NCBI GenBank assembly: GCA_963822445.1
Contig: CAWGHO010000002.1
Span: 736,001 to 800,000 of the forward strand
Direction: 5' to 3'
Length of the DNA stretch: 64,000 nucleotides
Source: an uncultured Acidobacteriota bacterium
GTDB lineage: Bacteria; Acidobacteriota; Thermoanaerobaculia; Gp7-AA8
Part shown: positions 1 to 64,000 of the stretch, piece after piece
Layout of the letters: each line of letters begins with the position of its first letter
Position numbering within the stretch: the first letter of the stretch is position 1
Made by a program: the position numbers and the translations under genes
The notes under the pieces: generated by a model
The model's input: only the letters and a program-made list of their open reading frames with translations
Database searches by the model: none
Told to the model about the DNA's origin: nothing

Positions 1-1802
1 ACATCGAGCGCAGCGGCAACACCCTGTACGTCGCGGCCGGCGACATCGGGCTGCTGACGTACGACGTCTCGGCGATCGCCCATCCGTTTCCGCTGATCCT
101 GCATGAGGCGGACGAGGCCGCGACCAGCGCGCTCGTGATCACCGGCTCGACGCCGCGGGCGTATTTCACCGACGTCGCGGGACTGATCGTGGAAACGAAT
201 CTCGAGGGGCAGTTCCAGCGCGGCTGGAACAAGGGCGGCGCGCCGATCCTGCACGACTCGCGCGGCAGCGACTTGCTTCTGTCCAGCGACAAGACCGTTT
301 CCCTCTCCTCAATGACCGCGGTCACCACTTACCAGGCCACGTTCCGCGCGGCAGCGACGGAGGCATTCGTCGTCGGGGCCGACACCATCGTGGCGCTGCT
401 CGCTGACCAGAGCGTCTGGACGGTGAACACAACCACCGACGCGACGCCGCAGCAGGTCGACACGGGCGGCGCGAAGATCTCGTTTCTGGCCCGCAATGCC
501 ACGATCTACGCTCTCGGCCAGATCAAAGACGACGGCACGACCGTGATCCACCTCCCCGCGACGTCGAAGAAGTACACGATCGAGGGCGTGGCCACCGGCG
601 GTCTGGCGATCAACGCCACGCACGCGGCGTTCTTCACCTTCCGCGGCATCAATCTCGTCGATCTCGCGACCGGCGCAGTGACGGTGCTTCCCGGCTCGAC
701 GCGCGTGCTGCCGAAGCAACTCTTCTTCACCGGCAACCATCTACTCGTTCTCGGCGAGCGCGCCCTCTCCGTGTGGGACACCACCACAGGCACGCTGACC
801 CGCGAGCATCCGCTTCCCGCGAACGCGGTTCGGATGCACGCCGGAGCGGGACGCGCCGCGATCGCCACGGATGAAGGAATCATGCTGGTCGACTACCTCG
901 ACGAGCTTCCGAAGCTGGCCGCCGGTCCCGACCTCAATCGCTTCTACACGAAGGTCGTCACGGGACGCGACCGGCTGTACCTCTTCGGCCTCGACGGCGT
1001 GGACGTCTTCGAAACGGTGATCGGCGCCGCGCCGCACTCGCTGACCAGCGTCCGCGAGCCCGGCCTGGTCGACATCGCCGCAACCCAGGAGCTGTTCTTC
1101 ACCCTCGGCGGCGACGGCACGGTCACCTCGTACTCGCGGAGCGGCGTCCTGCTGGCGCAGACGCTGATCAACGAAGGCACGGACACGCAGGTGCTGTCGA
1201 TCTTCACGGCCGGCGAAGCGGTGTGGGTGACGATCTCCAAGGGCTGTTTCTCCGGCACCTGTCAGAAACGCACGCTGGTCCTCGATCCGCGGACGCTGGC
1301 CGTAACGAGCTCGCTGGAAGGCGGCGCGGTCGATGTGACCGTCGCCGGCACGCGCGCGTTCGCGCTGCTCGACCTGCCCGTCGAGATCGCCGCGTTCGAC
1401 ATTGCCAATCCCCTTCAGCCGCTGATGACCGCGCACCGCGAAGCGCCGGCATCGGCGATGTCGATCGCCTTCGCCAACGATCGCGTGCTCGTCCTCGGCG
1501 ACAAGCTCTACAAGTACACGCAATCGCTCGTCGCGGCAGGCGAGGAATTCGCGGCGTCGAACGCGGACCCGCAGCAGATCCGCGTCGTCGGAAACTGCGC
1601 GATCGTCACGGGCCGCTTCGATGTGCCCGGCCTCTATCACGGGGGAACGTTCGCCAGCTTCTCACTCATCGAGCTGCCGTCGACCGCGCTTTCCGTTGCG
1701 TCTGTGGGGGACAACCGCGTTTACGTGCTGACCGAGCACTCGATCGAAGTCTGGACGCTCGGGCCGGTAGCGCCGGCGGGGCGGCGGCGAGCGGTGCGGT
1801 GA
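1..1802 (+). CDS. Large beta-propeller/LVIVD-like repeat protein, 5'-truncated by window, with C-terminal RRRAVR tail
   Basis: Frame is open from base 3 (IERSGNTLYVAAGDIGLLTYDVS). Repeated beta-strand blades such as FDIANP. Ends PAGRRRAVR. Confidence 0.7.
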   Translation, partial: IERSGNTLYVAAGDIGLLTYDVSAIAHPFPLILHEADEAATSALVITGSTPRAYFTDVAGLIVETNLEGQFQRGWNKGGAPILHDSRGSDLLLSSDKTVSLSSMTAVTTYQATFRAAATEAFVVGADTIVALLADQSVWTVNTTTDATPQQVDTGGAKISFLARNATIYALGQIKDDGTTVIHLPATSKKYTIEGVATGGLAINATHAAFFTFRGINLVDLATGAVTVLPGSTRVLPKQLFFTGNHLLVLGERALSVWDTTTGTLTREHPLPANAVRMHAGAGRAAIATDEGIMLVDYLDELPKLAAGPDLNRFYTKVVTGRDRLYLFGLDGVDVFETVIGAAPHSLTSVREPGLVDIAATQELFFTLGGDGTVTSYSRSGVLLAQTLINEGTDTQVLSIFTAGEAVWVTISKGCFSGTCQKRTLVLDPRTLAVTSSLEGGAVDVTVAGTRAFALLDLPVEIAAFDIANPLQPLMTAHREAPASAMSIAFANDRVLVLGDKLYKYTQSLVAAGEEFAASNADPQQIRVVGNCAIVTGRFDVPGLYHGGTFASFSLIELPSTALSVASVGDNRVYVLTEHSIEVWTLGPVAPAGRRRAVR

Positions 1803-2554
1803 AGATCCGCTTCTCCTCCGATGAAAACGCGTACCGGATCACGCTCGATGATCCGCCGCTGCACATCCTCGACATCGCCCTGCTCGAAGAGCTGCGCGAT
1901 GCCCTGTCGGGCGTCAGCAACGACCGCCACGCGCTGATCATCGACGCGGCCGGCGACAAAGCCTTCTCCGCCGGCGCGAGCGTGCAGGATCACTTCGCGG
2001 ACCGCGTCGCCACCATGCTGGCCACGTTTCATGACTGCTTCCGCAAGCTGGCGCGTCTCGACGTCGTCACGGTCGCATTCGTGCGTGGTGCGGCGCTCGG
2101 CGGCGGATGCGAGCTCGCGATGGCGTGCGACTTCGTCCTCGCCTCCGATCGCGCGACATTCGGCCAGCCGGAGATCAGGCTCGGCGTGTTCCCGCCCGTC
2201 GCCGCGTATCAGCTCTCGCGACAGCTCGCGCCCCGCAAAGGTCTCGAACTGCTGCTCACCGGCGAATCGATCGATGCCGCGCGAGCAGAACAGCTCGGCC
2301 TCGTGAACGCGGTCTTCTCCGCAAGCGAGTTCGACGCGCGGGCCGACGCGTGGATGCAGCGCCTGTGTCGCCAGAGCGCGTCGTCGTTGCGGTTCGCAAA
2401 GAAAGCCTTCCGCATCGCCCAGGCCGCAGACTTTGACGAGCGCCTCGCGAACGTCGAGCGCCTTTATCTCGAAGAGTTGATGAAGACCGGCGACGCCACG
2501 GAAGGGCTCAACGCGTTTCTTGAAAAGCGGAACCCGGAGTGGAGAAACCAGTAG
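1799..2554 (+). CDS. Enoyl-CoA hydratase/isomerase family protein
   Basis: GTGA overlap with the upstream stop. Crotonase motifs AFSAG, ALGGGCELAMACD, FGQPEIRLG. Confidence 0.9.
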   Translation: MKIRFSSDENAYRITLDDPPLHILDIALLEELRDALSGVSNDRHALIIDAAGDKAFSAGASVQDHFADRVATMLATFHDCFRKLARLDVVTVAFVRGAALGGGCELAMACDFVLASDRATFGQPEIRLGVFPPVAAYQLSRQLAPRKGLELLLTGESIDAARAEQLGLVNAVFSASEFDARADAWMQRLCRQSASSLRFAKKAFRIAQAADFDERLANVERLYLEELMKTGDATEGLNAFLEKRNPEWRNQ

Positions 2555-2643
2555 GCGGTAGGCAGTACGCGCGCTGGCGCGCGCTCGCGGTAGGCGGTGG
2601 AACCAAGCAGGGACGGGCGGTCGGGACTGCCTACCGCCTACTG
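2549..2643. repeat. Inverted heptamer-array element, unit GGTAGGC
   Basis: CAGTAGGCGGTAGGCAGT (2549-2566) and its exact reverse complement (2626-2643), with an internal GCGGTAGGCGGT. Contains the hydratase TAG stop. Confidence 0.85.
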
Positions 2644-2646
2644 CTT

Positions 2647-3027
2647 CTAATCCTGCTGGTCGAAAGCCACGGTCGTGTTCGCGTCGAACTTCACCAGCAT
2701 CTTCTTCGACGGGGAGGCCAGCGTTCCGAACGAGGCGATCATCACCACGCCGGACGACTTGCCGTCGCAGCCGACAGGCATCGGCCGCACGACCTTCAGC
2801 TCGCCGATCTGGCGGGCGATCGTCTTTCCCGACTCGTTGACCCACTCCAGCTTCGCGTTCTTCGCGAGCGTTTTTGCTTCCCCGAAGGTGTACTTGCCGG
2901 TCAGCAGGGTCACCACCTGAAGCTGGCGCTCCGAGCGGTTGACGAAACGGTTCACGCAGGTCGCGGCGTACGACGACTGCGCGGACAAAAGCGTGGCGAG
3001 GGCAACGGCAAAAACGCGGTTTTTCAT
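2647..3027 (-). CDS. Hypothetical secreted protein
   Basis: Signal peptide MKNRVFAVALATLLSAQSSYA, two Cys, typical codon usage. Confidence 0.7.
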   Translation of the reverse strand: MKNRVFAVALATLLSAQSSYAATCVNRFVNRSERQLQVVTLLTGKYTFGEAKTLAKNAKLEWVNESGKTIARQIGELKVVRPMPVGCDGKSSGVVMIASFGTLASPSKKMLVKFDANTTVAFDQQD

Positions 3028-3125
3028 GGCTGGGAGCGGGGCTTTCCGGGACATTCTACGCAACCTACAGCGGCGCCCGGCCGTACATTCCCACTGCGAC
3101 GGCGCTATGGACGCCGTGTGTCATC

Positions 3126-5102
3126 ATGACCTCGATGGATGCTGAGTCTGCGCCGAAAGCGCGGCGGGTCTCGCCGGTCTTCGTCATCTGGGTGACGGCG
3201 ATCGCGGCGATCATCATCCTCGACTACGCGGACCGGCTGCTGGACCGCTTCGACCGCGCCTTTTTCCCGATCAACCTGGCCGCGTTCGTGGCCTGGCTGA
3301 TCGTCATCGCCCTCACCATCTACGGCTTCGCCATCGCCAGCCGCTGGCTGCTGCGCAAGCTGTTCTGGACGGTCGGCCGCCGCCTTTTCCTCAGCTACGT
3401 GATGCTCGGCGTGCTGCCGTTCTTCCTGTTCGCCGTGCTCCTGACCGCCATTCTTTACGTGATCGCCGGTGTGGCCAGCCAGACCGCCTTCAAGAACGAG
3501 CGCCAGGCCAGTCTCGGCCAGCTCGAATCGCTCAACGCCGAGTACGGACTCCAGGGGCGGAAGCCGCGCGGTGAAGGCATCGAGGTCTATGACTCGATGA
3601 GCGCCAGCGGAAAACAGATACCCGGCTGGTTGCGCTCGTCGACCTACAGCGGGTTCGTGCTGCGAAACGACACGCCGCTGCTCGTCTCTGCGCGCAAATA
3701 TCCCGGCGAGCGCACCGTCGTGCTCGCTCTGCCGCTCGACGAACGCTGGTCGCGTGAGATGGAAGAGCGCAGCGGGATGGTCGTCGCGACCAAGTTCGCC
3801 GCGAGGGAGCGCGAGTCCTTCAACATCAACCCTGACAACGACGACTTCAAGGACTTCAAGGACCGCGGGTTCAAGTGGGGAAACATCTTCTTCTACGAGA
3901 TCACGGAAGAGGGCGGCCTGGCCGACTGGGAAACGGGCGCGGCCGATCCGGAAAAACGGATCTTCACCGCGATCGCTCATCCGTTCGGGAGGCTCACCCA
4001 GTACTACTTCGGCGGTGCGACGAACTCCCAGATCATGAAGGGGATCTTCTGGGTCATCGGCGGCCTGACGCTGTCGCTGATGCTCGCGTACGCCGTGGCC
4101 GCGCTGTTCGCCGCGGTCCTGATCTTCTCCATCTCCCGCGCCGTGAATCGAATCGAAAAAGGTACGCGAGCCGTCGAGCGGGGCGACTTCACCTATCGCA
4201 TCAAGATGAAGCGCGATAACCAGCTCGGAGCGATGGCCCAGTCCTTCGACCGGATGACCGAGTCGATCGGCTCGCTGCTCACTTCGGTCACGGAGAAAGA
4301 GCGCCTGCAGAGCGAGATCGAGATCGCGGCGACCATTCAGCGCAACCTCCTGCCGAAAGAAGGCCCTCGTTTCAGCGGCGTTGCGTTCTCCGCGCACTTC
4401 GAGCCGAACGCGTCGATCGGCGGCGATTACTACGACGTGTTCAACATCGACGAGCGGCGCCTGGCCGTCGCCATCGGCGACGTCTCCGGCCACGGCCTCT
4501 CCACCGGCCTGGTCATGGCCATGGTCAAAGCGGCCATGACCACGCTCGTCGAAGAAGGGGCCGATGAAACGTCGCTCTTCCGCCGTCTGAACGATCTCGT
4601 CTACCGCTCGACCGAGCGCCGCGCGTTCATGACCCTGGCCTTCACGATCTTCGATCTGGAGCGCCGCACCATCCGCCACACCAACGCCGGCCATCTCTAC
4701 CCCTACCTGCTGCGTCCCGGGATGTCCCAGCCGATCGCCATCGAATCCCCGTCGCTTCCCCTTGGCGTCCGCACGCACATCATCTCGAACACCGTCGAGG
4801 TCGAGCTGCGCGAGGGCGACGTGCTCGTTTATCTGTCCGACGGGATGGTCGAGGCGCAGAACGAGAACGGCGATCCGTTCGGCTTCGATCAGATGGAGAT
4901 GCTGCTCGCGTCGCAGACCGATCACGACGCCGGGGCGCTGCGCCAGGTGATCCTCGACGCGGTCGCGCAACACTCGGGAACCCGCCCGGCGGACGACGAC
5001 CGGACGGTGATGATCGTCCAGTTCTCATCTCTGGACAGCGGCAGCGAGGCTGCCGCTCTTGAAAGCGGCGGCAGAGCCACCGCACTCCAGCCTATCGGTT
5101 GA
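3126..5102 (+). CDS. Membrane HAMP + SpoIIE/RsbU-type PP2C phosphatase
   Basis: TM helices and HAMP domain. Motifs IGGDYYD, IGDVSGHG, NAGH, SDG, DDRT. Confidence 0.9.
   Translation: MTSMDAESAPKARRVSPVFVIWVTAIAAIIILDYADRLLDRFDRAFFPINLAAFVAWLIVIALTIYGFAIASRWLLRKLFWTVGRRLFLSYVMLGVLPFFLFAVLLTAILYVIAGVASQTAFKNERQASLGQLESLNAEYGLQGRKPRGEGIEVYDSMSASGKQIPGWLRSSTYSGFVLRNDTPLLVSARKYPGERTVVLALPLDERWSREMEERSGMVVATKFAARERESFNINPDNDDFKDFKDRGFKWGNIFFYEITEEGGLADWETGAADPEKRIFTAIAHPFGRLTQYYFGGATNSQIMKGIFWVIGGLTLSLMLAYAVAALFAAVLIFSISRAVNRIEKGTRAVERGDFTYRIKMKRDNQLGAMAQSFDRMTESIGSLLTSVTEKERLQSEIEIAATIQRNLLPKEGPRFSGVAFSAHFEPNASIGGDYYDVFNIDERRLAVAIGDVSGHGLSTGLVMAMVKAAMTTLVEEGADETSLFRRLNDLVYRSTERRAFMTLAFTIFDLERRTIRHTNAGHLYPYLLRPGMSQPIAIESPSLPLGVRTHIISNTVEVELREGDVLVYLSDGMVEAQNENGDPFGFDQMEMLLASQTDHDAGALRQVILDAVAQHSGTRPADDDRTVMIVQFSSLDSGSEAAALESGGRATALQPIG
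5033..5089. repeat. Degenerate copy of the GGAGTGCGGCGG REP-like element inside the SpoIIE 3' end
   Basis: AAAGCGGCGGCAGAGCCACCGCACTCCA differs by one base from the REP right arm. The left arm is decayed. Confidence 0.7.
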
Positions 5103-7173
5103 TGCCGATCATCACGCTGCGGCCCGGTGCGAGCGACGCGACCGCGTCCGACGATCCGAAGTGATACGCGTTCGTCAGATTGCGCACCACCAACCGCAGC
5201 TCGAACGCCGGCGAGAACCGCCAGCCGATGCCCGTATCGATCGTGACGTATCCATCGCGCTCGGTTTCCACCGGTCCCGGATCGTCATCGCTTCGGTACG
5301 CCGACGCTGTGAGGAAGGCAGAAGTCATTTCCGCTGCCCAGCGAAGCTGCGCATGAAGCACGGGCTCGCCGATGTCATCCAGGGCGGCACCGGTGTCGGC
5401 GTCCTCACCGCTGGCGATGGCCGCTCCGAGCTGCAGTGCGAAATCGCGCGGGAGCCGCGAGGTCCAGTCCAGCTCGAAGCCGCGGATCTCTGCTTCCCCT
5501 CGATTGCGGAAGTTGAAGTCGGAGCCGGCGCGAAACCGCTCGACCAGATTGCGGATGCGGTAGTCGTAAGCGTAGACGGCGATCGTTGAGCGGCCACCGG
5601 TCCACCGCGCCGCCGCGTCGAACTGCAGGCTGCGCTCCGGCTCGAGATCAGGATTTCCGACGACGAACCCGCGTCCGCTGACGCCGCGGAAGTAACGATC
5701 GGATAGCGACGGCTCGCGATAGCCGGTCGCGATCTGCAAGGTAGTCGTGATCGCGCGGAACGGTCCCGCGGTCGCGGCGACATAGCCGGACAGCGCGGTA
5801 TCGCTGCGATCGCGATCGCCGAAGAAGCCGCCTGTATTGCGGCTGGTGATGTAGTCGGCGCGGCCGCCGGAAGCAACCTGAAACAGCGGCGTCGCGCGCC
5901 ACTCGTAAGCAGCAAAGGCTCCCGCGTCCACGCGATTCGCGTCGTCGATCGACCCGACCGCGCGGAGGTCGAAGCGGGTGACGACATCCGCGCCGGCGAG
6001 CAGTCGCGCGCGATCGCTGTGGCGCTCGCCCGACAGGCGGACCGACGCGTCACGCGCCCTCACATCCGCGACTTCAACTCCCGTCGGACGAATGCGGTTG
6101 GTGACGATCGAATACGAGCCGGCGGACGCGCGCAACGCGGCAGCGGAGAAGAAGGACCTGGACTGCACGTCGGTGGCGAACGTGAACAGCGTCGCACGCT
6201 CGTTGGGATAGGTAGTCTGAATGGTGTCGCTGGTCGGCGCACCCACGTCCTTCGCGACCGCGTGCATCACGCCGGCGCGCACGAGGCCCCACGACGAATG
6301 CTTCACGAAGCGCAGCACGGCGCCGCGATCGCGGTACTGCGAGTTCGCGATCTCCTCGCCATGTCCATCCTCGGCATCATCAGCGGAACGCGCATGAATC
6401 GAAGCCAGGATCGCTCCGCCGAGGAGGTCGGTCGTTACTTCCGCCGCAACGCTCTGTTCCGAACGTCCGCCGAATGCGGCCCAGACGTCATAGCGATACT
6501 CGGTCTGCCCCGGCACCGGATCGCGCGGACGCATGTGCACGATGCCGCCGATGGCGTCCGAGCCGTAGGCCACGGAACCGGGACCACGGGAGATCTCGAT
6601 CGAGCCGAGAATGAACGGATCGACGAAAGTCGCTGACGGTCCGGCGCGGCGCTCGGCAACCACGCGGGCGTCGTCGACGATGAGCAGCGTGCGACCGCCC
6701 GCCAGGCCGCGAACGACTGGCACTGCCGGCGGACCCTCACCGCGAAGCGCAACGCCAGGAACCGTGGCGATGGCCTCGGCGATATGAGCCGGTTTGCGCT
6801 GCTCGATCTCTTCCGCGCCGACGACCACCGGCGCCGCGGCCGGCGTGTCTTCGATGTTCGGTGCCGCGCCGGATGTAACGGTCACGCTCTCGCGGAAAGC
6901 AGGCTCCAGCCGGACCTCAGGCGCGAGCGACTCCAGATGGATCGGAGGAAAGATCTCGCCGCGGCTGCCGACGACGATCAGCGTCGCGGGAAGCTTCGGA
7001 TCGGGAACGATGACGAACTGTCCGTTGCTGCCGGTCCGCACGGAGCCTGTCTGTCCGACGACCGAGACCTGCGCGTCGACGACGGCGCGTCCCGCGGAGT
7101 CGACGAGACGAGACTCGAACGCGAATACCGGGATGGTGAGGAAAACGACGAAGAGGACCGCGAAACGGGTCAG
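5092..7173 (-). CDS. TonB-dependent receptor, probable CTG start
   Basis: Plug motif IEISRGPGSVAYGSDAIGG, NPDLEPE, C-terminal PGRS. The frame extends 44 codons upstream of 7041 and gives a signal peptide starting at CTG 7173. Confidence 0.85.
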   Translation of the reverse strand: MTRFAVLFVVFLTIPVFAFESRLVDSAGRAVVDAQVSVVGQTGSVRTGSNGQFVIVPDPKLPATLIVVGSRGEIFPPIHLESLAPEVRLEPAFRESVTVTSGAAPNIEDTPAAAPVVVGAEEIEQRKPAHIAEAIATVPGVALRGEGPPAVPVVRGLAGGRTLLIVDDARVVAERRAGPSATFVDPFILGSIEISRGPGSVAYGSDAIGGIVHMRPRDPVPGQTEYRYDVWAAFGGRSEQSVAAEVTTDLLGGAILASIHARSADDAEDGHGEEIANSQYRDRGAVLRFVKHSSWGLVRAGVMHAVAKDVGAPTSDTIQTTYPNERATLFTFATDVQSRSFFSAAALRASAGSYSIVTNRIRPTGVEVADVRARDASVRLSGERHSDRARLLAGADVVTRFDLRAVGSIDDANRVDAGAFAAYEWRATPLFQVASGGRADYITSRNTGGFFGDRDRSDTALSGYVAATAGPFRAITTTLQIATGYREPSLSDRYFRGVSGRGFVVGNPDLEPERSLQFDAAARWTGGRSTIAVYAYDYRIRNLVERFRAGSDFNFRNRGEAEIRGFELDWTSRLPRDFALQLGAAIASGEDADTGAALDDIGEPVLHAQLRWAAEMTSAFLTASAYRSDDDPGPVETERDGYVTIDTGIGWRFSPAFELRLVVRNLTNAYHFGSSDAVASLAPGRSVMIGINR

Positions 7174-7898
7174 CGAGCTTCGACGGCTGCGCTGGCGATC
7201 TGCTGAGACTCGATCGCTTTGCGGATGTGGCGGGCGATGCGATTGATGTAGTTCACGGTCTCGCGGAATGGCGGCACCCCGTTGTACTTCCTGATGTTGC
7301 CTTCACCGGCGTTGTAGCCGGCGACGGCGAGGTCCGCATTGTCCTCGAATTTATCGAGCAGCCAGCGCAGATACTTCGTTCCGGCGTAAATGTTCTGTTC
7401 CGGGTCGAAGGAGTTGTGGACGCCGAAGCGCTTCGCGGTGGCCGGCATGAGCTGCATGAGCCCGCGCGCGCCCTTGTGGGAAACGGTCTTGGGGTTGTAA
7501 TCCGACTCGGCCTTGATCACCGCGGAGACCAGCGCGGCATCGACGTCGTGGTGGCGCGCGGCCTTGACGATGATGTCGTTGTACTTCGACTGCCAGAGCG
7601 GCATCGACTCTTCGCTGAAGCGCCAGGAGCGCCGCGGGAAAACACCGCCCTCTTCGACGATCTTCTTCACCTCGGCAACGACCTCGGGCGTGACGATCTC
7701 GTCATCCACGATCCGGTCGACGCGCAGCAGGGGAATGCTCATCTTCCCGCCGCCCTGCAAGGTCAGATGAACGACTTCTTCCTCGACCGCATACGCCTCG
7801 ATCTTCAGGCTGCGCCCGTCGGCGAAGATCGCAATGCTCGCGCTCGCCGCGTTTGCGGCAAGGATGAGCACGGTGGCAAGGATGAGGCGGATGAGCAT
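7170..7898 (-). CDS. Lytic transglycosylase (SLT domain)
   Basis: IKAESDY, GARGLMQLMP, YNAGEG motifs and a signal peptide. Confidence 0.92.
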   Translation of the reverse strand: MLIRLILATVLILAANAASASIAIFADGRSLKIEAYAVEEEVVHLTLQGGGKMSIPLLRVDRIVDDEIVTPEVVAEVKKIVEEGGVFPRRSWRFSEESMPLWQSKYNDIIVKAARHHDVDAALVSAVIKAESDYNPKTVSHKGARGLMQLMPATAKRFGVHNSFDPEQNIYAGTKYLRWLLDKFEDNADLAVAGYNAGEGNIRKYNGVPPFRETVNYINRIARHIRKAIESQQIASAAVEAR

Positions 7899-7944
7899 GG
7901 ACTGGTTGTTAACTCAGAGGGTGGGACGATTATGCCGTCGCCCG

Positions 7945-8033
7945 GGTTCCGAGGTTCCGAGGTTGCGAGGTTTCGGGGTTTCGGGGTTTCGGGGTGGGAC
8001 CTCGTAACCCCGCAACCTCGTAACCCCGTAACC
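7945..8033. repeat. Inverted octamer-array element, unit GGTTNCGR
   Basis: Six units GGTT(C/G/T)CG(A/G), short spacer TGGGA, then four reverse-complement units CC(T/C)CG(T/C)AA. Confidence 0.9.
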
Positions 8034-8049
8034 GCTCTTCGCCTCACCG

Positions 8050-8982
8050 TCATGCTCTGGGATGAAATTCCTCATACATCCTCTGCAGCCGCGCCCGCGA
8101 GACGTGCGTGTAAATCTGCGTCGTGGAGATGTCCGCGTGGCCGAGCATCATCTGCACGCTGCGGAGGTCGGCGCCGTTCTCGAGCAGGTGCGTCGCGAAT
8201 GAGTGGCGGAGGGTGTGCGGGGAGATGTGAGCTTTGATTCCGGCCGTCCGCGCGTATTTGACGATCTTCATCCAGAACGACTGCCGGGACATCGGCCGGC
8301 CGCGGCGGGTCAGGAACAGGTAGGGATCGGAGTATTTGTCGAGCTCGGGGCGGCCTTTTTCGACGAAGGCCACGATCGCGTCGCGGGCCGTGTCGCCGAA
8401 TGGCACGATCCGCTCCTTCGACCCCTTGCCGATCGTGCGGAGGAAGCCGGCGTCCATCACCACGTCTTCGATGCGCACTTTGATCAGTTCGCTGACGCGG
8501 AGGCCCGTCGCGTAGAGCAGTTCCAGCATCGCCGCGTCGCGCAGACCATCGGGCGTGCTCCGGTCCGGCGCGGCCAGCAACGCCTCGACCTCGAACGGCT
8601 GCATCGACTTCGGCAGGGACGACCAGAGCTTCGGATTCTCGAGATTCTCGGTCGGGTCTTTTTTCAGATGCCGTTCGGCGACGAGGAAGCGGAACATGCC
8701 GCGAATCGCCGCGAGTGCACGGGCGACGGACCGCGCCGAGATCCCCGACGCGCGCAGCGACTGGAAGTATTTGACGATGTGCAGCCGCTCGACCTCATCG
8801 ACTTCCACACGCTGGTCTTTGAGGTAGTGGCCGAAGTGACGCAGATCAGTCGCGTACGCGGAGAGGGAGTTCTTCGCCAGCCCCTTTTCGATCGCCAGGT
8901 AGTCGAGAAAGATCGGCAGGTACGTGACGAAGTACGGGCCGGTGTCCTTCTTCTCAGGATCGATCGCTCGCGGTTTGCGCAT
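8050..8982 (-). CDS. xerD: Site-specific tyrosine recombinase XerD
   Basis: LLYATGLRVSEL, GKGSKER, HTLRHSFATHLL, LGHADISTTQIY. Start codon uncertain. Confidence 0.92.
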   Translation of the reverse strand: MRKPRAIDPEKKDTGPYFVTYLPIFLDYLAIEKGLAKNSLSAYATDLRHFGHYLKDQRVEVDEVERLHIVKYFQSLRASGISARSVARALAAIRGMFRFLVAERHLKKDPTENLENPKLWSSLPKSMQPFEVEALLAAPDRSTPDGLRDAAMLELLYATGLRVSELIKVRIEDVVMDAGFLRTIGKGSKERIVPFGDTARDAIVAFVEKGRPELDKYSDPYLFLTRRGRPMSRQSFWMKIVKYARTAGIKAHISPHTLRHSFATHLLENGADLRSVQMMLGHADISTTQIYTHVSRARLQRMYEEFHPRA

Positions 8983-9823
8983 GTTCGGCCACCACATCCG
9001 CCATGTACGAACTGCGCACGAACGGCCCGGAGAAGACGGCGCGGAAACCGAGCTCCTCGCCGATCGCGCGGTACTCCTCGAACACGGTCGGATGGACGTA
9101 CTCGACGACGTCGAGTTTCTCCCGCTTCGGCTGGAGGTACTGGCCGATGGTCACGATCTCGACCTGCGAATCGAGCAGCCGCTTGAGCACATCGATGACT
9201 TCGTCGCGGCGCTCGCCGAGGCCGAGCATGAGGCCGGACTTGGTCGTGACCGGGTACGTCTTCGCTTCGCGGAGCACGGTGAGCGACTGAGTGAAACGAG
9301 CGCCGGGCCGCACGTAGTCGTAAAGCCGCGGCACGGTCTCGACGTTGTGATTGAAGTAGTCGGGCAGAGCCGCGGCGACGGTTCGCACGGACTCGAGATT
9401 TCCACGAAAGTCGGGAGTCAGCACTTCCACCGCTGACTCGGGCAGCGCCGCGCGAATCTCCCGGATCGTCTCCGCGAACTGCTCCGCCCCGCCGTCCGGC
9501 AGATCGTCGCGCGTCACCGAGGTCACCACGACATGTTTGAGGCCGAGGCGTTTCGCGGTCGCGGCCACATCCCGTGGCTCATCGATCGACGGCGGCGCGT
9601 ACGGCCGGCCGGTGGTGACGTTGCAGAACCCGCAGGAGCGCGTGCAGACATCGCCGAGGATCATGAAGGTGGCCGTGCCGCGGGAGAAGCATTCGGTGCG
9701 GTTCGGACACGCCAGCGACTCGCACACCGAGTGCAGGTTCTTCTCGCGCAGAAGCGTCTTCACCTCGCGCAGCGAAGCGAGGTTGAGTTTCTTCTCGCGG
9801 ATCCAGTCGGGAAGGCGTTGCAT
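8954..9823 (-). CDS. lipA: Lipoyl synthase
   Basis: CESLACPNRTEC, CTRSCGFC and RSSY motifs. Confidence 0.95.
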   Translation of the reverse strand: MQRLPDWIREKKLNLASLREVKTLLREKNLHSVCESLACPNRTECFSRGTATFMILGDVCTRSCGFCNVTTGRPYAPPSIDEPRDVAATAKRLGLKHVVVTSVTRDDLPDGGAEQFAETIREIRAALPESAVEVLTPDFRGNLESVRTVAAALPDYFNHNVETVPRLYDYVRPGARFTQSLTVLREAKTYPVTTKSGLMLGLGERRDEVIDVLKRLLDSQVEIVTIGQYLQPKREKLDVVEYVHPTVFEEYRAIGEELGFRAVFSGPFVRSSYMADVVAEHAQTASDRS

Positions 9824-9824
9824 G

Positions 9825-9905
9825 GAATGCAGAATTCAGAATGCAGAATGCAGAAAAAGCGAATCGCTTCTGCATTCTGCATTCTGCATTCTGCATTCTG
9901 CATTC
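9825..9905. repeat. Inverted heptamer-array element, unit GAATGCA
   Basis: (GAATGCA)x4 with one variant, about 12-bp spacer, then (TTCTGCA)x5. Confidence 0.9.
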
Positions 9906-9911
9906 GCCAAC

Positions 9912-9936
9912 AAAAATGCCGCCCCGAAAGGCGGCA
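9912..9936 (-). terminator. Probable intrinsic terminator after carD
   Basis: Stem TGCCGCC/GGCGGCA followed by a U-tract on the minus strand. Confidence 0.7.
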
Positions 9937-9961
9937 CTCGAAGAACTTCGAAGATTGTGAG

Positions 9962-10492
9962 CTAGTGTCCGGCAGCGGCCGCGGCGGGCGCGAGCGACTT
10001 CTCCAGGCACTTGTGGATGAGCTTTTCCGCTTCCGGCTCGGGGATGTTCTTCACGATCGCGACCTCGGAGACGAGCAGGTACTTCGCGCGGTCGTACATC
10101 TTCTTCTCGCGGAACGAGAGGCTCTTCCGTTTCTGCACTTCATTGAGATTCTTGAGCACGTCCGCGACATCTTCGAGACGACCGGTCTTCATCTTCTCGA
10201 GATTCTCGCGATAACGGCCTTTCCAGTCCGTGTGGCTCTTCACCAGCTTCTGCTCGAGCAGGCTCAGGAGACCTTTGATCTCCTTCTGCTGGTACAGACG
10301 GCGAAGTCCCACGCGGTCCTGGTTCGTGATCGGCACCATCAGCCGCGAGTTATTCGCAAGAAGCCGCAGGTGGTAGTAGCTGTCTCCCGGAGGCATGATC
10401 GGCGATTCGCCGATGTGCTCGACTACGGTGACGCCATGGTTCGGATAAACGATCTTATCCCCGACCTTGAAACCTAATTTGACTGACGACAA
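9962..10492 (-). CDS. carD: CarD family transcriptional regulator
   Basis: FKVGDKIVYPNHG, GLRRL, LSFREKKMY. Confidence 0.9.
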   Translation of the reverse strand: MSSVKLGFKVGDKIVYPNHGVTVVEHIGESPIMPPGDSYYHLRLLANNSRLMVPITNQDRVGLRRLYQQKEIKGLLSLLEQKLVKSHTDWKGRYRENLEKMKTGRLEDVADVLKNLNEVQKRKSLSFREKKMYDRAKYLLVSEVAIVKNIPEPEAEKLIHKCLEKSLAPAAAAAGH

Positions 10493-10624
10493 GTGTGGCT
10501 CCTTTCGGAAACGCTTTGGGGGCTACATCAAGAAGGGACAGGCATTGTACGGCAGCGTCACCGGTGCGTCAAACAAAGAATGCGGAAAAACGTGAAAAAT
10601 GGCCGTAAATCGGCAAATTTCACG

Positions 10625-11527
10625 TCAACGACGCAAACGGCGGATCATCTGATGCAAACGGTCGAGCCCCTCACGCCGCTCGCTCTCGCTGCCCGTCAGC
10701 AGGTCTTCGATCACCTGCAGCTCAGTCTGCAACTCGAGCTGCGCCGCGACGTCGGTCGCAGGTGTCGCCCGCACCTCCATCGTGCTCGCCGCCGGTGTTG
10801 GTACTGCCACGATGCGCGCGCCGCCGAGGCTCGTCCGCATCCGCTGCGCCATGGCCCTCATCGACTTGATGTCGCTGTTGTCCAGCGCGCGCTGAATGGC
10901 CTTCGCGCTCGCCACCGCGTCCGCGTACGGACTGTCGGGGTTGTCGACGATCCGCGCCTGCACCAGCGTGAGGTCGACGTTTCCGTATCCCTGCTTCGGA
11001 TCCGCGGCGGCGATCACCTTCGCCGTCACCTGCCGCGCCACGCCGGGCAGATCGACCGGCCGCACCTCGCCCGGCTGAATCCACGCCTTCACTTCGACGC
11101 TCGTCAGTTGCGCCTGCGACGATCCGGCGCCGATGTACTCGACGTCGATGCGCTCGATCCAGATCGGACGATTGCGCCCGACCACCAGCCGACGCTTGGG
11201 AACGTCGACGATCACCCGATAGACGAAGCTGCCCTTCATCTCGAGCGTCTCCATCTGGTCTTTCCGCGGATTCACGGAGAAGGACTGGGTCTGCCGGCCG
11301 GCCTCGAGCCGTTCGTAGGTCGCGAATTCGTACGTGCCGTCGGCTCGCTTGCCGCGAAGCAGATCGATGTCTTCGTTGATGATCCGCTTCAGCAAGTCCA
11401 CCGGCAGATCGCGCTTGCTGGCCTCGGCCACGCGATCGATCACCAGCGCGTCATCGGCGACGCGCGCCGCCGGTGTCTGCGCGAAAGCCGTGGCCGCGAA
11501 AAGCACCGCGAATGCGAATCGCTTCAT
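10625..11527 (-). CDS. Hypothetical secreted protein
   Basis: Signal peptide MKRFAFAVLFAATAFAQ. ATGA overlap with the deoB stop. Confidence 0.75.
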   Translation of the reverse strand: MKRFAFAVLFAATAFAQTPAARVADDALVIDRVAEASKRDLPVDLLKRIINEDIDLLRGKRADGTYEFATYERLEAGRQTQSFSVNPRKDQMETLEMKGSFVYRVIVDVPKRRLVVGRNRPIWIERIDVEYIGAGSSQAQLTSVEVKAWIQPGEVRPVDLPGVARQVTAKVIAAADPKQGYGNVDLTLVQARIVDNPDSPYADAVASAKAIQRALDNSDIKSMRAMAQRMRTSLGGARIVAVPTPAASTMEVRATPATDVAAQLELQTELQVIEDLLTGSESERREGLDRLHQMIRRLRR

Positions 11528-12708
11528 CGCGTCACCCCCAGCTCGCCGAGGACGCTCGTCCCCGGTAAACCATCCCTCGAGAGATTCAGATATTCGGCGA
11601 CGGTCGCGCCGAGGTCGCCCATCGTCCGGCGGGTGCCCAGCGGCCTTGCGCCGCGCACGCCCGGCCCGGCAATCACCAGCGGCACGTACTCGCGGGTGTG
11701 ATCGGTGGAGACGTCGGTCGGATCGCAGCCGTGATCGGCGGTGATGAAGACCAGGTCGTTCTCGCGCAGCTCGCCGAGAAGCGTCTCCAGCTCGCCGTCG
11801 AACGTCTCCAGCGCCTTCGCGTAGCCGATCGGATCGTTGCGGTGGCCGTACTTCGAATCGAAGTCGACCAGGTTGGTGAAGATGAAGTCGGCCTGCGACT
11901 CGCGAATCAGGTCGATGGTCTTGCGCATGCCGTCGGAATTCGACTCGGTGCGAATCTCCTCGTCGATTCCGACGCGGTCGAAGATGTCGGCGATCTTGCC
12001 AAGGCCGATGACCTGCCGGCCCGCTTTGTGCGCGCGCTCGACCACGGTCTCGCCGGTCGGCCGCACGGAAAAGTCTTTGCGATTCGCGGTGCGCTTGAAC
12101 TGCCCGGAGCGCGGCCCGACGAACGGACGGGCGATGATCCGGCCGATGTTGTGCTCGCCGCGCATCAGCTCGCGCGCCGTCGCGCAGATCTGCCACAGCT
12201 CTTCGATCGGAATCACATCCTCATGCGCCGCGACCTGAAAAACGGAATCGGCGGACGTGTAGACGATCGGCGCGCCGGTGCGCATGTGCTCTTCGCCGAG
12301 CTCGTCGAGAATCACGGTGCCCGAGGCGGGCTTGTTGCCGAGGGTGCGGCGGCCGATGCGGCGCTCGTATTCAGAGATGATCTCGGGTGGAAAGCCGTTC
12401 GGATAGGTGCGGAACGGGTCCTCGACGATGAGGCCCATCATTTCCCAGTGACCGGTGGTGGTGTCCTTGCCCGCGCTGATCTCGGCCATCCGCCCGAAGC
12501 CCGCGGTGGGGTTGTCGGTGGTGGCCGGCGTGGGCAGCGTGTGCAGCAGCCCGAGGCGCGTCAGGGTGGGCAGGCTCGGGTGTTGCGAGTCGAGAACGTG
12601 ACCGAGCGTATTCGACCCCTCGTCGCCGAAATCGGCGGCATCAGGTAACTCGCCGACTCCAAGAGAGTCGCAAACGATCACAATGGCGCGTGGTTTCGTC
12701 ATCGTCAT
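11524..12708 (-). CDS. deoB: Phosphopentomutase
   Basis: DSLGVG, GKDTTTGHWE, YTSADSVFQ, NLVDFDSKYGHRND, TADHGCDP, HTREYVP. Confidence 0.95.
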   Translation of the reverse strand: MTMTKPRAIVIVCDSLGVGELPDAADFGDEGSNTLGHVLDSQHPSLPTLTRLGLLHTLPTPATTDNPTAGFGRMAEISAGKDTTTGHWEMMGLIVEDPFRTYPNGFPPEIISEYERRIGRRTLGNKPASGTVILDELGEEHMRTGAPIVYTSADSVFQVAAHEDVIPIEELWQICATARELMRGEHNIGRIIARPFVGPRSGQFKRTANRKDFSVRPTGETVVERAHKAGRQVIGLGKIADIFDRVGIDEEIRTESNSDGMRKTIDLIRESQADFIFTNLVDFDSKYGHRNDPIGYAKALETFDGELETLLGELRENDLVFITADHGCDPTDVSTDHTREYVPLVIAGPGVRGARPLGTRRTMGDLGATVAEYLNLSRDGLPGTSVLGELGVTR

Positions 12709-12720
12709 AGGAGGCGGATT

Positions 12721-13263
12721 ATGGCCGATTGGGTTTGGAGAACCATTTCCGGGTACGCGACCCTGCCCGTCTTCGCGGGCTTCTTCGTGGTCTCGCTGAT
12801 CTTCATCTTCGTGCTCTTCCCGCTCACGAAACGGCACTACAAGGGCATCGTCACGCTCGACGGCAACCCGTGGGGCTTCTCCGTCGCGGACGCCGAGCAG
12901 CTCCTCGGGCGTGACATGACGCCGGATCAGCTTCGGGTCTATCGCAAGCAGGAGCTGGTGACGGACATGCTCTTCCCGCTGGTGTACGGGCTGGGCTTCG
13001 CCATCGCCATGGTGATGCTGGCCCGCTACGTCGGCGCGCCGCGCTGGCTGGTGTTTCTGCCGCTCCTGGCCGCGGTCGCGGACTACATCGAGAACATCTC
13101 CGTGGCAGTGATGATCGGCCGCAAGCTGAACGGACAGGACCTCGGCCCGCTGGCAACCATCGGCTCGATCGCATCCCGTTTCAAGCACGTTCTGCTCGTG
13201 GTCACCATCCTCGTTCTCCTCGGACTGTGTGCCTGGGCGCTCTGGCGCCGCTTCCTGAGATAG
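12721..13263 (+). CDS. Hypothetical membrane protein
   Basis: About four hydrophobic segments, DMLFPLVY and ADYIEN motifs. Confidence 0.7.
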   Translation: MADWVWRTISGYATLPVFAGFFVVSLIFIFVLFPLTKRHYKGIVTLDGNPWGFSVADAEQLLGRDMTPDQLRVYRKQELVTDMLFPLVYGLGFAIAMVMLARYVGAPRWLVFLPLLAAVADYIENISVAVMIGRKLNGQDLGPLATIGSIASRFKHVLLVVTILVLLGLCAWALWRRFLR

Positions 13264-15096
13264 ATGAGAAAAGCCGTTCTGCTACTCACCGTTCTCTTCG
13301 TTGCCACCGTTGCGCTCGCGCAGCCGATGACGCTCGCCGTCGACGCGACCGATGCCGCGCGAGGCATCCTGCATTCGCGGATGACCATTCCCGTGACCGC
13401 CGGACCGGCGACGCTGCTGTATCCGAAGTGGATCCCCGGCGAGCACGGCCCAACCGGACCGCTCACGAATCTGGTGAACGTGCAGATCACGGCCGGCGGT
13501 CAGCGCATCGCCTGGCAGCGCGATCCGCTGGAGATGTACGCGCTTCACATCGACGTGCCCGCGGGAACCACGTCGCTCGACGTCACGGCCGACTTTCTGC
13601 TGCCCTCGAGCGGAGGGTTCACCGCCGGCCGCACGGCAACGCCGGCCCTGGGCGTGATCAGCTGGAACACCGCGCTGCTGTTTCCGAAAGGACGGCCGGC
13701 CGACGAGATCATTGTGCAGCCTTCGTTACGCGTTCCGAGCGGATGGAAGTTCGCGAGCTCGCTCGGCGTCGAGCGCACCAGCGGCGACGTCATCGAGTTC
13801 AAGCCGGTGTCGCTGACTCTGCTCGTGGACTCGCCGGTGCAGATCGGGGCGTATCAGAAAGTCGTTTCCCTGCGCGAGGCGGACGGACGCGCGCATCAGG
13901 TCGTGCTCGTTGGCGAATCGATGGAGGCGCTCGAAACTCCCAAAGACTTTGCGACGGTTGCGGACAGCCTCGTGAAGCAGGGCGGAATCATCTTCGGCGG
14001 GCGTCACTACAACTCCTACCGCTGGCTGCTCACGCTGAGCGACGGCGTGGCCCACTTCGGACTCGAGCACCATGAATCGAGCGACAACCGGCTGTCCGCG
14101 GATTCGCTGGCGACGCCGAAAGGGCATCGCGACATCTACAGCCTGCTTTCACACGAGTACGGCCACTCGTGGAACGGGAAGTACCGCCGGCCGGCGGGAT
14201 TGCTCAGCCCCGATTTCTCGACGCCGATGCAGACCGAGTTGCTGTGGGTCTACGAAGGCCTGACCGAGTACCTCGGCTACGTCCTGACCGTGCGTGCCGG
14301 CGGCTGGAAGCCCGAGGAGTTCCGCGAAGCCCTCGCTCACGCGGCCGCGAACCTGGAATCGCAGGTCGGCCGCACCTGGCGTCCGCTGATCGACACCGCT
14401 GTCCAGGCACAGGTCCTCTTCGGTGCTCCGTCGGCGTGGTGGTCGCTGCGCCGCGGCGTCGACTTCTACGGCGAATCGATCTTCATCTGGCTCGAGGCCG
14501 ACGCGATCATCCGCGACGAGAGCGGCGGGAAGCGCTCGCTCGACGATTTCCTGGCGAAGTTCTACGGCGGGATGTCCGGCCCGGCGGTGAAGCCGTACAC
14601 GTTCGACGAGCTGGTGACGGCGATCAACTCCGTGCACCCGCACGATTGGCGGACGTTTTTCAACACGCGCCTGCAATCGGTGAAGCCGGGCGCGCCGCTC
14701 GGCGGCGTAATCCGCGCCGGTTGGAGGTTCGAGCTCAACGAGACACCCAACGCCTATCGCAGCGAGGTCGAGCAGGCCGGCACCCTCAATCTGCGCAACA
14801 ACCTCGGAATGTCTCTCGGCAGGGAGGGCGTCATCTCCGACCTCGCGCCGTCAACGCCCGCGGCCAAAGCCGGACTCGCGCCCGGCTTCACGATCATCGC
14901 CGTCAACGGTGTGAAGTACTCACCGGATGTGATGCGCCGCGCGATCAAGTCGAAGCAACCGATCGAAGTGATCGCCCAGAACGGCGACTACTTCGCCGTG
15001 CACCGGATCGAGTACTCGGGCGGATTGCTGCACCCGCATCTGGTGCGGGACACGAGCAAACCGGACTTGCTATCGGCGATCCTGAAGGCGCGGTGA
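13264..15096 (+). CDS. M61 glycyl aminopeptidase with PDZ domain
   Basis: PKWIPGEH, GLEH, SHEYGHSWNGK, LWVYEGLTEY, C-terminal PDZ. Confidence 0.9.
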   Translation: MRKAVLLLTVLFVATVALAQPMTLAVDATDAARGILHSRMTIPVTAGPATLLYPKWIPGEHGPTGPLTNLVNVQITAGGQRIAWQRDPLEMYALHIDVPAGTTSLDVTADFLLPSSGGFTAGRTATPALGVISWNTALLFPKGRPADEIIVQPSLRVPSGWKFASSLGVERTSGDVIEFKPVSLTLLVDSPVQIGAYQKVVSLREADGRAHQVVLVGESMEALETPKDFATVADSLVKQGGIIFGGRHYNSYRWLLTLSDGVAHFGLEHHESSDNRLSADSLATPKGHRDIYSLLSHEYGHSWNGKYRRPAGLLSPDFSTPMQTELLWVYEGLTEYLGYVLTVRAGGWKPEEFREALAHAAANLESQVGRTWRPLIDTAVQAQVLFGAPSAWWSLRRGVDFYGESIFIWLEADAIIRDESGGKRSLDDFLAKFYGGMSGPAVKPYTFDELVTAINSVHPHDWRTFFNTRLQSVKPGAPLGGVIRAGWRFELNETPNAYRSEVEQAGTLNLRNNLGMSLGREGVISDLAPSTPAAKAGLAPGFTIIAVNGVKYSPDVMRRAIKSKQPIEVIAQNGDYFAVHRIEYSGGLLHPHLVRDTSKPDLLSAILKAR

Positions 15097-15185
15097 TGGA
15101 GTGCGGCGGCTCTGCCGCCGCTTTCCCATGCGCCGGAGGCGCGCTCCGCGCGTCGCCAAAGCGGCGGCAGAGCCGCCGCACTCCA
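15097..15185. repeat. REP doublet (REPIN-like), GGAGTGCGGCGG family
   Basis: TGGAGTGCGGCGGCTCTGCCGCCGCTTT ... AAAGCGGCGGCAGAGCCGCCGCACTCCA between two convergent stop codons. Confidence 0.9.
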
Positions 15186-15186
15186 A

Positions 15187-16500
15187 CTACGTCAAATGCT
15201 CGTGAATCAACGGCCTCGCCGCCGGCTGCTCGTCGCCGATCGTCACGAATGACATGAACCGGCTTCGCAGCTCCTCGGCGTCGCGTTTGCCTTCGCCGAG
15301 CTGAATGCGGGCGATAGCGTCGCCGGCGCGGACTTCATCGCCGGTGCGCTTGTCGAACATCACGCCGGCGGCGTAGTCGATCACGTCGTCGGCTTTCTTG
15401 CGGCCGGCGCCGAGGTCGACGGTGAACATGCCCGCGGCGTAGGTGTCCATGGCGGTGATGAAGCCGCTGCGGTCGGCTTTCACTTCGATCGTTTCCTTCG
15501 GCTGGGGAAGCAGCGAGTAATCGTCGACGATCGCGGCATCGCCGCCCTGCGCGGCGATCCACTTCCGCGTCTGCTCGAGCGCACGTCCCGAGCTCAGCGC
15601 CTCCGCAAGCGCGACGTTCGCGGACGCCGCATCGAAGCGGCCGCTCATGACCAGGATCCGCTCCGCCTGCGCGCGGGTGACTTCGAGCACATCCGCCGGC
15701 CCGTTGCCTTTCAGCACTTCGATCGTTTCCACGATCTCGTTCGCGTTCCCGGCGGCGACGCCCAGCGGGCGATCCATGTCGGTAATGAGCGCCTCGACGC
15801 GCGTGCCCGAGCCTTGCGCGGCCGCGATCAGACTCTGGGCGAGCGCTTTCGAATCCTGGTAGTGCCGCATGAACGCGCCGCTGCCGGTCTTGACATCGAG
15901 AATCAGCCCCGACGCGCCCATGGCCAGTTTCTTCGACATGATCGACGCGGTGATCAGCGGCAGCGATTCGACCGTGCCCGTCACATCGCGCAGCGCGTAG
16001 ATTTTCTTGTCCGCGGGAGCGATGCCTTCTGTCGACGTCGAGATCACGCAGCCGGCGTCGGCAACGCATTGCTCGAACTCGGCCCGCGACATCCGCGCGT
16101 TGAATCCGGGGATGGCCTCGAGCTTGTCCAGCGTGCCGCCGGTGTGTCCCAGGCCGCGGCCGGAGAGCATGCCGATCTTGATACCGCAGGCCGCGACCCA
16201 CGGCGAGAGCACGAGCGAGACCTTGTCGCCGACGCCGCCGGTGGAGTGCTTGTCGGCGAAGAAGTCGTAGCTGTCGCGCAGATGCCACTGCTCGCCGGAG
16301 CGGAGCATGGCCTGGGTCAGCGTGGCCATCTCCGCGCCGGTCATGCCGTTGATGGCGATGGCCATGAGCAGCGCGGACATCTGATAGTCGGGGATGGAGC
16401 CTTTGGTGTAGCCGTTGATGAAGAACTCGATCTCGCGCGACTCGAGCGGGTTGCCGCGACGCTTGTTGTTGAGGAGCTCGTAAACGCTGTAGTCGGCCAT
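15187..16500 (-). CDS. pdp: Thymidine/pyrimidine-nucleoside phosphorylase
   Basis: [43 protein letters not shown]. Confidence 0.92.
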
Positions 16501-16524
16501 GGGCCGGTTAGCATAGCCGACCAG

Positions 16525-17229
16525 ATGAAAGCAGTCGTCCTCCTGTCCGGCGGCCTGGACTCGGCGACCGTCCTGGCGATCGCCCGCGACCAGGGCCGCG
16601 AGTGCCTGGCCCTGTCGATCGTGTACGGCCAGCGCCATCACGTCGAGCTCGCCGCGGCGAAGCGCGTCGCCTCAGCGATCGGCGTCAGCGAGCATGTCGT
16701 CCACGCGCTCGATCTCCGCGTCTTCGGAGGGAGCGCTCTCACCGGCGACGTCGATGTTCCCAAGGACGCCGTCGGCGCCCCCGGCATCCCCGTGACCTAC
16801 GTCCCCGCCCGGAACACGATCTTCCTGGCCCTGGCCCTCGGATACGCCGAAGCGCGCGACGCCAACGAGATCTGGATCGGCGTGAACGCCCTCGACTACA
16901 GCGGCTACCCCGACTGCCGCCCCGACTTCATCGACGCGTTCCAGGAAGTGATCTGGAAAGGAACGCGCAGCGGCGTCGAGCACCGCGAACCGCGCCTCGT
17001 CGCCCCGCTCCTGCACATGACCAAAGCGGACATCATCCGCCGCGGCCTCGAGCTCGGCGTCGACTACGGAATCACCCACTCCTGCTACGACCCGACCGCC
17101 GACGGGCGGGCGTGCGGGCATTGCGATTCGTGCCTGCTTCGGAGGAAGGGGTTCGAGGAGGCGGGGGTTGAGGACCCCGCGCAGAGCCTCAGAGTCTCAG
17201 AGTCTCAAAGTCTCAGAGAAGAGACGTAA
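16525..17229 (+). CDS. queC: 7-cyano-7-deazaguanine synthase
   Basis: [27 protein letters not shown]. The C-terminus runs into a repeat arm. Confidence 0.95.
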
Positions 17230-17284
17230 TGCTGAAGATGATGGCGTCTACTTTGCGACTTTGAGACTCTGCGACTCTGAGACT
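17182..17284. repeat. Inverted octamer-array element, unit CAGAGTCT
   Basis: (CA(G/A)AG(T/C)CT)x4, about 31-bp spacer, then (ACT(T/C)TG(C/A)G)x4. Confidence 0.88.
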
Positions 17285-17291
17285 TCTTCCC

Positions 17292-17924
17292 ATGCGCATC
17301 ACCGAAATCTTCCATTCCATCCAGGGCGAATCCACCCACGCCGGCCGCCCCTGCGTGTTCGTGCGCCTGACCGGGTGCAATCTGCGCTGCGTGTGGTGCG
17401 ACTCCGAATACACCTTCACCGGTGGGGAGCGGATGTCGATCGATGAGGTGATGGCGCGGGTGGAGAGCTATGGGTGCAAGCTCGTCGAGATCACCGGCGG
17501 GGAGCCGCTCGCGCAGGCCGAGTCCTTCGATCTGATCAAGCGCCTTTGCGACGACGGATTCGAAGTTCTCATCGAGACCTCGGGGTCCATCGACGTCTCG
17601 CCGGTCGATCCGCGGGCGAAGATCATCCTCGACGTCAAATGCCCTGGCTCGGGTGAGGTGGAAAAAAACAGGTGGGAGAACCTCGACATCCTCCGCCCGC
17701 GTGACGAGATCAAGTTCGTCATCGCCGATCGTGCGGATTACGAGTGGGCGAAACAGGTGATCGAGGAACGCAAGCTCGATCGCTGGACGGTCCTCCTCTC
17801 GCCGGTTTGGGACAGAATGAGCATGAAGTCGCTGGCGGAGTGGATGCTCGCCGACCGCCTGCCGGCGCGGTTTCAGACGCAATTGCACAAGCACATCTGG
17901 GGAGCGGACGTACACGGCGTATGA
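17292..17924 (+). CDS. queE: 7-carboxy-7-deazaguanine synthase (radical SAM)
   Basis: EIFHSIQGE, CNLRCVWCD, ITGGEP, QLHKHIW. Confidence 0.93.
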   Translation: MRITEIFHSIQGESTHAGRPCVFVRLTGCNLRCVWCDSEYTFTGGERMSIDEVMARVESYGCKLVEITGGEPLAQAESFDLIKRLCDDGFEVLIETSGSIDVSPVDPRAKIILDVKCPGSGEVEKNRWENLDILRPRDEIKFVIADRADYEWAKQVIEERKLDRWTVLLSPVWDRMSMKSLAEWMLADRLPARFQTQLHKHIWGADVHGV

Positions 17925-18317
17925 CGAGAACTCGACCACATCGGAATCGCGGTCCGCTCGATCGAATCCGCGAAGATCTACGAAGCCCTCGGACTGACCA
18001 TCGATCACGTCGAGACCGTCGAGTCGCAGGGCGTAAAGACGGCCTTTCTCTCGGTCGGCGATTCGAATCTCGAGCTGCTCGAGCCCACCGGTCCCGAGTC
18101 GACCATCGCGAAATTCATCGAGAAGCGCGGCGAGGGCATCCATCACATCTGCCTTCGCGTCGACGACATCGAGGCCCATCTGGAGCGGCTCAAGGCGCAG
18201 GGCTTCCGGCTGATCAACGAGCATCCCGTCCCCGGCGCGCATGGCTGCCGCGTCGCCTTCCTCCATCCCGCGGCCGGCAACGGCGTGCTGATTGAATTGA
18301 GTGAAAAACAGGAATGA
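17921..18317 (+). CDS. mce: Methylmalonyl-CoA epimerase, apparent frameshift just after ATG (missing from ORF track)
   Basis: From 17931 it reads LDHIGIAVRS...ELLEP...KRGEGIHHICLRVDDI...VAFLHP...GVLIELSE. ATG 17921 is out of frame by one extra base. Confidence 0.85.
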
Positions 18318-18655
18318 TCGAAGGCTTCGACACCTCGTCGCTGATCATCGTGAATCTGGTCAATCCGAAGGAGAAATTCTTCGGCGTCCTGCGATCGCTC
18401 TCCGCGGCCGGCGTGACCATGCGGGCCATCAATCTCGACTCGTTCGAGGACTGGATCCGCCAGCTCGCGCACGAGGACGAAGCGGACATCGACATGTTCA
18501 CGATGTTCGTTCCGCTGTTCCGGGTGGAGCGGATTTTCCTCGACGAGCCCGCCGGCGCGATCAAGTCCTTTTCCCAGCGGTTCGAGGACGTGGTCGGGCG
18601 CAGCATCCGGGACTATCTCGGCCTTCCCAACGAAGAAAACGCTCCCTCCGTATAA
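18314..18655 (+). CDS. Hypothetical protein, possible Sm/SH3-like beta fold
   Basis: ATGA coupling to the mce stop and typical codon usage. Confidence 0.75.
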   Translation: MIEGFDTSSLIIVNLVNPKEKFFGVLRSLSAAGVTMRAINLDSFEDWIRQLAHEDEADIDMFTMFVPLFRVERIFLDEPAGAIKSFSQRFEDVVGRSIRDYLGLPNEENAPSV

Positions 18656-18664
18656 TCCCGCGCC

Positions 18665-19216
18665 GTGAAACACCTCAGACTCTCCCGAATCGCGCTCCTT
18701 CTTCTCGCCGCTCTTCTATTCGCCGTCTGTATCGCTGCCTGCAAAGGCGATGAAGAGGAGTACGCCGAGCCCGAGGCGTTCAGCTTCGTGATTTATCCCG
18801 GCTCGCGGTACCTCGGACAGCTCACCGAGAAAACCAAGCAGGCCCACAAAATCGGCAATCCCAACGTCGAGCCGCCTCCCACCGCGGTTTACGACGCCGA
18901 CGCAACCGTCGAGGAAGTAGCCGAGTACTACGCGAAACAGTACGGGTATGCCGAGGTGGCGGCGGAAGCTGGGAGCGGCGCGGCGAAACCGCGCGCTTAC
19001 TACCGGAGCGGCGATCTCGCCGCGGACAACAAGCCCCTCGCGCCGCTCCTGCCGCAGCTCCAGCTGCAGACCGACCTCACCAAAGCCGTCGGCAGCTACA
19101 AAGGCGCGTACGTTTCGCCTCGTCCCAACCGCCCGCAGGTGACCATCCAGCGGCCGTACTTCGACGTCACGACGTCGAAGGTCGTGGACCGCACCATGAT
19201 CCTGATGTCGCGGTGA
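18665..19216 (+). CDS. Hypothetical lipoprotein
   Basis: Hydrophobic leader ending IAAC. Confidence 0.7.
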   Translation: MKHLRLSRIALLLLAALLFAVCIAACKGDEEEYAEPEAFSFVIYPGSRYLGQLTEKTKQAHKIGNPNVEPPPTAVYDADATVEEVAEYYAKQYGYAEVAAEAGSGAAKPRAYYRSGDLAADNKPLAPLLPQLQLQTDLTKAVGSYKGAYVSPRPNRPQVTIQRPYFDVTTSKVVDRTMILMSR

Positions 19217-19950
19217 CGTCGATGCCGCGCGAGGCGCTGATCGTCGGTCTCGGCCAGATCGGTGGCTCGGCCGGCTACCGCCTTCAGGAGCGCGGCTGGC
19301 GCGTCCGCTACATCGATCCGCACGTCGAAACATCGCTGTTCGAGCGGGCCACGGAGATCGACGACGAATCGATGCTCGTGCTGGCCACACCGGTCGACGC
19401 GGCCGTGCAGATCCTGCGGGACATGAAACCGCGTCGCGGCCCGGTGACCAGCGTGTGCAGCGTCATGCGTCCGCTGCGCGACGTTGCCCGAGGACGTTTC
19501 GTGGCGGGACATCCGATCGCTGGGACGGAACAGGGTGGATTCGCGGCCGCGAAGGCGAGCATGTTCGACGGCAAGCGCTGGTTCCTCGATGGCGAAGATG
19601 CGGCAATCGAGGAGCTCGTGCGCGATTGCGATGCGACGCCGGAGCGCGTCGACGCCGCCGAACACGACGCGGCCGTCGCGCTGACCAGCCATCTGCCGCA
19701 GATTCTCTCGACCGCGCTCGCCGCGCATGTCGCCGATCATCAGGACGTTCTGCGCTTCGCCGGGACGGGTCTGGGTACTTTCCTGCGCCTCGCCGGCAGC
19801 GATGCGTCGATCTGGAAATCGATCCTCGACACGAACCACGACAACATCGCCCCGCACGCCGACGCCGTCGCGCGCATCGTTCGCGAGATGCTGAGCGGCG
19901 ATCCCACGGAGGTTTTCGCGAAGGCGCAAAGCGTCTGGCGAAGGCTCTAG
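19213..19950 (+). CDS. tyrA: Prephenate dehydrogenase
   Basis: VGLGQIGGS, GHPIAGTE, HDAAVALTSHLPQ, RLAGSD. Confidence 0.85.
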   Translation: MTSMPREALIVGLGQIGGSAGYRLQERGWRVRYIDPHVETSLFERATEIDDESMLVLATPVDAAVQILRDMKPRRGPVTSVCSVMRPLRDVARGRFVAGHPIAGTEQGGFAAAKASMFDGKRWFLDGEDAAIEELVRDCDATPERVDAAEHDAAVALTSHLPQILSTALAAHVADHQDVLRFAGTGLGTFLRLAGSDASIWKSILDTNHDNIAPHADAVARIVREMLSGDPTEVFAKAQSVWRRL

Positions 19951-19953
19951 CCG

Positions 19954-22317
19954 ATGTTCAACCCCACCTGGTTTTACGTCGGCGCGATTTACGCCGCCGC
20001 GGTCTGGCTGGCCCGCCGCCGCGGGATCGATCTCCCGAAACGCATCGCCGCTTTTTTCTACGCGCTGGTGTTCGTCTTCCTCTACCTGCCGATGACCCAG
20101 GACTACGTCAATCTGCCCGTCGACTTCCTGAACACGATCCAGCCCTGGTCGAACGTCACCGGCGATCAGCCGCATGCGAACTCGGAGATCAACGACGTCA
20201 TCCTGCAGTTCGTGCCGTGGGCGCATCAGGTGCGCGAGAGCTGGAAGGCATTCGAGCCGCCGCTCTGGAATCACTTCGCCGCCAGCGGCTATCCCCTGCT
20301 GGCCAACGGTCAGGCCGCGGCGCTCTCGCCGTTGCGCCTTCTCGCGCTGCCGCTGTCGCTCGGCGATTCGATGACCGCCGAAGCGGCGATGAAGATCCTC
20401 ATCGCGCTCACGTTCACGTTTCTCTACTGCAGGAGGCGCGGCTACTCCGAACTGGCCAGCACGTTTGGCGCGGTGTCCTTCGGCTTCTCGACGTTCATCA
20501 TCGTCTGGCTGCACTTCCCGCACGTCAGCACGGCCTGTTTCGCGCCGGCGGTGCTGTACCTGATCGATCTGCTGGCAGAGCGGCGAACCTATCCGCGATT
20601 CGTCGCCGCGGCCGTGGTCTGGACGTTCATGCTCTTCGGCGGCCATCCCGAGACCGCGTCGCACATCTTTTTCCTGGCGCTGCTGTATGTGCTGTGGCTG
20701 ATCGTCATCGAACGCGTCGTGACCTGGCGCTTCCTGCTGACCCTCGGCGGCGCGATGACAGTCGCCGCGCTGCTTGCGGCGCCGTTTCTCGTCCCGTTTG
20801 CCGAAGCGCTCACGAAGTCGGAACGCTTCCAGGAGCTGAAGGGCAACTCCGATCACGGCAACGTGCCGTTTTCCGACGCGCGTTCCGCTGTCGTTCTGCT
20901 CTCGCCTCATTTCTACGGTGCGGTGCCTCACGAAAAAACGTGGGGACCAGCCCACACCGAGTCGATCAGCGGCTTCGCCGGCATCCTCGGCATCGCCGCC
21001 TGGTTCGCGATGCTCGCCCATGTCATCCGGCGCCGCGCGTGGCGATCGCGGGAGATGTTCTTTCTCGTCGCCACGATCATCGTCCTCGGCGTGATCCTGT
21101 CGTGGCCGGGCATCAACGACGCCTTTCATCTGATTTATGCGCTCGCCGCGAATGCGCGACTGCGGCTGGTGCTGGTGCTGCTGCTGGCGATTCAGACCGC
21201 GGCGGCGATTGATCTCGTAGACCGCCGTACAGCTCTCCTCGGCATCGGCGCCGCGGCGCTACTCGCATGGGTCGTCTTCTTCGCATCCAACTACGCCATT
21301 CCTCATCACCGCGACGCCGCGCTCTTCGCGCTTCTCCCGAGTTTCGGCGTGCTCCTGATCGCCACGATCGCCGTCCTCGCCAAACGCGAATTCGTGCTGC
21401 TGCTCGTACTGACGGCGGTCATCGGCGAGCTGTGGAACATCGGCAGCGGCTGGAACCCGACCGTGGAAAAGAAATGGATGTATCCGCGAACGCCGCTGCT
21501 CGAGAAGATGGCCGAGATCCAGGCCACGATTCCGAAGAACGAGCCGTTCCGCATCCTCGGCGACGAGTCGACGTTCTTCCCCAACCTCTCGGCGATTTAC
21601 GGCCTGGAAGACGTTCGCGCGCACGACCCGATGGCCAACGGCCGGTATCTGAAGACCCTGCAGAACGTCGTCGGCTACGACTGGAGGCAGTACCACACGC
21701 CCTGGCCGAACGACCTCTACAACCACTTCCTCGACTACCTCAACGTCCGCTTTCTCATCGCGAGCCCGTACGTCAAGGTCGAGCCATCGCAGTGGGCGCT
21801 GCGACATTCGAGTCGCGACGGTCGTATCTTCGAGAACACGATGGTGCTCCCCCGTTTTTACGCCGCGCGGAACGTCATCATCGAGTTCCGCGACGAGGTC
21901 TTCGATCAAAAGCTCAAAGAAATGGATGAGAAGTGGTCGCATACGGCTCTCCTCGATGAGCTCGAGCTCGAGAACCAGCAGATGCACGACGACTTCTTCA
22001 ACCCGCGGCCCGGCGACGCACCGATCGCGACGGTGGAGATGCTGCAGGCGACACCGCGCGACTACCGGATGAAAGTGAAGTCGCCGCGCTACTCGCTCGT
22101 CGTCAGCAGCGTGCCCTGGTGGCCGGGCTGGAAGGCGGAGCGCAACGGCGCCCGCATCGATCCGATCCGCGTCAACGGCGCATTCCTCGGATTCGCCGTG
22201 CCGGAAGGGGAGATGGACGTGCGGGTCTGGTACGACCCCTGGACGTGGAGGCTCGGCGTGATCGCGAGCCTGGCGACGGTGATCGGCCTGATCGCCTTCG
22301 CCGTCCTCCGCCCATGA
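19954..22317 (+). CDS. YfhO-family (GT-C-like) membrane protein, paralog 1
   Basis: PLWN..ASGYPLLANGQ, GGHPE, many TM helices, C-terminal WWPGWKA...VNGAFLG. Confidence 0.85.
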   Translation: MFNPTWFYVGAIYAAAVWLARRRGIDLPKRIAAFFYALVFVFLYLPMTQDYVNLPVDFLNTIQPWSNVTGDQPHANSEINDVILQFVPWAHQVRESWKAFEPPLWNHFAASGYPLLANGQAAALSPLRLLALPLSLGDSMTAEAAMKILIALTFTFLYCRRRGYSELASTFGAVSFGFSTFIIVWLHFPHVSTACFAPAVLYLIDLLAERRTYPRFVAAAVVWTFMLFGGHPETASHIFFLALLYVLWLIVIERVVTWRFLLTLGGAMTVAALLAAPFLVPFAEALTKSERFQELKGNSDHGNVPFSDARSAVVLLSPHFYGAVPHEKTWGPAHTESISGFAGILGIAAWFAMLAHVIRRRAWRSREMFFLVATIIVLGVILSWPGINDAFHLIYALAANARLRLVLVLLLAIQTAAAIDLVDRRTALLGIGAAALLAWVVFFASNYAIPHHRDAALFALLPSFGVLLIATIAVLAKREFVLLLVLTAVIGELWNIGSGWNPTVEKKWMYPRTPLLEKMAEIQATIPKNEPFRILGDESTFFPNLSAIYGLEDVRAHDPMANGRYLKTLQNVVGYDWRQYHTPWPNDLYNHFLDYLNVRFLIASPYVKVEPSQWALRHSSRDGRIFENTMVLPRFYAARNVIIEFRDEVFDQKLKEMDEKWSHTALLDELELENQQMHDDFFNPRPGDAPIATVEMLQATPRDYRMKVKSPRYSLVVSSVPWWPGWKAERNGARIDPIRVNGAFLGFAVPEGEMDVRVWYDPWTWRLGVIASLATVIGLIAFAVLRP

Positions 22318-24707
22318 ATCCCACCTGGATCTACGTCGCCGCGATTTATGCCGCCGCGATTGCCCTCGCGCGCCGCGCGGGCGTGCAGATGCCGGCGCGC
22401 GTGGCGGTCCTGTTCTACCTGCTCGTTCTCGGCTACCTGCTCGAGCCGATGACAGGGCGCGTGGTGAATGTTCACGCCGACATCGTCAGGACCCTTCCGC
22501 CGTGGTCGTTCATCGCCGAGGAGGAGTTGGTCACGCACAACCCGACCATGAACGACGTGCCGCTGCAGATGGTGCCGTGGGCCCACTCCGTGCGCGAAAG
22601 CTGGAAGTCGCTGCAGGCGCCGATCTGGAACGCGACTACGGGATGCGGCATGCCGTTGCTCGGCAATGGACAGAGCTCGGCGCTGTCGCCCATACGCCTC
22701 CTCGCGCTGCCGCTGAACCTCGGTCACGCGATGACGGCCGAAGCAGCGATGAAGTTCCTGATCGCCCTGACGTTCACGTTTCTGTTCTGCCGGCGGCGAT
22801 GGTCGGAAGAAGGCAGCGTCATCGCCGCGGTCACCTTCGCGTTCTCGGGCTTCCTCTTCGCCTGGCTCAACTTCCCGCACACCACGACGGTCTGTCTTTC
22901 TCCGGCGGTCTTCTACGTCATCGATCTCCTCGCCGAGCGGCCCTCGTTCGGAAGGTGCGCATTCGCGGGAGCGGTCGGCGCGGCTGTCGTTTTCGGCGGA
23001 CATCCGGAGACGGCCGCGCAGATGGCCTTCGTCGCGTTCCTCTACGTGCTCTGGCTGCGGCCGTCCCTGAGAAAGCTCGCGGCCATGGGGGGTGCGTTGA
23101 TCATCGCCGTCCTACTGGCGGCTCCGCACCTGGCGATGTTCGCGGAGAGCGTGACCAGGTCGCAGCGATTCGCCAATCTTCAGGTGAAGGCCTGGTCCGA
23201 TGAGCGGCTGCCCGACTCCGAATACCGGGCGGCCATCCCGATTCTGTTGCCGCGCTATTTCGGACCGCTCAACAGGCCGTTCGGGCCGGCCGTCCCGGAT
23301 GGCGTGACCGGCTTTGCAGGAGCGCTGGCTATTGCGGCCTGGTTCGCCGTGGCCTGGCAGGTCATCGCCTCGCGGAAGTGGCGGTCGATGGAAGCCTTTT
23401 TCGTCCTGCTGGCGGTTCTGATCTTCGGCGCGCTCTTCGAGTGGCCGGGGTTCACGGATCTCTTCAACTTCGTCATCCCGCTGAGCGCGCACGCGCGGTT
23501 GCGGCACGTGCTGGGCTTCGCGCTGGCCGTTCTCGCCGCGGCCGCGATCGATCATTCCCGCGTGCGGCGCGCGCCACTGCTCACCGGTCTCGGCATCGTC
23601 GCGATCGGGCTCGTCGCCCTGTTCGCCTTCGTTGAATTTCCGTACGCCGTTCGCGATCGCCGGCCGATGGCCATGCTTCTGGCCATCCCGGCCGCGCTGG
23701 TAATCATCACGGGCGCCGTAGCCGTGTCGTGGCGACGAATGGGCGCGTACGCGGCGTTGATCGTCGCCGTCGTCGCGGAGATGTACACCGGCGGCCGCGG
23801 CTTCAATTCACCGAACGATGAATCGTTCCTGTACGCGCGCACTCCGGTGATCGAGAAGCTCGAGCAGCTTCAGGCCGCGTCCACGGAGCCGTTTCGCGTG
23901 ACCGGTGTCGGGCCGATGCTTTTTCAGAACATCCCCGCCCTCTTCGGATTCGAGGACATCCGCGTCCACGATCCGATGGCCAACGCGCGTTACTTCGATT
24001 TCCTCGCCAGGACGGCGGTGTTCAAACCCGACGAGTACTTCGCGTTCTGGGAGGACCAGACGACGCATGTCCTGGACTTCCTCAACGTCCGCTACGTGAT
24101 GGCCGACCCGGGCGTGGTCATCGCCGATCTGAATCGCTACAGGCTCCGTTACGAAGGTCCGGATGGGCGGATCTACGAGAACAGCACCGTGCTGCCGCGC
24201 TTCTACGCCCCGCGCAACGTCATCGTCGATTTCGACGACAAGGGGTTCGACCGGCGGCTGCGGGAGATGGACGACAAGTGGTGGCACACGGCGCTGCTGG
24301 ACGAGCTCGAGCTCGAGAACCAGCAGATGCACGACGACTTTTTCAATCCGCGACCTCCCGATGCCCCCGAAGCGCGCGTGCAGATCGTGAAATCGTCGGC
24401 GAGGGAGTACCGGATCAACACGACCGCGCCGCGCTACACGCTGGTCGCGAGCAGCATCCCCTGGTGGCCGGGCTGGAAGGTCGAGCGCAACGGCAAGCGC
24501 ATCGATCCCATCCGCGTCAACAGCGCCTTCCTCGGATTCGCCGTGCCGCCCGGCGAGACGAAGGTAAGAGTCTGGTATGACCCATGGAGTTGGAAGGTGG
24601 GAATGGGGTTGAGTGTGATGACGATGATCGCGATTGCGTTACGGGGTTTCGGGGTTACGAGGTTTCGGGGTGGATTCAGAAGACCTCGTAACCCCGAAAC
24701 CTCGTAA
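22314..24707 (+). CDS. YfhO-family membrane protein, paralog 2
   Basis: Colinear with paralog 1, ATGA overlap. The stop lies within a repeat element. Confidence 0.85.
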   Translation: MNPTWIYVAAIYAAAIALARRAGVQMPARVAVLFYLLVLGYLLEPMTGRVVNVHADIVRTLPPWSFIAEEELVTHNPTMNDVPLQMVPWAHSVRESWKSLQAPIWNATTGCGMPLLGNGQSSALSPIRLLALPLNLGHAMTAEAAMKFLIALTFTFLFCRRRWSEEGSVIAAVTFAFSGFLFAWLNFPHTTTVCLSPAVFYVIDLLAERPSFGRCAFAGAVGAAVVFGGHPETAAQMAFVAFLYVLWLRPSLRKLAAMGGALIIAVLLAAPHLAMFAESVTRSQRFANLQVKAWSDERLPDSEYRAAIPILLPRYFGPLNRPFGPAVPDGVTGFAGALAIAAWFAVAWQVIASRKWRSMEAFFVLLAVLIFGALFEWPGFTDLFNFVIPLSAHARLRHVLGFALAVLAAAAIDHSRVRRAPLLTGLGIVAIGLVALFAFVEFPYAVRDRRPMAMLLAIPAALVIITGAVAVSWRRMGAYAALIVAVVAEMYTGGRGFNSPNDESFLYARTPVIEKLEQLQAASTEPFRVTGVGPMLFQNIPALFGFEDIRVHDPMANARYFDFLARTAVFKPDEYFAFWEDQTTHVLDFLNVRYVMADPGVVIADLNRYRLRYEGPDGRIYENSTVLPRFYAPRNVIVDFDDKGFDRRLREMDDKWWHTALLDELELENQQMHDDFFNPRPPDAPEARVQIVKSSAREYRINTTAPRYTLVASSIPWWPGWKVERNGKRIDPIRVNSAFLGFAVPPGETKVRVWYDPWSWKVGMGLSVMTMIAIALRGFGVTRFRGGFRRPRNPETS

Positions 24708-24717
24708 CCCCGCAACC
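24638..24717. repeat. Inverted octamer-array element, unit GGTTNCGR
   Basis: Four units, spacer TGGATTCAGAAGA, four reverse-complement units. Confidence 0.9.
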
Positions 24718-24723
24718 TGAGCG

Positions 24724-25506
24724 TCAGCGAAACTTCTTGTTCAACCGCTCCCTCGCCAGCGAATCCACTCTCGCCAACTGCGGACTGAGCACCTCGCGCT
24801 GTTTGGCGACGAGCTGGCCGATTCCTGCCTTCGCCAGGGCGAGCATGGCCTGCATGTCGTCGTCGCTGAACGTGGCTCCTTCCGCGGTGCCCTGCAGCTC
24901 GACGAAGCGGCCCTTCTCCGTGGCCACGACGTTCATGTCCACGCCGGCCTTCGAGTCCTCGCCGTAATTCAGATCGAGGGTCGGCACGCCGCCGATCATC
25001 CCCACCGAGATCGCGGCGATGAAGTCGATGATCGGCCAGCTTCCCATCGCGCCGTCGATGTAGAGCCGCGACAGCGCCAGCACCAGCGCGACGTACGAGC
25101 CGGTGATCGACGCCGTGCGCGTGCCGCCGTCGGCCTGGATCACGTCGCAATCGATCCACACCGTCCGCTCGCCCATCAGCTCCGTGTTCACCGCCGCGCG
25201 GAGCGAGCGGCCGATCAGCCGCTGAATCTCCATCGTCCGCCCGCCCTGTTTGCCTTTCGCGGCCTCGCGCTCCACGCGATCGGTCGTCGCGCGCGGCAAC
25301 ATTCCGTACTCGGCGGTCACCCACCCTTTGCCGGTGCGGTAGAGAAACGGCGGCACTTTCTCCTGCACGCTGGCCGTGCAGATCACTTTCGTATCGCCGA
25401 CTTCGATCAGCACCGAGCCTTCCGCGTGCTTGATGTAATTCGGACGGATGGTGACCGGTCTCAACTCATGCGCGGCACGGCCGTCCGCGCGTACTTTCTG
25501 GGTCAA
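24724..25506 (-). CDS. rph: Ribonuclease PH
   Basis: [50 protein letters not shown]. Confidence 0.95.
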
Positions 25507-26765
25507 ACAGTCACTCCCTCTTCCACCTTCGCACCCTTGGGCACGACCACGATCCCTGAATCCGTCACCGTGAAACGGGCCCGGTCCTGCTCGATGTCGT
25601 AGCCGATGACCGTTCCCGGCGGCAGCTTCACGCCCTTGTCGATGATCGTGCGGCGGATCTTCGAATGCCGCCCGACCTCGACGCCGTCCATGAGAATCGA
25701 CTCATCGACGTCCGCGTACGAATTCACGCGAACGCGCGGATGCAGAACGCAACGGTTGATCGTCCCGCCGGAGAGGATGCAGCCGTCGGAGACGAGGGAG
25801 TCGGTCGCGATTCCGATGCGCTGCGACTCCTTGTCCGCGAAGACGAACTTCGCCGGCGGCTGGTGCATCGGCGCCGACACCATCGGCCAGAGCTGGTTGT
25901 ACAGATTGAACATCGGCGTGACCGCGACGAGATCGAGCGCCGCCGCGAAGTACGAATCGATCGTTCCCACGTCCCGCCAGTACCCGCGGTTGATCGCGTC
26001 CTCGCCTGGAATCACGTTCTTCGCGAAGTCGTACGCATACACCTTCATCTTCGGATACATCTGCGGGATGACTTCCTTGCCGAAGTCGATGCCGGCGTTG
26101 CGCAACGAGTTCTTCTGCAGGACGTCGATCATCACGTTCGACTTGAAGATGTAGTTGCCCATCGAGGCCAGGATCTGGTCGGGCCGTCCGGGAATGGTCT
26201 TCGCGCCGGTCTTCGGCTTCTCCACGAACCCGGTCACGCGAAAGTCGGAGTCGACTTCGACGACGCCGAACTGGTGGGCCTCTTCGACGGGCACGGGAAT
26301 CGTGGCGATGGTCAGGTCGGCATCATTGGCGATGTGCTCCTGGAGCATCTGATTCACATCCATCTTGTAGATGTGATCGCCGCCGAACACGCAGACGTAC
26401 TCCGGCTCTTCGTCGAAGATCAGCTCGAGGTTCTGAAAGACGGCGTCGGCCGTCCCGCGGAACCAGAACGGCCCTTTGCGCATCTGCGCTGGCACGACGT
26501 CGACGTACTGGCCGATCTCCGGCACGAGCCGCCAGGTCCTGGTGATGTGCTCGATCAGCGAGTTCGATTTGAACTGCGTGAGCACCTTGATCTTGAAGAA
26601 GCCGGAGTTGATGAAGTTGTTGATGACGAAGTCGATGATCCGGTACCGCCCGCCGAACGGCACGGCCGGCTTGGCGCGATCCCGCGTCAGGGGGAAGAGG
26701 CGCTCCCCCATCCCGCCGGCGAGAACCATCGTCAGCACATCACGACGCGACAGTGTTCCGTACAT
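25503..26765 (-). CDS. glgC: Glucose-1-phosphate adenylyltransferase
   Basis: [43 protein letters not shown]. Confidence 0.95.
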
Positions 26766-26817
26766 GGCCACCTTGAAACCGATTCTTTTGCTTCGACCGC
26801 AGGAAAGCAAATCCCGT

Positions 26818-26891
26818 GTCAGTGGTCAGTCGTCAGTGGTCAGTGGTCAGACCCGCCCCGTCGGACAACTGACCACTGACCACTGACCACT
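26818..26891. repeat. Inverted heptamer-array element, unit GTCAGTG
   Basis: (GTCAGTG/C)x4, 18-bp spacer, (CTGACCA)x3, between divergent genes. Confidence 0.88.
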
Positions 26892-26908
26892 AGTAAACTC
26901 CGCCCCGC

Positions 26909-27817
26909 ATGGCCGAGAAGGACTACTACGAGATCCTCGGCGTCAAGAAAACCGCCACGGACGAAGAGCTCAAGAAGGCGTATCGCAATCTCGCCAAGAA
27001 GTACCACCCCGACAAGAACAAGGGGAACAAAGAGGCGGAGGCGAAGTTCAAGGAGATCTCCGAGGCGTACGCCGTGCTCTCGGACAAAGACAAGCGCGAC
27101 CAGTACGACAGACTCGGCCGCGAAGCGTTCGGACCGGGCGGCGCGAATCCGTTCGCGGGCTTCGATTTCTCCGAGTTCATGGGCGGCGGAGGCGCGCGCG
27201 GTCGCAAAGCCGGCGGCCGCGGCGGCGCGCGAACGGTCGACTTCACCGATATCTTCGGCGACCTGTTCGGCGGAGCCGGCGGCGGCCGCGGTGGTTTCGG
27301 CGGATTCGAGAATGCCGAGCCGCCGGTCATGCAGGCCGAGCTGACCATCGAGTTCCGCGACGCCATCCAGGGCAACACCATGGCCCTGACCCTCAACGGC
27401 GAGCCGATCCGGGTGAAGATCCCCGAGGGCATCGGCAACGGGCAGAAGATCCGCGTTCCCAGAAAAGGGAGCACGATCGAGATCACCGTGCGCGTCAAAC
27501 CGCATCCGCTGTTCGAACGGCGCGGCGACGACATTCACATCGAGCTGCCCATCACCATCGGCGAAGCGATCCGCGGCGCGGAGATCGACGTGCCCACCAT
27601 CCACGGCAACGTCCGCATGCGCATCCCCGCCGGAACCCAGGCCGGCCGCACCATGCGCCTGACCGGCAAAGGCGTGAAAAAGAAAAACGGCACGGTTGGT
27701 GATCAGTACAACCGGATCGTGGTGATGGTGCCGTCCGAGGCGCCTTCGGATGCGGTTGATGCGCTCGAAGGGGCGTATCGGGAGAGTCCGCGGGTTAATT
27801 TGAAGGTTACGTTATGA
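26909..27817 (+). CDS. DnaJ class B / CbpA-like chaperone (no zinc finger)
   Basis: DYYEILGV...HPD J-domain, G/F-rich linker, DnaJ C-terminal domain. Confidence 0.9.
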
Positions 27818-27899
27818 GTTGCGGGGTTACGAGGTCACGGGGTTACGGGGCAGAAAAACCACCTCGCAACCCCGCAACCCCGTAACCCCGAAACCCCGA
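27818..27899. repeat. Inverted octamer-array element, unit GGTTNCGR
   Basis: Four units directly after the stop, spacer CAGAAAAACCA, then about 4.5 reverse-complement units. Confidence 0.9.
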
Positions 27900-27901
27900 G
27901 A

Positions 27902-28330
27902 ATGCACATCCAACTCCTCCGCACCGACACCACCTCCCTCAAGGTCGACGCCCTCGTCTACCCGGAAGAGGCGCCGTCGGATCTGAACGACGGGCGGGCG
28001 GTGGTCACGACGGGCGGCAATCTGTTCTGCCGGTTCGTGATTCACGTGAAAGTCTCGAAAGCCGATGAACCCGATGCCGACGCGAAGTTGCGGGCGTCGA
28101 CGATCGCCGCGCTGGAGCGTGCCGAGGAGCTGGCCATCGCTTCCGTGGGGCTGCCGGCGATCGGCTCGGGACCGTTCGGATTCGACACGGAACGGTGCGC
28201 CCGGTTGATGCTCTCGGCGACGCGAGACTTCAGCAACCGCGCCCGCTCCCTCCAACGCGCGGTATTCTGCCTCCTCGGCGCGGAGGAGTACGCGATCTTC
28301 GAGCGCGTGCTGCAGGAGCTCGATCGTTGA
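27902..28330 (+). CDS. Macro-domain protein (shortened)
   Basis: DT..LKVDALV, TTGGNL, VIHV, LPAIGSGPFGF. Lacks the NAAN/GGGV segment. Confidence 0.75.
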   Translation: MHIQLLRTDTTSLKVDALVYPEEAPSDLNDGRAVVTTGGNLFCRFVIHVKVSKADEPDADAKLRASTIAALERAEELAIASVGLPAIGSGPFGFDTERCARLMLSATRDFSNRARSLQRAVFCLLGAEEYAIFERVLQELDR

Positions 28331-29034
28331 TCTACATCATTGGGGACTCGCACATCGGCCTCGGCGAAGGCGCGGAACGTCGCATCAGCGACTGGATCGA
28401 CCGCCTCATTCCGCTCAAGCCGACCGCGCTCTACCTCAACGGCGATCTCTTTCACTACCTCATCGCCCACCGCAACTTCCGCACGAGCGCGGTCGAGAAA
28501 GTCATGCAGAAGTTCGCCGCTCTGCGCGACAGCGGCGCCGCGGTTCATTACGTCGAAGGCAATCGCGACTTCTTCCTCAAAGGCTCATTCGTCGAAGACT
28601 TCGTGACCGACGTCGCCTTCGAGTTCGCGATCTCCGCCGGGCCGCATCGCTACGTCGTCGTGCACGGCGACATGATCAACGACCGCGACTGGAAGTACTT
28701 CTTCTGGCGGCGCGCGTCAAAGAACCCGCTGACGAAGCTCGCCGTGACCATGATCCCGAAGAAGACCGCGCGCAAGCTCGTCGATCGCGTGGAAAAGAAG
28801 CTGGCCCGCTCGAACTTCAAGCACAAGACCAAACTGCCGCTGGAGCTGATGAAGGCCTACGGCGACAAGCGCAGCCGCGACGGATTCACAGACGTCGTCT
28901 TCGGACACTTCCACCACAAGATGATCCTGCCGGCCTCGAATTCGACGGTGACCGTGCTGCCGGCGTGGTACGAGTCCGGCGAGGCCCTGCGCATCGATCC
29001 AAAGACCGGCGCGGCCGACTTCGTGGTGATCTGA
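28327..29034 (+). CDS. lpxH: UDP-2,3-diacylglucosamine hydrolase-like metallophosphoesterase
   Basis: GDSH, NGDLF, EGNRDF, HGD, FGHFH. TTGA overlap start. Confidence 0.75.
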   Translation: MIYIIGDSHIGLGEGAERRISDWIDRLIPLKPTALYLNGDLFHYLIAHRNFRTSAVEKVMQKFAALRDSGAAVHYVEGNRDFFLKGSFVEDFVTDVAFEFAISAGPHRYVVVHGDMINDRDWKYFFWRRASKNPLTKLAVTMIPKKTARKLVDRVEKKLARSNFKHKTKLPLELMKAYGDKRSRDGFTDVVFGHFHHKMILPASNSTVTVLPAWYESGEALRIDPKTGAADFVVI

Positions 29035-29795
29035 TGCGGATCACGTTTCTCGGAACCGGCACGTCCACCGGCGTTCCCGTCATCGGCTGTCGTTGCCGCG
29101 TGTGCACGTCCACCAATCCGAAAAACACGCGCCTGCGGCAGTCCGTCGCGATCGAGAGCAACGGCAAGCATTTCCTGATCGACACGACGCCCGACCTCCG
29201 TTTTCAGCTTCTGCAACATCCCATTCCCCGCCTCGACTTCATCCTCTTCACCCATTCCCACTCCGACCATCTGATGGGACTCGACGACATCCGCCCGTTC
29301 AATTTCCGCCAGCGGGAAGTGGTCCACGCGTTCGCGAACGCGAATACGGAGAAAGCGGTGCGCCGCGCGTTCAGCTACATCTGGGACGACTCCCAGATCG
29401 GCGGAGGCAAACCGCAGCTCGAGGTGCACGCGGTCGAGGAGCCGTTCACCCACGAAGGCATCGAGATCATCCCCATCCCCGTCACCCACGGGAACTGGAC
29501 GATCCTCGGATACCGCATCGGCAACTTCGCCTACATCACCGATACGAACGGCATCCCCGACGCGTCGATGAAACTCCTCGAAGGCGTGGAAATGCTCGCC
29601 CTCGATGGTCTTCGCGCCGCGCCGCGACATCCGACGCACTTCACCATCGGCGAAGCGGTCGAGGTCGCGCAACGCATAGGCGCGCGCGAGACCTGGCTCA
29701 TTCATCTGACGCATGAAGTCGAGCACGACGAGGTCGAGGCCACACTGCCGGTGGGCGTGCGGCTCGCGTACGACGGGCTGGTGCTCGAGGTCTGA
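29034..29795 (+). CDS. MBL-fold metallohydrolase (PhnP-like)
   Basis: FLGTGTSTGVPVIGC.C.VC, THSHSDH, AYDGL. Confidence 0.9.
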   Translation: MRITFLGTGTSTGVPVIGCRCRVCTSTNPKNTRLRQSVAIESNGKHFLIDTTPDLRFQLLQHPIPRLDFILFTHSHSDHLMGLDDIRPFNFRQREVVHAFANANTEKAVRRAFSYIWDDSQIGGGKPQLEVHAVEEPFTHEGIEIIPIPVTHGNWTILGYRIGNFAYITDTNGIPDASMKLLEGVEMLALDGLRAAPRHPTHFTIGEAVEVAQRIGARETWLIHLTHEVEHDEVEATLPVGVRLAYDGLVLEV

Positions 29796-29888
29796 AATGC
29801 AGAATGCAGAATGCAGAATGCAGAACCGGCCCACGTTACGTCGGGTCGATCTCACCTTTTTGCATTCTGCATTCTGCATTCTGCATTC
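29796..29888. repeat. Inverted heptamer-array element, unit GAATGCA
   Basis: (AATGCAG)x4, about 31-bp spacer, (TGCATTC)x4, filling the gap between the stop and aroA. Confidence 0.9.
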
Positions 29889-29891
29889 GTC

Positions 29892-31151
29892 ATGAAAACC
29901 ATCCCCAGATCGAGACCGCTCGATGCGGCCGTGACCGTTCCGCCGTCGAAGTCGTACAGCGTGCGCGCGCTGCTGCTCGCGGCAATGTCCAGCGGCACGA
30001 CAACCATCACGAACTGCCTCGACGCCGACGACACCCGCTACGTCCTCGAAGCCCTGAAAACGCTCGGCTTCGACATCGGCGGCTCGTTTCAGCGAGAGCT
30101 GTACATCGGCGAGCGGAAGTCGATGTCGGCGAATGAAGTCCCGATCTTCGTCGGCAACGCGGGCACGGCCATGCGCTTCTTCACCGGCTGGCTGGCATTC
30201 ACGCCCGGCCGCTTTCTGCTGCATGGCGAGGCGCGCATGCATCAGCGACCGATCGGCGATCTGGTCGACGTCCTTCGCACGCTCGATGCGGAAGTCGAAT
30301 ATGTCGAGGTCGAAGGTTTTCCGCCGCTGCGGATCCGCGGGAAGAAGATGCGCGGCGGATTCGACGTCACCATTTCCGCAGAAACGTCGAGCCAATTCGT
30401 GTCGGCGCTGATGCTCGGCGGCGCGACGCTGCCCGACGGCATCACACTCCGGATCGCGAAGCTCGCTTCGGGTCCGTACATCGACATCACCGCGGACATC
30501 CTCACCACCTTCGGCGCGAACGTGACCCGCGAAGACGACGTCGTTCGCGTTCGCGCGGGACGGCTGGCGACGAGCGAGTACCGCGTCGAGGGCGACTGGT
30601 CATCGGCGTCGTACTGGTTCGCCGCAGCCGCGGCGACAGGCGGAACGATGCGCGTGCGCGGCCTCGCTGTTCCCACCGCGCAGGGCGATTCGGGATTCGT
30701 GGACATCCTCGCGGCCATGGGTTGCGCGGTGGACGTGTCGCCGGAGGAGATCGTGGTTCGCGGGCCGGAAAAGCTCCGCGGCGGCACGTTCGACTGCAAC
30801 GCCACTCCCGACATCGTTCCCACCCTCGCCGCGATCGCGCCACTGGCCGACTCGCCGGTCGAGATCGTGAACGTCGCCAACCTCCGGGTGAAGGAGTCCG
30901 ATCGCCTGGCCACGGTCACCTCCGAGCTCCGCCGCCTCGGCGCCACGGTCGAGGAACGGCCGGATTCGCTGCTCATCCACCCCGGGTGGTCGGACGAGGC
31001 GGCGGTCATCGAGACCCACAACGACCACCGCATCGCCATGGCCTTCGCCATCGCCGGCCTGGCCCGGGGGAACGTCACGATCGGCAAGGAACAGGTGGTC
31101 TCGAAGTCGTATCCCCGCTTCTGGCGGACACTGGAAGAGACCCTGTCATAA
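29892..31151 (+). CDS. aroA: 3-phosphoshikimate 1-carboxyvinyltransferase
   Basis: PPSKS, GNAGTAMR, SSQFVSAL, LRVKESDR, DHRIAMAF, KSYP. Confidence 0.95.
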   Translation: MKTIPRSRPLDAAVTVPPSKSYSVRALLLAAMSSGTTTITNCLDADDTRYVLEALKTLGFDIGGSFQRELYIGERKSMSANEVPIFVGNAGTAMRFFTGWLAFTPGRFLLHGEARMHQRPIGDLVDVLRTLDAEVEYVEVEGFPPLRIRGKKMRGGFDVTISAETSSQFVSALMLGGATLPDGITLRIAKLASGPYIDITADILTTFGANVTREDDVVRVRAGRLATSEYRVEGDWSSASYWFAAAAATGGTMRVRGLAVPTAQGDSGFVDILAAMGCAVDVSPEEIVVRGPEKLRGGTFDCNATPDIVPTLAAIAPLADSPVEIVNVANLRVKESDRLATVTSELRRLGATVEERPDSLLIHPGWSDEAAVIETHNDHRIAMAFAIAGLARGNVTIGKEQVVSKSYPRFWRTLEETLS

Positions 31152-31167
31152 TCCCGCGCCTTCCTTC

Positions 31168-32500
31168 ATGAACGCCTGGTATCTGTTTCTTGCCTTCCTG
31201 TTCGTGCTCGCCAACGGGTTCTTCGTGGCCGCCGAATTCGCGATCGTCAAAGTGCGGTCGACGCAGCTCACCGAGCTTGCCGAGGGGGAGCGTGCGGGCG
31301 AAGATGGCTCGCAAGCTCACCCGGAAGCTGGACGCCTACCTCTCCGCGACGCAGCTCGGCATCACCCTCTCGTCACTGGCCCTGGGATGGATCGGCGAGC
31401 CGGCCTTCCATCACATGCTCCAGCCGATCTTCACCAATCTCCAGATCGGTCCCAAGGCCGCAACCTCGATCTCCGCGACGGTGGCCTTCACCATCATCTC
31501 CGTCCTGCACATCGTCCTCGGCGAGCTCGCCCCGAAATCGATCGCCATCCAGAAACCGGTTGGCACCTCGCTGTGGGTCGCGCATCCGTTGCACGCGTTT
31601 TACGTCATCACCTACCCGGCGATCTGGCTGCTGAACGGCGTCTCGCGCGCGATTCTCAAGGTGTTCGGCATTCATCCGACCAGCGAGCATCTCGAAGCCG
31701 CGCACTCGCCGGAAGAGCTGCGGCTGATCCTGGCCAGCTCGGAGAAAGCGGGCATTCTCTCGGAGGAAAACCGGGAGATCATCGAAGGGGTCTTCCAATT
31801 CTCCAAGCGGACGGCGCGGCAGATCATGGTTCCGCGCACCGACGTGGTCGTGCTCTCGACGACGCGATCGATCGAGGAAAACCTCGAGACCATCCGCACC
31901 ACGCGCCACACCCGCTATCCGCTCTGCGACGGATCGCTCGATCAGACCATCGGCCTGATTCACGTGAAGGACCTGATGCTCGCGCAACTGCGCGGACCGG
32001 GCCGGCGCCTCGAGGATCTCAAGCGCGACATTCTCTTCGTCCCCGAGAACAGCACCGTGGAGTCGCTGCTCTCCCAGTTCATCGAACACAAGACTCACAT
32101 GGCCGTCGTGCTCGACGAATACGGCGGATCGTCGGGGATCGTGTCGCTGGAGAACATCACCGAGGAGCTGTTCGGGCAGATTCAGGACGAGTTCGATCGC
32201 GAGCGCCCCGAGATCGAGCCGTTGGGCAACGGCCGCTATCGCGTTCGCGGCGACTATCTGATCGAGGATCTCGCCGACCGGTTGAAGATCGATCTCGGCG
32301 ATCCCGAGGAAGAGACTGTCGGTGGATTCGTCGCGGCGCGTCTGGGCCGGGAAGTGACGCCCGGCGATCACGTGGACATGAGCGATCTGTCGATCACCGT
32401 CCTCGAGGCCGAGCGGTTCCGCGTTCGCTGGGTGATGGTGCAGATCGCGATGCCGGATACGGAGATCGCGCCCGACGAGCCGGAGCGCGAGGCGGATTGA
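31168..32500 (+). CDS. Hemolysin-family/CNNM (DUF21-CBS-CorC) protein with apparent frameshift near 31284-31288
   Basis: N-terminus LANGFFVAAEFAIV is in one frame. QLGITLSSLALGWIGEP, GELAPK and the CBS pair are in the next. The switch is at a G5 run. Confidence 0.85.
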
Positions 32501-32501
32501 T

Positions 32502-32590
32502 TGGAGTGCGGCGGCTCTGCCGCCGCTTTCGCAGCGCGCGAGAGCGCGCCTCCGGCGGATAGAAAGCGGCGGCAGAGCCGCCGCACTCCA
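32502..32590. repeat. REP doublet (REPIN-like), GGAGTGCGGCGG family
   Basis: Same arms as 15097-15185, with the spacer motif in the opposite orientation. Confidence 0.9.
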
Positions 32591-32593
32591 TCC

Positions 32594-32740
32594 CTACTTC
32601 CGGTCTTTCGATCGGGTGATGAGGCGCTGCACGAAGCTCCATGCGCGGGACATCACGCCGGGCTCCTCGTGGTGCACCGTGGCGCCGTGGCGCGCGTAGC
32701 GGGACTCTTTCAAGATCCTGTCGGTTTCCTGGATTCGCAT
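32594..32740 (-). CDS. Small 48-aa protein (not in ORF track)
   Basis: AGGAGG 6 nt before ATG. MRIQETDRILKESRYARHGATVHHEEPGVMSRAWSFVQRLITRSKDRK. Fills the gap between the LOG gene and the REP. Confidence 0.6.
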   Translation of the reverse strand: MRIQETDRILKESRYARHGATVHHEEPGVMSRAWSFVQRLITRSKDRK

Positions 32741-32785
32741 CGCTAACCTCCTGTCATCTCTTGGAGTTGCGAGGCGGGTGCCATG

Positions 32786-33514
32786 TTATTTTGCGTCAGC
32801 AATCGCCTTCTCGTGGTACGCCACGACGATGTCACGAACCTGCTCCGGTTCATCGACCACGTGAATGCTGTCGACGTCTTCCTGGGAGATGTTGTTCGCG
32901 CTCAGCACGCGCGCCCGCAGCCAGTCGATGAGCCCGGCCCAGTACTCGCTGCCGTACAGGATCACCGGAAAATCGGAGATCTTCTTGGTCTGGATGAGCA
33001 CCAGCGCACCGAACAGCTCGTCGAGCGTCCCGAAGCCTCCCGGAAAGGTGATGAAGGCCTCGGAGTACTTGATGAACATCGTCTTCCGCACGAAGAAGTA
33101 GCGGAAGACCATGCCCTTGTCGACGAAGGTGTTGAGCTCCTGCTCGAAGGGCAGCTCGATGTTGCAACCGATCGAAAGCGCGCCGCCCTGCTTCGCCCCT
33201 TTGTTGGCCGCCTCCATGATTCCCGGCCCGCCGCCGGTGATGATGCTGAAGCCCGCTTCGCCGAGGAGCTTTGCGGTGCGTACGGCGTCGTTGTAGTAGC
33301 GGTCGGAAAGCGCCGTCCGCGCCGAGCCGAAAATCGACACCGCCGGATAGACGTCGGCGAGGTGATCGAACCCGGAGACGAACTCGCTGGTGATCCGCAA
33401 CACGCGCCAGGAGTCGCTCTGCAGCGTCTCCGCGCGCGAAGGGCGATCGAGCAGCTTGCGATCCTCCAGCGCGGACTTGGGGGTGGGAGGGACGTGGTGG
33501 GTGGGGTCGGACAT
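32786..33514 (-). CDS. LOG family protein (TIGR00730-like)
   Basis: IFGSAR, TGGGPGIMEAAN, FFVRKTMF, PGGFGTLDE. Confidence 0.92.
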   Translation of the reverse strand: MSDPTHHVPPTPKSALEDRKLLDRPSRAETLQSDSWRVLRITSEFVSGFDHLADVYPAVSIFGSARTALSDRYYNDAVRTAKLLGEAGFSIITGGGPGIMEAANKGAKQGGALSIGCNIELPFEQELNTFVDKGMVFRYFFVRKTMFIKYSEAFITFPGGFGTLDELFGALVLIQTKKISDFPVILYGSEYWAGLIDWLRARVLSANNISQEDVDSIHVVDEPEQVRDIVVAYHEKAIADAK

Positions 33515-33521
33515 GCGTAAT

Positions 33522-33612
33522 GGTAGGCGGTAGGCGGTGTGCGGTAGGCGGGAGTTCGTTCCCCCGCCTACCGCCTACCGCGAGGCGCCATGAGGCGCCG
33601 TACCGCCTACTG
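33522..33612. repeat. Inverted heptamer-array element, unit GGTAGGC
   Basis: (GGTAGGC)x4 with one variant, then a spacer, then CCGCCTA units interrupted by a GC-rich insert. Includes the TAG of the adjacent gene. Confidence 0.85.
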
Positions 33613-34089
33613 TCTCAGCCGAATCACCGCGGTCTCGATCAGCTTGTCCCCCGGCAGGCCTTCCTGCCAGGCAGTGGCCTTGATGCTGGCCGTTTCGCGC
33701 ATCGTTCCGAACGCGGTGCGCACGCGGAAGCGGATGCCCGAGCGCTCCTGCACCTGGATGTTGCCGAACGTGAAGCGATACATGTTCGAGCCCGGCGTGT
33801 GGATCACGTTGATCCCTTCGTCATTGGTCTGGTCCATGACGACCAGCTGCGGCGGGAGCTCGACTTCGAGCAACACGTTCTGGATGTTGTTCACGCCGAC
33901 GTTGCTCACGTTGATGTCCAAGTTGTCGACACCAGCCTCGGGCAGGTCATCCGGGTGCTCGATGTTCAGCTTCAGGATCTGGCCGCGCGAGGTCACGGCC
34001 ATGCCGTTGCTCTTGCACGCGGTCGTCGCCATCAGGGTGACCGCGAGGAGCGCAATCACTGCAATGGACAGAAGTTGTCTGCGTCTCAT
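33607..34089 (-). CDS. Hypothetical lipoprotein with Ig-like domain
   Basis: Has its own SD (AAAGGAG) and leader MRRRQLLSIAVIALLAVTLMATTAC. Fused to the upstream gene in the ORF track only through an apparent frameshift. Confidence 0.7.
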   Translation of the reverse strand: MRRRQLLSIAVIALLAVTLMATTACKSNGMAVTSRGQILKLNIEHPDDLPEAGVDNLDINVSNVGVNNIQNVLLEVELPPQLVVMDQTNDEGINVIHTPGSNMYRFTFGNIQVQERSGIRFRVRTAFGTMRETASIKATAWQEGLPGDKLIETAVIRLRQ

Positions 34090-34133
34090 AAATCTCCTTT
34101 CGGAGAAGTTATTTGCAAACACGGAGCCCGCGG

Positions 34134-35796
34134 TCAGGGGACGTCGACGCGGGTACAGGTCCTCGCCGGAAATCTTGATATGGCGGGACTTACCGTTCAC
34201 GACGTCGAGGAACTGCACCCACTCCGGGCAGTGTTCGGGATCGGCGATGCGGAACGTGTTCGCGTCCACCGGCCTCAGCGGCGCGACGCCATCCAGCCAG
34301 AGCTGGCCCTGCCTGGCGACGACGCGCGTCGAGCCCACCCAGGCGCTCTCGCCGCGGTAGTGGCCGACGAAGGCGTTCCAAGCCGCGGGAACGGTGAAGG
34401 TCTTCTCGCCGGCGTACTGCTCGCCCATCCAGATCCGTCCTCCGTGCGCGACTGTTTTCGCCTTCGCGTCGAAGAGGAACGGGAACAGCTCGAGCTCCGG
34501 TGTGCGCACGATGGCCTGGCCGCGCGGAAACTCCACGCGATGCCGCTTGCCGCCGCGAATCAGCATCAGACCTTCGCCGTCGACCACGAATTCGAGCTTG
34601 TCGCCGTCGGGCGAGGTGTAGATGCCGGCCAGGTCCTTCGCATTCGGCGCTGTCATCGGATCGGCTGATGCGGGCACATCGGGCATCGGCTTGCCCGCGT
34701 TTGCGGCGCGGATCGCGCGAACCGCGTACGTCGTCACGGGATTGGGGCGATATCCGAGCTGCGCGTTGATCGACGCGAACGCGCCGATGCCGTCATCGAG
34801 ATCGATGTGCGTCGCCGACATGAACGAGACCATGCCGCCCGTGTGGCGGATCATCCGGTGCTCGTCGAGCTTTCCGGTGAACCATCCGTAGCCGTACGAC
34901 TCGTCGTTGTCACCGGTCGGGACGTAACCGGTGACCCATTCGTCGAAGGTCTTCTCGGCGAGAAGACCCTTGCCGCGATTGGCGATCATCTTCAGATACA
35001 AACCCATGTCCGCCGGCGTCGAAGAGATGCTTCCCGCGGCGTTGTCCATGATGATCTGCGGTGCGTCGGCCAGCCGCCCCACGCGCGGATGCGGGCGATC
35101 GGAGAGGAACGGGAGATAGCTGTTCGCCGTGCGGGGGCGGGTGTCGTGGCCGATGTAGGCGATGCTCGACTTCATGGCCAGAGGCTCGAAGATGCGCGCG
35201 CGGATGGCGTCGGGATACGGCCGGCCGTCGAGCGTCTCGATCAGGTAGCCGAGCATGTGATAGCCGACGTTGCAGTACCAGAAATGCGCGCCCGGCGTGA
35301 ATCCCGCCGTGTGCTTGCCGTTGGGATCCGTCGGGAAAACGGGCGCCCAGCTCGGAAGTCCGGACGAGTGCGTGAGCAGATGGTGGGTGGTGATGACCTC
35401 GCGCGGCTCGACGCGAAGCCACGGCAGATACTTCGTCACCGGCGCGTGCAGATCGATCTTCCCTTCATCGCGCAGTAGCAGCAGCGCCGCGGCGGTGAAG
35501 GATTTGCTGATCGACCCGATCTGGAAAAGATGATCGGGCCGCACCGGCTCTTTGCGTTCGAGATCGCTCAGTCCATACGTGGCCACGCGCAGCACCGCAC
35601 CACGATCGGCGATGGCCAGCGTGAGGCCCGGCGCGTCCATCGATCGCATGTAACGCTCGACCATCGCGTCGATGGCTTTGAAGGCGGCCGCGTACTTCGG
35701 CGCGTCGGCGGCGAAGACCGTATCGGTGACCACGAAGCGCAGCGCGGTCGCGGCCGCGGCGCTGTTGATCAACAACTCTCTTCTGGTGAGCGTCAT
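34134..35796 (-). CDS. Tat-exported serine hydrolase (beta-lactamase/AmpC-like family)
   Basis: TRRELL Tat motif, GSISKSF, LLTHSSG, YCN, HTGG. Removing one C near 34152 gives the end LYRVDVP*. Confidence 0.85.
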
Positions 35797-35819
35797 AGTT
35801 GCATATCGTACGAGAACGA

Positions 35820-36761
35820 ATGGCTTACTACATCGGCGTTGACGGCGGCGCCTCCAAAACCGCCGCGATCGTCGTCGACGAAAACGATAGGAAACTCGGA
35901 AGCGGTCTGGCCGGCGCGTCGAACCATCTCCGCGTCGGCATCGAAGAAGCGACCCGCAACATCGAACGAGCCGTGAACACGGCCCTCGTCGAAGCAGGCA
36001 TCGCCATCCGCGACGTCGAGTACGCGTACTGCGGCATCGCCGGCTCCGACCATCCCGCGCATCGGCAGAAGGTGATCGACGCGCTGAAGGTCTTCCTCCC
36101 CCGCGGCAACTTCATCGTCGACACTGACGCGCGCGTCGCCCTCACCGGCGCCATCGGCTTCGGCGCGGGCGTGGTGATCATCTCCGGCACGGGCTCCGTC
36201 GCCTTTGGCCGGAACACCAGCGGCGACGAAGCCCGCGCCGGCGGCTGGGGCCCGACCCTCGGCGACGAAGGCAGCGGCTACTGGATCGCCCGCGAAGGTC
36301 TGTCGGCCGTCGTGCGCGCGCACGACGCGCGCGGCTTCCACACGTTGATGACGGACCTGATCTGCGAGGAATACGGCATGTGCAATGCCGAGGAGCTGCC
36401 GAAGTTCGTTTATGCGACGACGACGCATGCGGACGACATTGCGAAGTACGGGAAGGTCGTGATCGAGGCCGCGCAGGCCGACGATGACGTGGCCAGGGAC
36501 ATCCTCGCCCGCGGAGGCGCGGAGCTCGTCGAATGCGTGCTCGCCGTTGCGCGCAAGCTGCACATGACCGATGACGAGTTCCCCGTCGCGTACGTCGGCG
36601 GCGCGTTCCATGCCGGCGAGCTCCTTCTGAGCCCGATGCGCCTGCGCCTACAGCGCGACGCGCCCGGGGCCACGCTCATTCCGCCGCATCGGCCTCCGGT
36701 GGAGGGGGCGGCGATGATGGCCATGCACGCCGCAGCGCAGCCGAGACCCGGTCGCGAGTAG
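35820..36761 (+). CDS. BadF/BadG/BcrA/BcrD-family sugar (GlcNAc-type) kinase
   Basis: IGVDGGASKT, ISGTGS, GGWGPTLGDEGSGYWI. Confidence 0.88.
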   Translation: MAYYIGVDGGASKTAAIVVDENDRKLGSGLAGASNHLRVGIEEATRNIERAVNTALVEAGIAIRDVEYAYCGIAGSDHPAHRQKVIDALKVFLPRGNFIVDTDARVALTGAIGFGAGVVIISGTGSVAFGRNTSGDEARAGGWGPTLGDEGSGYWIAREGLSAVVRAHDARGFHTLMTDLICEEYGMCNAEELPKFVYATTTHADDIAKYGKVVIEAAQADDDVARDILARGGAELVECVLAVARKLHMTDDEFPVAYVGGAFHAGELLLSPMRLRLQRDAPGATLIPPHRPPVEGAAMMAMHAAAQPRPGRE

Positions 36762-37754
36762 ATGCTCGACTTCCTCGCGCGCGCGATCGACCTCGATCTG
36801 CTGCTGATCCTTTTCGCGCTGCTGGTGACTGTCGAGATTCTTCGCGCGTCCGGCTGGCTCGATCTGATCGTGAAGCTGGTCGTGACGCGCTTCCGCACCA
36901 CGCGCGGGTTCGCCATCGGCATGATCGCGTTCAGCGGACTGCTCGCGGCGCTGGTCACGAACGACGTGACGCTGTTCGTGGTGATCCCCTTCACCGTGAT
37001 CGCCAGCCGCTTCTCCGATTTCGACGTCGAGGACGCGGTGGTCCTGGAGATCATCGCCTCGAACCTGATCGGCTGCCTCACACCCCTCGGCAATCCGCAG
37101 AACCTCTTTCTCTTTCATCGCAGCGGATGGAGTGCGGCGCAGTTCGTGATGACGATGCTGCCGTTCGTGGCCTGGTGCGCGGTCGGCTTGCTAGTGGCCG
37201 CGTTCTTTCTCGGCAAGTCGCGTCCGATGAAAGTGAACGAAGTCGAGCTGCCTCCGCGCAATGGTTACGCGGGTCTCGCCGGGGCGATCTGCTTCGCGCT
37301 GGTGTTGCTCGAAGTCGCACGAGTGCTCACCGCCTGGCCGGCTGCGATCGCGGCACTGATCGCGGGTGTGTTTTTTCTGCGCAAACGGATGCTGAAGACG
37401 GATCTGTCGATCATTCCCATGTTCTTCGTGGCCTTCATCGTCGTCGAAGGATTGCGCTCGCTCGAGCTGCCGCGACCGGATGTCTACTTCACGTCGATCG
37501 CGCTGTCGCAGGTGATCTCGAACGTTCCCGCGGCGGTGCTACTCGCGCCGTTCACGAACGGCGAATGGCGCGAGCTGCTGTATGGCGTAAGCGCCGGCGG
37601 CTGCGGCACGATCATCGCCTCCCTGGCCAACCTTCTCGGCTGGCGCATCTACGTCCGCGAATCGAACCGCGATCCCCGCTTCTTCCGCCGCCTCACCGCG
37701 ATCAACTTCGCGTTTCTCGGGTGGGCGGCGGTTGGGGGATGGGCGCTCATCTGA
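36762..37754 (+). CDS. SLC13/ArsB-like (YbiR-type) permease
   Basis: LVTND, LTPLGNPQN, SQVISNVPA, IASLANL. Confidence 0.85.
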   Translation: MLDFLARAIDLDLLLILFALLVTVEILRASGWLDLIVKLVVTRFRTTRGFAIGMIAFSGLLAALVTNDVTLFVVIPFTVIASRFSDFDVEDAVVLEIIASNLIGCLTPLGNPQNLFLFHRSGWSAAQFVMTMLPFVAWCAVGLLVAAFFLGKSRPMKVNEVELPPRNGYAGLAGAICFALVLLEVARVLTAWPAAIAALIAGVFFLRKRMLKTDLSIIPMFFVAFIVVEGLRSLELPRPDVYFTSIALSQVISNVPAAVLLAPFTNGEWRELLYGVSAGGCGTIIASLANLLGWRIYVRESNRDPRFFRRLTAINFAFLGWAAVGGWALI

Positions 37755-39399
37755 CGGCGAGCGACTTGTCCCTCACCGCCCGGAACTCCTCTCCTTCGAA
37801 CCAGTTCGGCATCTCCGCGGCGTTCGCCGCTTCGAGGCCGAGCCAGTACGCGAGCTGGCCCATCTGCACGGCGGCGCTGAAATCCCAGGCCGGGTCGAAT
37901 TCGTCGCTGGCCTGGTGATAGTGCTTGTCGCGGTACTCCTTCACCTTCGCGCGGCCCCACTCCGGCGGCTTGCCCCGGACCTCCGAGCCCTGCTTGATCG
38001 ACAGCGCGGGGACGCCGACCTTGGCCATGCTGAAGTGATCGGAGCGGTAGTACGAGCCCTGCTCCGGCGCCTGGTCGGGAACGATGGTCAGGCCCATGGC
38101 CTTGGTCACCTTCTGCGCGGACGGGAAGAAGGTCATGCGATCGACGCCGATCATGGTCACGTTCTCGACCTGCCCGAAGAGATAGAGCGCGTCGAGATTC
38201 AGATTCAGGGCGATGCGCCCCGCCGGGATGGCTGGTTTCTGGCCGAAGTACTCCGAGCCGAGAAGGCCCTGCTCTTCCGCGGCGACGAGGGCGAAGAGGA
38301 TGCTGCGTTTCGGCCGCGGATTGGCCTTGCTCCAGACGCGGGCGATCTCCAGCACCGTGCCGACGCCGCTGGCGTTGTCAATGGCGCCGTTGTAGATCGA
38401 GTCGCTGGGATCCTTCGTGTCGGGCATGCCCACGCCGATGTGATCGTGATGCGCGGTGTACAGCACGGCTTCGTCCTTCAGCTTCGGATCGCTGCCTTCG
38501 ATCTTCGCTACGACGTTCGCCGTATCGAACGGACGGATCGTGCTCTCGATGTGGGCGTTGAGCTTCACCCCGAGCGGCACCGGCTTGAAGTCGCGCGAGG
38601 CCGCCGCTTTGGTCAGCGTGGCCAGATCGAGACCGGCGCTCTTGAACAATTCCTGCGCGGACTTTTCGGTAATCCAACCCGCGAAATCGAGGGCGTGCTC
38701 GCCGGGCTGATTGCGGACATAAGCCTGCTCGCCGCCCCAGGAGTTGCGCACGACCGCCCAGCCGTAACCCGCCGCGGCGTCGGTGTGGATCAGCATCACC
38801 GCGGCGGCGCCCTTCGTTGCGCCGATCTCGTACTTGTACGTCCACCGGCCGTAATACGTGCGCGCGCGGCCGCGGAAAAGATCGGGCTCGCGCTCATTCG
38901 CCGGCGGATCGTCGACCAGCATCACCAGCGTCTTGCCGCGCGTGTCGATGCCCTTGTAGTCGTCCCATTTGTATTCGGGCGCGACCACGCCGTGACCGAC
39001 GAAGATCACGTCGGAGTCGATCTCCGTCGATTCGACCTGGCTCTGATTGCCGCCCGCGAATTCATCGCGATACTTCAGCGGGCCGAGGACGGCCGCGCCG
39101 TTCTTCGTGAAGGCCAGGCGGGACTTGTCGCCCTCGGTAGTGAGGCCGAGCAGCGAGACTTTCTGAAAGTACGTGCCGTCGTCGCCGGCCGGCTGGATGC
39201 CCATGGCCTCGAACTGCGTGGCGATGTAGCTGGCGGTCAGCGCGTCGCCGCGCGTGCCCGGGCCGCGTCCTTCGAGAAGGTCGCTGGAGAGGAACTTCAC
39301 GTGCGCGCGGATCGCGTCGGCGCGGAAGTCATCGAGCGCCGCGGGGGTCTGCGCGAGTGTCGGAAGAGCGAGGAGAGCCAAAGCCAGGAGTCTCGACAT
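37747..39399 (-). CDS. M28 family peptidase with PA domain
   Basis: LSSDLLEGRGPG, TAHHDH, NGAIDNASG, AEEQGLLGS, RSDHF, YHQASD. Confidence 0.9.
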   Translation of the reverse strand: MSRLLALALLALPTLAQTPAALDDFRADAIRAHVKFLSSDLLEGRGPGTRGDALTASYIATQFEAMGIQPAGDDGTYFQKVSLLGLTTEGDKSRLAFTKNGAAVLGPLKYRDEFAGGNQSQVESTEIDSDVIFVGHGVVAPEYKWDDYKGIDTRGKTLVMLVDDPPANEREPDLFRGRARTYYGRWTYKYEIGATKGAAAVMLIHTDAAAGYGWAVVRNSWGGEQAYVRNQPGEHALDFAGWITEKSAQELFKSAGLDLATLTKAAASRDFKPVPLGVKLNAHIESTIRPFDTANVVAKIEGSDPKLKDEAVLYTAHHDHIGVGMPDTKDPSDSIYNGAIDNASGVGTVLEIARVWSKANPRPKRSILFALVAAEEQGLLGSEYFGQKPAIPAGRIALNLNLDALYLFGQVENVTMIGVDRMTFFPSAQKVTKAMGLTIVPDQAPEQGSYYRSDHFSMAKVGVPALSIKQGSEVRGKPPEWGRAKVKEYRDKHYHQASDEFDPAWDFSAAVQMGQLAYWLGLEAANAAEMPNWFEGEEFRAVRDKSLAVR

Positions 39400-39422
39400 A
39401 GGTGGGAGAATGAACACGCGCC

Positions 39423-40031
39423 ATGGGAAATGAAGTCCTCACTCGCGTCGAGATCGGCGGCGAGCACGCCGAGGCCAGGGCCTTGCTCGAGACCGATGAG
39501 GTCATCGTGCGCGGCGCGCTGAAGGCGAAGATCCCCTTCAAGGAGATGAAGGACGTGCGCGCTGAGAACGGCGTCCTCTCCCTGCGCTGGAAGGATCGCG
39601 ACGTGCGCATTCACGTCGGGCGGGACGCGGCGAAGTGGGCGGAGAAGATCCGCAATCCGAAAAGCGTGCTCGACAAGCTCGGCGTGAAGTCCGGGCAGAA
39701 GGTCTCGATCATCGGCGAGGTCGACGGCGCGTTCACCGAACAGCTCGAGGCCCGTGTGGCCGAGGTCTCGCTGAAGGCGCGGCCGGAGCGGGATCTGATT
39801 TTCTTCGCCGCGAACCGCCGCGAGGACCTGGGCCGTCTCGAGGAGCTCCGCCGTGCGCTTCAGCCCGCCGGCGCGATCTGGGTCCTGCGCCCGAAAGGCC
39901 ATCCTGCCATCAGCGAGAGCGACGTCATGGCCGCCGGCAAGGCCGCGGGGCTGGTGGACGTGAAAGTCGTCCGCTTCTCGGAGACCCACACCGCGGAAAA
40001 GCTGGTCATACCCACCGCCAAAAGGGCGTAA
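39423..40031 (+). CDS. Hypothetical protein with DUF3052-like C-terminal domain
   Basis: LDKLGVK, GAIWVLRPKG, GLVDVKV. Confidence 0.7.
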   Translation: MGNEVLTRVEIGGEHAEARALLETDEVIVRGALKAKIPFKEMKDVRAENGVLSLRWKDRDVRIHVGRDAAKWAEKIRNPKSVLDKLGVKSGQKVSIIGEVDGAFTEQLEARVAEVSLKARPERDLIFFAANRREDLGRLEELRRALQPAGAIWVLRPKGHPAISESDVMAAGKAAGLVDVKVVRFSETHTAEKLVIPTAKRA

Positions 40032-40101
40032 CTGAATCGTCACAGAAATATCTACGTGGGGGAGGGTAGGGATTTCGTGCCTTAAATCACTCCTGAGTAG
40101 A

Positions 40102-40329
40102 GTGATGAATAAAGCACCAATCGAGTTCGACGCCGTAAACGCCGTATACCTTCCGATGTCCGAGCGGGTCCTCGACAAACTCGCGGACATCCTGCTCGCC
40201 ACCGACGAGATCCTCGACATGATCCGCGTCGAAGAACGCCTCTTCGACCCGACCTCCGTCACCGTCGAGACGTCCGTGCAGAAGGTGTATGACGAAGTCA
40301 ATGAGCTGATGAAGAAGCTTGTTGATTAG
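40102..40329 (+). CDS. Small hypothetical helical protein
   Basis: 75-aa ORF with typical codon usage in its body. Confidence 0.6.
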   Translation: MMNKAPIEFDAVNAVYLPMSERVLDKLADILLATDEILDMIRVEERLFDPTSVTVETSVQKVYDEVNELMKKLVD

Positions 40330-40343
40330 CGCGGTGCCCGCGC

Positions 40344-40443
40344 GTTTCGGGGTTACGAGGTTTCGGGGTTACGAGGTCCGCCCGACCCTGCCACGACCCT
40401 TCATAGCTCCCTCGTAACCCCGTAACCCCGCAACCCCGTAACC
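40344..40443. repeat. Inverted octamer-array element, unit GGTTNCGR
   Basis: Four units, about 33-bp spacer, four reverse-complement units. Confidence 0.9.
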
Positions 40444-40450
40444 AACGAAC

Positions 40451-40492
40451 TTGACAAACCTAACGCCGCAACCTAACTTAACGTTGTTAAGT
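40451..40492 (+). promoter_or_regulatory. Sigma70-type promoter with overlapping palindromic operator (probable TetR site)
   Basis: TTGACA-N17-TAACTT, palindrome ACTTAAC-GTT-GTTAAGT at 40476-40492, then AAAGGAG. Confidence 0.75.
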
Positions 40493-40510
40493 AAAGGAGC
40501 CGCGTTACAC

Positions 40511-41131
40511 ATGGGCCCATCCGAACGTCGAGCGCGAGAGCGCGAGGAAATCCGCACTTTGATCCTGGACGCTGCACGCGAGCTCTTCGCTGCGGAGGGG
40601 GTTGAGGCCGTCACCATGCGGCGGATTGCGGAGAAGATCGAGTACTCCCCCACCGCGATCTACTTCCATTTCAAAGATAAAGACGCGCTGCTGCGCGAGC
40701 TGTGCGACTGTGATTTTCGCGACTTCGCCCAGGGCTTTGCGGTCATGGCCGAGATCGCCGATCCCGTCGAGCGGCTCCGTCAGAGCGGGTACGCCTACAT
40801 CGACTTCGGGATGAAGAACCCCAGCCACTACCGGCTGATGTTCATGACCCCGAAGAATCTCACCGCCAAGGACAGCGCTCTGGCCCACGGCGATCCGACC
40901 GAGGATGCGTATGCGTTTCTGAAGAGCATCGTCGCGGAGATCATGGCCGCCGGCCGTTTTCGCGACGAGCACACCGACGTCGACCTTCTCTCGCAGGTGA
41001 TCTGGTCCGGCGTGCACGGCGTGGTCTCGCTGGAGATCGCCAAGTGCCATGACGACTGGGTGGAATGGTGGCCCATGGCCGACCGCGCGCGGACGATGAT
41101 CGACATGATCATCAACGGCCTGACGAGGTAA
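40511..41131 (+). CDS. TetR/AcrR family regulator
   Basis: ILDAARELF..EG..VTMRRIA..IEYSPTAIYFHFKDK. Confidence 0.92.
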   Translation: MGPSERRAREREEIRTLILDAARELFAAEGVEAVTMRRIAEKIEYSPTAIYFHFKDKDALLRELCDCDFRDFAQGFAVMAEIADPVERLRQSGYAYIDFGMKNPSHYRLMFMTPKNLTAKDSALAHGDPTEDAYAFLKSIVAEIMAAGRFRDEHTDVDLLSQVIWSGVHGVVSLEIAKCHDDWVEWWPMADRARTMIDMIINGLTR

Positions 41132-41134
41132 GCG

Positions 41135-42265
41135 ATGGCCGTCGATCTCGCAACCAAGTCCCTCCTTCACGACAAGCTTCGCTTCTTCATCACCGTGTCC
41201 GGCGTCGCCTTCGCCGTCACGCTCGTCTTCGTCCAGGTCGGTCTCTTTCTCGGCCTGATGTCCAACGCCTCCCTGACCATCGATCAGATCGACGCCGATC
41301 TCTGGGTGACCTCGCACAACACGCCGAACGTCGATTTCGCCCACACCTTCCCCGAGACGTACATCAAGCGCGTTCGCTCGATCGACGGCGTGTCCCGCGC
41401 GGACAACCTGATCGTCTGGTTCATGAACGTGAACCTGCCGTCGGGTGCGGTCGAGGGCACCGAGGTTTACGCGCTCGAGAACTACGCGGACTGGAACTTT
41501 CCGCAGGGAGTCGCCGAAGGAAACCTCGCCGATCTGCGCCGCGGCCCGTACATGTTTCTCGATGACTCGGCGAAGAAGCGCTGGGGCGGATTCGAAGTCG
41601 GCGACTACCGCGAGGTCCTCGGCCGCCGGCTGAAGATCATCGGCCGCACTGTCGACGCGAAGTCGTTCACCACGACTCCGCTCACGTTCATGGATTACCG
41701 CCTCGCGCAGAGCCTCAACGAGAGCGACCTGCGCGGCAACACGACGTACATCCTGGTGAAGCTCGCGCCCGGCGCGAATGCCGAGGAGATCCGCGCGGAG
41801 ATCCAGCGCCGTCTTCCGTACAACGACGTGTTCACGAAGGACGAATGGGCGAAGCGCTCCCGCACCTACTGGATCGACTCGACCGGCCTCGGGCTGAACA
41901 TGTACATCACCGTCTTCCTCGGATGCCTGGTCGGGATCGTCGTCGTCGCGCAGACGCTCTACACCTCGACCATGGAGCACATCCGCGAGTTCGGCACGGT
42001 CAAGGCCATCGGCGGCGGCAACGGCGAGATTTACAAGATCCTCGGCAAGCAGGCCACCATCGCCGCGATTGCCGGCTTCGCCCTCGGCGCACTGCAGGCC
42101 TTCGCCCTGCGGCCGGTGATGAAGAACATCGACCTGAAACTGATCATCCCGATGGAGCTGTACGTGATCGTGCTGTTCGGCGCGATCGCGCTCTGCCTCA
42201 GCGCGGCGGTCATCTCCTTCCGCAAAGTCGCGTCGATCGATCCGGCGCTGGTATTCAGAACATGA
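41135..42265 (+). CDS. ABC exporter permease (FtsX/DevC-like)
   Basis: GVAFAVTLVFVQVG, EFGTVKAIG, DPALVF. Confidence 0.88.
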   Translation: MAVDLATKSLLHDKLRFFITVSGVAFAVTLVFVQVGLFLGLMSNASLTIDQIDADLWVTSHNTPNVDFAHTFPETYIKRVRSIDGVSRADNLIVWFMNVNLPSGAVEGTEVYALENYADWNFPQGVAEGNLADLRRGPYMFLDDSAKKRWGGFEVGDYREVLGRRLKIIGRTVDAKSFTTTPLTFMDYRLAQSLNESDLRGNTTYILVKLAPGANAEEIRAEIQRRLPYNDVFTKDEWAKRSRTYWIDSTGLGLNMYITVFLGCLVGIVVVAQTLYTSTMEHIREFGTVKAIGGGNGEIYKILGKQATIAAIAGFALGALQAFALRPVMKNIDLKLIIPMELYVIVLFGAIALCLSAAVISFRKVASIDPALVFRT

Positions 42266-42924
42266 ACGCAATTCTTCGCACCCGTCGCATCCAGAAACAC
42301 TTCACCGAAGGCCGCGAAACGGTCCCGGTCCTTCGCGGCATCGACTTCGACGTCGAGCGCGGCGAGATCGTCTCGCTCGAAGGTCCGTCCGGCTCGGGCA
42401 AGACCACGTTCCTGTCGATCCTCGGCTGCATCCTCACGCCGACGAGCGGCGAGGTCGTGATCGAGGGGCAGGAAGTCAGCGAGAAGCGTCTCGCCGAGAT
42501 CCGCAAGCGCTCCCTCGGATTCGTCTTCCAGCAGTTCAACCTCTTTCCTTCGCTGACTGCCCTCGAGAACGTCGAGTACGCGCTCAACGTGAAGGGCGTG
42601 AAAGGCCGCGGCGCCCGCATCGAAGCGCAGCGCGTCATCGACGCGGTCGGCCTCGGCGATCGCCAGAACTTTCTGCCGCGCGATCTGAGCGGCGGACAGA
42701 AACAACGCGTCGCCATTGCCCGCGCGCTCGCCGGCAGCGCACCGATTCTCCTCGCCGACGAGCCGACCGCGAATCTCGACTCTCAGGCCGGAACGCAGAT
42801 CCTCGAGATGTTCCGCGCGCTGGCCAAACAGGAAAACCGCGCGCTGGTGATCGTCACCCATGACCCGAAAGTGCGGTCGATTGCCGACCGCGTCGTGAAG
42901 ATTCAGGACGGAGCTTTGATATGA
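42262..42924 (+). CDS. ABC transporter ATP-binding protein
   Basis: GPSGSGKTT, LSGGQKQR, ADEPT, VTHD. Confidence 0.93.
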   Translation: MNAILRTRRIQKHFTEGRETVPVLRGIDFDVERGEIVSLEGPSGSGKTTFLSILGCILTPTSGEVVIEGQEVSEKRLAEIRKRSLGFVFQQFNLFPSLTALENVEYALNVKGVKGRGARIEAQRVIDAVGLGDRQNFLPRDLSGGQKQRVAIARALAGSAPILLADEPTANLDSQAGTQILEMFRALAKQENRALVIVTHDPKVRSIADRVVKIQDGALI

Positions 42925-43784
42925 ACCGGATTCTCTACCCAGCCCTGGCAGTCCTTCTCCTCGTGGCCACCGTCGCCCAGGTTTACGCGACGCGGCCGAA
43001 GCCCGCGGACGCGCCGCAAGTCAAAAGCCTCGCCAACACGCCGCGCGTCGTCGCGGAAGGACGCGTCGTCACCTACCCCGGCGCCGAAGTCACGGTCGGC
43101 ACCGACGTCGCGGGCACGATCGAATCGCTGAAAGTCGAAGAGAAAGACACCGTTCGCAAAGGCGACGTCATCGCGATCATCAAAGCGCACGACACCCACG
43201 CCGCGCTTTCTGTCGCCCGTGCGCGTGTCACCGAAGCCGATGCCGATATCCGGCTGTTCGAGGCGGAAGTCGCGCGTGCGCAGCACCTCTGGAAGGAAGA
43301 CGTCGGCTCGAAGCAGGCCTGGGACAAAGCGGAGCGCGATCTCGATGCGTCGCGCGCGCGCCGCACCTCTGCAGCCGCGGAAGTCCGTCGCCTCGAAGCG
43401 TTGGTCGGCAAGACCGTCATCACCGCGCCGATCGACGGCGTGGTCATCGCGCGCAACGTGCACGCCGGCGAAACGGTCGACGTCGGCGACGAGCTGCTGA
43501 CCATCGCCGACCTGAAAAAGACGCGCGTCGAAGCGGAAATCGACGAATTCGACGTGGCCCGCATCCACCACGGCGCAACCGTCAGCGTCATGGCCGAGGG
43601 GTTCGAGAAGGGGTGGAAGGGGACGATCGAAGAGATTCCGGATTCGGTCGTGAACCGCCGGATCAAGCCTCAGGATCCTTCCAAGCCGATCGACACGCGC
43701 GTCCTGCTGGTCAAAGTCGCTTTCGCCGAGCCGACGCCGCTGAAGCTCGGCCAAAGGGTGGAAGTAAGAATCGACGGACAATAA
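42921..43784 (+). CDS. HlyD-family periplasmic adaptor subunit
   Basis: Lipoyl half-motifs flanking a coiled coil, ITAPIDG, LKLGQRVEV. Confidence 0.88.
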   Translation: MNRILYPALAVLLLVATVAQVYATRPKPADAPQVKSLANTPRVVAEGRVVTYPGAEVTVGTDVAGTIESLKVEEKDTVRKGDVIAIIKAHDTHAALSVARARVTEADADIRLFEAEVARAQHLWKEDVGSKQAWDKAERDLDASRARRTSAAAEVRRLEALVGKTVITAPIDGVVIARNVHAGETVDVGDELLTIADLKKTRVEAEIDEFDVARIHHGATVSVMAEGFEKGWKGTIEEIPDSVVNRRIKPQDPSKPIDTRVLLVKVAFAEPTPLKLGQRVEVRIDGQ

Positions 43785-43828
43785 AGGCAAAGTCTGACGC
43801 GGGAGGCGTATGCTTACGTCTCCCGCAA

Positions 43829-44641
43829 ATGTCTTCCCTTGCCCTCGTTGTCGAGAATGACGACAGCACCCGAAAGCTGCTCGCCGTCGTGCTGAGCCGC
43901 TTCGGCTACGAGGTCGACGCCGTCGTCAACGGAAAGGACGCGCTGGTCCTGCTCGGGTCGATCGACTACGACCTGATGGTTTTCGACCTGATGGTCCCCG
44001 GCGCGTCCGGCGAAGAACTGCTGGACTGGCTCCAGCAGAATCGGCCCGAGGCGATCGAGCGAACGATGGTCTTGTCGTCCGTGACGCGGCTTCATCTCGA
44101 GCAGGTCCGGGACTGGTATCCGACGGCGCGCGTGATCCGCAAGCCATTCGAGCTGCACGAGTTGATCGAATTCGCGAACGCGGTCCGTCGCGATCGTCCC
44201 GGTGCATCGATCAGTACCGCTGGTCAATTTGCCAGACGTTCGATCATGGCCGGCGCGAAAGCGGGACTGCTCGTGCGGAAGATCGGCTCCGACGTCTCCC
44301 TGATTCACCAGTTCGGCTACGACGCGAGCACCCTCCAGCCATGGTTTCCGCTCTCCGCCAGCGCTCCGATTCCGTTGTGCAAGTGTCTGCGCGACGGGCG
44401 TGCGCAGTGGCTGGCCTCCCTGGCCGCCGCCGTTCCCGAGTTTCCGCATCTCGCGCAGATCTGGCAGGCGAATCACAGCCACGCCCTCGCAACCGTGCCG
44501 TTGATTCGCGACGGGCAGGTAGTCGGCGCCGCCGGCTGGAGTTTCCGCGAGCCGCAAACATTCGACGAGCTCGAGCAGCGCGCCTTCACCGCCATCGCCG
44601 AGGATGCCTCGCCGCTGCTCGACGCGATGCAATCCGCCTAG
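43829..44641 (+). CDS. Response regulator receiver + GAF domain protein
   Basis: LVVEND, DLMVFDLMVPG, RKPF, then GAF-like ATVPLIRDGQVVG. Confidence 0.8.
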   Translation: MSSLALVVENDDSTRKLLAVVLSRFGYEVDAVVNGKDALVLLGSIDYDLMVFDLMVPGASGEELLDWLQQNRPEAIERTMVLSSVTRLHLEQVRDWYPTARVIRKPFELHELIEFANAVRRDRPGASISTAGQFARRSIMAGAKAGLLVRKIGSDVSLIHQFGYDASTLQPWFPLSASAPIPLCKCLRDGRAQWLASLAAAVPEFPHLAQIWQANHSHALATVPLIRDGQVVGAAGWSFREPQTFDELEQRAFTAIAEDASPLLDAMQSA

Positions 44642-44668
44642 ACCGCACGGCCGTAGTCCTGTCACCTC

Positions 44669-46264
44669 ATGACCGTCCTTCCTACAGTCGCGCGGCTGCG
44701 CTTTGCAGTCCCACTGCGCGATACTCGCTCCGTGCAGCTCGAAGTGCTCAATGAAGTGGCCCGCATCGCCACGCTCGATCTCGAGCTACGTCCGATGCTG
44801 CAGCGCATCACCGATTCGCTCTCGCGCAAGTTCGGCTGGGAGTTCGTCGCGCTGATCACCATCGATCAGGTCGAGGGCACGTTCACCTGCGAGGCGGTCA
44901 CCTCTGCGGTTGTCACCGACATCGCCATCGGCTACAGCCGGCCGCTCGGCAGCGGCGTGGTCGGACAGGTCGCGTCGCATGCCGAGGCGATCGTGCTCGA
45001 TGACGTGAGCACCTTTCCGAACTACGTCGAGACCATGCCCGGCGCGCGGTCGGAGATCTGCGTTCCCGTCAAGCATCACGGCCGGTTAGTGGCCGTGCTC
45101 AATCTCGAGAGCCAGCAGATCGGCACGTTTCACGGGCAGTTGCCGCTGCTGGAGACGGTCGCGGACACGATCGCCGGCGCGATCGCCAGCGCGCAGCTCT
45201 ACGACGAGCTTCGCCAGCGCGCGCGGCTGATGGAGATGATGAGCGAGGTCTCGCGAACGGCACTCGACGCGACCGATCTCGAGGAAGTGCTGCGCCGCAT
45301 CGTCTTCTACATCTACGACCGCTTCCCGCTCGAGCTCGTGTCCGTGGTGATGTACGAAGCCGAAGAGGAAGTGTTCGTGCAGACGGCGAGCGCCGGGGCG
45401 AATTCCGCCGGGCCGAACACGCGCTGGCCGATCCGCGAAGGCATCATCGGCCGCTGCATCCGCACCAGGGCCACGCAATTCGTCGAGGACGTCACCACCG
45501 ATGCCGAGTACGTGAGCGTGAATGAGCGGACCGCGTCGGAGCTGGTCGTGCCGATCCGTTTCCGCAACGAGGTCGTGGGAGTGCTGAACATCGAGAGCGC
45601 CTCGCGCGAGGTCTTCACACCCGCGAACGTGCTCGCATTCGAAGCGTTCGCCGATCAGGTCGCGGGCGCGATCAACCTGGCCTCGCTCAATTCACGGCTC
45701 GGCGCGACGAAGACGCAGCTCGAACTGAAGACGCACGATCTGGAACAGGCCAACGAACATCTGGCGAAGGCGATCGAGACGCTGCACCGCATCTCCACGC
45801 AGGACGGCCTGACCGGCGTCGCCAACCGCCGCCTCTTCGACGAAACGCTCGGCCTGGAATGGCGTCGCGCCGCGCGCAGCCGCGCGCCGGTCACGCTGCT
45901 GCTCCTCGACATCGATCACTTCAAGGACTTCAACGACGCTCACGGACATCAGAGCGGCGACGAGTGTCTTCGTCGTGTCGCACAGACCTTGCGCGAATCC
46001 GTTCATCGCGCCGCGGATCTGGTGGCGCGTTATGGCGGCGAGGAGTTCGCGGTCCTTCTGCCGGAGACCGATGCCGAGCACGCGGGGATGATCGCCGAGG
46101 CCATTCGCGAGCGGATCGAGTCGGCGGGTCAGGTCACGGCGAGCATCGGCGTGGCAACGTGCGTTCCGCCGCGCGACGTGAGCGGCGTGGAGGAGTTCAT
46201 CGGCGTGGCCGACGAGGCGCTGTACGACGCGAAGAGACAGGGGCGGAATCGCGTGGTGGCGTGA
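44669..46264 (+). CDS. GAF-GAF diguanylate cyclase
   Basis: DGLTGVANRR, DIDHFK.FND..GH, RAADLVARYGGEEF including an RxxD I-site. Confidence 0.92.
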   Translation: MTVLPTVARLRFAVPLRDTRSVQLEVLNEVARIATLDLELRPMLQRITDSLSRKFGWEFVALITIDQVEGTFTCEAVTSAVVTDIAIGYSRPLGSGVVGQVASHAEAIVLDDVSTFPNYVETMPGARSEICVPVKHHGRLVAVLNLESQQIGTFHGQLPLLETVADTIAGAIASAQLYDELRQRARLMEMMSEVSRTALDATDLEEVLRRIVFYIYDRFPLELVSVVMYEAEEEVFVQTASAGANSAGPNTRWPIREGIIGRCIRTRATQFVEDVTTDAEYVSVNERTASELVVPIRFRNEVVGVLNIESASREVFTPANVLAFEAFADQVAGAINLASLNSRLGATKTQLELKTHDLEQANEHLAKAIETLHRISTQDGLTGVANRRLFDETLGLEWRRAARSRAPVTLLLLDIDHFKDFNDAHGHQSGDECLRRVAQTLRESVHRAADLVARYGGEEFAVLLPETDAEHAGMIAEAIRERIESAGQVTASIGVATCVPPRDVSGVEEFIGVADEALYDAKRQGRNRVVA

Positions 46265-46955
46265 TCAGCTGCTCCCCTTTCCGCCGGCCGTTGGCCATGC
46301 GGTTATCGTCTTCCGTCACCACTTCCACGCCCTGCTCGCCGCGCCGTCCCGCACCGCCCCGCCGCGCCTTCTCCAGCGTCATCAGAAATCCGAACGCCGG
46401 ATCCTTGAACTGCAGGTGCCGGAGCATGTGCCAGTGCTTGCGCACGTAGGCCTGGAGGAACTGCAGGACGTGGCCGAGGCTGATGATGCGGCATGGGGGG
46501 ACGGCGGAGCCGGGGGGGAAAGAGCCGAAGGCGATCAGGCGGACGACGTACGACGACTGAATCTCCGCGGTACCGTGCTTGAGGAGGTGCTCGACGACGC
46601 GATTGTCATCGCCGACCTCACCGAAGCGATTGATCACCGTCTTCAGAACTTCGGGATCGCGGATGCCGGTATTGATGCCGACGCGCCCTTCCTTCACCTC
46701 GCCGATGATCATGTCCACCTGACCGGTGGGCACGGCCAGACCAGGATCGAGGCCGGTCATGTCCAGGCTCTTCGGCATCTTCCGGCCGTGCCGCGCCATC
46801 GGCTCACCCGAGGGAAAGCGGAAGGCGAGGATGTCGATGTCGGTGATCGTGCGGAAGCCTGCACGTCCGGCGCCGGCGATGATCGGGTATTCAGCGGAGG
46901 TGAAGTACCCGTTGAGCTGTAAGTACGCCTGCACCAGCGCGACGGCGTGATCCAT
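46197..46955 (-). CDS. Hypothetical protein with PD-(D/E)XK-like motifs (true 3' end possibly 46265)
   Basis: N-terminal helix AYLQLNGY, DIDILA, IIGEVKEG. Confidence 0.7.
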   Translation of the reverse strand: MDHAVALVQAYLQLNGYFTSAEYPIIAGAGRAGFRTITDIDILAFRFPSGEPMARHGRKMPKSLDMTGLDPGLAVPTGQVDMIIGEVKEGRVGINTGIRDPEVLKTVINRFGEVGDDNRVVEHLLKHGTAEIQSSYVVRLIAFGSFPPGSAVPPCRIISLGHVLQFLQAYVRKHWHMLRHLQFKDPAFGFLMTLEKARRGGAGRRGEQGVEVVTEDDNRMANGRRKGEQLITPPRDSAPVSSRRTAPRRPRR

Positions 46956-46990
46956 AGGGCGCACATGTTAGCGTTACTCAGTTACACTGC

Positions 46991-47395
46991 ATGCAACCGC
47001 AAATGGATGACAAACAGATCGCTGCTCGCACGCCCAAGCCGTCGTACGACTGTCTGAAATGCCCTGCGTATTGCTGCAGCTACGACCGGATCATCGTCGA
47101 GAACAGCGACCTGAAACGGCTGGCCCGTCATTTCGACATCGACGTCGAAACCGCGCGCAGGCGGTTCACGAAGATCAAGGACAACGAGCAGGTCCTTCGC
47201 CACCAGAAGGACCACGTCTACGGCAGCATCTGCATGTTCATCGACACCAAGACCCGGCGCTGCACGATCTACGACGCCCGCCCGGGCGTCTGCCACGAAT
47301 ACCCGGACAAGCCCCGCTGCGGCTACTACGACTTCCTGAAATGGGAGCGCAAGCATCAGGAGGATCCGGACTTCATCCCGCTGCAGAAGGGGTGA
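46991..47395 (+). CDS. YkgJ family cysteine-cluster protein
   Basis: CLKCPAYCC, CMFID...CTIYDARPGVC. Confidence 0.85.
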   Translation: MQPQMDDKQIAARTPKPSYDCLKCPAYCCSYDRIIVENSDLKRLARHFDIDVETARRRFTKIKDNEQVLRHQKDHVYGSICMFIDTKTRRCTIYDARPGVCHEYPDKPRCGYYDFLKWERKHQEDPDFIPLQKG

Positions 47396-47398
47396 GGC

Positions 47399-47489
47399 AG
47401 TCGTTAGTCGTTGGTGATTAGTCGTTAGTAGAACGAAGCAAGCTCTTCCCAGCGTTCTACTAACGACTAACGACTAATCACTAACGACT
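47399..47489. repeat. Inverted heptamer-array element, unit AGTCGTT
   Basis: (AGTCGTT)x4 with variants plus AGTAGAACG, 17-bp spacer, then CGTTCTACT(AACGACT)x4. Confidence 0.88.
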
Positions 47490-47527
47490 TTCCGAATAGC
47501 CCACCGCCTTGCAGTGTTATTTGCAGC

Positions 47528-48496
47528 ATGCTTTTCCGCCTCACCTCGCTTCTCCTCGCCGGCGTACTCACCGGGGCGATCCATGCCCAGGACTTTACGG
47601 AAGAGGTCGCCGTCAACTATGTGATGGTGCCTTTCACCGTGATCGGCGGGCAGGGCGCGCCGATCACCGACCTCAAGCAGAAGGACGTCTCCCTGCTCGT
47701 GGACGGGCAGCCGGTGCGGACGGACATGTTCGAGATGTCCTTCAACGCGCCGGTCTCCTGGACGATCCTCCTCGACGGCTCGGGCTCGATGGGGCTGGCC
47801 GGGAAGATGGACGCGGCCAAGGCGGCCATCAACGCGCTCGTGGCCCGGCGCAGGGAAGGCGATGACTTCGCGCTGTTCGTCTTCGATTCGCAGGGGCACG
47901 CCAAGGAGATGGTTCCGTTCACCGAGAACCCAGCGGCGATCAGCCGCGCCCTCGACGTGGTGAAGCCGTGGGGCAAGACCGCGTTCTTCGACGCGCTCGC
48001 GGAGATGCCGGCCCGCAGCGAGCTGGGTCGCAACGCCTCGCGGGCGATCATCCTGCTGAGCGACGGCATCGACAACGCCTCGAACGTGACCCTTCCCGAC
48101 ATCGAAAAACAGATGGAAGGGCTGTCAATCCCCATCTACGCGTTCGGCCTTCGTGAGCCCGGCGAGACGAAGGTGACGGCGATCAGCGAGGAGATGGCGA
48201 ACATCGATCTGCTCGACGAGCTGGCGGCCGCGACCGGTGGCAAACTCTTCATCGGCAACCGGCCGGAACAGCTCGCAAGTTCAATGAATTCAATAGAAAA
48301 GGTCCTGCGGGCCCAGTATCTGCTCGGCTTTGCGCCGACAGGAAAAGGTACAGTGAAGTACCGCCGCATTTCGCTGAAGCTCGCGGGGCGCGTCCGTTCC
48401 GTCCGAGTCCGTGCCGGCTACCGCGGCACAGAGCCTCCGGTACAGAGCGTCGCAAGCCGCACCAAGCCGAAGCGCAACGAAAGGAAGAGAAGTTGA
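47528..48496 (+). CDS. VWA-domain protein (Acidobacterial VWFA-related type)
   Basis: LLDGSGSM MIDAS, TAFFDA, LLSDGIDN, QYLLGF. Confidence 0.88.
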   Translation: MLFRLTSLLLAGVLTGAIHAQDFTEEVAVNYVMVPFTVIGGQGAPITDLKQKDVSLLVDGQPVRTDMFEMSFNAPVSWTILLDGSGSMGLAGKMDAAKAAINALVARRREGDDFALFVFDSQGHAKEMVPFTENPAAISRALDVVKPWGKTAFFDALAEMPARSELGRNASRAIILLSDGIDNASNVTLPDIEKQMEGLSIPIYAFGLREPGETKVTAISEEMANIDLLDELAAATGGKLFIGNRPEQLASSMNSIEKVLRAQYLLGFAPTGKGTVKYRRISLKLAGRVRSVRVRAGYRGTEPPVQSVASRTKPKRNERKRS

Positions 48497-49110
48497 TGAC
48501 CAAAGTTACCGGGGGTATCACGGCGATCGCGCTGGTTCTGATCTCCAGCGCGTGCGCCACCAAGAAATCGGTCGAGGAACAGATCGCCGCTTCGCAGGCG
48601 ACGACGAACCAGAAGATCGAGTCCGTAGCTTCACAGGTCGAGGATCTGCAGCAGAAACAGCAGGCCACGGACGTCCGCCTCGAGCAGCTCAGCCAGTCCG
48701 CGCAGGAAGCGCTCACGCGCGCGCAGGAAGCCGGCGTGCTGGCCAAGGGACAGGTGGTCTTCGAGCAGTCGTTCGCCGAGGATCGGGTGAAGTTCAAGCT
48801 CGATTCGCACGAGCTCGATCAGAACGCGAAGACCGCGCTCGACGAGTTCGCCGGCCGGGTGAAGATCCTGCAGAGCCAGTACTTCGTCGAGATTCAGGGC
48901 CACACCGACGACACCGGCAGCGAAGCGCACAACGAGGAGCTCGGCCAGCGCCGCGCCGAATCAGTGCGCCGCTACCTGTCGCGCGAGCACAAGCTGCCGC
49001 TCAACCGGATGTCGACGATCTCGTACGGCGACACCCTGCCGGTCGAGTCGAACAAGACCAAGGTCGGCCGCTCCGCGAACCGGCGGGTGGTGCTGGTGGT
49101 ACTCGAGTAG
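48493..49110 (+). CDS. OmpA-family lipoprotein with coiled coil
   Basis: SSACATKK lipobox, GHTD, LGQRRA, SYG, NRRV. Confidence 0.9.
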   Translation: MMTKVTGGITAIALVLISSACATKKSVEEQIAASQATTNQKIESVASQVEDLQQKQQATDVRLEQLSQSAQEALTRAQEAGVLAKGQVVFEQSFAEDRVKFKLDSHELDQNAKTALDEFAGRVKILQSQYFVEIQGHTDDTGSEAHNEELGQRRAESVRRYLSREHKLPLNRMSTISYGDTLPVESNKTKVGRSANRRVVLVVLE

Positions 49111-49133
49111 ATCCGCTTTATCGCGTTTTACCG

Positions 49134-49169
49134 ACGGCCGGCGTATCAAACGCCGGCCGTTTTTGTTTT
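49134..49169 (+). terminator. Intrinsic terminator
   Basis: ACGGCCGGCGT-loop-ACGCCGGCCGT followed by TTTTGTTTT. Confidence 0.8.
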
Positions 49170-49190
49170 GGGGCGCCGGTAGCGCGCCCT

Positions 49191-49280
49191 TGGAGTGCGG
49201 CGGCTCTGCCGCCGCTTTCCCATGCGCCGGAGGCGCGCTCCCGCGCGCTTTCAAAGCGGCGGCAGAGCCGCCGCACTCCA
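49191..49280. repeat. REP doublet (REPIN-like), GGAGTGCGGCGG family
   Basis: Arms are identical and the spacer nearly identical to 15097-15185. Abuts the xth stop. Confidence 0.9.
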
Positions 49281-50024
49281 TTACCTAAACGTCGCCACCA
49301 CCGGCGCGTGGTCGCTCGTGCCGATCTCCCGCTGCGAGGGGCACGACACCGCGCGCTCGGCAAGTGCTTCGCTCGCCAGCACGTAGTCCAGCCGCCAGCC
49401 GATGTTGCGCTCGCGCATCTGCCGCCACGGCGCCCACCAGGTGAAGTAGTTCTCGTCGTCCGGATGCAGCATGCGGCCGACGTCGACCAGACCTCCGTCG
49501 CTGATCAGCCGCTCCAGCAGCTCACGCTCCATCGGCAGCTGGCCGATGACCCGCGGCTTGCGCTCTTTCGGATGCACGTCGATGTCAGCGCGGGCAATGT
49601 TCATGTCCCCGCACAACACGAGCTTCAGTCCGCGCGCACGCAGATCGGCAGCGTAGGCGATCAGCGCATTGATGAAGGCGATCTTCGCGTCGAAGTCCTT
49701 TCCGCCGTTCGGGACGTACACGCTGGTGAACACTGTGTCCTCGATTTGAGCCTGCACGATCCGCGTCTCGGTATCGAAATGTGGATGGGTGAAGACCGCG
49801 TCCCGCGCGAACTCGGTGCGGACGTGCAGCCCCACTCCGGAGTAGCCGCCCGCGCCATGCCAGTAGCAGGTATATCCCTCAATCGAACAGGCTTGCGGGA
49901 TTTGATCGATCTTCGCCTTGATCTCCTGAAGACAGATCACATCGGGCTTTTCAACGGCCGCCCACTGCGCGAATTGCTCGTGCCGCGCGCGGATTCCGTT
50001 GACGTTCCAGGTGGCGATTTTCAT
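49281..50024 (-). CDS. xth: Exodeoxyribonuclease III
   Basis: ATWNVNGIRAR, LQEIK, YVPNG, GDMN, GWRLDY, SDHAPV. Confidence 0.93.
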   Translation of the reverse strand: MKIATWNVNGIRARHEQFAQWAAVEKPDVICLQEIKAKIDQIPQACSIEGYTCYWHGAGGYSGVGLHVRTEFARDAVFTHPHFDTETRIVQAQIEDTVFTSVYVPNGGKDFDAKIAFINALIAYAADLRARGLKLVLCGDMNIARADIDVHPKERKPRVIGQLPMERELLERLISDGGLVDVGRMLHPDDENYFTWWAPWRQMRERNIGWRLDYVLASEALAERAVSCPSQREIGTSDHAPVVATFR

Positions 50025-50068
50025 GGTCCGCGGATTGTATTGGTGCCGCCCGACTCATGGAGGCTCCA

Positions 50069-50743
50069 ATGAAAAAATCCGCCTTACTCGCTGTCCTTCT
50101 GTTGATTCTCCCGACGACCGTCTTCGCACAGGACCGCGGTCGCGATGACGACTGGCGCCGCCGCCGCGCCTATGACGACACGCCGAGCCGCGACGCCTTC
50201 GAGCTGACACCCTTCGCCGGCTTTCGCTGGGGCGGCACCGTGTTCTCGAGCGATCCCTTCGGCTTCAACGACGAGCTGCAGGTCGCGGCCAGCCCCAACT
50301 TCGGCGCCGACCTGGCCATCCCCCTCGGCCGCACCGGCATGAAGCTGACCCTGATGGCCAACCACCAGGCCTCCGAGCTCGAAAGCGGAGGCGGTCTCTT
50401 CGAGCCCGACGAAGAATTCGGCGATTTCGACGTGACCTACTTCCACGGCGGCCTGCAGCTTCCGTTCGGCGGCTCGCGCAACGCCATGCCCTACGGTCTG
50501 GTCAGCGCCGGCGTGGCCCGTCTCGATCCGCATGTGAGCGGCGTGAGCGCGGAGACGCGCTTCTCAGCCTCTGCCGGCATGGGCATCAAGCTTCCGATGA
50601 GCCGCAACTCCGCGATCCGCCTGGAAGGCCGCGGCTACTTCACGTCGCTCGAAGAGCAGACGGACTGCTCGTTCTGCGACGTGTTCGTCGACGAGAATTT
50701 CTATCAGGGTGAAGTGAACGTCGGCTTCACGTTCAGCTTTTAA
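50069..50743 (+). CDS. Outer-membrane beta-barrel protein
   Basis: Signal peptide, alternating beta pattern, C-terminal GFTFSF. Confidence 0.8.
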   Translation: MKKSALLAVLLLILPTTVFAQDRGRDDDWRRRRAYDDTPSRDAFELTPFAGFRWGGTVFSSDPFGFNDELQVAASPNFGADLAIPLGRTGMKLTLMANHQASELESGGGLFEPDEEFGDFDVTYFHGGLQLPFGGSRNAMPYGLVSAGVARLDPHVSGVSAETRFSASAGMGIKLPMSRNSAIRLEGRGYFTSLEEQTDCSFCDVFVDENFYQGEVNVGFTFSF

Positions 50744-50757
50744 GTTATCGTCCCCGC

Positions 50758-51255
50758 GTGCTTGCACCTCTCATCGCCGCGCTGGCTTATGCCGGCGCGG
50801 CGTTTTTGTTTGGGATCGCCATGGGCGAGCGGGGCGAGCTCGGAATCGTGCAGTACGTGTTCATGGCCGTGATTCCGGCGACGACGATCGTGCTGGCCCT
50901 CGTGGCGCGCCATGCCCGCTTCGAGGTCATGCTCACCGGAGCGGCCATGCTTGCCGGCCTGTTCCTCGGCCAGCGAGCATTTCGCGAGGCGTGGAGCGAA
51001 TGCGCGACGAAGGCTCCGTTCGTCGCGGCTGCGGTCGCGAACTATCGCGCCGCGCACGATGACTATCCGTCGCGTCTCGAAGAGCTCGATCTCGACCTTC
51101 CCTGCGACTGCATCCTGCGCGACACGATCCTTCACTACCTCTCGAACGAACGCGCGTTCAAGCTCTGGATCACGAACGACAGACAGACGGTGACGTTTAC
51201 TGCCAGCGGAAGATCCGCAGGCCGATCACCGACGACACAATCGCCCACGCCGTGA
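50758..51255 (+). CDS. Hypothetical membrane protein
   Basis: Three TM segments, then YP..LEEL. Confidence 0.55.
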   Translation: MLAPLIAALAYAGAAFLFGIAMGERGELGIVQYVFMAVIPATTIVLALVARHARFEVMLTGAAMLAGLFLGQRAFREAWSECATKAPFVAAAVANYRAAHDDYPSRLEELDLDLPCDCILRDTILHYLSNERAFKLWITNDRQTVTFTASGRSAGRSPTTQSPTP

Positions 51256-52237
51256 GCGTGAGCAGTTGCGGCGCGAGATCGATCGCGGTCATGCCGTCGT
51301 TCATCACGCCGCGCAGCGCGTCATTCAGCGCCGTCAGCGGCAGCGCGCGAATGAACGGCTTGGCCGCGTCGGGAAATCGCTCGTACGAAAAGAACACGCC
51401 CGAGCAGACCCACATCGGCAGCATGACCAGGTTCATCAGACCGCTCACCGCCTCGATCGTCCGCGCCCGCGACGAGATCAGCAGGCCGATGCCCGCGAAC
51501 GTCGCGCCGCCGAGGAGACAGACGCCGATGAAGACGAGCAGCGAGCCGCGCACGGCCACATCGAAGATCAGCCAGGCGAAGACGATCAGCACCGTCACTT
51601 CGAGCACCAGGAAAACGAGCCGCGACAAAAAGTGCGAGAAGAGGTAGTGCGTCTTGCGCATCGGCGTGGCCACGAAGCGCTTGAGCAGTTTCTTCAGCCG
51701 CGCGTTCACGACCGAGAAGCCGATGCTCCACATGCCCGTGCCCATCAGGTTCATTCCGAGTAGGCCCGGCACCAGGAAGTCGACGTACCGCGAGCCCTGC
51801 TCGGTCACGTGCGTCTCTTTCGCGGTCATCACGTTCCTGCGTCCGGCCGCGATCTGCAGCGCGTTATCGACTTCAACCCGCGCCGTTCGCGCATCGGGTC
51901 GGGTCGGATCGAGGCGGTAAACCGGCGTGTCGCCGCCTTCGATCAGCAGAGAGATCTTGCCGCGGCGCAGCTCTTCGCGGCCTTCCTCGATCGAGTAAAC
52001 GCGCGCCTGCAGGACGGGCGACGTCTTCAAAGCGGCGAGCCGCGCCTTCGCCTGAAGGCTGTCCACGACGATGCCGACGGGGATCTTCTCCGGACCGCTC
52101 TCCCGAAAGGCGTAGCCGAGGGCCATCGTGAGCAGGAGAGGGAAGACGAAGACCCAGAACATCGCCTCCGGCTCGCGGATGAACTCTTTGAAGCGGACCT
52201 GGGTGAGCTCGATGAGCGGATGTCGCGTCTCACGCAT
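51197..52237 (-). CDS. ABC-2 type permease
   Basis: REPEAMFW, YVDFLVPGLLGM, LKRFVATP, FRWQ. Confidence 0.9.
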   Translation of the reverse strand: MRETRHPLIELTQVRFKEFIREPEAMFWVFVFPLLLTMALGYAFRESGPEKIPVGIVVDSLQAKARLAALKTSPVLQARVYSIEEGREELRRGKISLLIEGGDTPVYRLDPTRPDARTARVEVDNALQIAAGRRNVMTAKETHVTEQGSRYVDFLVPGLLGMNLMGTGMWSIGFSVVNARLKKLLKRFVATPMRKTHYLFSHFLSRLVFLVLEVTVLIVFAWLIFDVAVRGSLLVFIGVCLLGGATFAGIGLLISSRARTIEAVSGLMNLVMLPMWVCSGVFFSYERFPDAAKPFIRALPLTALNDALRGVMNDGMTAIDLAPQLLTLTAWAIVSSVIGLRIFRWQ

Positions 52238-53159
52238 CGCGCAGCTCCCTTCCCGTCAGCGCGACGAAGAGATCCTCGAGCGTGGCCGCGTGCGTGGTCA
52301 GCGTGATCAGCTTCGCGCCGCGCGCCTCGATCATGCTCAGGAGCTGCGGCACGGACGCGGCGAGCGAATCGACACGCAACTGCCAGCCGCCGCCGCGCGC
52401 GGTCGCGCCGTGAAAGCCGTCGATATTCTGAAAGACGCTCTCGTCGAGCGCCGGCTCGCTGACGAACTCGATGACATGCGGCGCCTCGAGCTTGGCGATG
52501 AGCTCTTTCGGCGTGCCGAGGGCGATGAGATGGCCGTGATCGACGATGCCCACGCGGTCGCAGAGGCGCTCCGCTTCTTCCATGTAGTGCGTGGTCAGCA
52601 GGACCGTCCCGCCGCCGGCGCGGAAGCGCGCCACGATGTCCCACAACTGCAGGCGGCTCTGCGGATCGAGGCCCGTCGTGGGCTCGTCGAGAAACAGGAT
52701 GTCCGGTTCACCGACGAGCGCGCAGGCAACAGCCAGCCGCTGCTTCTGCCCGCCGGAGAGCTTTCCGACGCGCGCGTTCTTCTTCTCGTCGAGCGAGAGA
52801 TCGCGCAGCAGCTCGTCGGGATTGCGGCCTTCGCGATAGAACGAGCGGAACAAGCGCAGGGTCTCGTAAACGGTCAGCTTGTCGGCGAGCTGCGTTTCCT
52901 GCAGCGACACGCCGATGCGCTCGCGCAGCTCGCGCTCGTCGTCATCCCAGTTCAGGCCGAGGATGCGCACCTCGCCGGAATCGGGATTGTTGAGGCCTTC
53001 CAGGATCTCGATCGTGGTCGTTTTGCCGGCGCCGTTCGGGCCGAGGAGGCCGAAGCATTCGCCGCGATCGACGAGCAGGTCGATGCCGTCGACCGCCTTC
53101 ACGTCGTCGTAGTGCTTCTTGAGGTTGCGGCAGGTGACCGCGGTGCCGTTGCTGCTCAC
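52230..53159 (-). CDS. ABC-2 type ATP-binding protein
   Basis: GPNGAGKTT, LSGGQKQR, LDEPTTGLD, TTHYMEEAE. Confidence 0.93.
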   Translation of the reverse strand: MSSNGTAVTCRNLKKHYDDVKAVDGIDLLVDRGECFGLLGPNGAGKTTTIEILEGLNNPDSGEVRILGLNWDDDERELRERIGVSLQETQLADKLTVYETLRLFRSFYREGRNPDELLRDLSLDEKKNARVGKLSGGQKQRLAVACALVGEPDILFLDEPTTGLDPQSRLQLWDIVARFRAGGGTVLLTTHYMEEAERLCDRVGIVDHGHLIALGTPKELIAKLEAPHVIEFVSEPALDESVFQNIDGFHGATARGGGWQLRVDSLAASVPQLLSMIEARGAKLITLTTHAATLEDLFVALTGRELRDA

Positions 53160-53190
53160 GAGGCCGGAGAAGATAGCATCCTGTGCCGTC

Positions 53191-53257
53191 GTGTGGTGCA
53201 GGCCTCCGGCCTGCCTTCAATCACCGCAGAAAGGCAGGCCGGAGGCCCGCACTACAC
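53191..53257. repeat. REP-like doublet (GTAG/GTGG-type)
   Basis: GTGTGGTGCAGGCCTCCGGCCTGCCTT ... AAGGCAGGCCGGAGGCCCGCACTACAC. Confidence 0.8.
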
Positions 53258-53280
53258 CGGGGAAGCAGTAGCATCCCGCG

Positions 53281-54195
53281 ATGCTTGCTTCACACGACCT
53301 GCGCATCGCCGTCCGCGCCACCGCCGTCAATCGCGCCGATCTCCTCCAGGCCGCCGGCCACTACCCGCCCCCTCCCGGCGCCTCCGAGATCCTCGGCCTC
53401 GAATGCGCGGGCGTCGTCGCCGAGGTCGGATCGGAGGTGCGCGGCTGGAAGAACGGCGACCGCGCGATGGCGTTGCTGGCCGGCGGCGGATACGCGGAAG
53501 AAGTGATCGTGCATCACGGCTCGGCGATGCATGTGCCCGACTTGCTGACTGACGACGAAGCGGCCGCGATCCCCGAGGTTTTCCTGACCGCGTTCCTGAA
53601 CGTCTTTCTGCTCGCCGCGGTGCGCGAAGGTGAGACCGCGCTGATTCATGGCGGCGGCAGCGGCGTGGGGACGGCCGCAACGACTTTGTGCAAGCTGGTC
53701 GGTGTGCGGGTGATCGTCACCGCCGGCTCGGATGAAAAGTGCGCGCGCTGCATCGAGCACGGCGCCGACCTGGCCATCAATTACAAGACCGAGGATTTCG
53801 TGGAGAAGGCTCGCGGCGTGAATGTGATCCTCGACCACATCGGCGCGCGCTATTTGCCGCGGGACCTCGAGGCGCTGGCCATGGACGGCCGGATCGTAAT
53901 CATCGGCTCGATGGGCGGCCAGCGCGAGGCCTCCATCGACGTGGTGAAGCTCCTCGGCAAACGCGCGCAGGTCACCGGCTCGACTCTGCGTTCGCGATCC
54001 GTCGAGGAGAAGGCCTCGATCGTGTCCGCGTTCCTGGCGCGGTTCGGCGCGGATCTGGAGGCCGGCCGCATCCGGCCGGTCATTCATTCGGTGATGCCGC
54101 TCGAGCAGTGGAAGGAAGCGCACCGGCTCATGGAGTCGAGCGAGCACTTCGGCAAGATCGTGCTCACAAGAAGTACAGGCCGGCCCACACCTTGA
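53281..54195 (+). CDS. NAD(P)H-quinone oxidoreductase (PIG3-like), short N-terminus
   Basis: VNRADLLQAAGHYPPPPGASEILGLEC, HGGGSGVG, GSTLRSR, HFGKIVL. Confidence 0.88.
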   Translation: MLASHDLRIAVRATAVNRADLLQAAGHYPPPPGASEILGLECAGVVAEVGSEVRGWKNGDRAMALLAGGGYAEEVIVHHGSAMHVPDLLTDDEAAAIPEVFLTAFLNVFLLAAVREGETALIHGGGSGVGTAATTLCKLVGVRVIVTAGSDEKCARCIEHGADLAINYKTEDFVEKARGVNVILDHIGARYLPRDLEALAMDGRIVIIGSMGGQREASIDVVKLLGKRAQVTGSTLRSRSVEEKASIVSAFLARFGADLEAGRIRPVIHSVMPLEQWKEAHRLMESSEHFGKIVLTRSTGRPTP

Positions 54196-54652
54196 GATCG
54201 ATCATCGCCGACTGTTTCCCGAGCCAGCTTTTCAGCTCTCCGCGCGGAATCGCGTGCACGGTGATGTCCTCGCCGCCCACTCCCCCGCCCTCTCCTTTCT
54301 TCGTCACGCCGAGCGCGCGGTAGAGCGTGACCAGCTCCGAAGTGATGCCGGGGGAGGAAGGGCCTTTCACGAGGCGCTCGACGGTCTCGCAGACATAGCC
54401 CGTCTCTTCTTCGAGCTCCTTCTTCGCGGTGTCGTCCGCGCTGATGGAAGGATCATCGTCACCAACCAGCCCCGCCGGCCAGTCGATGACGCGCTCGTTC
54501 ACGGGACGGCGGAATTGCTCGGTGAGGATGACCAGGCCATCGTCCGTCTCGGCGATGATCGCGACCGCTTCCTTCCCCTTTTTTCGTTCGACGAATTGCC
54601 AGCGATCGCGCTCGATGACGAGGATGTGGTCGCCGGTGAAGACTGTCTTCAT
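54164..54652 (-). CDS. NUDIX hydrolase (ADP-ribose pyrophosphatase-like)
   Basis: EQFRRPV, PAGLVGD....TAKKELEEETG. Confidence 0.88.
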   Translation of the reverse strand: MKTVFTGDHILVIERDRWQFVERKKGKEAVAIIAETDDGLVILTEQFRRPVNERVIDWPAGLVGDDDPSISADDTAKKELEEETGYVCETVERLVKGPSSPGITSELVTLYRALGVTKKGEGGGVGGEDITVHAIPRGELKSWLGKQSAMIDLKVWAGLYFL

Positions 54653-54667
54653 TGCCGCCTCCCGACC

Positions 54668-54743
54668 GGTTGCTGAGTTGCTGGGTTGCTGAGTTGCTGG
54701 GTCCCCCACCCAGCAACCTAGCAACTCGGCGACCAAGCAACCG
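54668..54743. repeat. Inverted octamer-array element, unit RGTTGCTG
   Basis: (R GTTGCTG)x4, short spacer, then (AC(C/T)CAGCA-like)x4 with variants. Confidence 0.88.
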
Positions 54744-54745
54744 TT

Positions 54746-55801
54746 TCAAAACAACATCCCTTGCAAACTCCGGCGCCGGAAGTGTTCCGTCGACAACTCC
54801 CGATCCTCTTCATTGAACCCGGACCTGCGGCAGGCCACGTCGAAGAGGGCGGCGATCTGTTCGGCGAAAATCCCTTCCCCTTTGCCCCGCACGCCCCATT
54901 TCGCGTCGTAGAGCTTGCCGCCGCGGAGGTCGCGGACGCGGTTCAGGACCTTGTCCTTGCGGTCGGGAAAGTGCTCTTCCAGCCAGCGCTCGAACAGCGG
55001 CGCGACGGCCCAGGGCAGGCGCAGCACGACGAAGCCCGCCCATTTCGCGCCGGCTTTGCGCGCGGCTTCGAGGATCTTCGGCATCTCGTGATCGGTAATG
55101 CCCGGCACGACCGGTGCGACCATCACGCCCACCGGCACGCCGGCATCGCTCAGCTTCGCCAGAGCCTCGAGCCGCATCTCCGGGGTCGACGTCCGCGGCT
55201 CCATCGTTCGCGCGAGATTCGCGTCGAGCGTGGTGATCGACACAAACACCCGCGTGGCGTTGAAGCGCGCCAGTTCGGCGAAGAGATCGGCGTCGCGCGT
55301 CACCAGGTGATTCTTCGTGATCACGCCCACTGGATTGCGGAACTCCGCCAGCACCTCGATGCAGCCGCGGGTGATGCCCAGTTTGCGCTCGATCGGCTGG
55401 TAGGGATCGGTCACGCCACTGATGGCGATGGTCTTCGGCTCCCACGACTTCTTGCTCAGCTCCTCGCGCAGCAGCTCCGCCGCGTCTTCCTTCACCAGGA
55501 TCTTCGACTCGAAGTCGAGGCCGGCGGAGAAGCCCAGGTACTCATGCGTGGGACGCGCAAAACAGTAGATGCAGCCATGCTCGCAGCCGCGGTAGGGATT
55601 GATGCTGGCCTCGAAGCCGACGTCCGGGCTGTCGTTCGTGGCGATGATGGTGCGGGTCGGATCGCGCATGTAGATCGTGCGCGGACCGGAATCACGCTCT
55701 TCGATGTGCGCGTCTTCGTCGACGACGTATTCGAGTTTTTCGAACCGGTTGTTGGGGTTCCAGGACGCCCCGCGTCCTTTGATGGGATTGGGATCGTTCA
55801 A
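54746..55801 (-). CDS. PA0069/Rv2578c-family radical SAM protein
   Basis: KGRGA, SINPYRGCEHGCIYCFAR, TDPYQPIE. TTG start overlaps the MFS stop. Confidence 0.9.
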   Translation of the reverse strand: MNDPNPIKGRGASWNPNNRFEKLEYVVDEDAHIEERDSGPRTIYMRDPTRTIIATNDSPDVGFEASINPYRGCEHGCIYCFARPTHEYLGFSAGLDFESKILVKEDAAELLREELSKKSWEPKTIAISGVTDPYQPIERKLGITRGCIEVLAEFRNPVGVITKNHLVTRDADLFAELARFNATRVFVSITTLDANLARTMEPRTSTPEMRLEALAKLSDAGVPVGVMVAPVVPGITDHEMPKILEAARKAGAKWAGFVVLRLPWAVAPLFERWLEEHFPDRKDKVLNRVRDLRGGKLYDAKWGVRGKGEGIFAEQIAALFDVACRRSGFNEEDRELSTEHFRRRSLQGMLF

Positions 55802-57018
55802 AGTTCCCGCAATTTTCGCAGACCGGGCGAGCGCCAGGCCGTGAGTGCTACGACCAGTAGAGTCATGAACCCGCCGAAAAGGACCGAAGGCACTACGCCG
55901 AGTAGACGCGCTGCCATCCCCGACTCGAACGCGCCGATCTCGTTCGACGAGCCGATGAAGATCTGATTGACCGCCGAGACGCGGCCGAGGAGGTGCTGGG
56001 GTGTGCGGGTCTGGAGGAGCGTCGAGCGGATGACCACGCTCACGTTGTCGAAGATGCCGCTGGCGAAGAGGACGGCGAAGGAGACCCAGAAGTGCCGCGA
56101 CAGGGCGAAGGCGATCATGCACACCCCGAACGCCGCCACCGACGCGAACAACGCGAATCCCGCACGGCGCATGGGCGGGCGGTGGGCGATGACGAAGCCG
56201 GTCAGGATCGCGCCGGCCGCGGGTGCAGCGCGTAGAACGCCCAGGCCTTCCGGTCCGGCGTCGAGCAACTTCGCGAACACGGGCAACAACGCGACCGCAC
56301 CGCCGAAGAGCACCGCGAACAGATCGAGAGTCATCGCCGCGAGCAGCACCGGCTCGCGCCAGACGAAGCGAAGTCCGGCCTTCAGGCTCTCACCGAACGG
56401 CTCGCCCTCTTCGACCACCGGCCGCGAACGCTCGGCCACGGACGTGATCACAACCAGGGACACGATCATCACCGCGATGACACCGCCGTAAGCGGCGGTC
56501 GGTCCCGCGAATCCGTATGCCATGCCGCCGAGAGCCGGTCCGGCCACGGCCGCGAAATGCCAGCTCGACGTCCGCCAGGCCACCGCGTTCGGATAGAGCT
56601 CGCGAGGCACGACCTGCGCGGACAGCGCCACGATCGACGGACGCATGAAACTCCGCGCGGTCGCGCTCAGCGCGATGATCAGATACACCGGCCAGACCCG
56701 TCCCGCGTGAATCGCATTCGGCGTGACGGTCAGCAACAGCAGCGCGATCGCCGAGAGCACCATCGCGAACGTGCCGGCGATCCCCATCGTCCGCCGCTCC
56801 GCGCGATCGGCCACATGCCCCGCATACAAGGCAATGGCAATGTACGGCAGCGCCTCGGCCAACCCGATGAGCCCCAGCGTCAGCGGATCGCCCGTGAGCG
56901 CGAACACCTGCCACCCCACGACCACGATCTGCGCCTCACGCGCGAGGGTGAGCGTGCCGTGGGAGAGAAGGAGCTTGCGGAAGTCGGGGATGGCCAGTGC
57001 GGCGTAGGGAGATGACAT
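55798..57018 (-). CDS. MFS transporter (MFS_3/EntS-like)
   Basis: GHVADR, TLDLFAVLFGG, SSNEIGAFESG. Confidence 0.9.
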   Translation of the reverse strand: MSSPYAALAIPDFRKLLLSHGTLTLAREAQIVVVGWQVFALTGDPLTLGLIGLAEALPYIAIALYAGHVADRAERRTMGIAGTFAMVLSAIALLLLTVTPNAIHAGRVWPVYLIIALSATARSFMRPSIVALSAQVVPRELYPNAVAWRTSSWHFAAVAGPALGGMAYGFAGPTAAYGGVIAVMIVSLVVITSVAERSRPVVEEGEPFGESLKAGLRFVWREPVLLAAMTLDLFAVLFGGAVALLPVFAKLLDAGPEGLGVLRAAPAAGAILTGFVIAHRPPMRRAGFALFASVAAFGVCMIAFALSRHFWVSFAVLFASGIFDNVSVVIRSTLLQTRTPQHLLGRVSAVNQIFIGSSNEIGAFESGMAARLLGVVPSVLFGGFMTLLVVALTAWRSPGLRKLREL

Positions 57019-57125
57019 GGTTGCTGAGTTGCTGGGTTGCTAGGTTGCTGGGCGCTCCGCAGGACGCGCGATCATGCCCCTTGGCGAAGCACTCAGCAAC
57101 CTAGCAACCCAGCAACCCAGCAACC
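57019..57125. repeat. Inverted octamer-array element, unit RGTTGCTG
   Basis: Four units directly upstream of the MFS ATG, about 38-bp spacer, four reverse-complement units. Confidence 0.9.
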
Positions 57126-57157
57126 GCGCGGCGCGCCGCGCGCTACACTGCGCCGCA

Positions 57158-57775
57158 ATGCAGCGCGAAGAGAAGTCCGAGCGCAGCCGCCGCGCGGTTC
57201 TCGATGCGGCACTTCACCTCTTCTCCCACCAGGGATACCGCGCCACGACCATGCGCGACATCGCCGATCGCGCGAAGGTCTCCACCGGCAACGTCTACCA
57301 TCACTTTCCGGACAAGGAAGCGATCTTCCGGGCGCTGCTCGACGAGTACATGGAGATCGTGGAATCGCGGCGCTTCCCGTTCACCCGCGCCTTCTACGAA
57401 ACCGATCGCTTCCCCGAGAACATCGAGGCCCTCGGATACGCCGCCCGCGCCAGCGTCAAACAGTTCCGCGACTACCTCGCGCTGTTCTACGTCGACGTCA
57501 TCGAGTTCGGCGGCACGCACATTCAGAAGTTCTACGAGTCGATGAGCGACCGCTTCACCCGCTTCTTCGAAGAACAGGGCTCGATCGACGACGTCCGGAC
57601 CCGGCTGCGGCCCTCCGTCTCTCCCACTGACGCAATGCTCCTCACCTCGCGGCTCTTCTTCAACTACTTCTCCCTCGAGATCCTCTTCGGCGTGCACGAG
57701 CCGTTCGGAAAGAGCTCGGACGAAGTGGTGAAGGAGATCGCCGACATCATTCGGAACGGAATCTGCGCACGATGA
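57158..57775 (+). CDS. TetR/AcrR family regulator
   Basis: LDAALHLFSHQGY..TTMRDIA..VSTGNVYHHFPDKE. Confidence 0.9.
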   Translation: MQREEKSERSRRAVLDAALHLFSHQGYRATTMRDIADRAKVSTGNVYHHFPDKEAIFRALLDEYMEIVESRRFPFTRAFYETDRFPENIEALGYAARASVKQFRDYLALFYVDVIEFGGTHIQKFYESMSDRFTRFFEEQGSIDDVRTRLRPSVSPTDAMLLTSRLFFNYFSLEILFGVHEPFGKSSDEVVKEIADIIRNGICAR

Positions 57776-60528
57776 AGAAACTGCTGCTGGTTGTTCTGCT
57801 CGCGACTGCTGCATTCGCACAAAACGACGAGACCTATACCGCGGACATCCGGAAATTCACGACCGATCCGCGGTTCATGACCGAGCTCGTCGACCACCTC
57901 CCCGCGTCCGCGACCGTGCCGACGCCGCTGAAGTTCAACGGCTACATCTCCGGCGCGGAAGGGAAGCTGACTTACGCCGAGGATGTGCACCGGTACATGC
58001 GGGCGCTCGCGGCCGCGTCGCCACGGGTGAAGGTTTTCTCGATCGGGCAGAGCGAGGAAGGGCGGGAGATGATCGCCGTGGCGATCGCGAACGAAGAGAC
58101 CATCGCCGGTCTCGATCGCTACCGCGAGATCACGCGCAAGCTCTCCGATCCCCGCAGGATCTCTGACGACGAGGCGAAGCAACTGATCGCCACCGGCAAG
58201 CCGATCTATCACGCCACCGGCGCGCTGCACTCGCCGGAAACGGGCAGCCCGGAGATGCTGATGGAGCTGGCGTACCGGCTGGCCGTCGAAGAGACGGAGT
58301 TCATCAGGGCCATCCGCGACAACATCATCGTGCTGCTCACGCCGGTGCTCGAAGTCGATGGCCGCAATCGCCAGGTCGATCTCTGGCGTTACCGCGAAGC
58401 GAATCCAGGCCTGCCCACGCCGCCGCTCGCGTACTGGGGCAAGTACGTCGCCCACGACAACAACCGCGACCAGATCAACCTCACCCTCGCGCTCAGCAAG
58501 AACATGATGAACGCGTACAACGAGTGGCACCCGCAGGTCATGCACGACCTGCACGAGTCCGTGCCGTTCCTGTACGTCTCCACCGGCACCGGCCCGTTCA
58601 ATCCCGCGCTCGATCCGCTGATGATCGACGAGTGGCATCGCATGGGATTCAACGAAGTCGACGAGATGACGCGCCGCGGCCTGCCCGGCGTCTGGCTGCA
58701 CGGCTTCTGGGACGGCTGGGCGCCGAACTATCTGTTCTGGCTCGGCGCGGGACGCAACACCATCGCCCGCTTTTACGAGACCTTCGGCAATCGCTGGCCC
58801 ACGACCGAGAAGCGCGTGGTGCGCAGCGCGAGCGAGCGGGCCTGGTTCCGCACGAATCCAGCACTTCCTGAAGTGAAGTGGTCGATCCGCAATAACGTCA
58901 ACTATCAGCAGTCCGCGTTGCTCTTCGCGCTGAACGACATGGCCCGCAATCGCGAGCGCTTTCTCGATCGCTACTACGCGATGGGCAAGCGCGCCATCGC
59001 CAAGGCCGCGAACGAGGGACCGGCGGCGTGGGTCTTCAACGCCGATCAGAAGCGGCAGGGACAATTGCATGAGCTGGTGACGCTGCTCCGCCGCCAGGGC
59101 ATCGAGGTGCATACCGCGAACGAAGCGTTCTCCATGACCGCGAACTGGCCGCCCCAGAAAAAAGATGACAAGCCGGAACCGGTGAAGTTCGCCAAAGGCT
59201 CGTTCATCGTCCGCATGGATCAGCCCTATTCGCGCCTGGCCGACACGCTGCTCGACGTGCAGTACGTCCGCGGCGACGAGCGGGTCTACGACGACACCGG
59301 CTGGACGCTGCCGTACCTGAAGAACGTGACCGCGCACCGCGTCGTGAATCCGGACGTGCTCAAAGTGAAGATGAGCGAATGGTCGGGCGGACCGGCGCCG
59401 GCAATCACCGCCAATCACGCCGAGACCGAACTGGTGCGCCGCCGCTTCGCCGATCCGAACGTGAAGCTGCTCGTCGCCACCGAAGAATTCACGGTCAACA
59501 AGAAGAAGACCGCCGCCGGCACGGTACTGACTGACGCTCCGGCGGCGGCAAAGACGCGCGAGCTGCGCACACCGCGCATCGCCCTGATGCACACCTGGTT
59601 CTCCACGCAGGACGAAGGCTGGTGGCGTCTCGCGCTGGAGTCGATGGGCGTTCCCTACGACTACATCTCGACGCAGGACGCGTCGCAAATCGCCGATCTG
59701 AAGTCGCGCTACGACGTGATTCTCTTTCCGCCGGTTGGCCGCACGTCGTCACAGGACCTCGTCAACGGTTACGCGCCCGGCCCGCCCCTTCCCTGGAAAA
59801 AGACCGCCCTCACCCCGAACCTCGGCGTCGACGAAACCGACGACATGCGCCCCGGCCTCGGCCTCACCGGCGTCGCCAATCTGACGAAGTTCGTCGAGGA
59901 CGGCGGCCTGCTCGTGACCTCGCGCGACACCGCGGTGTGGGCTGTCGAGTACGGACTGGCGCGTTGGGTGCGAGTCGTGGACACGAGCAAACTGAAAGCG
60001 CCGGGGACGATCGTGCAGGGCGCGGTCACGGACAAGAAGAGCGTCGTGGCCGAAGGGTATGACGACACGATTCCGCTGTACTTCAGCGGTTCGCCGGTGT
60101 TCCGCGTCGGCTTCCGCGATACGCCCGAGCCGCCGGAATCGCGGCCGAGCGGACGGGGAACCCGCACCGATCCCGACGTTCCGCAGGGGCGCGTCTTCGT
60201 GCCCACTCCCGAGCGGCCGAAGCCGGGCCCGGGCGAGGCCGGATTCCAGTTGCCCGAGGATGCGCCGTGGAGCGTCGAGCACGCGTTCCCGCGCGCCGAG
60301 GACCGTCCGAAGGTGATCGTGTCGTTCGCCGAGAAGGCCGATCAGCTCCTGCTCTCGGGCATGCTCGAAGGCGGCGATGAACTGGCCGGGAAACCGGCGG
60401 TGATCGTCTCGCCGCGCGGCAAAGGCAACGTGATGCTCTTTGCGGTGAATCCGATGTGGCGCATGAATACCTCGGGGATGTACGCGCTGGTGATGAATGC
60501 GGTGATGAATTGGGATCAGTTGCGATGA
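57772..60528 (+). CDS. M14-family zinc carboxypeptidase-like secreted protein
   Basis: HSPE, HDNNRD, HDLHE, C-terminal glutamine-amidotransferase-like domain. Confidence 0.85.
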   Translation: MKKLLLVVLLATAAFAQNDETYTADIRKFTTDPRFMTELVDHLPASATVPTPLKFNGYISGAEGKLTYAEDVHRYMRALAAASPRVKVFSIGQSEEGREMIAVAIANEETIAGLDRYREITRKLSDPRRISDDEAKQLIATGKPIYHATGALHSPETGSPEMLMELAYRLAVEETEFIRAIRDNIIVLLTPVLEVDGRNRQVDLWRYREANPGLPTPPLAYWGKYVAHDNNRDQINLTLALSKNMMNAYNEWHPQVMHDLHESVPFLYVSTGTGPFNPALDPLMIDEWHRMGFNEVDEMTRRGLPGVWLHGFWDGWAPNYLFWLGAGRNTIARFYETFGNRWPTTEKRVVRSASERAWFRTNPALPEVKWSIRNNVNYQQSALLFALNDMARNRERFLDRYYAMGKRAIAKAANEGPAAWVFNADQKRQGQLHELVTLLRRQGIEVHTANEAFSMTANWPPQKKDDKPEPVKFAKGSFIVRMDQPYSRLADTLLDVQYVRGDERVYDDTGWTLPYLKNVTAHRVVNPDVLKVKMSEWSGGPAPAITANHAETELVRRRFADPNVKLLVATEEFTVNKKKTAAGTVLTDAPAAAKTRELRTPRIALMHTWFSTQDEGWWRLALESMGVPYDYISTQDASQIADLKSRYDVILFPPVGRTSSQDLVNGYAPGPPLPWKKTALTPNLGVDETDDMRPGLGLTGVANLTKFVEDGGLLVTSRDTAVWAVEYGLARWVRVVDTSKLKAPGTIVQGAVTDKKSVVAEGYDDTIPLYFSGSPVFRVGFRDTPEPPESRPSGRGTRTDPDVPQGRVFVPTPERPKPGPGEAGFQLPEDAPWSVEHAFPRAEDRPKVIVSFAEKADQLLLSGMLEGGDELAGKPAVIVSPRGKGNVMLFAVNPMWRMNTSGMYALVMNAVMNWDQLR

Positions 60529-61271
60529 CCTGGTCACCCGAGCAATACCAACGCTTCCAAACCGAGCGAAAACAACCCTACCTCGACCTCCTCTCCCTCA
60601 TCGAGCGCCGCCCGCGCATGCGCGTCGTCGACCTCGGCTGCGGGACCGGTGAGCTGACCCGCGAGCTGCACGAAACACTCGGGGCCGAGGAAACGGTCGG
60701 CATCGACGACTCCGACACCATGCTCCTCAAGAGCGGGCATTTTGAGGACGAGATGCTGCGGTTCGAGCGGGGGAACATCGAGGCTTTCGTCACCGACAAA
60801 CCGTACGACCTCGTTTTTTCCAACGCGGCCATGCACTGGATTCCCGAGCACGAGCAGCTTCTGCGGCGCCTGACGAACTTTCTGGCCATGGACGGGCAGA
60901 TCGCCATCCAGTTCCCGGTGAACGATTCCCATCCCTCGCACGCGATTGCGTCCGAGGTGGCGCAGGAGTTCGGAATCGCGCCGCGGCCTGCGTACGTGCT
61001 CGAGCCCGAGCGCTACGCGGAGATCCTCAACGGGCTCGGATACAAACGGCAGCACGTGCGCATGCAGGTTTACGGTCACGTTCTGCCATCGACGGACGAC
61101 GTGGTGGAGTGGGTTCGCGGCGCGCTGTTGACCTGGTACCAGTCGCTCCTCTCACCGGAGAAGTTCGAGGAGTTTCTCAACGCGTACCGCGAGCGACTGC
61201 TCGGCAAGCTCGGCGACGAACGGCCGTTCTTCTACACGTACAAACGGATCCTGCTCTGGGGCTCGTTCTAG
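60525..61271 (+). CDS. tam: Trans-aconitate 2-methyltransferase-like SAM methyltransferase
   Basis: WSPEQY..F..ER..P, DLGCGTG, FSNAAMHW. Confidence 0.8.
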   Translation: MTWSPEQYQRFQTERKQPYLDLLSLIERRPRMRVVDLGCGTGELTRELHETLGAEETVGIDDSDTMLLKSGHFEDEMLRFERGNIEAFVTDKPYDLVFSNAAMHWIPEHEQLLRRLTNFLAMDGQIAIQFPVNDSHPSHAIASEVAQEFGIAPRPAYVLEPERYAEILNGLGYKRQHVRMQVYGHVLPSTDDVVEWVRGALLTWYQSLLSPEKFEEFLNAYRERLLGKLGDERPFFYTYKRILLWGSF

Positions 61272-61274
61272 GAC

Positions 61275-61375
61275 GTACGGCGGGCGTCTCGCCCGCAAGC
61301 CGCCGGACGTCTCGGCCGGCGGTATAGCGCGGCGCGTGACGCGCCGCGCGTGGGCGGGCGGGACGCCCGCCGTAC
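61275..61375. repeat. REP-like composite palindrome between convergent stops
   Basis: GTACGGCGGGCGTCTCGCCCGC ... GCGGGCGGGACGCCCGCCGTAC enclosing two inner hairpins. Confidence 0.8.
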
Positions 61376-61849
61376 CTAGTCCTCGGCCATGATCGTGTGC
61401 AGGGCCAGCATCACGGTCATCGAGGCCAGCACGAAGATCATCGCGAAGAACGACATCGACAGTGACGGCGCGTTCGAGCTCGCGGTGACCACGGCCGCCG
61501 GCGTCAGGCTGCCGATCCACGCCTGAACCGCGTCCCACTTCCAGGTCATCACCGCCGCCCATCCGCCCGCGACCACGAGGTACGCCAGCATCTGCACGAC
61601 GGTCAGCGGTCGCGCAACGCGCTGCGAATCGATCGTTCCCTGAAGGAGTTTCGCCTTGAGCCAGACGATCGACGGATCAGGCAGGACGCGGTGCTGATCG
61701 CGAATCCCGGCGAAGGTGCTCATCCAGGGCGCGACCGCCGCGGTGGCGACACAGTCGTCGCACTCCGCGAGATGGCGGCGCAGATTGTCAGGCCAGCGAT
61801 CTTCGGTCGCGGCGCGAAGGACGTCTGCTTCCCAGCGACAGGCGTTCAT
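61376..61849 (-). CDS. Zinc-binding (HxxxCxxC) anti-sigma factor-like membrane protein
   Basis: HLAECDDC plus two TM segments, ATGA overlap with the sigma factor. Confidence 0.8.
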   Translation of the reverse strand: MNACRWEADVLRAATEDRWPDNLRRHLAECDDCVATAAVAPWMSTFAGIRDQHRVLPDPSIVWLKAKLLQGTIDSQRVARPLTVVQMLAYLVVAGGWAAVMTWKWDAVQAWIGSLTPAAVVTASSNAPSLSMSFFAMIFVLASMTVMLALHTIMAED

Positions 61850-62400
61850 GGCGCGAGACCCTTCTTCTTGAGCAGTTCGCCGAGTCTTTTCCTGGCGCGG
61901 AACAGCAGGACTTTCACGCTCTTCGTTTTGACGCCGAGGGCGTCGCCGATGTCTTCGTGATCGGCTTCTTCGACGTGCGCGAGCCAGAGCAGCGCGCGCT
62001 CGCGAGGCTTGAGCTCAGCGAAGATCTTCATCATGTCGTGCCGCAGAACCTCTCGCCCCTCGGCCTGAGCTGGCGGAGGCTCGACCTCGCGCGTCCGCTC
62101 CCGCTTCATCTCCCGGAAATGATCGAGCGCGAGATTCGTCGCCGCGCGGAAGATCCAGCGGCGCATGTGCTCCTCCGAGGCGAGAGTGGGATTCGCGCGG
62201 AGGAAACGGAAGAAGGCCTTCTGCAGCAGATCGTCGGCTGCCGCCGGATCGCCGGTCAGCCGGTAGAGGTACGACCAGAGACTCCCCGCGTTGGCGCGAT
62301 AGAAGCTCTCGAATCGCGCCTCCTCCATCGGCTTAGGGCTTCCCGTTCGGGGGCGCGCACCGGTGAGGGGCGCCGGCAGAGTCAGACCGGTCGCAAACAT
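61846..62400 (-). CDS. ECF RNA polymerase sigma factor
   Basis: AADDLLQKAF, WIFRAATN, L..RER, VKVLLFRARKRL. Confidence 0.9.
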   Translation of the reverse strand: MFATGLTLPAPLTGARPRTGSPKPMEEARFESFYRANAGSLWSYLYRLTGDPAAADDLLQKAFFRFLRANPTLASEEHMRRWIFRAATNLALDHFREMKRERTREVEPPPAQAEGREVLRHDMMKIFAELKPRERALLWLAHVEEADHEDIGDALGVKTKSVKVLLFRARKRLGELLKKKGLAP

Positions 62401-62403
62401 GGA

Positions 62404-62865
62404 TCACACGGTGGTTTCAGGGTTCCGAACGGCGGGCGGAAGCCCCTCTTCTCCGAGCTTCGCGGCAAAACGATAGGTTACGACTGTCGCGAGCAGATAT
62501 CCGAGGCCCAGCGAGAAAACGATCGACGCCGGGATGAGCCAACCGCTGTCGTCCTGGAACACGTTGATGAAGACGAATCCGATGCCGAGGGCCGTCAGGA
62601 TGATGCCCCGGGTGAATCCGCTCATGATCCGTTCGCGTGCGAATAGCGTCGGCGCCGAATTCACGCCGGTGACGAATTGCTGGCCGGCCGGCGAGTGCAG
62701 GAACTGCACGAGCTCGGGCGCGGAGCCGAAGCGCTCGATCAGCTTCGACTGCATCTGCACCTGCGCCTCCACGCGCCGCTGGCGGGATTTGGTGACGATC
62801 GCGACGACCAGGACCACCATGGTCGACGAGGCCACAATGCCGAAAAGCGGTATCAACTCCATCAT
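62404..62865 (-). CDS. Membrane protein, DUF6249-like, first gene of the ECF operon
   Basis: TM, then basic helix (KLIERFG), then two TMs. SD GGAGGAG. Confidence 0.7.
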   Translation of the reverse strand: MMELIPLFGIVASSTMVVLVVAIVTKSRQRRVEAQVQMQSKLIERFGSAPELVQFLHSPAGQQFVTGVNSAPTLFARERIMSGFTRGIILTALGIGFVFINVFQDDSGWLIPASIVFSLGLGYLLATVVTYRFAAKLGEEGLPPAVRNPETTV

Positions 62866-62896
62866 CAGGTCTCCTCCGGTTCGATTACGGAGCTAG

Positions 62897-62923
62897 TACG
62901 TCGGGAAGGCTGTTTCGGTTAAC
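62897..62923 (-). promoter_or_regulatory. Putative ECF-type promoter
   Basis: Minus strand GTTAACC-N16-CGTA, giving AAC...CGT, upstream of the operon. Confidence 0.5.
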
Positions 62924-62991
62924 AACCTGTCGGTTTTCACTGAAATTGGTTAGAATTCCGTTCACCCCTTCAGCACAGGCAGTGAAAACAC

Positions 62992-63426
62992 ATGGTTATT
63001 GAAGAGCTCCGCAAGGCGGACCGCTTCGTCGTCGTAGACCCGATCAACTCGACTTTCGGGCCGGCCGAAGCCGTACTTTGCGACATCAGCATCGCCGGCG
63101 CGCAGATCACGCACGCCCAGCCGATCCGGATCGGAACCCTGGCCCGGCTCTCGTTCCGGCGCGGTGACATCGTCGTCGCCACGCAGGCCCGGGTGATCTG
63201 GAGTCACGTCGATCCCGGGGCAGGCGGAAAGCTGATGTATCGCAGCGGCCTGCGCATCGAGGCGGCCGACCCGCAATACGCGATGGCCATCAACTCACTG
63301 CTGCGTGCCGGCGCCATCCGCCAGGACCTCGAGTCGCTCGACAAGAAGCGCGAGCGCGAGATCCAGCGCGAGGAGAAGAAAAAGTCGGGGCCGAAGTCGA
63401 TCCCGACCGCCGGCCAGCCGCTGTAG
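62992..63426 (+). CDS. PilZ-domain protein
   Basis: RKADR (RxxxR) and DISIAG (DxSxxG). Confidence 0.8.
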   Translation: MVIEELRKADRFVVVDPINSTFGPAEAVLCDISIAGAQITHAQPIRIGTLARLSFRRGDIVVATQARVIWSHVDPGAGGKLMYRSGLRIEAADPQYAMAINSLLRAGAIRQDLESLDKKREREIQREEKKKSGPKSIPTAGQPL

Positions 63427-63433
63427 CACGCCT

Positions 63434-64000
63434 TTACGGTTCTGATCCGATCGACAGCGTGATGGTGCCGTAGGACTGCGGCCGTCCGTTCGGCTTGAAC
63501 TCCGCGCTCCTGACGGTGTGCGCGTACTGGACGCGAAACCAGCGGATTCTCACGCTGCCTCCGAACCGGTGATCGAGCACGAGCGGCCTGCTCTCGATCC
63601 GGTGAAGCTCGTCGACCTTGTCGATGAAGATGTTCCGTCCGACCACGCGAAGATCGGCGCCCGCGAAAACGTACGCGTCCCATCGCGGAGCTTTGTCCGG
63701 AAGAACGGGTGCGAGGCTGGCGATGGAGGGAATCGGCTGTAGGAACGTGCGGGGCAGGTTGTAGCCGAGACGCACGGTCGTGCCGACACTGGCGTTCGCG
63801 AACACGTTCCCAACCATCCCGCCGATCGAGGGAGTGACGTCGAAGTAGGAAAGCCCGTCAGCATTGCGCCGTTCCGCCGCGTGGAAGCGCCGCTGGGCGA
63901 CGACCAGCCAGGCGAAGCTCTCGGAGATCTGGTGGTCCCAGCCTTCTGGATCAGGCGCGTTCGGGACGATCTCCTGATGAACGAACGTCTGGGCCTCTTC
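63434..64000 (-). CDS. Lipid A deacylase LpxR-family (DUF2219) outer-membrane protein, 5' end outside window
   Basis: P.GWDHQI, VGNV, VRLGYNLP, VGRNIFID, YGTITLS. Confidence 0.75.
   Translation of the reverse strand, partial: EEAQTFVHQEIVPNAPDPEGWDHQISESFAWLVVAQRRFHAAERRNADGLSYFDVTPSIGGMVGNVFANASVGTTVRLGYNLPRTFLQPIPSIASLAPVLPDKAPRWDAYVFAGADLRVVGRNIFIDKVDELHRIESRPLVLDHRFGGSVRIRWFRVQYAHTVRSAEFKPNGRPQSYGTITLSIGSEP

Follow-up and report, generated by a model that had tools for sequence, protein, structure and literature searches.

Cyanobacterial STRRs are heptamers repeated 2-6 times in tandem in intergenic regions, near start codons and with a patchy distribution across phyla, and we know of no gene associated with them or with TAACTGA repeats. 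Avd, the accessory protein of diversity-generating retroelements (DGRs), is a nucleic-acid-binding pentamer. TAACTGA repeats of Beggiatoaceae, cyanobacteria and Bacteroidetes are described as intergenic tandem heptamers of 2-6 copies near start codons (PMC4679880). Protein-coding 23S rRNA intervening sequences (IVSs) with an S23p ORF are known from Coxiella burnetii and Leptospira. In the account given in PMC4990558, the Coxiella IVS has a 28-bp stem that is cut mid-stem by RNase III, and heptamers (GACAGAT, 3-4 copies) stand directly 5' of the S23p start codon; Ralph and McClelland, as cited there, considered the IVS a mobile element whose ORF serves mobility. In Xanthomonas, 70-75 convergent inverted pairs of intergenic GGGAATC arrays per genome, with about four units each, were reported by Rehm et al. 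(2015), and the repeat type is mostly kept between two species (PMC4692102). An analogous design with a single unit is already in print. In supplement file 2 of the same paper, the start of XCC0516, a four-helix-bundle (4HB) gene of Xanthomonas campestris, overlaps a 4-unit GGGAATC array, and the main text makes no link to XCC0516 or S23p (0 occurrences of 'S23').

The window, which is the whole stretch of 64 kb that was analyzed, had been noted to hold 13 inverted micro-repeat elements of one architecture, and this observation is confirmed (Table 1). Tandem Repeats Finder (TRF) was used to detect a G-rich array and a reverse-complement array at each site, and a G-rich array with its own reverse complement was obtained at 12 of the 13 places, with arms of 2.6-6.5 copies (mostly 3.9-4.8) and spacers of 3-42 nt. 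These 12 are as described, and the element placed at 2549 is a short-armed variant, with arms (AGTAGGCGGTAGGCAGTA / TGCCTACCGCCTACT) at 2550-2567 and 2628-2642 and a GC-rich palindrome in the spacer; TRF reports only a GC-rich 10-mer at 2568-2589. The seven unit types match those listed earlier, and the claimed positions between tandem, convergent and divergent genes agree with our own gene calls (9, 2 and 2, respectively).

Table 1. Inverted array hairpins of the window, with arm copies (left + right), spacer length and surroundings (convergent and divergent neighbors from our own gene calls).
Hairpin	Position	Strand	Arm copies	Spacer (nt)	Basis	Surroundings
Short-armed GGTAGGC/AGTAGGC	2550..2642	.	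~2.3-2.5 units per arm	60	read directly from sequence	convergent; first unit contains TAG stop (2552-2554) of upstream gene
GGTTNCGR	7944..8033	.	6.5 + 4.4	3	TRF	minus-strand genes on both sides
GAATGCA	9825..9905	.	4.4 + 5.4	12	TRF	
CAGAGTCT (AGTCTCAG family)	17182..17285	.	4.6 + 4.5	31	TRF	reading frame of gene 17205-18266(-) enters by ~80 nt
GGTTNCGR	24638..24718	.	4.2 + 4.5	11	TRF	convergent; plus-strand reading frame ends inside (24707)
GTCAGTG	26818..26891	.	4.7 + 4.0	13	TRF	divergent
GGTTNCGR	27818..27898	.	4.1 + 4.8	10	TRF	fills entire gap from stop 27817 to start 27902
GAATGCA	29796..29888	.	4.3 + 4.0	35	TRF	begins 1 nt past stop at 29795
GGTAGGC	33522..33581	.	4.3 + 2.6	12	TRF	
GGTTNCGR	40344..40443	.	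3.4 + 3.9	42	TRF	
AGTCGTT	47399..47489	.	4.4 + 4.4	29	TRF	spacer starts with AGAAC, ends with GTTCT
RGTTGCTG	54669..54742	.	3.9 + 4.4	8	TRF	
GGTTGCTG	57019..57125	.	4.2 + 4.0	41	TRF	divergent; spacer homologous to other copies

The whole genome contains about 300 inverted array pairs of at least 19 unit families, and 593 of its 870 period-7/8 arrays are paired. Within 3-100 nt, 298 of the 870 arrays have an inverted partner and 4 a direct one, and arrays of at least 3.5 copies number 120 in 1 Mb of the real sequence against 5 in a third-order Markov simulation of 1 Mb; the inverted pairing is therefore not due to chance. An arm holds about 4.4 copies of its 7- or 8-nt unit, with a peak in copy number at 4.2-4.6 both for 7-mers (31 nt) and for 8-mers (35 nt). 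The arm length is fixed at four units plus 3 nt, the order of variant units is common to copies, and the two arms within one copy are frequently imperfect complements. In 279 of 300 pairs, the left (5') arm is the G-rich one and the right arm the C-rich one; no pair is fully reversed. The G-rich strand had been said always to run toward the spacer, which is true of 93% of the pairs here and of 57 of 69 array-flanked 4HB loci in other taxa, but not of all. No RNA family in Rfam accounts for the hairpins, and the proposal of a dispersed, multi-family, non-coding element system that no described RNA family explains has been borne out.

The main new result is a link between this hairpin architecture and a protein family. 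Array pairs that lie 364-398 nt apart each enclose one small ORF, and the enclosed ORFs match TIGR02436 (E 5e-22 to 9e-37) and PF05635. The genome has exactly six TIGR02436 matches, and all six are flanked by arrays, each with a different unit (AGTCGTT, AGGGACG, GGTTNCGG, GAATGCA, GAAGGCA and AATTGAA). The short hairpins and the six 4HB genes have the same layout, namely four G-rich units plus 3 nt, a spacer or gene, and the reverse complement, and the three most abundant unit families are the three that are common to short hairpins and a 4HB element. The window itself has no 4HB gene, and units of its hairpins recur around such genes elsewhere: GAATGCA of the hairpin at 9825 is the unit of 4HB element G000:C3:1244056-1244487, and AGTCGTT of the hairpin at 47399 is that of G000:C1:681551-681990. 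Larger copies with a cargo ORF in the spacer, which the original prediction suggested looking for, were thus found, including all six 4HB genes. Its mention of 4HB or GxxExxY genes near similar arrays holds for the former, all six being in spacer position, and fails for the latter, as no GxxExxY gene was found in the genome. No paper linking such arrays to 4HB genes was found in the literature.

The TIGR02436/PF05635 protein is the 'S23p' protein of protein-coding 23S rRNA IVSs and a relative of DGR Avd; to our knowledge, it has no catalytic activity. Its closest solved structure is that of XCC0516 (2gsc, five chains, E 1e-25). The fold is homologous to that of Avd, with matches to PF22296 (E 1.5e-10), NF033474 (E 2.9e-9) and PHROG 3206 (E 5.6e-12), but with 37 bits it does not reach the Avd equivalog cut-off of 80 bits and, unlike in DGRs, no reverse transcriptase was found in the genome and there is no template/variable repeat pair. 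The 23S rRNA IVSs share with the elements here the protein and, as described, terminal inverted repeats that form a long stem around the ORF. In contrast to IVSs, the elements here lie between protein genes and not in rRNA (neither 23S gene of the genome has an insertion), most of the roughly 300 copies, which fall into at least 19 unit families, are ORF-less, and six different 4HB genes occur in one genome. The Xanthomonas arrays are similar in being intergenic tandem heptamers of about four units, arranged as convergent inverted pairs, with a 4HB gene adjoining an array, but they have a single unit and were interpreted as G-quadruplex formers (PMC4692102). The elements here resemble REP/REPIN-RAYT systems, as outlined in PMC3116915, in several respects: inverted doublets that fold into hairpins occur outside genes by the hundreds, the same repeats stand on both sides of a single-copy gene, one genome can have several families that each have a cognate gene, and the gene is inherited vertically while the repeat population turns over. 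They differ in that their gene codes for a 4HB protein without a known catalytic motif and not for a Y1/HUH transposase, in that tandem 7/8-mers form the arms, and in that most families do not copy the loop. TAACTGA repeats are likewise patchy across phyla, but nearly all are direct, with one indirect set among 170 in the genome described (PMC4679880).

The association is also observed in other genomes. An upstream tandem array with its reverse complement downstream was found at 48 of 80 4HB loci in public genomes and at 19 of 28 within the genus. When the rule was tightened, array flanks remained at 69 of 113 4HB loci, which come from many phyla, with a median of 4.4 copies (65 heptamers and 4 octamers). 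Units differ by 3.3-3.4 when protein identity is below 50% and by at most 1.0 when it is above 70% (Mantel r = -0.20, reached by 0 of 2000 permutations); shared descent alone can cause this co-variation. Dispersed, ORF-less cognate arrays occur in G048 (77+75 pattern matches) and G049 (10+23), with 0 in the controls. In G005, which has a single 4HB gene (unit GAATGAA), all five hairpins in a 380-kb sample are of the GAATGAA type. Other cases count against the reading that we prefer below: G016 has a single 4HB gene (unit GAGGGAT) and seven hairpins in a 250-kb sample from three other families, and in a Brevundimonas record the unit is present only at both flanks of the 4HB gene.

The suggested comparison of orthologous junctions revealed filled sites, empty sites and sites with other units in congeners. 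The 26818 junction is array-free in 12 of 15 relatives; G003 and G006 have array hairpins of other units and G011 a purine-rich palindrome. At the 27818 junction, 8 of 11 usable relatives are array-free, and a GGTTGTC hairpin, a solo array and a degenerate array are present in G006, G016 and G013, respectively. Among 14 relatives, the 29796 junction is array-free in 10 and has hairpins of other or variant units in 4, and the site is also empty in a metagenome contig that is ~93% identical (X3 record 22). One 4HB element, on the other hand, occupies the orthologous site in eight species. Its units drift along protein clades, both arms switched unit in concert at this one inherited site, and a different 4HB gene with a different unit is found there in G031.

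Several other explanations can be considered. The hairpins could be selected intercistronic structures that process, stabilize or terminate host RNA, with the 4HB proteins as trans-acting post-transcriptional regulators and without any mobility. This is unlikely, although several observations favor it. The elements adjoin stop codons (at a median distance of 2 nt, with 55% of them within -10..+5), the median gap to the next start is 23 nt, the predicted stems are highly stable (mean of -54 kcal/mol for 87 nt), unit families that lack a cognate 4HB gene remain intact, one 4HB element has passed vertically through eight species at one site, and a comparable regulatory idea is found in PMC4679880 for TAACTGA repeats. 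Against it, most congeners lack the element at the orthologous junction, others have different units, and the ~93% identical contig is empty. In addition, 44 of the 275 intergenic elements lie between divergent starts, the tandem/divergent/convergent split (72/16/12%) follows that of background junctions (67/16/16%), the sense strand does not fold better than the antisense strand (87 vs 111, p=0.054), and right flanks, judged by eye, are not T-rich. A G-quadruplex or i-motif function, which has been suggested for the GGGAATC heptamers of Xanthomonas and the GGGGAYT heptamers of Nostoc, is barely credible. The Xanthomonas repeats do fold into G4 in vitro (PMC4692102), and runs of at least three Gs occur in tandem context in GGTTNCGG (80 elements), GGTTGCTG, GGTTGTCR, AGTGGGC and AGCGGGC; however, direct reading of the units shows that most families (GAATGCA, AGTCGTT, GGTAGGC, AGTAGGC, AAGGCTCA, AGTCGCAA, AATTGAA, GATTGAT and GTCAGTG) lack such a run, and these make up ~170 of 291 classified elements. 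G-tracts are thus not what unites the families; the inverted tandem layout and the copy number are.

The origin of the copies was considered in the same way. Reiterative synthesis in place, telomerase-like or by slippage, that extends each 3' end of a break before the two are joined head to head would fit the orientation of the G-rich strand, the absence of target-site duplications at the elements, the mostly unique spacers (13 of 173 have other genomic matches, mostly second-tier arrays) and the role of Avd relatives as reverse transcriptase cofactors in DGRs (PHROG and NCBIfam matches). It is nevertheless very improbable: a search of the genome, which is 94.7% complete, gave no PF00078 reverse transcriptase, arms of the same copy are often inexact complements, and the fixed arms and common variant-unit order indicate that finished arms are copied rather than extended by open-ended addition. 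Moreover, the GGTTGCTG sub-family, the only one with a conserved and itself palindromic spacer, is copied as whole elements including the 40-nt spacer, in both orientations. This whole-element copying would suit ordinary MITEs or REPINs moved by an IS or RAYT transposase encoded elsewhere, with 4HB genes as passive cargo, as would the inverted repeats at the ends, the many copies and their patchy distribution, the other cargo between arms (an unassigned 120-aa ORF and, named by eye only, an ABM-like ORF and a 321-aa hydrolase-like ORF) and the report in PMC3936711 of 23S_rRNA_IVP genes wedged among cas genes. We consider this highly doubtful as well, since target-site duplications are absent, the interior is unconserved in most families, ~19 unit families would need an equal number of transposase specificities, and the array flanks of all six 4HB genes together with the protein-unit co-variation exceed what passive cargo would lead one to expect. 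Within 400 nt of the four Y1/HUH-like (Y1_Tnp-like) genes, there are no period-7/8 arrays except a single weak one of GC type with 2.1 copies, and no partner of the elements, be it a transposase, a nuclease or a polymerase, was identified. The earlier suggestions of a dedicated enzyme and of a telomere-type addition and fusion are thus not supported.

The 13 elements are probably ORF-less members of an IVS-type, REPIN-like family of palindromic elements built around 4HB genes, in which full-length versions would carry the small 4HB gene (TIGR02436 / PF05635) in spacer position. Because the homologue in PDB 2gsc was solved as a ring of five, it is proposed that a 4HB pentamer may read the five-fold repeated core of one arm, with one unit per subunit; the likely target of this predicted binding would be the G-rich single strand, which lies directly next to the start codon in the mRNA of the 4HB gene. 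By analogy with the Coxiella IVS, the transcribed 31-35-bp stems are predicted RNase III substrates, and such processing would explain why cistron boundaries and rRNA loops can tolerate these inserts. The short hairpins may spread or be renewed through a DNA-level process that would leave no target duplication and would not copy the loop, and correction within the hairpin could maintain arm complementarity. Spacers have no similarity to the interior of 4HB elements (mean z 0.1-0.9), and derivation of the hairpins by internal deletion is therefore not supported. The absence of target-site duplications and of an identified transposase, nuclease or polymerase partner also counts against the IVS-type reading, as do two further findings: orphan families, which have no 4HB gene for their unit in the genome, make up about half of the hairpins, with an array purity of 0.931 (n=135) vs 0.933 (n=156) for other hairpins (p=0.61), and the RNase III homologue of the genome consists of two adjacent pieces that are each under the family cut-off. 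With the arrays, a large family of 4HB proteins gains a testable nucleic-acid partner.

The genome under study (G000) comprises 6.0 Mb in three contigs, with 64.5% G+C and 94.7% completeness; the window corresponds to G000:C2:736001-800000. In the window, 13 inverted tandem-repeat elements had been claimed, and Tandem Repeats Finder (TRF) recovers 12 of them as a G-rich period-7 or period-8 array whose reverse complement follows after 3-42 nt. The element at 2549 is shorter, with approximately 2.3-2.5 units per arm and a GC-rich palindrome inside its 60-nt spacer. All seven unit types of the window are as originally given, the spacers measure 3-60 nt, and no open reading frame (ORF) is present in any of the 13 elements. 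When the window's pairing rule is applied to the whole genome, 300 pairs are obtained, and 593 of 870 period-7/8 arrays (at least 2.5 copies) are paired. An inverted partner lies within 3-100 nt of 298 arrays, compared with a direct partner for 4 in the control, and a third-order Markov simulation of 1 Mb produced 5 arrays of at least 3.5 copies versus 120 in the real sequence.

The quantity that is constant among the arms is the copy number, not the length: 83 of 144 7-mer left arms have 4.3-4.6 copies, forming a sharp peak, and 79 of 156 8-mer left arms have 4.2-4.5 copies. This peak means that an arm is built of four units plus about three bases, which gives 31 or 35 nt. The resulting stems (arms of 31-35 nt) have a mean minimum free energy of -54 kcal/mol. 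Genome-wide, the median spacer is 21 nt (10th-90th percentile 8-40) and the median element 85 nt. The G-rich strand, originally said always to point toward the spacer, does so in 279 of 300 elements (left arm G>C, right arm G<C); it is thus not always the case, and fully reversed elements number 0. The consensus units, 49 of them distinct, form about 19 recognisable families, many differing by one mismatch, and same-family arms are near-identical, with sharp boundaries and with variant units placed alike. Long-armed versions, far above the usual 4.4 copies, are found at two places (listed in the table); one has CAGCGGG x10.4 against CTGCCCG x10.1, and the other, a GGTTCCGG element, has 10 and 13.5 copies together with a second, inner tier of GGTTGTCA.

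Spacers are mostly unique. Among the 173 that find themselves in a short-word search, 13 match elsewhere in the genome, mostly because second-tier arrays lie inside them. The exception is the GGTTGCTG sub-family, including window element 57019, which shares a conserved spacer of approximately 40 nt that is itself palindromic and found in both orientations. No general signal of spacer self-complementarity was observed (mean z -0.15, 10% below -2). In all five apparent nestings, GGTTGTCR arms lie directly within GGTTNCGG arms, and these cases are therefore read as two-tier stems and not as proof of loop-targeted insertion.

According to our own codon-bias gene calls, 275 of the 300 elements are intergenic and 25 are inside a called gene; all 13 elements of the window lie between protein genes. 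The intergenic elements lie between tandem genes (199), divergent starts (44) and convergent ends (32), compared with background junction types of 67, 16 and 16%, respectively. Since the junction types match this background, terminator positions are not enriched, and with 44 of 275 elements between divergent starts the prediction that these are not simply terminators is borne out. Nor are the right flanks that were inspected by eye T-rich, as those of an intrinsic terminator would be. The distance to the upstream stop codon has a median of 2 nt (55% within -10 to +5), and the gap from the element to the next start has a median of 23 nt. For the 199 tandem-context elements, both strands fold very stably, with no preference for sense over antisense folding (87 vs 111, p=0.054). 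An Rfam scan of the window at gathering thresholds gave 0 matches. Two window genes take their stop codon from a hairpin, by which their C-termini may have been replaced or extended.

Locations of the arrays, genes and junctions discussed in the text (window coordinates unless a G000 contig is named)
Feature	Location	Unit	Remarks
4HB element	G000	AGTCGTT	
4HB element	G000	AGGGACG	
4HB element	G000	GGTTNCGG	
4HB element	G000	GAATGCA	
4HB element	G000	GAAGGCA	
4HB element	G000	AATTGAA	
120-aa ORF between arms	G000:C2:654246-654687	AGTAATG/ACTCATC	no Pfam or NCBIfam match
Long-armed hairpin	G000:C3:131956-132121		
Long-armed hairpin	G000:C2:909829-910086		
Gene ending in hairpin	17205-18266 (-)		overlap 17205-17285 (70-80 nt)
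Gene ending in hairpin	22314-24707 (+)		overlap 24638-24707 (70-80 nt)
Divergent promoter region	26771-26909		GATTCTTTCCAAGAT ... TATACTT pattern kept in relatives
g5/g6 junction	31151-31292		
Metagenome depth spike	26670-26903	GTCAGTG	10-50-fold
Metagenome depth spike	29712-29945	GAATGCA	10-50-fold
41-nt tandem repeat	51454-51530		1.9 copies, TRF score 94, unrelated to hairpin families
Hexamer array	G000:C2:945880-946039	GCCCGA	x20.7
RNase III homologue	G000:C3:961330-961919		two adjacent pieces (model 1-60, 83-193), each below family cut-off

The arrays that are unpaired at short range revealed a larger form of the same architecture. At five places, they pair over 364-398 nt, each pair enclosing one small ORF that matches TIGR02436 ('four helix bundle protein', 4HB) and PF05635 ('23S rRNA-intervening sequence protein'), with a weaker similarity to the DGR protein Avd. 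A whole-genome TIGR02436 search gave exactly six matches, namely these five ORFs and one more that is likewise flanked by inverted arrays. The link between such arrays and four-helix-bundle genes that the original prediction mentions is hence confirmed for 6 of 6 genes, the expected larger copies with a cargo ORF in the spacer exist elsewhere in the genome, and, as stated, none of the six lies in the window. A 4HB gene exists for each of the three largest hairpin families, GGTTNCGG (80), AGTCGTT (31) and GAATGCA (30). The window hairpins share the architectural and unit families of the six 4HB-gene elements; their arms match, and their spacers are not similar to the 4HB-element interior (mean z 0.1-0.9). 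The six proteins are mutually 17-40% identical, none matches a PADLOC defence model, and the closest solved relative of the genome's 4HB protein is 2gsc, with five chains, the PDB entry of Xanthomonas campestris XCC0516. Other ORFs between matching arms are an unassigned 120-aa ORF, which stands in a 4HB-type position and may be a second cargo type, and ABM-like and 321-aa hydrolase-like ORFs (both named by eye).

This array architecture characterises the 4HB family in general. Related loci were searched with two 4HB sequences, and the best matches are in Acidobacteriota MAGs. Among 80 public loci with relatives of one 4HB protein, 48 have an upstream tandem array and its downstream reverse complement, of period 7 and rarely 8, with nearly all units different; the loci come from Acidobacteriota, Planctomycetota, Bacteroidota, Clostridia, Proteobacteria, Gemmatimonadota, Verrucomicrobiota, Actinomycetota and others. 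Within the genus, all 35 genomes searched (33 of 33 without two unpublished ones) have 1-9 4HB genes, and 19 of 28 loci in published genomes are array-flanked. The genus flanking, orthologous-site and 113-locus counts do not include the two unpublished genomes, G002 and G032. Under a stricter single rule, 69 of 113 loci are flanked, with a median of 4.4 copies, the flanking unit being a heptamer in 65 and an octamer in 4. The top-strand left arm, which is the upstream arm only for genes on the locus + strand, has G>C in 57 of the 69. The distance between units falls with protein identity, from 3.3-3.4 mismatches below 50% to 1.5 at 60-70% and at most 1.0 above 70% (Mantel r -0.20, 0 of 2000 permutations as extreme, a figure that still includes the contribution of shared descent).

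Presence/absence and unit differences, which the original prediction proposed to look for at orthologous junctions, were seen at four window junctions in syntenic congeners of approximately 75-85% nucleotide identity; three junction rows (G009, G004 and G019 at J1) were excluded for an inconsistent order of their tblastn matches. At the junction of element 29796 (GAATGCA), an array is lacking in 10 of 14 relatives, in most of which stop and start overlap, and four carry a hairpin with another or a variant unit: AGTCTTAG-type 8-mers (G017), GATGAGC (G006), AAATGCA (G008) and a degenerate GAACGCA (G012). A soil-metagenome contig of approximately 93% identity (X3 record 22) bridges this site with 26 nt between the genes; it was the one bridging contig used, as the contigs of four soil runs cover the window partially and are mostly 88-95% similar. 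At 27818, nothing is found in 8 of 11 usable relatives, and the others have a GGTTGTC hairpin (G006), a solo array (G016) and a degenerate array (G013). The divergent 26818 junction lacks an array in 12 of 15 relatives, 7 of these with 69-87-nt gaps, and has array hairpins in G003 (GGATCGC) and G006 (two-tier) and a purine-rich palindrome in G011. At the g5/g6 junction, G008 has a GGTTCCTG hairpin and G000 none.

In addition, G006 and G003 carry at the g5/g6 junction a different, non-tandem GC-rich palindromic repeat (e.g. CATCCTGAGCCGCGCAGACGGCGAAGG...) with a REP-like look, and the four Y1_Tnp-like genes of G000 might belong with such repeats. In the divergent promoter region of G000, the GTCAGTG hairpin stands between a GCAAAT-like box and a -10-like box and should disrupt the box spacing. 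Sharp peaks of summed contig depth stand on the GTCAGTG and GAATGCA arrays in four metagenomes from soil or sediment, from which it follows that many other organisms in samples of this kind commonly carry these units.

Hairpins thus turn over between species, whereas a 4HB element can be stably inherited, with both arms changing in concert. One 4HB element has the same two transporter genes as neighbours in eight species, and its unit follows the protein clade (AGGTATG/AGGGATG vs AGGTAAA/AGGGAAA/AGAGGAA), both arms having changed together. The end of the upstream array touches or overlaps the start codon at these sites. In G031, the same transporter-gene site holds a different 4HB gene with AGTGCTG arms.

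The hairpin population follows the 4HB repertoire only partly. In favour, G005 has one 4HB gene (GAATGAA arms), and 5 of 5 hairpins sampled over 380 kb have that unit type, their density being about one quarter of that in G000; the GGATCGC hairpin of G003 has a counterpart in the AGATCGC arms that flank one 4HB gene of that genome. Also, the unit of a 4HB element is dispersed as plus-then-minus pairs in two unrelated chromosomes, with 77+75 matches in G048 and 10+23 in G049, and 0 in the reversed-pattern controls. On the other hand, G016 has one 4HB gene (GAGGGAT arms), and the 7 hairpins in a 250-kb sample come from three other families; in a Brevundimonas record, the unit is confined to the two flanks of the 4HB gene; and about half of the G000 hairpins are in families without a 4HB gene in that genome. 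Array purity does not differ between such orphan families and cognate ones (0.931 vs 0.933, p=0.61). For some orphan units of G000 or G016, a cognate 4HB gene exists elsewhere in the genus; examples are AGTCTCAA in G001 and a GGTTCC-type unit in G015.

A dedicated enzyme family had been proposed to make or recognise the elements, but the reverse transcriptase PF00078 has 0 matches in this 94.7%-complete genome and the GxxExxY family TIGR04256 has 0 genome-wide. The four Y1_Tnp-like genes (PF01797) have no period-7/8 arrays within 400 nt, bar one weak 2.1-copy GC-type array, so that, unlike in REP/REPIN-RAYT systems (PMC3116915), the Y1/HUH genes here are not repeat-flanked. REP/REPIN palindromes have a GTAG or CGTC tag at one end (PMC3733652), and some hairpin units do contain GTAG (GGTAGGC, AGTAGGC). 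However, a REPIN replicates as a doublet with its spacer, and here a spacer is shared only in the GGTTGCTG sub-family. Another close likeness is to S23p-type intervening sequences (IVS). In the Coxiella 23S rRNA IVS, which encodes S23p, the terminal stem is 28 bp long, the start codon is preceded by three or four GACAGAT heptamers, and RNase III cuts mid-stem; the same source cites an old suggestion of the IVS as a mobile element, with its ORF serving mobility, as well as Lin et al. 2006 for the homopentameric XCC0516 structure (PMC4990558). The window hairpins likewise have a long terminal inverted-repeat stem, but they lack a PF05635/TIGR02436 ORF, which six larger genome copies enclose, and lie between protein genes instead of in 23S rRNA helix 9, 25 or 45. 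Both 23S genes of G000 measure 2965-2969 nt for a 2925-position model, and so hold no IVS. The RNase III homologue of G000 matches its model in two pieces, which could reflect a frameshift, an insertion or an assembly error. Unlike DGR Avd, the 4HB protein scores below the NF033474 cut-off (37.2 vs 80 bits), and the genome has no PF00078 match.

Readings as telomere-like repeats, G-quadruplex formers or ordinary MITEs jointly take what probability the two larger readings leave. In Xanthomonas, approximately 185 GGGAATC arrays of about four units, with 70-75 convergent pairs, were interpreted as G-quadruplex formers; the supplementary table places one across the XCC0516 start, and S23p is absent from the main text (PMC4692102). 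Some families here do have GGG (GGTTNCGG and others), but most unit families lack it on direct reading, unlike heptamers with four or more runs of at least 3 G. Unlike MITEs, the hairpins have no target-site duplication: direct flank similarity equals the shuffled-partner control (longest common substring of at least 5 in 13% vs 11%), the two flanks have no extra complementarity over shuffled partners, and the ATGAA flanking filled copies of one junction may merely be a retained stop/start overlap. That the hairpins serve a purely host-regulatory role is improbable.

The reading that we favour, with some reserve, places the hairpins in a 4HB-element family. With four units and three further bases, an arm holds its first trinucleotide five times, 7 or 8 nt apart, and a pentameric 4HB protein would recognise this five-fold repeated arm core. 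The long stems would render the inserts processable by RNase III, and so tolerable between cistrons and in rRNA. Arm complementarity and homogeneity would be kept by correction within the hairpin, slippage within arrays and selection by the protein. The process making new copies leaves no target duplication and, as a rule, yields a new loop.

It is doubtful that the 4HB-array pair forms the centre of a class of selfish or regulatory elements that spans phyla and has so far gone unrecognised. Here, five 4HB subunits in a ring would read five tandem 7-/8-nt units on the G-rich strand, and the choice of hairpins for renewal, copying or processing would lie with the 4HB protein instead of a transposase or reverse transcriptase. 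If true, protein-coding rRNA IVSs, the Xanthomonas 'G4' heptamers and many bacterial heptamer arrays would all belong to this one class, which would also be the stock that supplied DGR Avd.

A full-text literature search, with the curated TIGRFAMs comments outside it, found no link of 4HB genes to flanking tandem arrays or dispersed hairpins, and no connection among the IVS, Xanthomonas G4-heptamer and cyanobacteria/Beggiatoaceae heptamer literatures. TAACTGA direct repeats have also been described (PMC4679880).

For the very large TIGR02436/PF05635 family, we know of no function. It now gains a concrete, testable partner in its own flanking 7/8-nt arrays, and the co-variation of unit and protein offers dozens of natural specificity pairs. 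The association ties together rRNA IVS elements, Xanthomonas G4 heptamers and the cyanobacterial/Beggiatoaceae heptamer repeats, and accounts for the conspicuous intergenic hairpins of a soil lineage, about 300 per genome. It also suggests a reason for 4HB genes wedged in operons, such as the 18 23S_rRNA_IVP genes in cas loci (PMC3936711).

What the first reader, a model, noticed from the sequence alone, without database searches (positions are those of the whole stretch)
7860..57160. Strand-asymmetric mutational 'halo' in coding DNA flanking the palindromic elements
Seen: for about 50-100 bp left of many elements the top strand loses C (shifting to T or G), and to the right it loses G (shifting to A or C), whatever the gene orientation. 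In dnaJ, 17 of 24 codons end in C at 27542-27613 but only 1 of the last 24 does (27743-27814). YfhO paralog 2 ends gta aga gtc tgg tat gac cca...ttg agt beside an element. The equivalent part of paralog 1, with no element, reads gtg cgg gtc tgg tac gac ccc...gcc ttc gcc gtc ctc. The ends of xerD, rph, queC, pdp and the radical SAM gene show the same shift. Established: 5'->3' resection of a break leaves these strands single-stranded, and cytosine damage in ssDNA gives strand-coordinated C>T and C>G clusters. Inference: these sites are repeatedly nicked or cut and repaired, leaving a kataegis-like footprint.
Basis: partly seen in the sequence, partly recalled or inferred. Interest (0 to 1): 0.8.

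Follow-up and report, generated by a model that had tools for sequence, protein, structure and literature searches.

The report
Cytosine-poor halo beside palindromic repeats
Next to every long palindromic repeat in this soil acidobacterium, about 50-90 bases of neighbouring genes have lost cytosine on one particular strand, which looks like a lasting footprint of DNA that is often single-stranded beside hairpins.

Summary
Genome-wide, 288 hairpin elements built from inverted tandem 7/8-mers (12 in the window) are flanked on both sides by a halo. The strand whose 3' end points at the element is C-poor. At four-fold sites C/(C+G) is 0.27-0.33 for 60 nt, against 0.46-0.60 further away, and it returns to baseline by about 90 nt. 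C-ending two-fold codons turn to T (odds ratio 3.2-3.5). The value is the same in all four gene-orientation arrangements. It does not depend on repeat unit, arm length or loop length, carries no motif, and is not an extended stem. Other long palindrome families show it; short chance inverted repeats do not. It recurs at 165 elements in relatives. Element-free gene ends show a weaker version, which is nearly absent from three other Acidobacteriota.

Best reading (about 0.5): a cytosine-specific mutational pressure from recurrent single-strandedness 5' of the hairpin. The G excess fits a simple equilibrium model of cytosine loss. Breaks are not shown. SbcCD was not found, and four Y1 (RAYT/IS200-like) nuclease genes exist. 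Selection on strand composition remains a serious rival. Substitutions could not be polarised, because no close relative was available.

The parts
7854..8123 (.). Tandem-octamer hairpin 7944-8033 (unit GGGTTTCG) with 90-nt halos on both sides. It lies between an SLT transglycosylase gene (7170-7898, -) and a XerD-type recombinase gene (8050-8997, -).
   Evidence: Over 60 nt on the strand pointing at the element: left 12 C / 23 G, right 12 C / 22 G. Pfam names.
9735..9995 (.). Tandem-heptamer hairpin 9825-9905 (unit GAATGCA) with halos. To the left is the start of a radical SAM gene (8954-9823, -); to the right is the end of a CarD-type gene (9962-10492, -).
   Evidence: Left 14 C / 22 G, right 16 C / 16 G, a tie. 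Pfam.
17092..17375 (.). Tandem-octamer hairpin 17182-17285 (unit CAGAGTCT, arms balanced in G and C) with halos.
   Evidence: Left 13 C / 28 G, right 10 C / 26 G. This shows the halo beside arms that carry no G/C skew of their own.
24548..24808 (.). Tandem-octamer hairpin 24638-24718 (unit GTTACGGG) with halos. To the left is the end of YfhO paralog 2, whose reading frame runs into the element and stops at 24707. To the right is the end of rph (24724-25506, -).
   Evidence: Left 7 C / 25 G, right 11 C / 24 G. Pfam.
26728..26981 (.). Tandem-heptamer hairpin 26818-26891 (unit GTCAGTG) between divergent genes: a nucleotidyl transferase (25503-26810, -) and the DnaJ-type gene (26909-27817, +).
   Evidence: Left 19 C / 12 G, the one reversed flank in the window; right 15 C / 18 G.
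27728..27988 (.). Tandem-octamer hairpin 27818-27898, starting on the base after the stop codon of the DnaJ-type gene. To the right is the start of a macro-domain gene (27902-28330, +).
   Evidence: Left 9 C / 23 G, right 9 C / 28 G. 1 of the last 24 codons ends in C, against 17 of 24 upstream.
29706..29978 (.). Tandem-heptamer hairpin 29796-29888 (unit AATGCAG), starting on the base after the stop codon of a metallo-beta-lactamase-fold gene (29034-29795, +). To the right is an EPSP synthase gene (29811-31151, +; the true start probably lies after the element).
   Evidence: Left 17 C / 26 G, right 16 C / 22 G. A 1104-nt contig of a related organism joins 29789 to 29919 with 29 other letters, so that organism lacks the element (tables 5c and 8).
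33432..33671 (.). Tandem-heptamer hairpin 33522-33581 (unit GGTAGGC) with halos. To the left is the start of a LOG/lysine-decarboxylase-type gene (32786-33514, -); to the right is the end of a beta-lactamase-family gene (33607-35796, -).
   Evidence: Left 11 C / 29 G, right 17 C / 22 G.
40254..40533 (.). Tandem-octamer hairpin 40344-40443 (unit GTTTCGGG) with halos.
   Evidence: Left 11 C / 21 G, right 11 C / 16 G.
47309..47579 (.). Tandem-heptamer hairpin 47399-47489 (unit AGTCGTT) with halos. To the left is the end of a CxxCxxCC-domain gene (46991-47395, +); to the right is a VWA-domain gene (47528-48496, +).
   Evidence: Left 14 C / 22 G, right 11 C / 22 G. Pfam.
54579..54832 (.). Tandem-octamer hairpin 54669-54742 (unit GTTGCTGA) with halos. 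To the left is the start of a NUDIX gene; to the right is the end of a radical SAM gene (54746-56122, -).
   Evidence: Left 19 C / 19 G, a tie; right 12 C / 21 G.
56929..57215 (.). Tandem-octamer hairpin 57019-57125 (unit GGTTGCTG), starting on the base after the start codon of an MFS transporter gene (55798-57018, -). To the right is a TetR-type gene (57074-57775, +; the start is uncertain).
   Evidence: Left 8 C / 29 G, right 22 C / 22 G, a tie.
15007..15275 (.). Non-tandem palindrome 15097-15185 (28-bp perfect stem; family TGGAGTGCGGCGGCTCTGCCGCCGCTTT) with weaker halos.
   Evidence: Left 16 C / 21 G, right 15 C / 22 G.
32412..32680 (.). Palindrome 32502-32590 of the same family (29-bp stem).
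   Evidence: Left 16 C / 24 G, right 19 C / 18 G.
49101..49370 (.). Palindrome 49191-49280 of the same family (28-bp stem).
   Evidence: Left 20 C / 21 G, right 18 C / 23 G.
2459..2733 (.). Inverted repeat 2549-2643 (18-bp stem, GGTAGGCAGTA-type units).
   Evidence: Left 15 C / 21 G, right 13 C / 19 G.
53111..53337 (.). Inverted repeat 53201-53247 (17-bp stem; family GGCCTCCGGCCTGCCTT).
   Evidence: Left 16 C / 22 G, right 15 C / 22 G.
61185..61465 (.). Inverted repeat 61275-61375 (14-bp stem) with no clear halo.
   Evidence: Left 18 C / 16 G, right 18 C / 19 G.

Best explanation
The halo is a local, polar mutational equilibrium. Beside every long hairpin-forming dispersed palindrome, the DNA strand lying 5' of the hairpin (its 3' end points at the element) loses cytosine about 3-5 times faster than elsewhere. 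This holds over a plateau of about 45 nt and fades by about 90 nt.

Because third positions in this 64% G+C genome are held at G or C, the lost C is replaced mainly by G at four-fold sites and by T at two-fold sites. This overrides codon preference and even shapes the free ends of proteins.

The inferred cause is recurrent single-strandedness of that strand, since cytosine deaminates far faster in single-stranded DNA. Two routes give the observed polarity on both sides.
(a) A DNA polymerase is blocked by a hairpin in its template, which leaves the template's 5' side uncopied as a gap.
(b) A nick or cut at the element is followed by 5'->3' excision away from it. The candidate enzymes are the genome's Y1 (RAYT/IS200-like) nucleases, since SbcCD was not found.

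Shown: the anatomy, the C-specificity, the symmetry, and the independence from transcription direction and from the element's sequence. Inferred: that the cause is mutation rather than selection, that single-stranded DNA is the intermediate, and which route operates.
For: 1. Mirror symmetry with one polarity: 82.8% of 576 flanks are positive.
2. The same four-fold C/(C+G) in all four arrangements of neighbouring genes. It is 0.267/0.293/0.278/0.260 at 1-30 nt and 0.328/0.336/0.330/0.305 at 31-60 nt, although the baselines differ (0.57-0.63 against 0.45-0.47).
3. C-specific signature on the flank strand, whether that strand is sense or antisense. T/(T+C) is 0.406 against 0.176 (OR 3.2) and 0.496 against 0.221 (OR 3.45). 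Four-fold C is 0.225/0.224.
4. A model in which only the loss rate of C rises predicts A .063, C .265, G .592, T .080 against the observed .095.225.597.082. A G-gain model gives .032.329.61.03.
5. C loss is 2- to 8-fold in all eight four-fold families and 3.7- to 6.8-fold with every following base.
6. It is independent of the arm unit (Spearman -0.03, p=0.64). It is present beside arms with balanced G and C and around unrelated palindrome families with stems of 17 bp or more (0.42-0.44). It is absent at 10-12 bp inverted repeats (0.50).
7. The unconstrained arms have C/(C+G) = 1359/(1359+3770) = 0.265, the same as the four-fold plateau.
8. It follows the element within ortholog groups. Third-position C/(C+G) in the last 20 codons is 0.353 (51 orthologs with an element) against 0.426 (517 without), and is lower in 12 of 14 groups that have both states.
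9. It is replicated at 165 elements in 87 of 135 relatives' loci.
10. Genes are conserved to their last codon across relatives with and without the element, so the halo lies in genuine coding DNA.
11. Passages of a 2025 review (PMC12708500) argue, for eukaryotes, that template secondary structures mainly leave strand-specific ssDNA gaps. An abstract (PMC3681665) reports that inverted repeats raise mutation in flanking genes in yeast.
Against: - No substitution could be polarised, so an excess rate of mutation, as opposed to a bias in fixation, is not shown.
- Halo strength does not fall with loop length (from under 10 nt to 60-200 nt), arm length or arm match. That is unexpected if the chance of hairpin formation sets the dose.
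- The adenine-to-guanine companion of deamination appears in this genome (OR 0.67-0.78) but not in relatives (OR 1.00-1.04).
- By my own rough estimate (from recalled rates, not from a call), a 3- to 5-fold rise in C loss needs a sizeable share of time spent single-stranded.
- The fixed length scale of 45-90 nt is not predicted by replication gaps or by long-range resection.
- Co-oriented and anti-oriented flanks converge on the same absolute value rather than keeping their baseline ratio. This fits a set-point better than a multiplier, though uncertain start codons blur the comparison.
- Element-free gene ends in this genome carry a weaker skew.
Confidence: 0.5

Rival explanations
1. Selection on strand composition. 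The hairpin plus about 80 nt on each side is one functional module. On either strand the RNA (or single-stranded DNA) downstream of the hairpin is G-poor and so unstructured, for example a Rho loading tract or an insulator against read-through in both directions. The upstream side is its mirror image.
For: The length scale (plateau of about 45 nt, end at about 90 nt) is of the order of a Rho binding tract (recalled, not tested). Co-oriented and anti-oriented flanks reach the same absolute composition despite different baselines, and strength is insensitive to loop, arm length or match; both look like a set-point. The pressure overrides codon preference: GGG rises from 0.10 to 0.46 of GGN and CGG from 0.17 to 0.52 of CGN. 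Elements sit directly against start and stop codons, so they are probably transcribed.
Against: The halo is equally strong where no neighbouring gene is transcribed towards the flank: divergent pairs give 0.260/0.305, and co|anti pairs give 0.293/0.336. Elements are not enriched at convergent gene ends: 26 convergent, 25 divergent, 158 tandem, 79 unclear. There is no enriched motif. G runs are rarer than in phase-preserving shuffles (1.24 against 1.54 runs of 3 or more), which argues against quadruplexes. Cognate flanks pair no better than non-cognate ones (-34.6 against -33.6 kcal/mol, p=0.08; in-register match 0.27-0.29 in both). The window has no Rfam family.
Confidence: 0.25
2. Target-site preference. 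The mobile palindromes insert at, or survive only in, places where the local G/C skew already switches from plus to minus, so the halo precedes the element.
For: Every kind of intergenic boundary in this genome already has a weak skew of the same polarity. Some same-genus relatives with no element after the DnaJ-type gene already have G3>C3 there, for example 4 C / 14 G and 6 C / 14 G of 24 codons. Elements form dispersed families, and Y1 transposase-like genes are present.
Against: Orthologous ends without an element are on average far less skewed (0.426 against 0.353; 12 of 14 groups). The DnaJ-type gene end here has 1 C in 24 codons, against 4-12 in eleven same-genus relatives. Strong plus-to-minus switch sites away from elements (383) are no more common than minus-to-plus ones (440), so there is no pool of pre-skewed empty sites. 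The arms themselves have the plateau composition.
Confidence: 0.08
3. An ordinary gene-end codon effect (amino-acid make-up of termini, relaxed structure near start and stop, ribosome-binding sites) that merely coincides with elements because these lie between genes.
For: Element-free 3' ends show four-fold C/(C+G) of 0.41-0.43 against 0.53, even where genes overlap.
Against: Beside elements the effect is two to three times larger and differs in shape and signature: a plateau to about 20 codons, and A/(A+G) falling rather than rising. It holds at four-fold sites. It is measured from the element, not from the stop codon, and is equal on sense and antisense strands. Three other Acidobacteriota show only a dip of 0.02-0.05, against 0.13 here.
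Confidence: 0.04
4. The halo is decayed repeat units, or an imperfect extension of the stem, or an assembly artefact.
Against: The flank does not track arm composition. The change is at third codon positions of conserved proteins. There is no cognate complementarity. It is reproduced in contigs of relatives from other assemblies.
Confidence: 0.02

Closest known systems
Strand compositional asymmetry from single-stranded exposure (bacterial replication GC skew; the gradient along vertebrate mitochondrial DNA). Recalled, not looked up here.
   Same: One strand loses C, visible mainly at synonymous sites, and graded with exposure. The G excess arises as an equilibrium effect.
   Different: Here the scale is tens of bases, not a replichore. 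It is centred on hundreds of palindromes and mirror-symmetric about each. It does not depend on the sign of the regional skew. The local skew at four-fold sites is about 0.45, against a regional skew of about 0.01. T>A and A>G companions are weak or not reproducible.
Kataegis / resection-associated clustered mutation, and mutagenesis induced by inverted repeats in yeast (PMC3681665, abstract read).
   Same: Strand-coordinated cytosine change on the 3'-ending strands either side of a fragile centre. In yeast, inverted repeats raise mutation in flanking genes.
   Different: No break is shown here. There is no deaminase context. The pattern is a steady state rather than discrete clusters. The reach is about 90 nt, against up to 8 kb in yeast. 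SbcCD, the bacterial counterpart of the yeast hairpin-opening nuclease, was not found.
REP / REPIN elements with RAYT (Y1) transposases (PMC3733652, abstract seen in search listings only; otherwise recalled).
   Same: Dispersed intergenic palindromes in sequence families, packed between genes. There are four Y1_Tnp hits over the Pfam cut-off. One lies about 350 nt from a palindrome of a dispersed family.
   Different: Most elements here have arms made of tandem 7- or 8-mers with many different units. As far as my four searches reach, no flank halo has been described for REPs. RAYT and IS200 TnpA were not told apart.
GC skew with R-loops at gene ends, and Rho utilisation sites. Recalled.
   Same: G-rich non-template strand upstream, and a C-rich, G-poor tract of about 80 nt downstream.
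   Different: The halo does not depend on the direction of transcription of either neighbour.

Membership tests
Kataegis-like / resection-associated clustered cytosine mutation | Strand-coordinated cytosine-specific change, on the strand ending 3' at the centre, on both sides. | tested here: met
   C is depleted on the flank strand on both sides, with T/(T+C) OR 3.2-3.5.
Kataegis-like / resection-associated clustered cytosine mutation | Discrete clusters of derived mutations, polarised against an outgroup. | not testable with these tools
   The closest genomes have 72-87% DNA identity. Genome and metagenome scans gave at most 76% protein identity.
Kataegis-like / resection-associated clustered cytosine mutation | Sequence context of a deaminase. 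| tested here: not met
   C loss is 2.0- to 13.5-fold relative to G (2.1- to 7.8-fold relative to all other bases) in all eight four-fold families, and 3.7- to 6.8-fold before A, C, G or T.
Kataegis-like / resection-associated clustered cytosine mutation | A double-strand break or nick at the centre. | not testable with these tools
   No SbcD or SbcC match in this genome, which is 94.7% complete. SbcD is over the cut-off in 0 of 41 relatives. Y1 nuclease-like genes are present.
Single-strand deamination skew (replication or mitochondrial type) | C>T at synonymous two-fold sites on one strand only. | tested here: met
Single-strand deamination skew (replication or mitochondrial type) | A>G on the same strand. 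| tested here: inconclusive
   A/(A+G) has OR 0.78 and 0.67 in this genome, but 1.04 and 1.00 in relatives.
Single-strand deamination skew (replication or mitochondrial type) | Graded with distance from the source. | tested here: met
   Plateau at 10-45 nt (0.27-0.32), then a ramp to baseline at 82-90 nt.
Single-strand deamination skew (replication or mitochondrial type) | Sidedness set by the direction of the replication fork. | tested here: not met
   Both sides are skewed in regions of negative, neutral and positive regional skew: 0.104/0.131, 0.098/0.116 and 0.129/0.110. Replichores are poorly defined in this assembly.
Rho-dependent terminator (rut tract after a hairpin) | C-rich, G-poor tract of about 80 nt in the transcript. 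| tested here: met
   In composition only.
Rho-dependent terminator (rut tract after a hairpin) | Present where a gene is transcribed towards the tract, absent otherwise. | tested here: not met
   Equal in all four configurations.
Intrinsic or bidirectional terminator | Placed after gene 3' ends and rare between divergent genes. | tested here: not met
   26 convergent, 25 divergent, 158 tandem. Terminator-like hairpins of another acidobacterium (G067, 27 with stems of 15 bp or more) have no halo: 0.510, 95% interval 0.487-0.534.
REP/REPIN-RAYT system (the elements, not the halo) | Dispersed intergenic palindromes in sequence families. | tested here: met
REP/REPIN-RAYT system (the elements, not the halo) | A Y1 transposase gene flanked by its own palindromes. 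| tested here: inconclusive
   Four Y1_Tnp hits. One has a family palindrome about 350 nt away and one has a tandem-type hairpin about 1.4 kb away; two have none.
REP/REPIN-RAYT system (the elements, not the halo) | Conserved tetranucleotide at the foot of the hairpin. | not tested
   -

The most novel reading that the evidence does not exclude
In this SbcCD-lacking lineage, fast-turning-over mobile palindromes keep about 50-90 nt of DNA on each side recurrently single-stranded in a fixed polarity. This rewrites the synonymous codons and even the terminal residues of neighbouring housekeeping genes. The weaker skew at all other gene ends of the genome would then be the fading 'ghost' of elements that have since left. 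The halo would be a natural, genome-wide footprint of single-stranded DNA beside hairpins, readable from sequence alone.
Probability: 0.3. Interest if true: 0.8.

Novelty: new variant of a known kind. Interest (0 to 1): 0.65.

Why it matters
If the halo is mutational, small palindromic repeats are local mutators with a defined reach and polarity. They would be strong enough to override codon bias in essential genes. How far and on which strand DNA is exposed beside a hairpin could then be read from any genome.

If it is selected, these repeats are only the core of a module of about 250 nt whose flanks lie inside genes. That would change how such elements are annotated and how synonymous sites near gene ends are interpreted.

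Either way, it is a caution for codon-usage, dS and skew analyses in repeat-rich genomes. It also gives a testable link to the absence of SbcCD.

Tried and rejected
- Motif or Chi-like explanation: no word covers more than a minority of halos, and the top words are ordinary coding words.
- G-quadruplex: G runs are fewer than in shuffles.
- Extended stem: cognate flanks pair no better than non-cognate ones.
- Decayed repeat units: the flank does not track the arm unit.
- One-sided replication-fork model: both sides are skewed whatever the regional skew.
- Methylation or CpG context: no context dependence.
- Rfam: no family in the window.
- Polarising substitutions failed. The closest genomes are too distant. 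Public runs hold at most 13% of the stretch's sampled words. When four runs were laid, only 40 of 1013 differing places were printed, so halo and non-halo differences could not be compared.
- Link to SbcCD is inconclusive. One SbcD-positive outgroup (G067, 1.2 Mb, 27 inverted repeats with stems of 15 bp or more) has no halo, at 0.510. However, its repeats look like terminators with loops of 2-9 nt. Another SbcD-positive one (G074, 0.4 Mb) has 4 of 4 with G>C, at 0.433. G042, with only weak SbcD hits, has a halo: 0.408, 20 of 24.
- The first versions of my gene caller were discarded. Searches failed on scripting errors and were rerun.
- Four literature searches found no description of such a halo. 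Supplements were not consulted.

Full report
**What the elements are.** The window (64% G+C) comes from a 6.0-Mb, 3-contig genome. Its nearest named relatives are Thermoanaerobaculia (Acidobacteriota) metagenome-assembled genomes. The 'palindromic elements' are hairpins whose arms are inverted arrays of tandem 7- or 8-mers. Pairing Tandem Repeats Finder arrays gave 288 genome-wide: 147 of period 8, 138 of period 7 and 3 of period 6. Twelve are in the window. There are many unit sequences; the commonest are ACGGGGTT (31), AATGCAG (28) and AGTCGTT (24). Median arm length is 31 nt and median spacer about 20 nt. In 274 of 288 the 5' arm has G>C. The elements often abut start or stop codons directly. 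Copies of one kind are dispersed. Other, non-tandem palindrome families are also present.

**Check of the observation.** Summed over the 288 elements, GC skew of the top strand is +0.196, +0.199, +0.060 and -0.007 in successive 25-nt bins to the left. To the right it is -0.234, -0.183, -0.122 and -0.002. I use 'flank strand' for the strand whose 3' end points at the element: the top strand on the left and the bottom strand on the right.
- 82.8% of 576 flanks have G>C on the flank strand. Both flanks exceed 0.05 in 51% of elements, against 6.9% of random sites.
- With my own ORF/GC3 gene calls (4559 genes, 84% of the genome), the change sits at third codon positions. Positions 1 and 2 move little.
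- At four-fold sites of genes ending at an element, C falls from about 0.57 to 0.23-0.29 over the last 20 codons, and G rises from 0.34 to 0.57-0.59.
- The profile is a plateau (C/(C+G) 0.27-0.32 at 10-45 nt), followed by a ramp that reaches baseline at 82-90 nt.

**Controls.** Gene 3' ends with no element within 400 nt, and no other inverted repeat of 13 bp or more within 200 nt (3116 genes), show a weaker skew of the same sign. Four-fold C/(C+G) is 0.413, 0.427 and 0.462, against 0.533 inside the gene. Beside elements (193 genes) it is 0.297, 0.251 and 0.380, against 0.602. The weak version is present in every context, even where genes overlap.
- Its signature differs. A/(A+G) at two-fold purine sites rises towards the stop codon in controls, but falls beside elements.
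- It is largely specific to this genome. The dip in the last 7 codons is 0.13 here, against 0.05, 0.02 and 0.03 in samples of three other Acidobacteriota.
- Strong plus-to-minus skew switches away from elements (383) are no commoner than minus-to-plus ones (440).

**What the halo depends on, and what it does not.**
- *Gene orientation:* it is independent of the orientation of the gene in the flank and of the gene on the other side. Four-fold C/(C+G) is 0.267, 0.293, 0.278 and 0.260 at 1-30 nt, and 0.328, 0.336, 0.330 and 0.305 at 31-60 nt.
- *Placement:* elements lie in 158 tandem, 26 convergent and 25 divergent gene arrangements. Another 79 are unclear.
- *Arm composition:* no dependence (Spearman -0.03). 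The halo is as strong beside arms with balanced G and C.
- *Loop length, arm length and arm match:* no dependence.
- *Motif:* none.
- *G runs:* rarer than in shuffles.
- *Flank pairing:* cognate flanks are not complementary.
- *Regional replication skew:* both sides are skewed whatever its sign.
- *Other inverted repeats:* long non-tandem palindromes show the halo at all sites (0.417-0.436 for stems of 17 bp or more, 0.45-0.47 for 13-16 bp). Repeats of 10-12 bp do not (0.50).

**Signature.** Anchored on distance from the element and read on the flank strand, two-fold pyrimidine sites shift from C to T. T/(T+C) is 0.406 against 0.176 in genes whose sense strand is the flank strand, and 0.496 against 0.221 where it is the antisense strand (OR 3.2 and 3.45). 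Four-fold C is 0.225 and 0.224.
- C loss affects all eight four-fold families and every following base.
- An equilibrium model with only C loss raised 3.3-fold (plus a small A term) reproduces the G excess. A G-gain model does not.
- An A>G component on the same strand is seen here (OR 0.78 and 0.67), but not in relatives (1.04 and 1.00). I do not rely on it.
- The arms have C/(C+G) of 0.265, the plateau value.

**Relatives.** In 135 loci (1.53 Mb) around the DnaJ-type gene from other Thermoanaerobaculia genomes and metagenomes, 165 such hairpins were found in 87 loci, with other unit sequences. They show the same halo: four-fold C of 0.240/0.227 against 0.506/0.444, and T/(T+C) OR of 3.7 and 5.0.
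- Within ortholog groups of window genes, third-position C/(C+G) in the last 20 codons is 0.353 with an element (51 orthologs) and 0.426 without (517). It is lower with an element in 12 of 14 groups that have both states. Kin are not independent.
- In eleven same-genus relatives, the DnaJ-type gene keeps its last residues with or without an element. It has 4-12 C-ending codons among the last 24, against 1 here.
- Elements turn over quickly. Some relatives have none, a different one, or a one-armed remnant at this site. A contig of a related organism bridges 29789-29919 without the element.
- Outgroups: G042 (another family, 1.2 Mb) has a halo around 24 inverted repeats with stems of 15 bp or more (0.408; 20 of 24). 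G067 (1.2 Mb) has none around 27 terminator-like hairpins (0.510; 8 of 27). G074 has only 4.

**Mechanism.** Four features point to a DNA-level, strand-specific process centred on the hairpin: the polarity, the mirror symmetry, the C-specificity, and the indifference to transcription and to element sequence. They do not point to RNA-level function. The simplest such process is recurrent exposure of the flank strand as single-stranded DNA.
So does a polymerase halted by a hairpin in its template, which leaves the template's 5' side uncopied, and this holds on either strand.
- Passages of a recent review make strand-specific gaps the main immediate outcome at template structures in eukaryotes (PMC12708500).
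- An abstract reports that inverted repeats raise mutation in flanking yeast genes by way of breaks and resection (PMC3681665).
- SbcD and SbcC were not found in this genome, which is 94.7% complete. SbcD is over the cut-off in 0 of 41 relatives (the tally includes the unpublished G002 and G030) and in 9 of 61 Acidobacteriota. This may explain why long palindromes are tolerated, and it removes the obvious cutting enzyme.
- Four Y1_Tnp (RAYT/IS200-like) genes exist. One is about 350 nt from a family palindrome. They are candidates for nicking.

**What speaks against the mutational reading.**
- No dose relation with loop or stem.
- A fixed length scale of 45-90 nt.
- The same absolute composition on sense and antisense strands.
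- No direct rate measurement.

Selection on strand composition therefore stays a real rival, at about 0.25. Target-site preference is less likely, because there is no pool of empty pre-skewed sites and because of the ortholog contrast.

**Novelty and limits.** Four full-text searches found no description of such halos. The limits are these:
- The gene caller is home-made, and start codons are uncertain.
- Element detection is incomplete, so 'element-free' controls may hold degenerate elements.
- Outgroup samples are small.
- The assembly may carry frameshift errors: the recJ match is split over three frames.
- No close strain was available to polarise changes.

Noticed in passing
window 24638-24707: The reading frame of YfhO paralog 2 runs through the left arm and the spacer of the hairpin, and stops at a TAA in the right arm. 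Its last 23 or so residues are therefore encoded by the element, whereas paralog 1 ends without one.
   Followed up: partly
whole genome G000 and 40 relatives: The hairpin nuclease SbcCD was not found. There is no SbcD or SbcC match here. SbcD is over the cut-off in 0 of 41 relatives and in 9 of 61 Acidobacteriota. This genome holds about 77 perfect inverted repeats of 15 bp or more per 1.2 Mb, against 24-27 in two outgroups.
   Followed up: partly
G000 C2:149470, 335771, 1162531, 1610903: Four Y1_Tnp (IS200/RAYT-like) matches are over the Pfam cut-off. The one at 1610903 lies about 350 nt from a palindrome of the dispersed CGTACGGCGGGCGTCCCGCCCGC family. The one at 1162531 lies 1.4 kb from a tandem-octamer hairpin.
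   Followed up: partly
window 27815-27818, 29793-29796, 57016-57019: Elements begin on the very next base after a stop codon (twice) or a start codon (once). This leaves no room for a separate ribosome-binding site or terminator.
   Followed up: no
G000 C3:1657450-1658915: The recJ match is split over three reading frames with open frames of 259, 166 and 322 aa. It is either a broken gene or indel errors in the assembly.
   Followed up: no
genome-wide, genes next to elements: Beyond the halo, genes that end at an element have a higher four-fold C/(C+G) (0.60) than other genes (0.53). Elements may sit after genes with stronger codon bias.
   Followed up: no
window 24000-33900 against public contigs: C<>G transversions are the commonest class of difference between the window and related soil-metagenome contigs. 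In run X3, for example, C>G is 114 and G>C is 117, against C>T 74 and T>C 63.
   Followed up: no
L085 and L092 (same-genus relatives), downstream of the DnaJ-type gene: One relative has a one-sided array (AGCACTC-type units, C-rich arm only). Another has a short hairpin with degenerate octamers, at the site where this genome has a full element. These look like remnants or early stages.
   Followed up: no
G042 (another Acidobacteriota family), 1.2 Mb sample: Inverted repeats with long spacers (60-137 nt; for example two copies with a 34-bp arm) show the same C-poor flanks, at 0.408, with 20 of 24 having G>C.
   Followed up: partly
window 21728-22219 and 24070-24564: The C-terminal parts of the two YfhO paralogs are codon-for-codon identical over long runs, although the proteins are only 50% identical overall. 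This may reflect gene conversion between the tandem paralogs.
   Followed up: no
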